Of a stretch of DNA of 26,677 nucleotides, positions 1 to 26,677 are shown one piece after another. Within the stretch, counting starts at the first letter, position 1, and the number at the start of each line of letters is the position of its first letter. The stretch lies in the IMG/VR virus record IMGVR_UViG_3300032330_000702, positions 1-26,677 of that record; one strand, 5' to 3'. The position numbers and the translations under genes are program-made. Under the pieces are notes generated by a model. That model did no database searches. It worked only from the letters and a program-made list of their open reading frames with translations, and was not told the DNA's origin. This DNA comes from a virus. Taxonomy: Duplodnaviria > Caudoviricetes.

Positions 1-2104
1 ACAATGTTTTTCTAGCATTTTCTTTGTTGACTCGGTTAGCAATGATATACGAAGTGCCTTTTGAATAAGCACCGATTGCATTAGGAGAAACTTTAATACC
101 CGCTTTTTCTAGCTCTGATGCGTCATTAACAATTTTTAATGTGCCTCTTCTTTGAGCAATATCAATATGTCTACCAAATTCTTTACGCAAGTGATCTGTT
201 AAAGATTCTTTAGTTTCACCTGTATTAGGAAGTGTAACTTGCTCTTCTTTAGCAAATCTTATATTTGGTGATCTTCTATTAAATTCTCCGATATTACCTG
301 AAGCAGATTTTATTTGGTTAGAATCAAACGCAACCCAATGCGGACCATCTTTCATACCATCAAACCCACCAGCTTTAATCACTTCTTGTTCTACTTTAGG
401 ATCCATTCCTGTATAAGGAAGTCTTCCACGGCCTATTAATTCTTCAACTTTTGATTTAACCCATTGAGGATCTTCTGATCCAGTTTCTTGAATAATTTGT
501 TTTGTTAGTGCTTTTTTATAGGCCTCTTCCATGTTTCGACTAACATAATTTTTCTTTTGAACGTCGTATGGATTAGCAACATTAAGATAAACAGGCATTA
601 CATTAGCGCCTTCTTGGGCCTGTCCTTCTTTAGTAGCGTATGATGAAGCTTCTTCTGGGCTTTCAGTAAAGTAAAAACCTTCTACATTACCTAGTCTATT
701 TCGTGTTTCTGCAGGAACAAAAGTATCAAATGACTTATTAGTACCGTGATAAACAACTTTGGGTTTACCATTTTCATCTTTAACTTTTGAACCCATATGC
801 CATTTTTTAAACTCAATAGTGTCAGGTGCTTGTCTAGCTTCTTGAACTTGAGTTAATGCAATGGGCTGTTGCGCTTCTCGTCCATCAGTTGGCTCAACAT
901 TAGTTGTAACCCCAGGAGCTCCAGCTCCGATATTTTCTCCAGCTCCTGTGGGAAGTCTTGATTCAACGGGTCGTCTAGGTACTTGAAGAGTTTCTCCAGC
1001 TCCTGTGGCGTCAGCTTCTCCAGCTCCGGTGATTGGAAGTCCATTTTCTATCCTCATCTCCTGCACATCGGCAGGTTGTTTTTTAACGCCTACTATATCA
1101 GGCTGTGCTTCTGTTGGGGTAACTACGCTAGGCGCAGGCTGTTGAAGTTGTTCTTCAGGAGGGGCACCATATTTTTCTTTGACACGACTTGCAACGGCGC
1201 CAGGTAACCCGAAGCCGAAGCCAGCTACAGCACCTTTGATGCCGGACTCCATAATACGGTTCCAGTCATCAGAATTAAATTTATCTTGGTTGCGTGAAAT
1301 ATATTTTTCAGCTGCAATACTAATAGCTTCTTGAGCACCTTCAGTCAAACCTTCTAATCCAGCAGCTTCAGGTAGTATTGAAATAGCTTTGCGAGCTAGA
1401 CCTGCTTCCATACCAGATTTTTTAAGAAGTTCTTCTACTAAGCCTGCTTTAGCTGGACCTGTAAATTTTCTAAGTATGTAAGCTGGTAATGCTGAGTCTA
1501 ATGCTGCACTTGCCGTTGTAGCAATAGCTGCTGCACCAGGTTCCATTTTGCCTGTAGCGTCATAAATATTTTGGAATACTTCTGGATAGTTTTGTGCGTA
1601 CGAACCTAGATAGACACCTACGCCAGCGCCGGCTGCACGAGACGCACCCATTTTAGCGGCAAGTAATTCACCGCCAACACCAGGTATTAATGAAGTTAAT
1701 AAATTAGGGGCTTGCTCTGCGACAGATTCACCGAAATAAGTTAACCCCGAACCAATATCTTTAACGTCTTTATAGGAAGGAACTTCGGGTTTATTATAGA
1801 TGTTGAGGTAATCTTGAGTAGCTTTAGCTTCTTCCATTTGTTTCTTAGCGTACTCATCAAAACCTAATGATGAAGCAACAGCAGCAGGAAGAACATCACC
1901 AAATGCAGAACCTAATTGGGTAGTACCGCGAGTAAATGCTTTAGATAAGCCCTCACCTAAACCGTAATCTGGTCTAGTAGCGTTAACTTGAGCTTCTAAA
2001 AATTGATCTTGGATTGCAGATATGACTTCTTCTTTAGAAGCGCCTTCTGGTCCATCAATAGAATAGGTTTTGCCGTCCGGTCCTTTTATGCTATACGTTG
2101 GCAT
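1..2104 (-). CDS. Large polyvalent (probably virion-ejected) protein, 3'-truncated by the window edge; contains an ART-PolyVal-like ADP-ribosyltransferase domain (~251-811)
   Basis: Not in the ORF track. ATG at 2104 (MPTYSIKGPDGKTYSIDGPEGAS...), 1 nt after the upstream stop; no stop found in this frame down to position 1. Manual translation gives FKKW..SKVKDENGKPKVVYHGT...GFYFTESPEEASSYA...NVMPVYLNVANP...GGFDG...VAFDSNQIKSASGNIGEFNRRSPNIRF, the pattern of ART domains in phage polyvalent proteins. Confidence 0.85.
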   Translation of the reverse strand, partial: MPTYSIKGPDGKTYSIDGPEGASKEEVISAIQDQFLEAQVNATRPDYGLGEGLSKAFTRGTTQLGSAFGDVLPAAVASSLGFDEYAKKQMEEAKATQDYLNIYNKPEVPSYKDVKDIGSGLTYFGESVAEQAPNLLTSLIPGVGGELLAAKMGASRAAGAGVGVYLGSYAQNYPEVFQNIYDATGKMEPGAAAIATTASAALDSALPAYILRKFTGPAKAGLVEELLKKSGMEAGLARKAISILPEAAGLEGLTEGAQEAISIAAEKYISRNQDKFNSDDWNRIMESGIKGAVAGFGFGLPGAVASRVKEKYGAPPEEQLQQPAPSVVTPTEAQPDIVGVKKQPADVQEMRIENGLPITGAGEADATGAGETLQVPRRPVESRLPTGAGENIGAGAPGVTTNVEPTDGREAQQPIALTQVQEARQAPDTIEFKKWHMGSKVKDENGKPKVVYHGTNKSFDTFVPAETRNRLGNVEGFYFTESPEEASSYATKEGQAQEGANVMPVYLNVANPYDVQKKNYVSRNMEEAYKKALTKQIIQETGSEDPQWVKSKVEELIGRGRLPYTGMDPKVEQEVIKAGGFDGMKDGPHWVAFDSNQIKSASGNIGEFNRRSPNIRFAKEEQVTLPNTGETKESLTDHLRKEFGRHIDIAQRRGTLKIVNDASELEKAGIKVSPNAIGAYSKGTSYIIANRVNKENARKTL
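853..1044 (-). CDS. Small acidic Leu-rich helical protein nested out of frame inside the polyvalent protein gene
   Basis: 63-aa ORF. Upstream minus-strand sequence is AGGAGATGAGGATAGAAA-ATG, with GAGGA 6 nt before the start. Amphipathic ELEKL repeats. The host frame is a low-complexity linker here. Confidence 0.55.
   Translation of the reverse strand: MDFQSPELEKLTPQELEKLFKYLDDPLNQDFPQELEKISELELLGLQLMLSQLMDEKRNSPLH
919..1027. repeat. Four copies of CTCCAGCTCC (919, 937, 994, 1018), including an exact 18-bp repeat TTTCTCCAGCTCCTGTGG (934-951, 991-1008)
   Basis: Read directly. Encodes GAG(E) repeats in the long frame and ELE(K) repeats in the nested frame. Confidence 0.85.
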
Positions 2105-2105
2105 A

Positions 2106-4346
2106 TTATTTAGATACTTTTAAATTTCCCCATGCGGACGAATTAATTACAGGTTTACCTAAAGGTGCGATCATTTCACTTTCAAGTCTTGCACGCGCTT
2201 CATTCATAAGTTTATTATATAACGGATAATTAGGAGATTTAGGATTATTAGAATCACCACCTATTTTATCTAGTATTTTTTTCTCTTCTGCGACCATTAA
2301 ATCTGGTATTTTTTCCCTTACTTTTAATCGTTCTTCAATTGTAGGAACACCTTTAGCTGCTGCGGCAATACCAGTTTTATAAATTTCGGCATCTGTTTTA
2401 TATTTAGTCATTTCCCACTCATTTTTGAGTAAGTTATTTTGCATCTTCTCAGCATGAGCAAGAGCTTCTTTATGCTGTTTAGTATCAGCGCCATATTTAG
2501 CATACGTAAGTTTTTCTTGTCGATCTGCTTTTTCAGCATCAGTAATAAGTTGATATCTTTTTTCTTCTAGCTCTGCTAATTTGTCTTGTGTTTTTTGATA
2601 CTGTTCAATGCCTGATTTACCACGCGCTAAGTTAACTGCAGCATATGGAGAAGTGCCACCAAGAATATCAAGCCCCGCTGTGAGCATAGACATGCCTGCA
2701 TTTCTATCTTCCATGTCTTTAGCGCGGGCTTCCATTTTAGCCATACGAGCATCACGAGCTTCTCTAGATTTATCTGGGCCCATATAGTTTTCTAATTCTG
2801 AAGCGTAATCACTAAGTCCTTTAACAGGTTCAACTTTTGATGGAACAAAACTTGGCTCTTTAATACCTGCTTTAACTGATGTATCTTTAACATCTTCAGT
2901 TTTCGCTGCGGTTTCTTCTTCTTTAGTGGGAGCAACTTCAGTAGCTCTTGGTATATAGCTAGGATAGTTAAAGTTCTGTACGTACGCTTTATTTTCTGGT
3001 GTAGGTACATAACCATAAGACTCTGCAAGATTTTGACCGGCTTTAAGTCCTGCGCCAGCAAATTTAGACGCTATTGCAGAAGGTAAATTAGTCATAGTTT
3101 GAATTACGCTACTAAGGTCTTTAGTAAATGATCGGGGTCTGATCGCATCTTTTTTAGCGTAGTCTGCCTGAACAATCGCTTGGTCTTGTGGGGAAAGAGA
3201 ATTATATGTATCTTCATCGATGCCATATACAACACCGCCAGGCGCATAACCTATTGCACCACCTTGTGCAAAGTTGTAAGCACCACGTATGCCTACGCTA
3301 TCAGGTGAAGCTGTTAAACCTAAGCTATTACCTTCTTGGTTAATTCGTTCTAATAATGCTTGACGAGAATCTACATTGTAGCCTGCACCATAACGCGTAC
3401 CGTTGTCTGTAATGTAACTACCACGAATACTTCTTAATCCCATCGTATTATCTGGTCCTGGCGCTACATCTGCGCCTACTGAAGTTCTACCTGATTGACG
3501 ATCAATGCCCAACGCTCTTGCATCTGGAGCATACCTAGCACTATATTGATTACCTTGGTCAGTCATATAACGGCCATAAAGTTCGCCTCTTGGAACAGAA
3601 GTACCTCGATCATTAACCATACCTGCAAATTCAGCACCTACAGAACCGCGTTGATTACCTACATCAGCACCTATGTTATATTGAGCTGCAATAATTTGTT
3701 TTTCTTCATTTGTAAGCGGAGTAAATCGACTACGTGTTTTAAGGTCTACATCGCCGCCATCATCAAACGCTACAACCCCGCCTTGAGCCATTTGATATGT
3801 TTTTGGTTTTTCTACGGGTTTCATCCCCATATAGGTCAATAAATTTTTTGCATTGGGATCAGTTCTAGCAGCTAATACCATTTTATCTAAATCGCCACTT
3901 GGTCCGAATAATTGAGCAAATATATTATTAGGTGCAATAGTATAATCTTGCATGCCACTAGACCTGCCTAGAGAACTAACTCCAGTATTTAGATTAAGTG
4001 TAGGAAGCTCCTCTAGGTTCATGCCTGTATTACCCCCTTCAGCAAACGCTACGATGCCACCAGCTGCATAGTTCTTTTCGTTATACATTGTTTCGGGAAG
4101 AGGTAAATCTGATATACCTTGGGAGGCTTGTTGCGGCGCTGCACTAGCTACAACTTTTTGAGCCACGGTTGGTTGAGCGCCTTGTGGGGGCATAGCTGAA
4201 GTTTTAAGTTCTTCACGACGTTTTAACTCTGCCAATGCCAATACTGAGGGTACTTGGCCATTTGGGTTTTTAACATAGTTAATAAGTTGCTCTGTAGTAA
4301 CAGCAGGGCTTTTTAAGTGAGATTGAATTTGATCTAAGTTAAACAT
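2106..4346 (-). CDS. Probable internal virion / DNA-ejection protein, modular
   Basis: 746 aa, positioned between a gp7-like gene and the large polyvalent gene. Has three tandem pairs of [FYM]xxGG motifs and a C-terminal charged coiled-coil region. Confidence 0.7.
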   Translation of the reverse strand: MFNLDQIQSHLKSPAVTTEQLINYVKNPNGQVPSVLALAELKRREELKTSAMPPQGAQPTVAQKVVASAAPQQASQGISDLPLPETMYNEKNYAAGGIVAFAEGGNTGMNLEELPTLNLNTGVSSLGRSSGMQDYTIAPNNIFAQLFGPSGDLDKMVLAARTDPNAKNLLTYMGMKPVEKPKTYQMAQGGVVAFDDGGDVDLKTRSRFTPLTNEEKQIIAAQYNIGADVGNQRGSVGAEFAGMVNDRGTSVPRGELYGRYMTDQGNQYSARYAPDARALGIDRQSGRTSVGADVAPGPDNTMGLRSIRGSYITDNGTRYGAGYNVDSRQALLERINQEGNSLGLTASPDSVGIRGAYNFAQGGAIGYAPGGVVYGIDEDTYNSLSPQDQAIVQADYAKKDAIRPRSFTKDLSSVIQTMTNLPSAIASKFAGAGLKAGQNLAESYGYVPTPENKAYVQNFNYPSYIPRATEVAPTKEEETAAKTEDVKDTSVKAGIKEPSFVPSKVEPVKGLSDYASELENYMGPDKSREARDARMAKMEARAKDMEDRNAGMSMLTAGLDILGGTSPYAAVNLARGKSGIEQYQKTQDKLAELEEKRYQLITDAEKADRQEKLTYAKYGADTKQHKEALAHAEKMQNNLLKNEWEMTKYKTDAEIYKTGIAAAAKGVPTIEERLKVREKIPDLMVAEEKKILDKIGGDSNNPKSPNYPLYNKLMNEARARLESEMIAPLGKPVINSSAWGNLKVSK

Positions 4347-4354
4347 ATTTTCCC

Positions 4355-5485
4355 CTAAGCTGTTTTACCTAATACGTTATAGAGACCAAGTCCTGCTAGA
4401 CCTAAACCTGCAATCTGCGAAGCGGTACTAGGCGCTGGCGTATATTGAACTTGCGTAGAACCAAGTGCACCTGCGTTACCACGTAGAATATTACTGAGGT
4501 ATTCAAGTTGTGTTTTAGGATAGTTTTGTTGGGTCAAGAAGTTTTGATAAGCAATATCAAGTGCTTTTTGATTTTGTGCTTGTTGTTGAGCACCGGTAGC
4601 TTCTTGAGCTTGTAATCTAGCCAAATCAGTTGTTTGTTGTTGAGCACCAAGTTGACCGAGCGCTTGTGATCCTTGTAATCCAGCTTGTAAACCTGCTGTA
4701 CCAAGTTGACCAAGAAGTTGAGCTTGTTGGCCATATGCCGCTTGATTAAGTTGTTGAGCTTGTAATGCCCTAGCTTGATCTTGATTAAATTGTGTTTGAG
4801 CGTTTGTATACGCATCTTGTAAACCTTTAGCTCTAATATCTGCAATGTTTTGAGCAGCACCACGATTTTGTTCAGCTTGTAATAAAGCTTGGCGTGCGCC
4901 ACCAAATGTACCGCGACTAATAGCTCCTGTCATACCTGCGGTTTTAGCAAGGTCTCTTTGTTTTTCTGCTTCACGAACTGCTTGATCTGTAACAGCAGAA
5001 GCATAAGGTGACATGTAAGCAGCGGCTGCTGGAGCTCCGAATGTGCCAGTACCTACGCTTATCGGAGTATACCCCATAGCGCCTGTCAATCCTGCAAGTC
5101 CTGCACCTAAACCTAATGTAGAGCCAGCGCCTAAACCCGAAGTAGCCGCACCGAATTGACCCGGTGTAGTCATAGCAAGCGTTTCTTTTTGTGTTGCTAT
5201 TTGTTCTGGAGTAAATGCTGCTTGTTGTGAACCTGTATATGGAGTATAAGGTTGAACGCCGGTTACGTTGCCTGCTGCGTCTGTAGAGTATACTTGCTGA
5301 GCAGTCGACTTCATTAACTGTTCATAGTATGGTTTTGCATATTCAGGTAAGTTAGTAGAATATGAAGTAGAAGTTTGAGATCCGCCTCCACCACCAGATG
5401 AACCACCACCACCCATTTTGAGTGTAAAGAAATCCGTTAGGTCTTCTACCCAATTAAATAAGTTTATTAACTTGCTTGATCTCAT
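4355..5485 (-). CDS. Probable DNA-ejection / pilot protein (P22 gp7-like position), Gln/Ala/Gly-rich
   Basis: 376 aa: short leader then KMGGGGSSGGGGG, Q/A-rich coiled coil, GTFGGARQAL motif and a hydrophobic Gly-rich C-terminus. ATGA overlap with the upstream gene; alternative start at 5416. Confidence 0.7.
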   Translation of the reverse strand: MRSSKLINLFNWVEDLTDFFTLKMGGGGSSGGGGGSQTSTSYSTNLPEYAKPYYEQLMKSTAQQVYSTDAAGNVTGVQPYTPYTGSQQAAFTPEQIATQKETLAMTTPGQFGAATSGLGAGSTLGLGAGLAGLTGAMGYTPISVGTGTFGAPAAAAYMSPYASAVTDQAVREAEKQRDLAKTAGMTGAISRGTFGGARQALLQAEQNRGAAQNIADIRAKGLQDAYTNAQTQFNQDQARALQAQQLNQAAYGQQAQLLGQLGTAGLQAGLQGSQALGQLGAQQQTTDLARLQAQEATGAQQQAQNQKALDIAYQNFLTQQNYPKTQLEYLSNILRGNAGALGSTQVQYTPAPSTASQIAGLGLAGLGLYNVLGKTA

Positions 5486-5895
5486 AAAGTTTTCTCCACT
5501 ACGTTCGTAACTTTTTCAAGTCCTAATTTTATTTTAAATAATCTTGCTTGTGCTTCTTGAGCATACGCTCTAATTTTTGTAACGCCATTACCTCTACACC
5601 AATCTTCATATTGCTTAACTGTATGCTCATCAAATAATCCTTTACCGCCCATGCACGTTGTAAATGCAACTTTGTGATTCATTTGATTAATAACTTCTAC
5701 TGTAAAACACCCAATAATTTCATTACTTTCAACCACTACAAACAATAATTGAAACTCTTTTATTAATAGAACTTTAAGTTGTTCTATATCATAATCACCG
5801 TGTTCATAATTAATAAAAGCTACATTCAACATTGGCCATACAGTTTCCCATAAACCAAGTATATGACCGGGTGCAACTAGTTGTACTGATTTCAT
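5482..5895 (-). CDS. GNAT-fold acyltransferase-like virion assembly protein (P22 gp14 / T7 gp13-like position)
   Basis: 137 aa with LFVVVESNEIIGCFTVE beta-strands, a CMGGKGL loop and WCRGNGVTKIRAY...ARLF..LG. Lies directly upstream of an ejection-protein gene. Confidence 0.6.
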   Translation of the reverse strand: MKSVQLVAPGHILGLWETVWPMLNVAFINYEHGDYDIEQLKVLLIKEFQLLFVVVESNEIIGCFTVEVINQMNHKVAFTTCMGGKGLFDEHTVKQYEDWCRGNGVTKIRAYAQEAQARLFKIKLGLEKVTNVVEKTL

Positions 5896-7946
5896 GCAGG
5901 TAAAAATTTATTAGGGTTAATTTGTTTACCCTGTTTCTTTGTTCCTGTTCTAGCGTGTCTTACTTTGTCTAACATTGCATATAATCTTTTTGATCCTGCT
6001 TTAGAAGAGCCATTACCTAAATGACTTACCACATCTGCAGGTACTACAAATTCACCATCTGCCAAACGTGCTGGTTGTTTTCCTTCTATTGTAGCAGGTA
6101 TTGAGTCCGACATGCCATCACCAGCACCATCTAAATAACCACCTTTAGCCATTTGAGTTCCGCCAATATTTCTAAAATAGAGTCCATTACGGTTGTCAGA
6201 CGCAAAGTTAATACCCGCGTTATTAAATAAACCGCCACGATTAGAATCATCTCTTCCGTGATAACCAAAGTTAATGCCAGCATTATTAAAAAAACCGCGG
6301 TGTTTATCATTATTATCTGAACTAGTTGTAATAGCTACTGCAGGAGTATTTGATCCTGTAATTACATTGAGTGTCGGTAAATTTTCTAGATTTAAAGAAG
6401 GTGTCGGGTCTACAGTGCCGCCTTCAGCAAATTGATTTCTTAAAGGCCTTGCACGATCAAGATAATCTCCAAAAGATTTAATTCCCGCTGCGTTAGGCAT
6501 TACTGGTGTATTTAATTTATCTCCGTATTGAGCAAAAAATCTATTATATAAATCTGAATGTTGAATATCAGGAGTATTAGTTCCAGTATTTATATTAAGT
6601 GTAGGAAGATTATCTAAATTTAAAGAAGGGCGAGGATCAACTTCTCCACCATCAGCATAACCTAAAGTTTTAGCTTGTTGCATTTCTTGCGCACTTGCCA
6701 AGTTACTTAGTCTACCAAGTCCAAATCCATCCGCACTTAAAGGCTGTGTTTGATTGTCAGATGAACCATATAAATCACGAATGCCGCCTGATTGAATAGT
6801 TGGTTGGACTATACCCCCTTCCGCATAACCTGTAGTTGCAGGAAGTTTTAATGATGCGCCTAAGTTTAATGGTGAAGGACCACTCAAGTTTAATGTTCTA
6901 TAAGGATTGAATGCTGATTTTGCAATGTATCCAAAAGTAGGTTTACCTGCAGCATCTACACCAGTTTGTTCGTAGACTTTTTCTTCTTGATCAGATAAGT
7001 TAACTTGTGGATTGAGATCAGACTCTTCTACACCACCTAATAATGCCCCACCAATTGGAAGTCCTATTTTTTTAAATACATCCATATTAGTAGCTGGTTT
7101 TACCGGATTGTAAGTAGAACTAATTATATTACCTGTAGCGTCTTTTGTAACTCCAGTAAGTTCCCCACCACTACCTGGAAGAGAGGCTTTATATGCACTT
7201 AATCCATCTTTTGAAAATAGTTTAGAAGTTCCAGCTTTTAATTTATCTAAATATGTAGGAGCAGCTGTTTGGGCAGCGTTTATAACATTTCCAGCATTAG
7301 CTACCGTATTTGCTCCTGTTAATCCTGCATTCATAGCTTGATTAGTTAGGGCGTTACCTGCAGTATTAGCTAAAGCAGATTGACCAACTATCCCTGCGTT
7401 TCCAACAGTTCCAACACCTAGTCCCGCTCCACCTGCAATACCATTAGGAGTAAAAGGACTTATAAACTGATTTGACGCACCTACTAAAGGGGCCCCAGCC
7501 GCAGTTTGAGTAACATTAGAAACCATAGTTGGTGTCACTCCGCCAGGAGTCGTCGCACCTAAATTGGCTAAAGAATTACCAAGTCCAGCACCACTGTATC
7601 CACCTAGAGCACCAGTAATACCGCCCATTAGTGGATTACCGCCAGTTATAGCTGCTGTTGCAGCACCAGCTAAAATACCTGCACCAATACCTTCCATGCC
7701 GCCAAATAGAGATGCACCAAAACCTGGAAACATTACGCCTGCAGCAACAGGAATCAGAGCTTTAAATACTCCACCAAGTTTAAAAGCTTCTGGCATACCT
7801 GTATGAGGGTTAATAGTCAAAGAAGTGCCATGTTGCTTAGCCAACGCTTGCAAACCTTGTACTTCTTCTTGGTTCATGTGGACGATTAAATCATCACCAT
7901 ATCTACCTAGAGAAGCTATGCCTTTGGCTGTGGAATGTGCTGTCAT
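5892..7946 (-). CDS. Probable internal virion / ejection protein with a tape-measure-like C-terminal GG..SDSIPA..GEFVV domain
   Basis: 684 aa: N-terminal GRYGDDLIVHM...TINPHTGMPEAF module, a hydrophobic Gly/Ala-rich segment, five [FYM][AK]xGG motifs, and C-terminal MAKGGYLDGAGDGMSDSIPATIEGKQPARLADGEFVVPADVV. Confidence 0.7.
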   Translation of the reverse strand: MTAHSTAKGIASLGRYGDDLIVHMNQEEVQGLQALAKQHGTSLTINPHTGMPEAFKLGGVFKALIPVAAGVMFPGFGASLFGGMEGIGAGILAGAATAAITGGNPLMGGITGALGGYSGAGLGNSLANLGATTPGGVTPTMVSNVTQTAAGAPLVGASNQFISPFTPNGIAGGAGLGVGTVGNAGIVGQSALANTAGNALTNQAMNAGLTGANTVANAGNVINAAQTAAPTYLDKLKAGTSKLFSKDGLSAYKASLPGSGGELTGVTKDATGNIISSTYNPVKPATNMDVFKKIGLPIGGALLGGVEESDLNPQVNLSDQEEKVYEQTGVDAAGKPTFGYIAKSAFNPYRTLNLSGPSPLNLGASLKLPATTGYAEGGIVQPTIQSGGIRDLYGSSDNQTQPLSADGFGLGRLSNLASAQEMQQAKTLGYADGGEVDPRPSLNLDNLPTLNINTGTNTPDIQHSDLYNRFFAQYGDKLNTPVMPNAAGIKSFGDYLDRARPLRNQFAEGGTVDPTPSLNLENLPTLNVITGSNTPAVAITTSSDNNDKHRGFFNNAGINFGYHGRDDSNRGGLFNNAGINFASDNRNGLYFRNIGGTQMAKGGYLDGAGDGMSDSIPATIEGKQPARLADGEFVVPADVVSHLGNGSSKAGSKRLYAMLDKVRHARTGTKKQGKQINPNKFLPA
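6204..6293 (-). repeat. Short duplicated peptide FNNAGINF
   Basis: GFFNNAGINF and GLFNNAGINF occur 21 aa apart in the 684-aa protein. Confidence 0.8.
6342..6659 (-). repeat. Two copies of a ~30-aa module ([FY]A[DE]GGxVDPxPSLNLxNLPTLNxxTGxNTP) at ~6570-6659 and ~6342-6431
   Basis: YADGGEVDPRPSLNLDNLPTLNINTGTNTP versus FAEGGTVDPTPSLNLENLPTLNVITGSNTP. Confidence 0.85.
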
Positions 7947-7968
7947 ACGAAGTCCTTGAATTTATCTA

Positions 7969-7977
7969 ATAATATCA
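7969..7977 (-). promoter_or_regulatory. Possible extended -10 promoter (TGATATTAT) upstream of the ejection-protein genes
   Basis: TG-n-TATTAT in one of the few intergenic gaps (7947-7990), followed by an AAGGA RBS. Pattern match only. Confidence 0.3.
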
Positions 7978-7990
7978 TGTTTCTAATGCC

Positions 7991-8347
7991 TTATGCTACT
8001 GTAATTGTAGGCGCATAGCCTATTAATCCAACGTTTACCGCAGGAGGGTCTATACTATCTAGAGAAGGAGCTCTACCAACTATATTTAATGTTGCTGTTG
8101 GCACTAAAATCGTGTTAGATAATACAATTTTTAATGTGCCTCCGTCATTCCATACAGTTCCTGGCCTTAAATTTACCGGACTTGTAGGTAATGCTAACAA
8201 TGTTAACTGATCTATTACGATAGGCGTCGTAGATCCTACTTGTTTTAAATATGTATTAAGGGCTCGTATTAACTGATTAACATACTCAGCATTATATTCG
8301 GTCGGAGCTAACGGCAGTACCGGCGGGGCAAATAGTTGTAATGCCAT
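7991..8347 (-). CDS. Small virion structural protein (tail needle/plug-like position)
   Basis: 118 aa downstream of the hub gene: N-terminal LPLAPTEY..EYVNQLIRAL helix, LPTS...GTVWNDGGTLKIV motif and two C-terminal GxAP repeats. Confidence 0.55.
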   Translation of the reverse strand: MALQLFAPPVLPLAPTEYNAEYVNQLIRALNTYLKQVGSTTPIVIDQLTLLALPTSPVNLRPGTVWNDGGTLKIVLSNTILVPTATLNIVGRAPSLDSIDPPAVNVGLIGYAPTITVA

Positions 8348-8349
8348 TT

Positions 8350-10290
8350 TTAGCTTCTTAGTCCATCAGGCCTTGCATCAACACGAGGCATACCAAGTTG
8401 CCATTGGGTACCTACATCATTAGAACTAATTTTAAAATTCATTTGACGTCCACGCGCTCTGATAAATACTTGATTTGTATACTGATCTATTGTAGCTGTC
8501 GAAGTTACAATATCTTGTGCTGTAGTTTGACCTTCAGAATTTGTAGTCGACGATGCGGCACCTGGGAAATTACGAACTCCTACAGTCATAGTTACTTGAG
8601 GAACAATCGTAGCTCCCGTCACAGGATTAGTAGTTTCTGATTCATTAAAGTTAACATCAGGAATAATACGGCGTATAAGCATATATTTATCGCCGTCTTC
8701 AATATCTATGTCTGCTGATTGTATATAAGCCGGAATAGGTAATGGCGCAGCCCCCGCTGGTTGTCCATCGTTGTTTCCATATTCATGTAAATAAACATAT
8801 CCATCTTTAGCTGCAACCGGATAATCAATTACACCTGTATCAATCCACGCGGTTCTTTCTAAATTGCCAAAGTACCAAATATTTTCAGCATAATTATAAA
8901 TAACATATCGATCAATTTCATCAGAAGCCGCGGTGCAATAGAACCAAATGACTTCATTAAACTCGGCATTTTGCCCAGCAAAAAATAAAGCTTGCTGTGA
9001 TCTATTAATATTAGTAAATACGTATTGACGGAGCGTACAAGGTAAGGTATCTACGCGACCTGAGTAAGTATAGAATTTATCGTTACCCATCCAGTAGACT
9101 ACATTATTAGCACCGATTACAGTGTTAGCGCCAAATATAGTTGTAGCTGAAGAAACTTCTTGTAAACCAAATACTTCTGACGTACCTAAGAATTGTAATG
9201 AAGACAAAGATACATCAGTCCAAACAAGAATTTCTTGTTTAGTTCTTAATGCTGTTACAATTCTAGATCCTACAGAAAGTCTTAAAAATCCGGCTGTATT
9301 AGTTAAAGTAGGCTGCCAGTTAAGCGGATCAGGGCCAATATCGGGGTCTACATTTGCCCAACGAATAAGTAATGGATCATAAGTTCCTAAGTAATTAGGT
9401 CCTGATGCGGTAGCATCATAGTTAGTACATGCAAAAGCTAATAAGTGTCCACTAGGGGCAAATAAAATTTTACCTACTTGTTGTGGTACAGCAATTGCAC
9501 CTGAGATTGAAGATAATAATACAGCACGGGTATTAAAAGCGCTTGTATATTCCCAATAATAAATGTAGCTATTTTGTACATTAAAAACTAAATCATTATT
9601 AAATTTATCTTGGAATATTAATCGTGCTGGATAATATGTAGGTGTAGTAGACCCAGAACCCCAAGTTCCTCGACTCCAAACACTTGTACCCCAACCGTAT
9701 CCTGCAGTGGTTGTATTGTACCCTACATTAATTTGAAATGCTGCAGTAATAGCTGTACCGCCTTGGCTTGATGTAGTACTTGTAGCAGCGGTAGTTACAG
9801 TAAATGTAAAAGTATTAGAATTTACATATGTTATTTGTTGTTCTGCATTAAACTCAGAAGCAGGTATTCCTGCAATAGGTCCTGTCACACCACTAAAAGT
9901 TACAAAATCTCCTGTAAGGCCCCCATAACCTGCAATAGTAACTGTAATAACTTTGGATCCATTTGTAGTACTTATACAATTATTTGTATCAGGGGATGTA
10001 AATGTAGTTCGTATAGGAGTTATATCATATATACTAGTGCCTACACCTACATACATTTTAGTATTAGTGCCAATACCTAACAAGATATTGCTATCTGTAG
10101 TACTCCAAGAAAAAAGACTTCGAGCTGAGCCATTATATGCAGTTAGATTTTTAGGCTGCCATCCACCCATTTTTTCTGGGAAACCTGAACGGAATCTTAC
10201 CCATTGAATATCATACCAACCGCCTTCTGAAGCGTAATTAGTTTGATCTCGGTTAACTCCTGGTTTAAATATTAGTTTACTTAATGGCAT
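8350..10290 (-). CDS. Tail hub / packaged-DNA stabilisation protein (P22 gp10-like, beta-rich)
   Basis: 646 aa, beta-strand-rich: MPLSKLIFKPGVNR start, LLIRWAN..., EVIWFY, RARGRQMNFKI...WQLG.PRVD..PDG end, plus a Thr-rich inserted domain at ~aa 100-185. Confidence 0.7.
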   Translation of the reverse strand: MPLSKLIFKPGVNRDQTNYASEGGWYDIQWVRFRSGFPEKMGGWQPKNLTAYNGSARSLFSWSTTDSNILLGIGTNTKMYVGVGTSIYDITPIRTTFTSPDTNNCISTTNGSKVITVTIAGYGGLTGDFVTFSGVTGPIAGIPASEFNAEQQITYVNSNTFTFTVTTAATSTTSSQGGTAITAAFQINVGYNTTTAGYGWGTSVWSRGTWGSGSTTPTYYPARLIFQDKFNNDLVFNVQNSYIYYWEYTSAFNTRAVLLSSISGAIAVPQQVGKILFAPSGHLLAFACTNYDATASGPNYLGTYDPLLIRWANVDPDIGPDPLNWQPTLTNTAGFLRLSVGSRIVTALRTKQEILVWTDVSLSSLQFLGTSEVFGLQEVSSATTIFGANTVIGANNVVYWMGNDKFYTYSGRVDTLPCTLRQYVFTNINRSQQALFFAGQNAEFNEVIWFYCTAASDEIDRYVIYNYAENIWYFGNLERTAWIDTGVIDYPVAAKDGYVYLHEYGNNDGQPAGAAPLPIPAYIQSADIDIEDGDKYMLIRRIIPDVNFNESETTNPVTGATIVPQVTMTVGVRNFPGAASSTTNSEGQTTAQDIVTSTATIDQYTNQVFIRARGRQMNFKISSNDVGTQWQLGMPRVDARPDGLRS

Positions 10291-10739
10291 TATTTACCTT
10301 CAAAAAGTGCGCGTTCGTCCAATCTACGAGTTTGTAGACCTTTGAGTATTTTACCACCTGCGCGACAATATTTCACTAACGATTCCATAGCCGCCTTTTT
10401 ATCATTGCGAAGAAGCGCTTGACGGAGTGTTGATCTTTGAAATGTACCCAAACCAAGATTAAAGGCAAAAGATACCAAGCAATCAAATTCGCATTGTCTA
10501 AGAGGCACGTTAGGTAACATCTTAGATATTCCCAACTCGAAGCGACGTAAGTCTGATTTAAGAAGTCCATCTATTTCTTCCGTTGTAAAAGTACGATTAT
10601 AGTCTGTAGGCAAAGATTTGCCATCCCCGATAAGATGACCAACACCAACAGTCCAAAGGCCAGCAGGACATTTATAGGGCCTATTACGGACACCTTCATG
10701 ATGTTTAATAAGAGCGATGCCAGCTTTTGATACATTCAC
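10290..10739 (-). CDS. Endolysin, phage lysozyme (GH24)
   Basis: GTG start; LIKHHEGVRNRPYKCPAGLWTVGVGH catalytic motif (E-x8-C-x5-T), FDCLVSFAFNLG and GLQTRRLDERALF. Confidence 0.92.
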   Translation of the reverse strand: MNVSKAGIALIKHHEGVRNRPYKCPAGLWTVGVGHLIGDGKSLPTDYNRTFTTEEIDGLLKSDLRRFELGISKMLPNVPLRQCEFDCLVSFAFNLGLGTFQRSTLRQALLRNDKKAAMESLVKYCRAGGKILKGLQTRRLDERALFEGK

Positions 10740-11363
10740 TTAAATAGGCACCCAATGGTTAATATTTCGCAGACTATTAAAATCTACTGTAATGAGAGTA
10801 TTTTGGGGCACTATATCAAATGCTATAGTTATTCTAGGCCTATCTTCTAGTAAACATGTTTTATGCCTATCTTGTCCACTTTTACCTATAATTAAATAAT
10901 TATTTTTATTTTTCACATCAATTTCTTTTTCATACCCTTCAAGCATATATGTAGTTATAGTATCATTCGCATCTACGCAAAAATACCCATGGTACGCATT
11001 ATAATCTTTTCCCCAATGAGCATGCCAAGTTAACATAGTATTAGGGTCAAAATAATTTAACCAGCACTGGATATAATATGGATCCTCTGTATTAACCATG
11101 TTTCTAAACGCAGCTTGTACGGTTTTATATAAATTAAATAACCCAGGCCTAGGATATAAAAATAAATTATATGAACTAAACATAGAAGTAGTAGTAGGAG
11201 CTTCTACACCATTATTATTTTTATAATGTGCATCTAATTTTTTAAATGTATTATTTATATATTGGTTCATATAAATACAAGTATCTTGTAGCTCTTTTAT
11301 ATTTAAATTTGCTTCGTATATATTAATATAATTATGATGGGTATCTACTAGTTTAATATCCAT
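10740..11363 (-). CDS. Putative 2OG-Fe(II) oxygenase-like (double-stranded beta-helix) protein
   Basis: CWLNY...WHAH...YHGYF...RHKT...PRITIAFD (HxH...H...R pattern); AT-rich. Confidence 0.6.
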   Translation of the reverse strand: MDIKLVDTHHNYINIYEANLNIKELQDTCIYMNQYINNTFKKLDAHYKNNNGVEAPTTTSMFSSYNLFLYPRPGLFNLYKTVQAAFRNMVNTEDPYYIQCWLNYFDPNTMLTWHAHWGKDYNAYHGYFCVDANDTITTYMLEGYEKEIDVKNKNNYLIIGKSGQDRHKTCLLEDRPRITIAFDIVPQNTLITVDFNSLRNINHWVPI

Positions 11364-11849
11364 TTATTTCTTTTCCCAAGTTCTAGCACCAAAGTAAAAT
11401 CCAATAATAGAAGATACAATAGCCATTTCATCATTAGAGAAAATTACATCCATTGCTTCTGCACTAAACCCTGCAGTCTTAACAGCCCATATAAAGCCGC
11501 CAATGTCTACAAATAATAGTAGTGCTACAAAAGTGAAAGCAACAATAGGGCGGACAGAGGCATTAAGAGTTCTAACCCATGGTGCAGCATCATGAACCAA
11601 TTTAGCATCGTGTTCGTATAAAGCTTGACGTTCTTGAGCAAATGTTTCAGCATATGTACCCTCCAAAGCAATTTCAGCTTGTTTTTCTTGTGACTGAAAA
11701 CCCTTTTCAGCCATAGCTAATTGTTGTTGCATTTGCAACTGAGCCATTTCTTTTTCATGTTTTTGATCTCCCTTTTGTTGGAAGAAACCTAATATACTTG
11801 GTAGCCCCGCAGTAGCGAAGCCTAATATAGATGATAGTATGGATAGCAT
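11364..11849 (-). CDS. Holin, 3-TM gene-transfer-agent type
   Basis: Hydrophobic N-terminus, coiled coil, WVRTLNASVRPIVAF + TM segment, and C-terminal IIGFYFGARTWEK. Confidence 0.75.
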   Translation of the reverse strand: MLSILSSILGFATAGLPSILGFFQQKGDQKHEKEMAQLQMQQQLAMAEKGFQSQEKQAEIALEGTYAETFAQERQALYEHDAKLVHDAAPWVRTLNASVRPIVAFTFVALLLFVDIGGFIWAVKTAGFSAEAMDVIFSNDEMAIVSSIIGFYFGARTWEKK

Positions 11850-11850
11850 A

Positions 11851-12246
11851 TTAGTTATTCAATGGATTAACCATTGCCTTTCTTAATTGTTTCATTTCGT
11901 CTTTTACATTAGTTACAGTATCTACAACTTTATCTGCAGTGCCTTTAGCCACACTGTTAGCTTCAATTGCTTTACCGTAAGCTTCATTTGCTTTTTCTAA
12001 TGCACGGTTATTAGACATCATCACATCGACTAACTGACGTTCTACTGATTTAGACCTATCTTCAAGCACGGTGATTCTTGTTTCAACTGTGCTCATTTTT
12101 TTTACTTCCTCAATCGTCGAGGTCAAATCGTTGAAGAGGGTTATCCCGTAATATACTGCGCCACCTATTGGCACTAGCACTGATAAGATAATCCCCAGTA
12201 TCATTTGCGCTGATAAATTCAAGGAGTATGTTTTGTTGTCTTCCAT
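11851..12246 (-). CDS. Membrane-anchored coiled-coil protein
   Basis: One N-terminal TM segment (MILGIILSVLVPIGGAVYYGI), then a heptad pattern ending in NPL. AGGAAG RBS. Overlaps the upstream gene by 137 bp. Confidence 0.7.
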   Translation of the reverse strand: MEDNKTYSLNLSAQMILGIILSVLVPIGGAVYYGITLFNDLTSTIEEVKKMSTVETRITVLEDRSKSVERQLVDVMMSNNRALEKANEAYGKAIEANSVAKGTADKVVDTVTNVKDEMKQLRKAMVNPLNN

Positions 12247-13138
12247 AATCTTCTTCCTGTATTAATTTAATTGATTCTTCTATTTGTGATTGCTGCAGGT
12301 TGTAGCCTGAGTTTAAAAGCTGCATCGACATAACGATGCCAAATCCTGGTACTAAATCTTTACCCTTAGGGGTTTCTGGTGCTTTCTCTATACCCGACAT
12401 CGTCGTAGTACTTGTAACGGGGCTTGGTGCAGACGTCGTTCCAACTACCTCGCTTTTTATAGGTGTTACTGCCAAAGTAGTGTCCAGATTCCCCATCGGT
12501 AGCGCACTTAGATCCTGCACAGTTACAGATTCTGTTTGGGGTACTGGCGCAGTTGTGATTTGTTGACTTATCACACTGTTCGGATTTGTTGGACTGATTG
12601 GACTTATTGGACTCACCGGGTTGTTGATATTCGTCGCCGTCATCGTGCAAGTATCTGACATTGTTGACCAAGCAATCCAAGTTGGCGAACCATATGGATC
12701 CGAGCATATCGAGGTTCTTGACTCTGTTATTAATCCAGTGTAACCAGCTTGGCATGTTACTTGCCTCGTTTCAGTAGAGCTAACACACGTTGGAGGATCT
12801 GGTGTGCAATTGTTAGAAGTTGTTGTCCAAGCTGTCCAACTTTGTGTAGTACAAGTATAAGACCTGCTTTGATTGATGGCACCTGTAAAATGCAAAGGGC
12901 AACCAAGCGTTTGATATTCTGTTTGGTTTGAACAAGCAGGTTGGTAATAATAGCCACATATAGGGTCGCCTGGGTGGTAAGGACACCAGGCTTGAGATAA
13001 CGCGCTTTGATTGTCGATACCATAGCAGACAAGGTTTGTAACGTAGCCTGTACCTTGTTGCGGAACGTAGTTACAATACCAAGCATATGCATTACTCCCT
13101 AGTAGGAGGCAAAGAAGGAATGTTATAATCTTCGCCAT
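12110..13138 (-). CDS. Exported Cys-rich protein with two ~45-50-aa Cys/Trp repeats and a Pro/Thr linker
   Basis: Signal peptide ending AYA. Repeats C..xTE.xxxxC...xTG.IxxSR..xC...W.AW.TxSxxC, followed by SPISPISP and a Thr-rich linker. Confidence 0.75.
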   Translation of the reverse strand: MAKIITFLLCLLLGSNAYAWYCNYVPQQGTGYVTNLVCYGIDNQSALSQAWCPYHPGDPICGYYYQPACSNQTEYQTLGCPLHFTGAINQSRSYTCTTQSWTAWTTTSNNCTPDPPTCVSSTETRQVTCQAGYTGLITESRTSICSDPYGSPTWIAWSTMSDTCTMTATNINNPVSPISPISPTNPNSVISQQITTAPVPQTESVTVQDLSALPMGNLDTTLAVTPIKSEVVGTTSAPSPVTSTTTMSGIEKAPETPKGKDLVPGFGIVMSMQLLNSGYNLQQSQIEESIKLIQEEDYGRQQNILLEFISANDTGDYLISASANRWRSILRDNPLQRFDLDD

Positions 13139-13559
13139 ATAACTTTTTAAACCTCTCTGGGTACTTAGTAAACCAAGCTTTCTTAGCAGCAGTGCCTACA
13201 GCACCACCCATAGGGCAAGGTGAGCCTGACATTTCCATTGCATCCCACACAGTTGGATCTTGACATAACACCGATACTGCAGCTACTTTTAAACCTAAAT
13301 CATTTAATGTTTTTGCTAACTTAATTTTCACGCAGTTTTGATCTAATAAAACTGTACCGCCTGATACGCTAAATAATCCTACATTACCTGCTGCACTTAC
13401 TGGCACTGCACAAACATCTTGTGAAAACGCAGACATACTAGGTGCCATAGCACTAGGCACAGGCATTCCTTTATTTTGGATGACCGTCGTGTCAGCCCAA
13501 GTGTACATGGTGCAACCCATCAAAAATAGGAAGCATAAAGCTAGTAATAATTTTTTCAT
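13092..13559 (-). CDS. Exported protein with four Cys, hypothetical
   Basis: Signal peptide MKKLLLALCFLFLMG...TWA, followed by PSAMAPS...DVC...SGG...DQNC.KIKLAK.L..LGLKVAAVSVLCQD.....AM..SGSPCP. Confidence 0.75.
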   Translation of the reverse strand: MKKLLLALCFLFLMGCTMYTWADTTVIQNKGMPVPSAMAPSMSAFSQDVCAVPVSAAGNVGLFSVSGGTVLLDQNCVKIKLAKTLNDLGLKVAAVSVLCQDPTVWDAMEMSGSPCPMGGAVGTAAKKAWFTKYPERFKKLYGEDYNIPSLPPTRE

Positions 13560-13569
13560 TTTTTAATGT

Positions 13570-14097
13570 TTATCCTATAACTTTGTATTTAGCAGCCAAA
13601 CTTGTTCTCATTTCTTTGCAAAATCTTGTTGGCTCTAAACCAACATGAAGAAGTTTAGAGTTAAATATTACAATTGAATTTGTATGAGGTAATATTGATT
13701 TAATTTGATCATTTTCTTGAAGCATAAAATGGCCTCCCATTATTGGATTATATTCATAAATGCCTGGAAAATAAACTGCTGTTAAATAGTCTCCTTGTGA
13801 GTCTTCTGTAACATCTCTGTGAAAACTTCCACATTGACCATAAGATTGTCCATTTAAATAAAACCTAGTATCCTCTAAGTTTAAATTCATTGTTGACATA
13901 ATTTTTTCTTTAAAGAAATTAATCCAGTAACGGCTATTAATCATATTTTTATACCAAAATACAAAATTACCATTCTCCTTAGCTATTTTTCCTGAACCAC
14001 CTGTTAATTTCCATTCATAATTTTCTGATTCTTTTATAAAAGCTAATCGTTCTTCTTCTTTTAAAAAGTTTTGAATATGCACTAAATCTTTAATCAC
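13570..14097 (-). CDS. 2OG-Fe(II) oxygenase (prolyl-4-hydroxylase-like)
   Basis: HRD...GG...NSIVIFNSKLLH...R.S: HxD...H triad plus the 2OG-binding RxS. Confidence 0.85.
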   Translation of the reverse strand: MIKDLVHIQNFLKEEERLAFIKESENYEWKLTGGSGKIAKENGNFVFWYKNMINSRYWINFFKEKIMSTMNLNLEDTRFYLNGQSYGQCGSFHRDVTEDSQGDYLTAVYFPGIYEYNPIMGGHFMLQENDQIKSILPHTNSIVIFNSKLLHVGLEPTRFCKEMRTSLAAKYKVIG

Positions 14098-14110
14098 TAA
14101 ATTTACTCTA

Positions 14111-14704
14111 TTAATGTTTATAGTAATATATAAAATTTGCCAATGTTACTCTATAACTGTCTTTTTCGCAGTGTGTTTTTTCTGCATGATGAGATAAACA
14201 ACCCGGAAATACGACCATTCTATTTTCTTTAAATTCCACTACTTCATTAAAGTCAGGAAACCTTAAATTACCACCTTCTATTTTTCCAATTTCAAACATT
14301 GTTAAACAGGTAAAAACTGATTCATCAGTATGTGGTAAGTATTCGCCACCATCATGGTAATAATTAATTAAAAGACCATCACCAGTACTTCTTCTAATAT
14401 GGCTGAAATGTATACTATGTTTTTCTAATTCATTATATACAGTACTAGAAAATATCTTTCTATATAATGTTAAATCATTCGGTGACTCATTCGGATTATT
14501 ATGAAAATAATCATATACCCATACACTTTTATTATTTTTTAAATACTTATTGTCTCTTTTTGCGGACCCAATTTCTTCAACTGTTAAAGCTTTATTTTGT
14601 AAATATTCAATTTCTTTTTTAATTATTTTAAATTCTTTATCAGTATAAACATCATCTATGATTACATATTCTAATAATTCTTTTTTTATAAATTGAATTT
14701 TCAT
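14111..14704 (-). CDS. 2OG-Fe(II) oxygenase (prolyl-4-hydroxylase-like)
   Basis: YLPHTD...EGGNLRF...NRMVVFPGCLSH...YRVT. Confidence 0.88.
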   Translation of the reverse strand: MKIQFIKKELLEYVIIDDVYTDKEFKIIKKEIEYLQNKALTVEEIGSAKRDNKYLKNNKSVWVYDYFHNNPNESPNDLTLYRKIFSSTVYNELEKHSIHFSHIRRSTGDGLLINYYHDGGEYLPHTDESVFTCLTMFEIGKIEGGNLRFPDFNEVVEFKENRMVVFPGCLSHHAEKTHCEKDSYRVTLANFIYYYKH

Positions 14705-15424
14705 TTAACTAAATCCAAAAGGGCATTTTTTATAAGATCTTCTTTTTGTATATTTCCCCAAAAATGTAGTTTCTGTATAACTTAAAAATTTATCCAAATA
14801 TTCTTTGTCTGAAATTAAATGTTTTTTTAGAACAATTTTTTTCTCCGACATAGGAATTAAATGCATCATCGGTTGTTTAAACGGTATCATAATATTTTGA
14901 TTTGTTTGTTCAAACAATAATTGCATATGAGTTGAATGTTGGTCATTAAAATTCAATGTTCCAGGAGTAAAGACGATATCTTTAATATTATCATTATTCC
15001 AAAATGGATCTATTGCTACAAAATTAATATTTTCTTTTGTTCGTAATTTCCAAGGCGATTCTACTTTTAAATTAATATAATTCATATAAAAATTAACTCT
15101 TTGATTAGAGATATGATGGCTTACTTTTGATAACTTATCTGAAAATTTATAATGATATTCACCATTTTCAATTATTTTTATAGCCAAATCACTCCATAAT
15201 GGAATAATTAATCCATTTTTATAATGATCTATTAAACCTGTACAGGTTTTCATAGTTGCTTCACGAGCCATTTTATCAAAATTAAATTTAGTATATTCTA
15301 AATCTTTCCACCATTTTGGATAAAATTTATATGCATATTCTATTGGTGCTTCATTATATGCATGAGAAAAGTTTTCAGAACAAAATGCATCAACTACTAA
15401 TTCTTTTCTTTTTATAAAAAACAT
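14705..15424 (-). CDS. Hypothetical protein (possibly dUTPase-like beta fold)
   Basis: 239 aa with P.WWK...TMKTC.G..D....G.IIPLWSD...LK..SPW...PG...P..HLIP and C-terminal CPF. Fold is a guess. Confidence 0.6.
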   Translation of the reverse strand: MFFIKRKELVVDAFCSENFSHAYNEAPIEYAYKFYPKWWKDLEYTKFNFDKMAREATMKTCTGLIDHYKNGLIIPLWSDLAIKIIENGEYHYKFSDKLSKVSHHISNQRVNFYMNYINLKVESPWKLRTKENINFVAIDPFWNNDNIKDIVFTPGTLNFNDQHSTHMQLLFEQTNQNIMIPFKQPMMHLIPMSEKKIVLKKHLISDKEYLDKFLSYTETTFLGKYTKRRSYKKCPFGFS

Positions 15425-15437
15425 ACATCTCTCTTAT

Positions 15438-15677
15438 TTAATTATTTATAATGATGCTTGATGTTTCCTTATCTATTGTCATAAATCCTTCACATGCAAT
15501 ATTCCAATCATCGCTTCCATTTCCATCACTAGAAACCTCATCCTGCATGGGGACATTTATTTTTATATGTTTACAAAGATATTCATTGCCATTTTCAAAT
15601 ACACGCCAAACATGGTCTATTGTTCCACGATTTGGTTGCCCTCTACTTTTGTTAAATCTTATTAAATATTTATTCAT
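15438..15677 (-). CDS. Hypothetical protein
   Basis: 79 aa, TAATG-coupled to the upstream gene; IRFNKSRGQPNRGT.DHVWRVFE...WNIAC.G. Confidence 0.7.
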   Translation of the reverse strand: MNKYLIRFNKSRGQPNRGTIDHVWRVFENGNEYLCKHIKINVPMQDEVSSDGNGSDDWNIACEGFMTIDKETSSIIINN

Positions 15678-15970
15678 TAATTACACATTATGCCATCTTT
15701 AATAGTAAAAATATTACAAAAAACTGTATTATCTTCTAAAGCTTCAATTTCGTGCCATTCACCTGCAAGCAAATTAAAAGCACCTGATTCTTTTGTAGCA
15801 ATAACTTCTTTATTTGCTTTTCTAATAACAATAGAACCATTATGACATATGGTTATATGTGAGTTTGCATGCGAATGTTGTGATAGCCCCTCGCCTTTAT
15901 TTACATGATATACATTATTTACTGTTTGTTCAGAACTAAAAATATGTGCAGGGGGCACATTAATAATCAT
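15677..15970 (-). CDS. Cupin-domain protein
   Basis: GEGLSQHSH...HITIC..G and AGEWHEIEALEDNTVF, matching both cupin motifs. Confidence 0.8.
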   Translation of the reverse strand: MIINVPPAHIFSSEQTVNNVYHVNKGEGLSQHSHANSHITICHNGSIVIRKANKEVIATKESGAFNLLAGEWHEIEALEDNTVFCNIFTIKDGIMCN

Positions 15971-16311
15971 TATATGATAGTAGTTCCATTAGTTACAGGT
16001 TGGTTTCCATTAACATTTCTTGGAGGATTAGTTACTTTAATATGTGAATAGTCTACCTGAGCGGTTAATACAGCCCTTTCTTTTTCAAATGTAGCATTTT
16101 CTTCTTGATATGTTATTTGTTCAAGAGGCGCATTTGAAATAATAAAATCATCTAAAGCTTGACCTGAAGGCACTGCATTATTTTCAATTGGTAAATCTAA
16201 TTTATATATGATACCCTGTGTAAAGATAGGCGTTTTATATGAAACACTAATTCTTCCTATATCTTTTTCTAAATAAACTATATCATAAGTTATGTCTTCT
16301 TTTTTTGCCAT
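15970..16311 (-). CDS. Hypothetical protein, possible tail-fibre assembly chaperone
   Basis: 113 aa immediately downstream of the Gly-rich fibre-tip gene. Function inferred from position only. Confidence 0.5.
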   Translation of the reverse strand: MAKKEDITYDIVYLEKDIGRISVSYKTPIFTQGIIYKLDLPIENNAVPSGQALDDFIISNAPLEQITYQEENATFEKERAVLTAQVDYSHIKVTNPPRNVNGNQPVTNGTTII

Positions 16312-16340
16312 TTTATATTCCTTGAATGTTTGTTAATAAA

Positions 16341-17027
16341 TTAATTGAGTGGTCCATATCTGTTTCCAGTAACAGTCCACGTAATATAAGCATTTCCCAC
16401 AGTGCAAGAACCCGCTCCATAATAAGTAGTACCGACACCTCTGTTACCACCAGGAGATGCGGGATCGACATAACCAAAAGCATTTCCGCCGCCAGCGCCG
16501 CCAAATATAGGACCTCCAGGAGAACCAGGACTTCCATCACCGCAAGCACCGCCACCGCCCGGAGCACCAGCACCAGCATTAATACCAGCACCACCCCCGC
16601 CACCGCCAGCACCAAATGAATGTTCTTGTCCGCAATAACATTGATAGGATCCGCCAGTAGTAGCTCCGCCACCACCGCCACCTTGTACCGTTCCATTGTT
16701 AGTAATAGACGTTGCAAATGCTGTAGATAGGGCTGTTCCACCGGCCTCATTACCATCTCCGCCTTTTCCAGCAATTGTTCCATTGTTAATAATTTTAACA
16801 GTATCGCCAGTAGCAAAACTGCCTACAGTTAATCCAGGAGTTCCCACAGAGGTAGAATATACATTAACGCCTGAATTTATAGTTAAGGTAACATCTGACT
16901 TACCCGCAACATAGGTGCCACCTCTATTCGCATAAATATTATAATTAGCTGTGCTACTAGAAATAGTTAGTGCAATAGTAGCTCTTGAAGGAGCTCCAGT
17001 TAATAAGAAATTTGGCCCGCCAAACAT
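16341..17027 (-). CDS. Gly-rich tail-fibre tip / receptor-binding protein
   Basis: True start is probably the ATG at 17027 (TAATG overlap; MFGGPNFLL). Contains INNGTIAGKGG and NNGTVQGGGGGG polyglycine motifs as in gp38-like adhesins. Confidence 0.7.
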   Translation of the reverse strand: MFGGPNFLLTGAPSRATIALTISSSTANYNIYANRGGTYVAGKSDVTLTINSGVNVYSTSVGTPGLTVGSFATGDTVKIINNGTIAGKGGDGNEAGGTALSTAFATSITNNGTVQGGGGGGATTGGSYQCYCGQEHSFGAGGGGGGAGINAGAGAPGGGGACGDGSPGSPGGPIFGGAGGGNAFGYVDPASPGGNRGVGTTYYGAGSCTVGNAYITWTVTGNRYGPLN

Positions 17028-18361
17028 TATGGAGTATATCCTTGTGAAGCTGAACCATACCAATTTGTACCATCAGATACAAAAGTAAATATATCCATTT
17101 TACCGGCAGTTGCAGTCATAGTGGGTGTTCCTCCAGAATTCCATTTAACGCTAGTAAATGTAGCTGTACCGTTACCAGTTGAAGCTGCTTGTTTTAGTAA
17201 TAAGATAAATGATTTACCGGCAGTTGCTGTTGGCATAGTAAATGTACATGCTGTTGAAGCTGTAAGGGTTGCCGTTTGAACAGTACCATTTGTTAGTGAT
17301 AATGTATTAGTAGTAGTTACCGTGCCGATAGACACAACAGATTCTACATAATTAGTTATTGTTGGATTATTTACTGTCGGAGAAGTGCCTAATACAACTG
17401 CACCTGTGCCCGTTACTGTGCCAAAGTCTGTTGTACCTGAATCCCAATCAGCTGCTGTTGTAAGTGAGGTACCAATACAAGTAACATGTACTGTGGTGCC
17501 TGGTAAAATAGTAGTTACGAGATTGCCGCCAGATGAGTTTAAAGTTAAATTACCTGTAGAATTATTTGCAATGTGGAAAGACCAGCCTAAACTTAAAGTA
17601 CTTGTTACAGGTAATACGACAGTTTGCGTAGTTGAGCCTGTAAAGTATTGGTAGTATGTACTTGCATTAGTAAGTGTTGTTGTACCCGCTGCGGTAGCAG
17701 TGGTTGTATAAGTTTGAATATTAGCATTAGCAGCTGGAGCTGTTGAAGCACCTGTACCGCCCCCTGCTACAGGAAGGCCCGTGCAGTTTGTTAAGGTTCC
17801 TGATTGAGGAGTTCCTAGAATAGGTGTCGTAAAACTTGGGCTAGTAGCTAAAGCTACTACTGTACCGCTACCTGTCGTTGAATATGATGTGCCCCATGCT
17901 GAACCTGTTGAATTAGCAATACCTGCACCTGGATATGCTATTGCGGAAGAATAAGTAACTGCTTCAACAACATTGGTACCATTATTAAATACAATCATCG
18001 ATTTACCAGCTGGAACTGAAACTCCAGTACCTGTTGTATTTTTAACTGTAACTGCGTCTGCTAGACCATTATTAATTATGTATTGTTTTTCAATTTGGCA
18101 ACCAGAGCCTAAAATAAGTTGACGTGCTCCACCTGAAGTGCCAGTTAAATTAAGACGTAAGTTACGAGCTGCTTGAGTACTATTTGTATCAGTAAGGGTT
18201 AAAGTAACGTCGGCACTAGAAAAAGCTACATCAGCAGAACCTGTAATAGCCTCACCTAAAGCTGCGTCGCCTAAGTTGTTGTTAGTTGTTGTGCCCCATG
18301 TACCAGACTGGTCGCCGGTTCCTATGAGTTCTATTTTCAGTGCTGAATAGGTACTTGCCAT
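17027..18361 (-). CDS. Tail fibre protein
   Basis: 444 aa, Thr/Ser/Gly-rich: MASTYS.LKIELIGTG.QSGTWG..TN.N start, LTNCTGLP motif and C-terminal DIFTFVSDGTNWYG. Confidence 0.8.
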   Translation of the reverse strand: MASTYSALKIELIGTGDQSGTWGTTTNNNLGDAALGEAITGSADVAFSSADVTLTLTDTNSTQAARNLRLNLTGTSGGARQLILGSGCQIEKQYIINNGLADAVTVKNTTGTGVSVPAGKSMIVFNNGTNVVEAVTYSSAIAYPGAGIANSTGSAWGTSYSTTGSGTVVALATSPSFTTPILGTPQSGTLTNCTGLPVAGGGTGASTAPAANANIQTYTTTATAAGTTTLTNASTYYQYFTGSTTQTVVLPVTSTLSLGWSFHIANNSTGNLTLNSSGGNLVTTILPGTTVHVTCIGTSLTTAADWDSGTTDFGTVTGTGAVVLGTSPTVNNPTITNYVESVVSIGTVTTTNTLSLTNGTVQTATLTASTACTFTMPTATAGKSFILLLKQAASTGNGTATFTSVKWNSGGTPTMTATAGKMDIFTFVSDGTNWYGSASQGYTP

Positions 18362-18386
18362 AATAAATTCCTTTTTATTTTGCTAT

Positions 18387-18397
18387 ATTTTACTACA
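18387..18397 (-). promoter_or_regulatory. Possible -10 element (TGTAGTAAAAT) upstream of the tail fibre gene
   Basis: TAAAAT in the AT-rich gap 18362-18408, followed by an AAGGA RBS. Pattern match only. Confidence 0.25.
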
Positions 18398-18408
18398 AAT
18401 TATTCTTT

Positions 18409-19368
18409 TTATGCGGCTATTTGCACCCATCCAGGTGTTTGTGATGTATTTATTACCGTCCAATTTGAGTTACTAAGTGTAACCGTTCCGCCTACTAAGG
18501 TTAAAGTGCCTTTTGGTGGCGTAATACTACCGCTTACACTTGCCGTTCCCCCTACTATTGTTAACGTGCCTTGATTAGGTGTTAGTACTGTACCTTGTGT
18601 AATTGAAGGCGCATTTCCCGCTAATGTTAAACTTCCAACACTAGGTGTTATTACTGTGCTTTGAGCAGTTGAAGGGGCATACCCAACTAATGTTAGTACA
18701 CCTGTACTAGGTGTGATACTTCTACTTATATCAGGTGCTACGCCTACTAGTGTCAATGCACCAACTGCAGGTGATATAAATGTATTTTGAAGTACACTTG
18801 GTGCTACACCGGTTATATTTATTGCCCCAACAGTAGGAGTAATTATTGTGTCTACTATTTTAGTTGGTGCATATCCTGTTACTGTTACAGAGCCAACGTT
18901 AGGTGTTATAGCAGCACCAGGTATTGTAGGCTGATACCCTTCTATTGTTAATGTGCCAACTGTAGGGGTTACAATATTATTTACTATATTATTAGGCGCT
19001 ATGCCTGTTATAGTTAATGCCCCAACTGTGGGGGTTATTATTTTACCTTGTACAGCTGAAGGTGCATAACCTGTAACGGATACCGCTCTAACTGCCGGTG
19101 TAACTATTGCATTTTGTATTACCGTAGGTGCTACGCCCGTTATTGTTAGTGTTGCAACTGAAGGCGTTACGTCAGCCCCAACATTGATATTAGGTGCATA
19201 CCCTGTTATTGCTACCCCACCAACTGTGGGAGTAATTACTTTACCTTGTACAACTGAAGGTGCTACGCCCGCAAGCGTAACTGATCCCACGTCTGCTGCG
19301 ATGACAATTCCTTGTCCCCAATCAGCAGAACTCCACGGACCCCGTCCCCAGCCGGTTGTTACCGCCAC
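18409..19368 (-). CDS. Repetitive beta-rich virion structural protein
   Basis: GTG start with TAAGGA RBS; N-terminal GWGxxxWxxxxWG and about 13 repeats of 20-22 aa. Confidence 0.75.
   Translation of the reverse strand: MAVTTGWGRGPWSSADWGQGIVIAADVGSVTLAGVAPSVVQGKVITPTVGGVAITGYAPNINVGADVTPSVATLTITGVAPTVIQNAIVTPAVRAVSVTGYAPSAVQGKIITPTVGALTITGIAPNNIVNNIVTPTVGTLTIEGYQPTIPGAAITPNVGSVTVTGYAPTKIVDTIITPTVGAINITGVAPSVLQNTFISPAVGALTLVGVAPDISRSITPSTGVLTLVGYAPSTAQSTVITPSVGSLTLAGNAPSITQGTVLTPNQGTLTIVGGTASVSGSITPPKGTLTLVGGTVTLSNSNWTVINTSQTPGWVQIAA
18466..19302 (-). repeat. About 13 tandem degenerate repeats of 60-66 bp, consensus peptide ITPTVGxLTITGxAP
   Basis: Units counted in the translation, e.g. ITPTVGGVAITGYAP, ITPTVGALTITGIAP and ITPSVGSLTLAGNAP. 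Confidence 0.85.
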
Positions 19369-19377
19369 GACTTATCC

Positions 19378-19836
19378 TTATGCTAGTGTAAAGATGCCAG
19401 TAGCAGCAGGTAAAATCGTCAATGTATTAGGTGACGTTACAGTAAATTGACTTGATGATAATTGGCAGAAACATAATAATTTACCAGCAGTAGCGCCAGT
19501 TGAATTACGAATAACTGCATATTTAACGTTAGTCAATGAAGCACCGGAAGCTGTGAATGCTAAACCTACTGTAGACATTGTGTACTTATATTGTTTCGCT
19601 GAAGCACCTACTGTCCAGTATGCTGTTGCTGGTACTAAATTTTTACCGCCTGTTGTATAACCGCCTGTAGCAGCAATTTCACCTGTTATTTGTGAGTAAG
19701 CAGTTAAAGTAAATGTTGATGCATTACTTGCGCTTGTCGCCAATAACATTTTGAATACGCCAGCTCCTAGAGTGATCGTTCCATTACCTATATATTTTTT
19801 GGCACTATTATATAATTGCCATGCTGATGCAGCCAT
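19378..19836 (-). CDS. Virion structural protein, distant paralog of 21266..21721
   Basis: FKMLL...EI...GGYTTGGK.L...YAVI.N pattern matches FKIAL...EV.GTGYVAGG..L...GALIYN in the paralog. Confidence 0.65.
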   Translation of the reverse strand: MAASAWQLYNSAKKYIGNGTITLGAGVFKMLLATSASNASTFTLTAYSQITGEIAATGGYTTGGKNLVPATAYWTVGASAKQYKYTMSTVGLAFTASGASLTNVKYAVIRNSTGATAGKLLCFCQLSSSQFTVTSPNTLTILPAATGIFTLA

Positions 19837-19837
19837 A

Positions 19838-21265
19838 TTAAATCTCCTTAATGTCGGCGTATGAAGCGCCTGTTTCTAAAATATGACGGAGTAACCCACC
19901 ATAAATGTTTAATTCTATTTCATCCCCTAGCATACGAATTAAATCAATAAATTCTTGTGCCTGAGAAATCATCCACGGATTGCAGCTGAATATTTTCCCG
20001 CCCACGTTTACGGGTATGATCGGCTGTCCATCATTTTCTTGTTGCTCATATGCATGGTGAACTTCTTTTTCATCTAAACAAGAATCACATCCAAAGAGAT
20101 GAAACCGTTTAAATCCTAACATTCTAAATAATGGTATAGCTCTTAAAAGAACCGTTGATCCTCCTGGAACTGGATACCATGTTTTATAATGTTTAGCTAA
20201 TACGTCATTAAGCAAATCAGCGCTCGTATGCCATATATAAGTTCTGTCTTTTGGGAGCCCGTCAAACGTAGTAGGATCGCATTGAGAAGCAATAAAATAC
20301 TTACAGTGATCCACTATCGGCTGAGTAAATCTTGCATTGAAAGGTCTAGCATCTACCATAACCATAGCAGAAGGCGTAATACCGTTATCAAGACACCATT
20401 TATAAGCCCCATTAATTGTGATTAGTTTAACACCATCAGCCCTCTTTTGTCTAATGGTTTCAAGGTGTTCGTGCAATGATGGCCCACCACCCACAATCAT
20501 AACTTCTTGATCATTCGTAGGGTGCGGTTGAATCTGCATAAAATCCCTTTGAATGTTGTATTCTACGTTAGCTTTGATGGTCTCGTCGTCAGTATTAATT
20601 ACACCTCTTTCAACGACGTCTTCACCTTTCATCCAAGCACTTACATAGAATAAGCAATACCCATTAGCTTCTTTAGACCAATGAATAATACAGTCTCGAT
20701 CAATAAACTTCTTTAGCCACCACTCATATGGATGTACGCTTAAATGAAGCTTATGCCCTACCACTTTACCCATTTGGTCATCTTCAGTAGCAATCTGAAA
20801 GAAAACATGCTGACAAGCAGCTAAACAATTATCTAATACTTTATCTACATGATGAGGTCTAATATGCTCCATCACATCCGTACAAAATCCATAAGCTGCT
20901 TTAACAGGTAGTGGGTCAGATAAGTCCGCTTCTACAAACCTTAGTGCATGCTTCTGTGTTTCTAACATCGGTCGAATATCTTCGTCTAAACAATTATCTG
21001 CGAAGTCAACCATAGTGACATTTAAGCCACCGAAAAAAGCTAAATTAAGAGAGCCACGTCCTGTGCCACATCCTAAGTCTAGTACTGACGCCCCTTTAGG
21101 AGGCCTAGCTTGATTCAAAAATTCTTGTGCAATGAGTTCACCAGGAGCTACTGCTCTATACTCTGGTATGTCCCACATCATCTTATATAAATCTTTTTCT
21201 AACGGTCTTACATTACTTACTTTAACTTGCGGTGCTTCTGAAAATACAGAAGAAACTGGTATCAT
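19838..21265 (-). CDS. Fusion of a class I SAM-dependent methyltransferase and a DUF115/MptE-like (Maf-related) domain
   Basis: N-half has VLDLGCGTG, VDF and CTDVMEHI. C-half has IVGGGPSL, ITINGA, MVDA, ASQC, GGSTV and LGFKRFHLFGCDS. Confidence 0.8.
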   Translation of the reverse strand: MIPVSSVFSEAPQVKVSNVRPLEKDLYKMMWDIPEYRAVAPGELIAQEFLNQARPPKGASVLDLGCGTGRGSLNLAFFGGLNVTMVDFADNCLDEDIRPMLETQKHALRFVEADLSDPLPVKAAYGFCTDVMEHIRPHHVDKVLDNCLAACQHVFFQIATEDDQMGKVVGHKLHLSVHPYEWWLKKFIDRDCIIHWSKEANGYCLFYVSAWMKGEDVVERGVINTDDETIKANVEYNIQRDFMQIQPHPTNDQEVMIVGGGPSLHEHLETIRQKRADGVKLITINGAYKWCLDNGITPSAMVMVDARPFNARFTQPIVDHCKYFIASQCDPTTFDGLPKDRTYIWHTSADLLNDVLAKHYKTWYPVPGGSTVLLRAIPLFRMLGFKRFHLFGCDSCLDEKEVHHAYEQQENDGQPIIPVNVGGKIFSCNPWMISQAQEFIDLIRMLGDEIELNIYGGLLRHILETGASYADIKEI

Positions 21266-21721
21266 TTATGTTATCCTTATAAGTGCAGCGCTTGATGTAG
21301 ACGCCGGAAATGTTACTGTAAAAGTTTGATTGGTCGTAGTTTTAGTACTTCCAAAATTTAATACTGCCACTGCTTTGTTACCTTGAGTGCTATTATATAT
21401 CAAAGCACCGTCTGCTGAAAAGGTAGCGTTAGCCCAACTTGAATTTTCAAAGTTTAACCATGCCACTGTTTCAGTATCTGTTGAGGTAGGCGCTTGAGAA
21501 ATAACTAATGTGTTACCCCCTGCTACGTAGCCTGTACCTGTAACTTCATTTTCAGTTGTATATACTGTTGTTGTAGAGTTAAGCGTAGCTAGTGTACTAT
21601 ACAAAGCTATTTTAAATGTATCCGCCGCAGTAGTTGCACGAATAACGCCTACACCGAAATTGTGTATACCATCTAAAATTTGAACTTTAAAACTTGTAGT
21701 TAATGTTTGGCCGATTGACAA
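21266..21721 (-). CDS. Virion structural protein
   Basis: 151 aa with TTSFK.....G.HNF, DTFKIALY, GALIYNST and FG..KT....FTVTFP; located directly after the adaptor gene. Confidence 0.7.
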   Translation of the reverse strand: MSIGQTLTTSFKVQILDGIHNFGVGVIRATTAADTFKIALYSTLATLNSTTTVYTTENEVTGTGYVAGGNTLVISQAPTSTDTETVAWLNFENSSWANATFSADGALIYNSTQGNKAVAVLNFGSTKTTTNQTFTVTFPASTSSAALIRIT

Positions 21722-21732
21722 TTTAGTTTCCT

Positions 21733-22368
21733 TTATTGAACTGGATATCTAACTTGGCCTGATCTGTAAGCATCCTGTCTATCTTTGCCATCACCAAGTT
21801 GTTTGAGTAATAACATCGCTTCATCATAACGAGCTTTATAAGTAGCCATCACATCTGCTTCGCCCTTCATATAAGTATAAGCCTCTAATAAAGACCCATA
21901 AAGAAGAACAGAGCTAAAGTTATTACCTATCCATGAAGTACCTGCTGTTGTAATTGACTCAGGATAATAAAAATAATGAAGCTCTACTGCGTAATTAGCA
22001 TCAGGTGTAGGGCCTACAATAAATGAAGTAGAATTAAATACCGCATAGTATTGTGGTTCGCCGTAAAAAGCTGAATCAGTATCAGGAAATGACTGCCTAA
22101 TAAAGTTTACGTCTTTGTTTAAAAGATATAAATACTCATTATCTGTATTAATAACAGCCATACTAAATGTGGCTAACCAATCTGTAGGCATGGTTAAATA
22201 CTTATTGCCTGTACTTAATGAACCTGTCACGTTTTTACGTAATGCAGGTAATTGAACTGTATTGTAAATACGCTGTTCTGCTTGGGTTATAAACGTGTTT
22301 ATATCCGTCGTAGTAAACGTATTTTCTGTATAGTCCTGTATTTGTGCAACAAGTTCAGTGTACGTCAT
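21733..22368 (-). CDS. Head-tail adaptor / tail tubular-like protein
   Basis: MTYTELV..IQDYTEN...FI.QAEQRI, P.D, GPTPD..Y.VELHY and LLYGSLLEAY.YMK motifs. Confidence 0.7.
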   Translation of the reverse strand: MTYTELVAQIQDYTENTFTTTDINTFITQAEQRIYNTVQLPALRKNVTGSLSTGNKYLTMPTDWLATFSMAVINTDNEYLYLLNKDVNFIRQSFPDTDSAFYGEPQYYAVFNSTSFIVGPTPDANYAVELHYFYYPESITTAGTSWIGNNFSSVLLYGSLLEAYTYMKGEADVMATYKARYDEAMLLLKQLGDGKDRQDAYRSGQVRYPVQ

Positions 22369-22371
22369 TTA

Positions 22372-22722
22372 TTACGCCATTGGGCCTCTTGTTTTAATAC
22401 CTTTAGTAGCCGCACCATAGCCACGCATAGTTTTTTCACCATTTCTATTGATTACTTTAGATCCAGGGTCTCCTGCGCTTACACGTTGTCTACCTGTTTT
22501 AAAATTAAGTTCTTGTGATTTTAACTTATTAGGATCTTGAGATAATTCAATGTCTAAGCTGTTTGGGTTAGGCATCGGTTGTTTATAAATATTAAGATCA
22601 TCGCCAGTACCACCTGATGGATATTTAAATCCAGTGTATTCACTAGCGTCTTTGTTTTCTTTTGCATGACCTAGCGGATATGAATCTGCTGGTGTTGGTT
22701 TCGGAAAGTCGTTTTTAGCCAT
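22372..22722 (-). CDS. Small basic-tailed hypothetical protein
   Basis: 116 aa ending in TMRGYGAATKGIKTRGPMA. Confidence 0.7.
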   Translation of the reverse strand: MAKNDFPKPTPADSYPLGHAKENKDASEYTGFKYPSGGTGDDLNIYKQPMPNPNSLDIELSQDPNKLKSQELNFKTGRQRVSAGDPGSKVINRNGEKTMRGYGAATKGIKTRGPMA

Positions 22723-22727
22723 GATAA

Positions 22728-22922
22728 TTATCCTTTTTTCTGTGCTGCAACTTTAGCCATGCCACGACCCATAGTTTTCATGTCGATGTTCTTTTTACCA
22801 CCTTTAGAACCTGCATGTTTTGGACCTGTTTCAATAGCTACGTTAGGGCCTGTATCGCCTAAATTTTTACCTTTGGTTTTACCTTGTTTAGTAATACCGT
22901 CTGCGCCTGATTTATATGCCAT
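22728..22922 (-). CDS. Small basic hypothetical protein
   Basis: 64 aa with a strong AAGGAG RBS and N-terminal ADGITKQGKTKG. Confidence 0.75.
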   Translation of the reverse strand: MAYKSGADGITKQGKTKGKNLGDTGPNVAIETGPKHAGSKGGKKNIDMKTMGRGMAKVAAQKKG

Positions 22923-22933
22923 TTTGTTTCTCC

Positions 22934-23362
22934 TTAAGATATTGATATTGTTACATCACCCAATGCACTTGTTCCTACTAAGTAATTAGGTGTTAATGGT
23001 GCATCGAAATAACTAGCTCCGCCTACTGGATTCCAGCCCCATTGTATTACTCTGCTGCCCATTAAAGGAACGCCAGTTTGTGACGTTGATGTTCCTGTTG
23101 TTTCGTCTGTCTGTAAACCATTTAATCCAGATTCATAATATCCTAGATCAGGTCTTGGATTACGCACTGCTTGCGGATCATTAACTGGATACATACCAAG
23201 TTGTAATTGCGGTTGATCCGGTTCCCAGCATTCATGACACACTAGTATATTAACATTTTTTGTCTTAATAACTAAGCGTTTAAGTTCTTTTAGTTTATAC
23301 CTAAATCCACATCGATCACATTGAGCAATCGAATTCTTGGCGCTTGCATATTTGGTTGGCAT
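22934..23362 (-). CDS. Zn-ribbon-like hypothetical protein
   Basis: Two CxxC pairs (CDRC, CHEC) followed by WEPDQPQ and DPQAVRNPRPD. Confidence 0.75.
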   Translation of the reverse strand: MPTKYASAKNSIAQCDRCGFRYKLKELKRLVIKTKNVNILVCHECWEPDQPQLQLGMYPVNDPQAVRNPRPDLGYYESGLNGLQTDETTGTSTSQTGVPLMGSRVIQWGWNPVGGASYFDAPLTPNYLVGTSALGDVTISIS

Positions 23363-23365
23363 TAC

Positions 23366-24316
23366 TTAGCCCCTAAAAAACTGTTCACGTGGCACCCATC
23401 TTATAGGCGCTTTTTCACGATCCTCATCAGCTGCTAATTGGAATGCTGCTTCATAATCAGCTCTTAACATTTGAATTCTATCAGGTGACACATTAGGTAA
23501 TTTCATACTTAAATATGCTGCTAACCCTGCGACCATGCATGGAATAAATCTAAACGGAATGTCTTCAACTGTCAACCCATTACCTGCATCTTGAATACGT
23601 CTTAATCTATAATATACAAATTGATAAAAATTACTTTGTTCAGGAGCAGGCCATACATTAACTGTAGGTAAGTTCTGTACAAATACTCTAGTAGCGGTTG
23701 CATGAGCCGCAGCGGTTGTATTATTTACACCGCGTATACATCCAGTTAATTGGTAGTATGTTGTAGATCCACTTGTTGTCGTTGTTAATCCGCCATATTG
23801 AATAGTTTCATTATCTAATTTAATGAAACCAAACTGCGCTAAGCCTACAATAGAAGTTAAGTTAATTGTAGTTGCTGTGGCACTAACAGATCCGTCAGTA
23901 TATAAATCAGTAGGGTTTTCTTGACCACTTTGTCTATTAATCCATACTTGAATAGGTCGACCTGTTGCATTTTTGTTAGGTATTGTAATATAGGTTGACT
24001 CGCTGATACGGTTAATATTAATGTCTTGCTGGTTCTGACCTGTGCCAGTCCTAGTTACCATGTCAAGTAAGTCAATCGTATCTGTAGGTAACGCATACAT
24101 AATTTGACCTTGGTTTAATTCAATTTGACCAGGTTCAACTGTCCACATATTAATACCACGGTTAGCCCACTCAATTGTAAGTAGGTTTAAAGAACGACGT
24201 GCAGTACGTAAATCATATCCAGTACGTAGCTCTTGACCACAACGTTCAAACGCATCTTCAACAAGGTTGTTTAAATCTAAGTTAAAACTCGTGGTGCCTG
24301 TGGTTCTATCTACCAT
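23366..24316 (-). CDS. Head-tail adaptor-like protein with an inserted Thr-rich beta domain
   Basis: AFERCG...ARRSLNLL..EWANRG.N.W, LP.D, GRP, VWP.P and P.RF..C..AGLA motifs. Insertion TTINL...IKLDNETIQY...RGVNNTTAAAH. Confidence 0.7.
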   Translation of the reverse strand: MVDRTTGTTSFNLDLNNLVEDAFERCGQELRTGYDLRTARRSLNLLTIEWANRGINMWTVEPGQIELNQGQIMYALPTDTIDLLDMVTRTGTGQNQQDININRISESTYITIPNKNATGRPIQVWINRQSGQENPTDLYTDGSVSATATTINLTSIVGLAQFGFIKLDNETIQYGGLTTTTSGSTTYYQLTGCIRGVNNTTAAAHATATRVFVQNLPTVNVWPAPEQSNFYQFVYYRLRRIQDAGNGLTVEDIPFRFIPCMVAGLAAYLSMKLPNVSPDRIQMLRADYEAAFQLAADEDREKAPIRWVPREQFFRG

Positions 24317-24576
24317 TATTTTTTCCCTTTAGGAAATCCTGCTTTCATATTTGCATAAGCTTTTGGTGTGATTGTAGACTTTGATTTAGGACGTGAAATA
24401 CCTTTTTTCTTACGGGCATTTATATTTGCATATAAGCCTACAGGTCCACCTTCTTTAAACTGAGTAAAGTCTGTGTTGTCACGACGTGCTTTTACTTTAC
24501 CTTTAGGCATAGTATTCTCAGTAGCACTAGGAATCTTAGTCTTTTTAATAGCGCCCATACCACGTGAAGGTCTCAT
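24316..24576 (-). CDS. Small basic hypothetical protein
   Basis: 86 aa, TAATG-coupled at both ends; MRPSRGMGAI...FKEGG..GLYANINA. Confidence 0.75.
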   Translation of the reverse strand: MRPSRGMGAIKKTKIPSATENTMPKGKVKARRDNTDFTQFKEGGPVGLYANINARKKKGISRPKSKSTITPKAYANMKAGFPKGKK

Positions 24577-24752
24577 TATTTTTTCAAGCCTTTTAAAGTT
24601 TGTGCTAAACGCGCACGTTGACCCATTTTGCCTGGAGCCTTAGCAGCTTTAGCTAATTTACCTGCTGGAATCTTTTCACCTTTTTTAACGCCAAGAGAAG
24701 ACTTTAATGCACCGGGTTTTTTAATTGCTTTTTGAATCCACTTTTCTGCCAT
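24576..24752 (-). CDS. Small basic hypothetical protein (58 aa, absent from the ORF track)
   Basis: Manual translation: MAEKWIQKAIKKPGALKSSLGVKKGEKIPAGKLAKAAKAPGKMGQRARLAQTLKGLKK. It fills the gap and has a TAATG overlap downstream. Confidence 0.8.
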   Translation of the reverse strand: MAEKWIQKAIKKPGALKSSLGVKKGEKIPAGKLAKAAKAPGKMGQRARLAQTLKGLKK

Positions 24753-24754
24753 GA

Positions 24755-25030
24755 TTAAACAATCCTTCCTTTAGTTTTACCTTTAGTGCAGCATCCATCT
24801 GCACGAGCTGAAGCAGATGAAACTGAACCGCCTTTAGCCATTTTCTTTTCAGACTCAATTTTTTTAGCCGCTCTCATTTCAGCATAACCTTGTTCTAAAC
24901 CACGTCTAGCACTTTCGTGTGGATTACCAAGAGCAGCATCTAAAGCTTTATTAATAGGTCCCATAACTGGGCCTTCTTTACCTCTTTTAAGTCCTTGACC
25001 GTAACCTTCTAAATAATCTTCTTTAGCCAT
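24755..25030 (-). CDS. Small basic hypothetical protein with a GG motif and C-terminal tag
   Basis: 91 aa ending in MAKGGSVSSASARADGCCTKGKTKGRIV. Confidence 0.75.
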   Translation of the reverse strand: MAKEDYLEGYGQGLKRGKEGPVMGPINKALDAALGNPHESARRGLEQGYAEMRAAKKIESEKKMAKGGSVSSASARADGCCTKGKTKGRIV

Positions 25031-25032
25031 AA

Positions 25033-25479
25033 TTAAATAATCCTTCCTCTTGACTTACCTCTAACTGCGCAGCCATTAGCTTTAGCTAGTTGAGATGTTT
25101 TGCCACCTGAAGCCATCTTTTTAACTTTACCGCCTTTTTTAAAGCCCATTGAGCGTCTAGCTTTTTCTTGTAAATCCATTTCTGGAACAACTGCAACTGC
25201 TCTATTAATTACACCCATGTCTGGACCTATTGCTTCTGGATTACCTTCACGGTTAACATTACCATATTCGCCTTCTTTCATTGGAACTGGCATGCGTCTA
25301 GGTGCAATTACTTTACCCATGTTTGGGCCCCTAGAAGTCATTTCACTGAAATCAACTCTTGAAGCTCTTCTTGGCACATCAAAGTTAGGGGCAATTTTAT
25401 CGTCTTTAGAAATACGTTTTGACATATCCTCTTCTTTAGGGCCGCCGATTCTTTTACCGAAAATTTTTAATACTGGCAT
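25033..25479 (-). CDS. Basic hypothetical protein with GG motifs and C-terminal tag
   Basis: 148 aa with AAGGAG RBS, ending in FKKGGKVKKMASGGKTSQLAKANGCAVRGKSRGRII. Confidence 0.75.
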   Translation of the reverse strand: MPVLKIFGKRIGGPKEEDMSKRISKDDKIAPNFDVPRRASRVDFSEMTSRGPNMGKVIAPRRMPVPMKEGEYGNVNREGNPEAIGPDMGVINRAVAVVPEMDLQEKARRSMGFKKGGKVKKMASGGKTSQLAKANGCAVRGKSRGRII

Positions 25480-25553
25480 AGTGATCTCCTTAAATAATCG
25501 TGCCTTTTGATTTACCTTTTTTAGCGATACCGTTAGCTTTAGCTAGTTGAGAT
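25076..25553. repeat. Exact 21-bp direct repeat TTAGCTTTAGCTAGTTGAGAT (25076-25096, 25533-25553) within similar 3' ends of adjacent genes
   Basis: Read directly; encodes SQLAKAN in both genes. Confidence 0.85.
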
Positions 25554-25969
25554 ACTTTACCTCCAGAAGCGTAACCGCAACCTTTAGCCATGCCACCTTT
25601 TTTAAGTTTTAATGAAGTACCTTTACCGCCTTTATGTTCTTGAGCATCGTGTTGTTTAAATGCTTTTTTGATCATAGCTTTGTCTTGTGCCATGTCCATT
25701 TTTGTATCTTCTTTCATGTCTGATTTAGCCATACCGCCTTTTTTCATGTAGCCCATTTTATTTCTAACCTCCGTTGGTAATTTTGATAATCCAGGATTTT
25801 CACTAGAATCAACTGCTTTAAGTGCGCCTCCTGCTCCGAATTTCTTGCCCTTGTCTGCTTTATTAAATTCCTTTGCCACTGACATAGGAACGCCTACTTT
25901 TTTAGCAAACGCAGGGTTGTGAGCTGCGGCCGCCATTAAATTTCTTTGTGCTTTTGATTTACTTGGCAT
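25490..25969 (-). CDS. Basic hypothetical protein with several GG motifs and C-terminal tag
   Basis: 159 aa starting MPSKSKAQRNLMAAAAHNPAFAKKVGVP; contains FGAGG, MKKGG, LKKGG and YASGG; ends in ANGIAKKGKSKGTII. Confidence 0.8.
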   Translation of the reverse strand: MPSKSKAQRNLMAAAAHNPAFAKKVGVPMSVAKEFNKADKGKKFGAGGALKAVDSSENPGLSKLPTEVRNKMGYMKKGGMAKSDMKEDTKMDMAQDKAMIKKAFKQHDAQEHKGGKGTSLKLKKGGMAKGCGYASGGKVSQLAKANGIAKKGKSKGTII

Positions 25970-26216
25970 TTTGATTTCTCCATCTTACGCATTTTAAACA
26001 GTTACAATCATCAAAGTAATGACCGGGTTTTAGAAAGACTTCTTCTTGTTTTACTTCTGCAAATATTGCTTCTACCGCAGCTTCTGTAGCTTGTGTTTGA
26101 ACTATATGTTTTTCAATACTTGTTTCAATTTGTTCACTAAGTATTGCTTTATTTTCTTTAATTTGTTCAGCGTCGTGTTTTCTTTTTTTAAATATTCTAT
26201 CTATAAAAGCTTTCAT
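25959..26216 (-). CDS. Hypothetical protein with C-terminal CxCxxC
   Basis: 85 aa with an AGGAG RBS and H..DDCNCLKC. Confidence 0.65.
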   Translation of the reverse strand: MKAFIDRIFKKRKHDAEQIKENKAILSEQIETSIEKHIVQTQATEAAVEAIFAEVKQEEVFLKPGHYFDDCNCLKCVRWRNQNAK

Positions 26217-26224
26217 ATAAACTC

Positions 26225-26443
26225 CTATTTAAGCCAATGTGTTACTACCCAGCTAACAAATGCTGAACCAATCCCTGCGATAGCAATAAATACTTTCCAT
26301 CCACCTTCAATTTTACTCAAAGATTGCTCAATCTTATCTAATCTATCTTTTAATTCATCCATGTCTTTCATAAGCGTGTCCACATCTGACTGAATATGTT
26401 TAATCTCAATACCGTGTTCTGCTAATTCGCGTTCTGTACTCAT
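26225..26443 (-). CDS. Coiled-coil protein with a C-terminal TM helix (XhlA-like architecture)
   Basis: Start probably the ATG at 26443 (ATGA overlap; MSTERELAEH). Heptad pattern followed by a hydrophobic WKVFIAIAGIGSAFVSWVV segment. Confidence 0.7.
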   Translation of the reverse strand: MSTERELAEHGIEIKHIQSDVDTLMKDMDELKDRLDKIEQSLSKIEGGWKVFIAIAGIGSAFVSWVVTHWLK

Positions 26444-26677
26444 TTGCAATTCCACCTTTTTAAAGAAGCGGCTTTACGTGTAGGTCTACCTTTTTCATCT
26501 TTCATAGGACCAGGCATACCAGACATACGTGCACAAAATGACTTCTTACGAGGTCCACCTTGTGGTTGTGGTGCCTTTAAATGTGAGCCTGTAGCTGCAT
26601 TATATTTAGCACGACCTTTAGCGGTAAGACCTGCGCCTTTTGACACAGGGAGCTTCTCACCACGTCCGACTGCTAAA
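26440..26677 (-). CDS. Small basic phage protein (DUF6321-like), 5'-truncated by the window edge
   Basis: The frame stays open to the edge (...LAVGRGEKLPVSKGAGLTAKGRAKY); contains RKKSFCARM...SLKRWNC. Confidence 0.7.
   Translation of the reverse strand, partial: LAVGRGEKLPVSKGAGLTAKGRAKYNAATGSHLKAPQPQGGPRKKSFCARMSGMPGPMKDEKGRPTRKAASLKRWNCK

Follow-up and report, generated by a model that had tools for sequence, protein, structure and literature searches.

What does a short Gly-Gly motif do when it recurs across otherwise unlike proteins of one phage? The DNA analyzed here (the window, i.e., the whole stretch of 26,677 nucleotides) carries the pattern [FYM][AK]xGG in six genes whose products are presumed to be internal to the capsid, and the original prediction held that these proteins are precursors either cut at, or recruited through, the motif. 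The features concerned are as follows.

2..2104, minus strand: giant polyvalent ejection protein, 5′ part (ART-PolyVal domain; no motif)
2106..4346, minus strand: 746-aa presumed ejection protein, with motif pairs at aa 93/101, 186/194 and 359/367
3234..3272, minus strand: tandem FAQGG / YAPGG, aa 359 and 367
3753..3791, minus strand: tandem MAQGG / FDDGG, aa 186 and 194
3789..4043, minus strand: module aa 102-186 of the 746-aa protein, defined by BLAST
4032..4070, minus strand: tandem YAAGG / FAEGG, aa 93 and 101
5892..7946, minus strand: 684-aa presumed first ejection protein
5895..6152, minus strand: MAKGG (aa 599) and 85-aa C-terminal Gly-Glu module of the 684-aa protein
6417..6431, minus strand: FAEGG, aa 506 of the 684-aa protein
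6645..6659, minus strand: YADGG, aa 430 of the 684-aa protein
6813..6827, minus strand: YAEGG, aa 374 of the 684-aa protein
7770..7784, minus strand: FKLGG, aa 55 of the 684-aa protein (pattern match, unconserved)
8350..10290, minus strand: tail nozzle/stabilization gene (no motif), our anchor for finding related loci
24316..24576, minus strand: 86-aa basic protein, FKEGG (40; 24445-24459)
24755..25030, minus strand: 91-aa protein, MAKGG (64; 24827-24841), followed by a basic C-terminal module of 27 aa
25033..25479, minus strand: 148-aa protein, FKKGG (113) and MASGG (122), together at 25102-25143
25490..25969, minus strand: 159-aa basic protein, FGAGG (44), MKKGG (75), LKKGG (122) and YASGG (133)

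The motif is enriched and constrained at the protein level

All 16 strict copies and the three variants (FDDGG, FGAGG and LKKGG) that the original prediction had listed are present, as are the three tandem pairs set 8 aa apart in the 746-aa protein, and the other 32 of the window's 38 genes contain no strict copy, as had been judged by eye for the tail, lysis and oxygenase genes. The motif is enriched over shuffled background, since residue shuffles within each protein (n = 5000) gave a mean of 1.35 and a maximum of 7 strict copies. The codons of the copies do differ, with all four Gly codons used, so that the constraint acts on the protein; a DNA-level signal is thereby ruled out, as is a chance pattern from Gly-rich sequence, the Gly-richest genes having no strict copy. 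Because the pattern had been picked after seeing the data, we repeated the test without this bias on 1914 unique GG contexts from 80 related loci, where the preceding pairs Y-A (70 vs. 6.8 expected), F-A (36 vs. 6.8) and M-A (22 vs. 4.4) were enriched. Runs of G-G, the pair E-K and a few weaker pairs also stood out, the E-K excess being probably the conserved EKMGG of the nozzle protein.

The motif is real, and 15 of the 16 strict copies look genuine. FKLGG at aa 55 of the 684-aa protein was ruled out as a conserved copy by its homologs: at this site, anchored in 108 of 120 homologs, the commonest sequences are FSFGD, FSLGG, FKLGG, FNLGG and FNLGN. The full unit has eight residues, [GS]-[YFM]-A-x-G-G-x-[VLI], with Ala in 310 and Lys in 10 of the 320 unique contexts of strict copies and mostly V, L or I at position +6. 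The 8-aa spacing of tandem copies equals this unit length and occurs 43 times in the 120 homologs, the second copy often carrying Asp or Glu in place of Ala. Our literature search, with most subscription papers outside it, found no published description of the motif or of a module that cuts at it.

Distribution in related phages

The nozzle protein best matches those of DSL-LC04 (35%), CRP-902/901, MinM2 and HTVC027P/023P, and a complete relative (G001) has the gene order GroES, scaffold-like gene, Mu-gpT-like capsid; on the evidence of nozzle similarity and matching gene order, the phage groups with the HTVC023P/CRP-901/DSL-LC04-like podophages. The motif is family-wide in HTVC023P/DSL-LC04-like podophages, where 49 of 53 copies lie in ejection, cargo or small basic genes, in agreement with the claimed restriction to presumed capsid-internal proteins. 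It is also kept in homologs, for example at aa 70-135 in 25 of 27 orthologs of the 746-aa protein, and in the orthologs of the 86-aa basic protein in G001-G004. One DSL-LC04 cargo gene has three copies within its first 60 aa, and HTVC023P gp83 has one copy 12 aa from its C-terminus. The DSL-LC04 portal was considered as a motif carrier and ruled out, since the copies sit in a gene between terminase and portal. The giant ejection protein, presumably packaged, has 0-1 copies.

Motifs mark the joints between exchangeable modules

The 684-aa protein consists of a conserved leader, a Gly/Ala-rich segment, variable modules bounded by motifs and a conserved C-terminal module, and its 120 homologs show 42 distinct module orders. 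Of 27,453 internal alignments between them, 49.7% start at a motif (11.1% at random), a figure inflated by the motif itself scoring in the alignments; the earlier observation that motifs lie at segment boundaries is thus borne out. This exchange extends between genes. The 746-aa protein has no Pfam or PHROG match and is presumed to be an ejection protein from its location, flanked by the DNA-ejection gene and the gene of the giant protein. All 38 BLAST hits for its aa 102-186 are in proteins with the Gly-Glu module, and the best 12 of the 38 all begin at a motif Ala; it seems that the 746-aa gene took up this segment from the 684-aa gene family, with a motif as the joint. The motif marks joints between exchangeable modules, with exchange even between genes.

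The six proteins had been described as otherwise dissimilar, and this needs correction in two places, the 746-aa protein sharing a module with the 684-aa family and three of the small proteins sharing a homologous basic C-terminal module of 26-27 aa. This module follows MAKGG in the 91-aa protein and, with 26 aa each, MASGG in the 148-aa protein and YASGG in the 159-aa protein, whose N-terminus matches PHROG virion structural proteins.

A Gly-Glu module accompanies the motif

The last motif copy of the 684-aa protein, MAKGG, opens an 85-aa module with an invariant G631-E632 and a near-invariant Asp614, and the profile of this Gly-Glu module matches 13,766 protein clusters at 50% identity. By significant profile similarity over the motif and the Gly-Glu core, it is homologous to C-terminal repeats of the tape measures of JBD30 (E=1e-3), Douge (E=6e-12) and lambda. 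The link to lambda gpH made in the original prediction is upheld, in that the profile grown from the window's module, run against 1108 ORFs, matches the gpH repeat at E=4.8e-7, with the second-best hit at 2.1, a transitive link in which one lambda-like prophage sequence (L134) is included in the profile. Some homologs of the module have no adjacent motif (L127, L128).

Module and motif also occur together. Among the loci with a Gly-Glu module, many of them near-duplicates, motifs are present in other downstream ejection genes in 47 of 49 (77 copies vs. 7.8 shuffled, 6 of the 77 being YNDGG in an unrelated small gene). None of the five loci lacking the module (0 of 5) has a motif in another ejection gene, and these five are a single clade, so that the co-loss amounts to about one event plus two distant phages; CRP-901, DB2 and phiM5 have neither the module nor a motif excess. 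In HTVC103P, a motif-rich gene ending in the Gly-Glu module lies between the portal gene and the gene preceding the capsid gene, i.e., in the usual protease slot. The Gly-Glu module is likely the candidate reader of the motif.

AlphaFold2 modelled the module twice, with pLDDT 59 and 73; the better model (pTM 0.47) has a hairpin and helices, with a low-confidence first third and no recognizable enzyme fold. Foldseek against the PDB gave no match and VIA-align wide gave best Z of 2.9 and 2.6, i.e., nothing, results which exclude no fold; Foldseek against BFVD gave significant E-values only for uncharacterized or unnamed phage proteins. A homodimer prediction gave no answer (score 0.23, mark 0.42) and is evidence neither way.

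The likely cut lies before the alanine

Mass spectrometry placed the cut in T5 pb2 after R1127 (PMC10038345). The residues around this bond, R|AEGGMM, have the form X-A-x-G-G-x-hydrophobic and include one of just two AxGG strings in the protein's 1219 aa; R-A-x-G-G-x-V was found in 10 proteobacterial relatives (picked by pattern, 18 loci). The crAss001 cargo protein gp45 has 8 AxGG strings in 842 aa, and its portal-bound density covers residues 425-552 (PMC10172136). A425, the first residue of this density, is the Ala of N|AFGGWL, and the density stops before the next motif (A560), the chance of a start on a motif Ala being about 1%. The density edge could simply be a domain edge, and the authors describe gp45 as one chain spanning the portal (PMC10172136). 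In lambda, gpH loses about 14 kDa at a site and by a catalyst given as unknown in a 2025 article (PMC12617516). FATGG at 733 of gpH opens the repeat homologous to the window's module, and a cut there would release about 12.6 kDa, which is less than the reported loss.

The profile link between the short T5 repeat (GExGxE type) and the Gly-Glu module is non-significant (hhalign probability 0.3%, no HMM cross-hits, with short and shallow profiles), as is that to crAss C1 (PF25725; gp45 425-552), with hhalign at 0.4-1.5% and no Pfam hit, so the T5 and crAss001 points are drawn from the motif alone. In the ESM Atlas, crAss_CARG1 is the nearest family to the module at only 0.83-0.84, which we treat as a lead; searching 301 genomes from a single phylum with the crAss C1 profile gave 1 weak match and no bridging sequences.

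Taken together, these sites suggest that the register is likely X|A-x-G-G, not after Gly-Gly. Cleavage at a Gly-Gly motif had been proposed by analogy with adenovirus and ASFV; cutting at the motif stays under consideration, and an adenovirus/ASFV-style cut at Gly-Gly is probably wrong, since the T5 cut and the crAss001 edge precede Ala and no adenain-like protease was found in the complete relative. A Pfam scan of 31 window proteins and 25 of the 86 G001 proteins detected no Ulp1-like cysteine protease, a remote homolog being possible; no standard head protease was found in G001, whose genes between portal and capsid have no Pfam protease match.

What the motif may do

The reading that we prefer, and to which our comparative analysis gives roughly even chances, is that the motif is a maturation cleavage site at module joints, cut before Ala and read by the Gly-Glu module. 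During head maturation the precursors would be cut at each motif into ejection modules of 6-42 kDa, spacers of 8-11 aa and basic peptides of 26-47 aa, most of them predicted to carry A-x-G-G or K-x-G-G at the N-terminus; the basic peptides would bind packaged DNA and the ejection modules would leave separately. More tentatively, the Gly-Glu module, probably an oligomer on the portal, may free itself by cutting and may cut or hold the other sites via Glu632 and Asp614. A bolder version, which we think rather unlikely, is that AxGG followed by the Gly-Glu module would be an undescribed self-cleaving peptidase common to the tape measures of siphophages, the cargo of crAss phages and the ejection proteins of podophages. 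It would be the catalyst so far missing for the cleavage of lambda gpH and T5 pb2, and in this phage group it would act in trans as the maturation enzyme, so that several genes would encode polyproteins, made up of exchangeable injected modules and protamine-like peptides.

A serious rival, in our judgment fairly improbable, is an uncut packaging or docking tag, an 8-residue β-hairpin that would bind portal, scaffold or Gly-Glu module and recruit cargo into the procapsid, with tandem or clustered copies adding avidity. The near-terminal copies in the DSL-LC04 cargo gene and HTVC023P gp83, the repeat spacing of one unit length, the crAss001 domain that opens with the motif and binds the portal, and the limitation to presumed internal proteins all fit a tag; but the same string is cut in T5, in a tail where capsid targeting is unneeded, the giant ejection protein, which is presumably packaged, is nearly motif-free, and copies stand at almost every module joint and not once per chain.

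It is unlikely that the cut before Ala is made by another enzyme (an MPTase-type zincin with HExxH in the giant polyvalent protein, an unrecognized head gene or a host protease), with the Gly-Glu module only an anchor. Metalloproteases do commonly show prime-side specificity, and HExxH is present in orthologs of the giant protein in G001-G005 and MinM2. A role for MPTases in processing polyvalent proteins inside the head has been proposed (PMC5512222), and a title cited in PMC12617516 points to a part played by the host in cleaving T5 tail protein. Against this, the motif occurs without HExxH in the ejection genes checked of DSL-LC04, HTVC023P, GB2A and (in part) HTVC103P, which rules out a zincin as universal partner, and by annotation and gene order the remaining conserved head genes are also present in motif-less CRP-901. 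That the motif would be only a flexible hinge and recombination joint with no reader, a Gly-Gly turn spread by duplication and gene conversion, is very unlikely: Gly-Gly is a common turn and modules do exchange at the motif, between genes too, but the Ala is near-invariant, +6 is usually V/L/I despite variable codons, the motif is carried also by short basic proteins in which a hinge would have nothing to join, and the ejection genes of the CRP-901 clade lack it.

The cut site and mechanism of lambda gpH have been open since 1974 and were still so in 2025, according to PMC12617516. Cleavage before Ala names testable bonds (lambda F733|A734 and Y778|A779; JBD30 F1019|A1020; crAss001 N424|A425 and its sister sites) and a candidate catalytic residue. 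Phages of SAR11 and of fresh water belong to the phage group studied here. Should cutting prove real, many "hypothetical" ejection genes would be polyproteins to be annotated module by module; if the motif is instead a tag, it would be a portable capsid-loading signal.

Comparison with known processing systems

In T4 (gp21) and in phiKZ and SPN3US (phiKZ gp175), a prohead protease processes internal proteins at a repeated short motif. As here, one short motif runs across many head-internal proteins and propeptides; unlike here, those motifs close with a Glu on the non-prime side of the cut, a residue absent before the likely cut in our motif logos, and they need a dedicated serine protease gene. 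Adenain and ASFV S273R are Ulp1-like cysteine proteases that cut at or after glycines, and they share with this phage a Gly-Gly motif in core and basic proteins and, as predicted here, the release of small basic peptides, whereas the cut here would likely fall three residues before the glycines.

Lambda gpH, processed to gpH* and gpHC, carries FATGG and YATGG and is processed near the motif region, but it is a tail ruler, unlike the head cargo here. The tape measures JBD30 gp46 and Douge gp16 (PDB 8RK3, 8ZDO) have the same module and an upstream AxGG, but the maps do not show the module. For JBD30 the authors guess that the cut is at R1066, whereas our reading predicts the bond named above. 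T5 pb2, which yields pb2* and pb2C (Linares et al. 2023, PMC10038345), likewise has a short Gly/Glu-containing repeat downstream of its cut, near the C-terminus, and differs in having one site, in a siphophage tail, which the accessible part of that article does not describe as a motif. The crAss001 protein gp45 (Bayfield et al. 2023, PMC10172136) is treated by its authors as uncut, "cleav" occurring 0 times in the main text, and the Ala can be preceded by F, Y, K, A, S or H, a wider choice than here; likewise, it is the first cargo gene after the nozzle gene and has a basic C-terminal tail after its last motif.

Gene content of the window

All genes of the window lie on the minus strand and make up the structural half of a podophage. 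The nearest relatives of the nozzle protein are found in DSL-LC04, CRP-901/902, MinM2 and HTVC023P/027P. In reading direction, small basic genes are followed by adaptors, tail fibres, oxygenase-like and lysis genes and the nozzle gene, and then by the genes encoding the 684-aa, 137-aa, 376-aa and 746-aa proteins and a truncated giant protein. The 376-aa protein matches a PHROG DNA ejection protein, and gene position together with PHROG matches suggests that the 684-aa, 746-aa and small basic proteins are capsid-internal. Features of this region are as follows.

22728-22922 (-): 64-aa protein whose N-terminal stretch resembles the basic C-terminal peptide of the motif-carrying small proteins; no motif
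22372-22722 (-): 116-aa protein ending in a looser version of that peptide
19838-21265 (-): methyltransferase and MptE-like domain fusion amid the tail genes, possibly a tail-modifying enzyme; the complete relative G001 has one too
13570-16311 (-): low-GC stretch (25-28% at 14-16 kb) of small genes, oxygenase/cupin-like by eye, flanked by tail fibre and lysis genes; G001 has a different gene content here
12110-13559 (-): 342-aa and 155-aa Cys/Thr-rich proteins with signal-peptide-like N-termini, ahead of a holin-like gene; missing from the corresponding place in G001
5892-7946 (-): 684-aa protein, presumed first ejection protein
5482-5895 (-): 137-aa gene separating the two first ejection genes, where CRP-901 has its GNAT-annotated gene; no match in Pfam and PHROG searches
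2106-4346 (-): 746-aa protein
2-2104 (-): giant protein, truncated by the window edge; ART-PolyVal domain (E=1e-27)

Enrichment and conservation of the motif

All 16 strict copies of [FYM]-[AK]-x-G-G listed in the original prediction are present, confined to 6 of the 38 genes; shuffling gave 1.35 copies on average and at most 7 (5000 shuffles), so that the proposed enrichment is borne out. One copy, FKLGG, is poorly preserved among homologs and was rejected as a conserved motif. An unbiased count of residue pairs preceding Gly-Gly in 80 related loci showed Y-A, F-A and M-A to be among the leading pairs and gave the extended unit [GS]-[YFM]-A-x-G-G-x-[VLI]. The 684-aa protein and its homologs, 120 sequences including the window's own, contain 437 copies vs 27 shuffled, with approximately one copy per protein present by construction because the C-terminal module served as the search query, and a spacing of 8 residues between motifs occurs 43 times. 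The motif is also conserved in five IMG/VR relatives and DSL-LC04 (11, 9, 11, 9, 5 and 8 copies vs 1.3-2.3 shuffled), with 49 of these 53 copies located in two ejection genes, the small basic genes and one extra cargo gene. Little or no excess is seen in HTVC023P (3 vs 1.6, counted from 10.9 kb onward), which mostly uses the form F-N-x-G-G, or in CRP-901 (2 vs 1.6, counted up to the last 3 kb). DSL-LC04 also encodes, between terminase and portal, an 825-aa 'PcfJ-like' protein (L403:10344-12821) with three motifs within its first 60 residues, possibly an extra cargo that has gained the signal.

Motifs at module joints

The motif is a protein-level signal at the module joints of one gene class, in agreement with the earlier claim that copies often lie at segment boundaries. 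Across the 120 homologs, 49.7% of 27,453 internal BLAST alignment starts fall from -12 to +3 of the motif Ala vs 11.1% for random positions, an effect that is overstated because the motif itself promotes alignment starts there. Splitting these homologs at motifs yielded 503 segments, which fall into 31 clusters and are arranged in 42 different orders. For residues 102-186 of the 746-aa protein, all 38 matches are 684-aa family proteins, the best 12 of them starting exactly at the motif Ala, and the signature of this module is absent from all 27 orthologs of the 746-aa gene; these two observations together argue for transfer of the module between the 684-aa family and the 746-aa gene at a motif joint. 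In addition, one conserved basic peptide ends three small proteins, beginning at the last motif of each, and in 7 of 8 such proteins of relatives the motif lies 9-12 residues ahead of the peptide core.

The Gly-Glu module

The last motif of the 684-aa protein (MAKGG, aa 599) opens an 85-residue C-terminal module, here called the Gly-Glu module, which shows 87-96% identity among close homologs, the remainder of the protein being variable; Gly631-Glu632 is invariant in 100 aligned sequences. The module profile matches 13,766 clusters as well as the Douge and JBD30 tape measures. Among prophage proteins it has matches in 19 genomes of one phylum and in 5 of a second, out of 301 genomes for each (both counts including the centre genome). 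When enlarged by distant prophage members, it matches the lambda tape measure gpH (E=4.8e-7 among 1108 ORFs); profile comparisons did not reach T5 pb2 or crAss001 gp45. The predicted structure is a hairpin plus helices, for which fold comparison gave no match. In the JBD30 paper the module is modelled as a hook, no peptidase motif is found and R1066 is offered as a guess for the cut site (PMC11445458); the 80alpha paper describes a fragmented ruler with no site given (bioRxiv 2024.12.10.627806). In two loci (L030:7507-7887 and L037:4739-5104) the module is split into a tandem of degenerate halves that complement each other: the motif and the helix, with Gly in place of the Glu, remain in one half, and the Asp loop and Gly-Glu in the other. 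This arrangement hints at the module working as an oligomer.

The distribution of the signal is tied to this one module, which is also located near where the lambda ruler is processed. For the 54 of 175 nozzle-anchored loci with at least 7 kb downstream, motifs occur in other genes in 47 of 49 loci with the module vs 0 of 5 without it, all five being CRP-901-like. Neither module nor motif excess was found in Octadecabacter DB2 (whole record) or phiM5 (30 of 44 kb), and GB2A has the module with a single motif elsewhere among the ejection genes, which does not exceed the shuffled level. In HTVC103P, gp79 (L408:26674-27969) is a motif-rich acidic protein with the module at its end, encoded between the portal gene and a scaffold-like gene, the usual head-protease slot.

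Probable cut register and candidate mechanisms

The original prediction likened the motif to adenain-type processing, in which cuts fall at the glycines. A processing site at the motif is still likely; the Gly-Gly register is probably wrong, since the boundaries in T5 and crAss001 precede Ala. The T5 tape measure pb2 is cut after R1127, located by mass spectrometry (Linares et al., PMC10038345), in the sequence P-R|A-E-G-G-M-M. The nearest named family in the ESM Atlas was crAss cargo protein 1, which we take as a lead; crAss001 gp45 (cargo protein C1) has eight AxGG strings, a pattern that is kept in 20 representatives drawn from 80 loci. Portal-bound gp45 density covers residues 425-552, beginning on the Ala of an AxGG string, and another modelled piece (214-245) falls between two motifs with its start not on a motif; the structure report reads the chain as continuous, cleavage not being discussed (PMC10172136). 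With both boundaries before Ala, the conserved residues would form the new N-terminus.

We consider it probable that the sites are cut before Ala during maturation, taking all enzyme options together, and give an even chance to the Gly-Glu module itself making this cut or acting as its binding reader. Cutting by a different enzyme is unlikely. No Pfam head protease was found in G001 (25 of 86 proteins scanned), the early genes of which include SprT-like and DUF2201 metallopeptidase genes; HExxH occurs in the giant protein of G001-G005 and MinM2, consistent with MPTases belonging to polyvalent proteins (PMC5512222), and is absent from the checked, motif-carrying ejection genes of DSL-LC04, HTVC023P and GB2A. 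The window's giant protein (2-2104, -) ends at the window edge where its relatives suggest an HExxH zincin, which by analogy may lie beyond it. In G001, an ATPase-like gene (L089:16436-18769) adjoins the early DUF2201 metallopeptidase-VWA gene, GroES is encoded within the head module, and the giant protein carries LPD38.

An uncut tag is a less likely, though serious, alternative to cutting before Ala, and the two ideas are compatible in part, as a freed A-x-G-G end could itself dock. That the motif is a mere hinge between modules is very improbable.

Comparison with known systems

The signal is conserved and apparently undescribed, literature searches having found no published description, and is most likely a maturation cut site. 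It differs from adenain-type processing in its probable register before Ala, and represents a variation on head and tail processing that is already known. New here are the crAss001 density edge on a motif Ala, the finding that the podophage module is homologous to lambda gpH, the joint loss of module and motif in the CRP-901 clade, and the transfer of a module from one gene to another. An old question in lambda is now directly testable.
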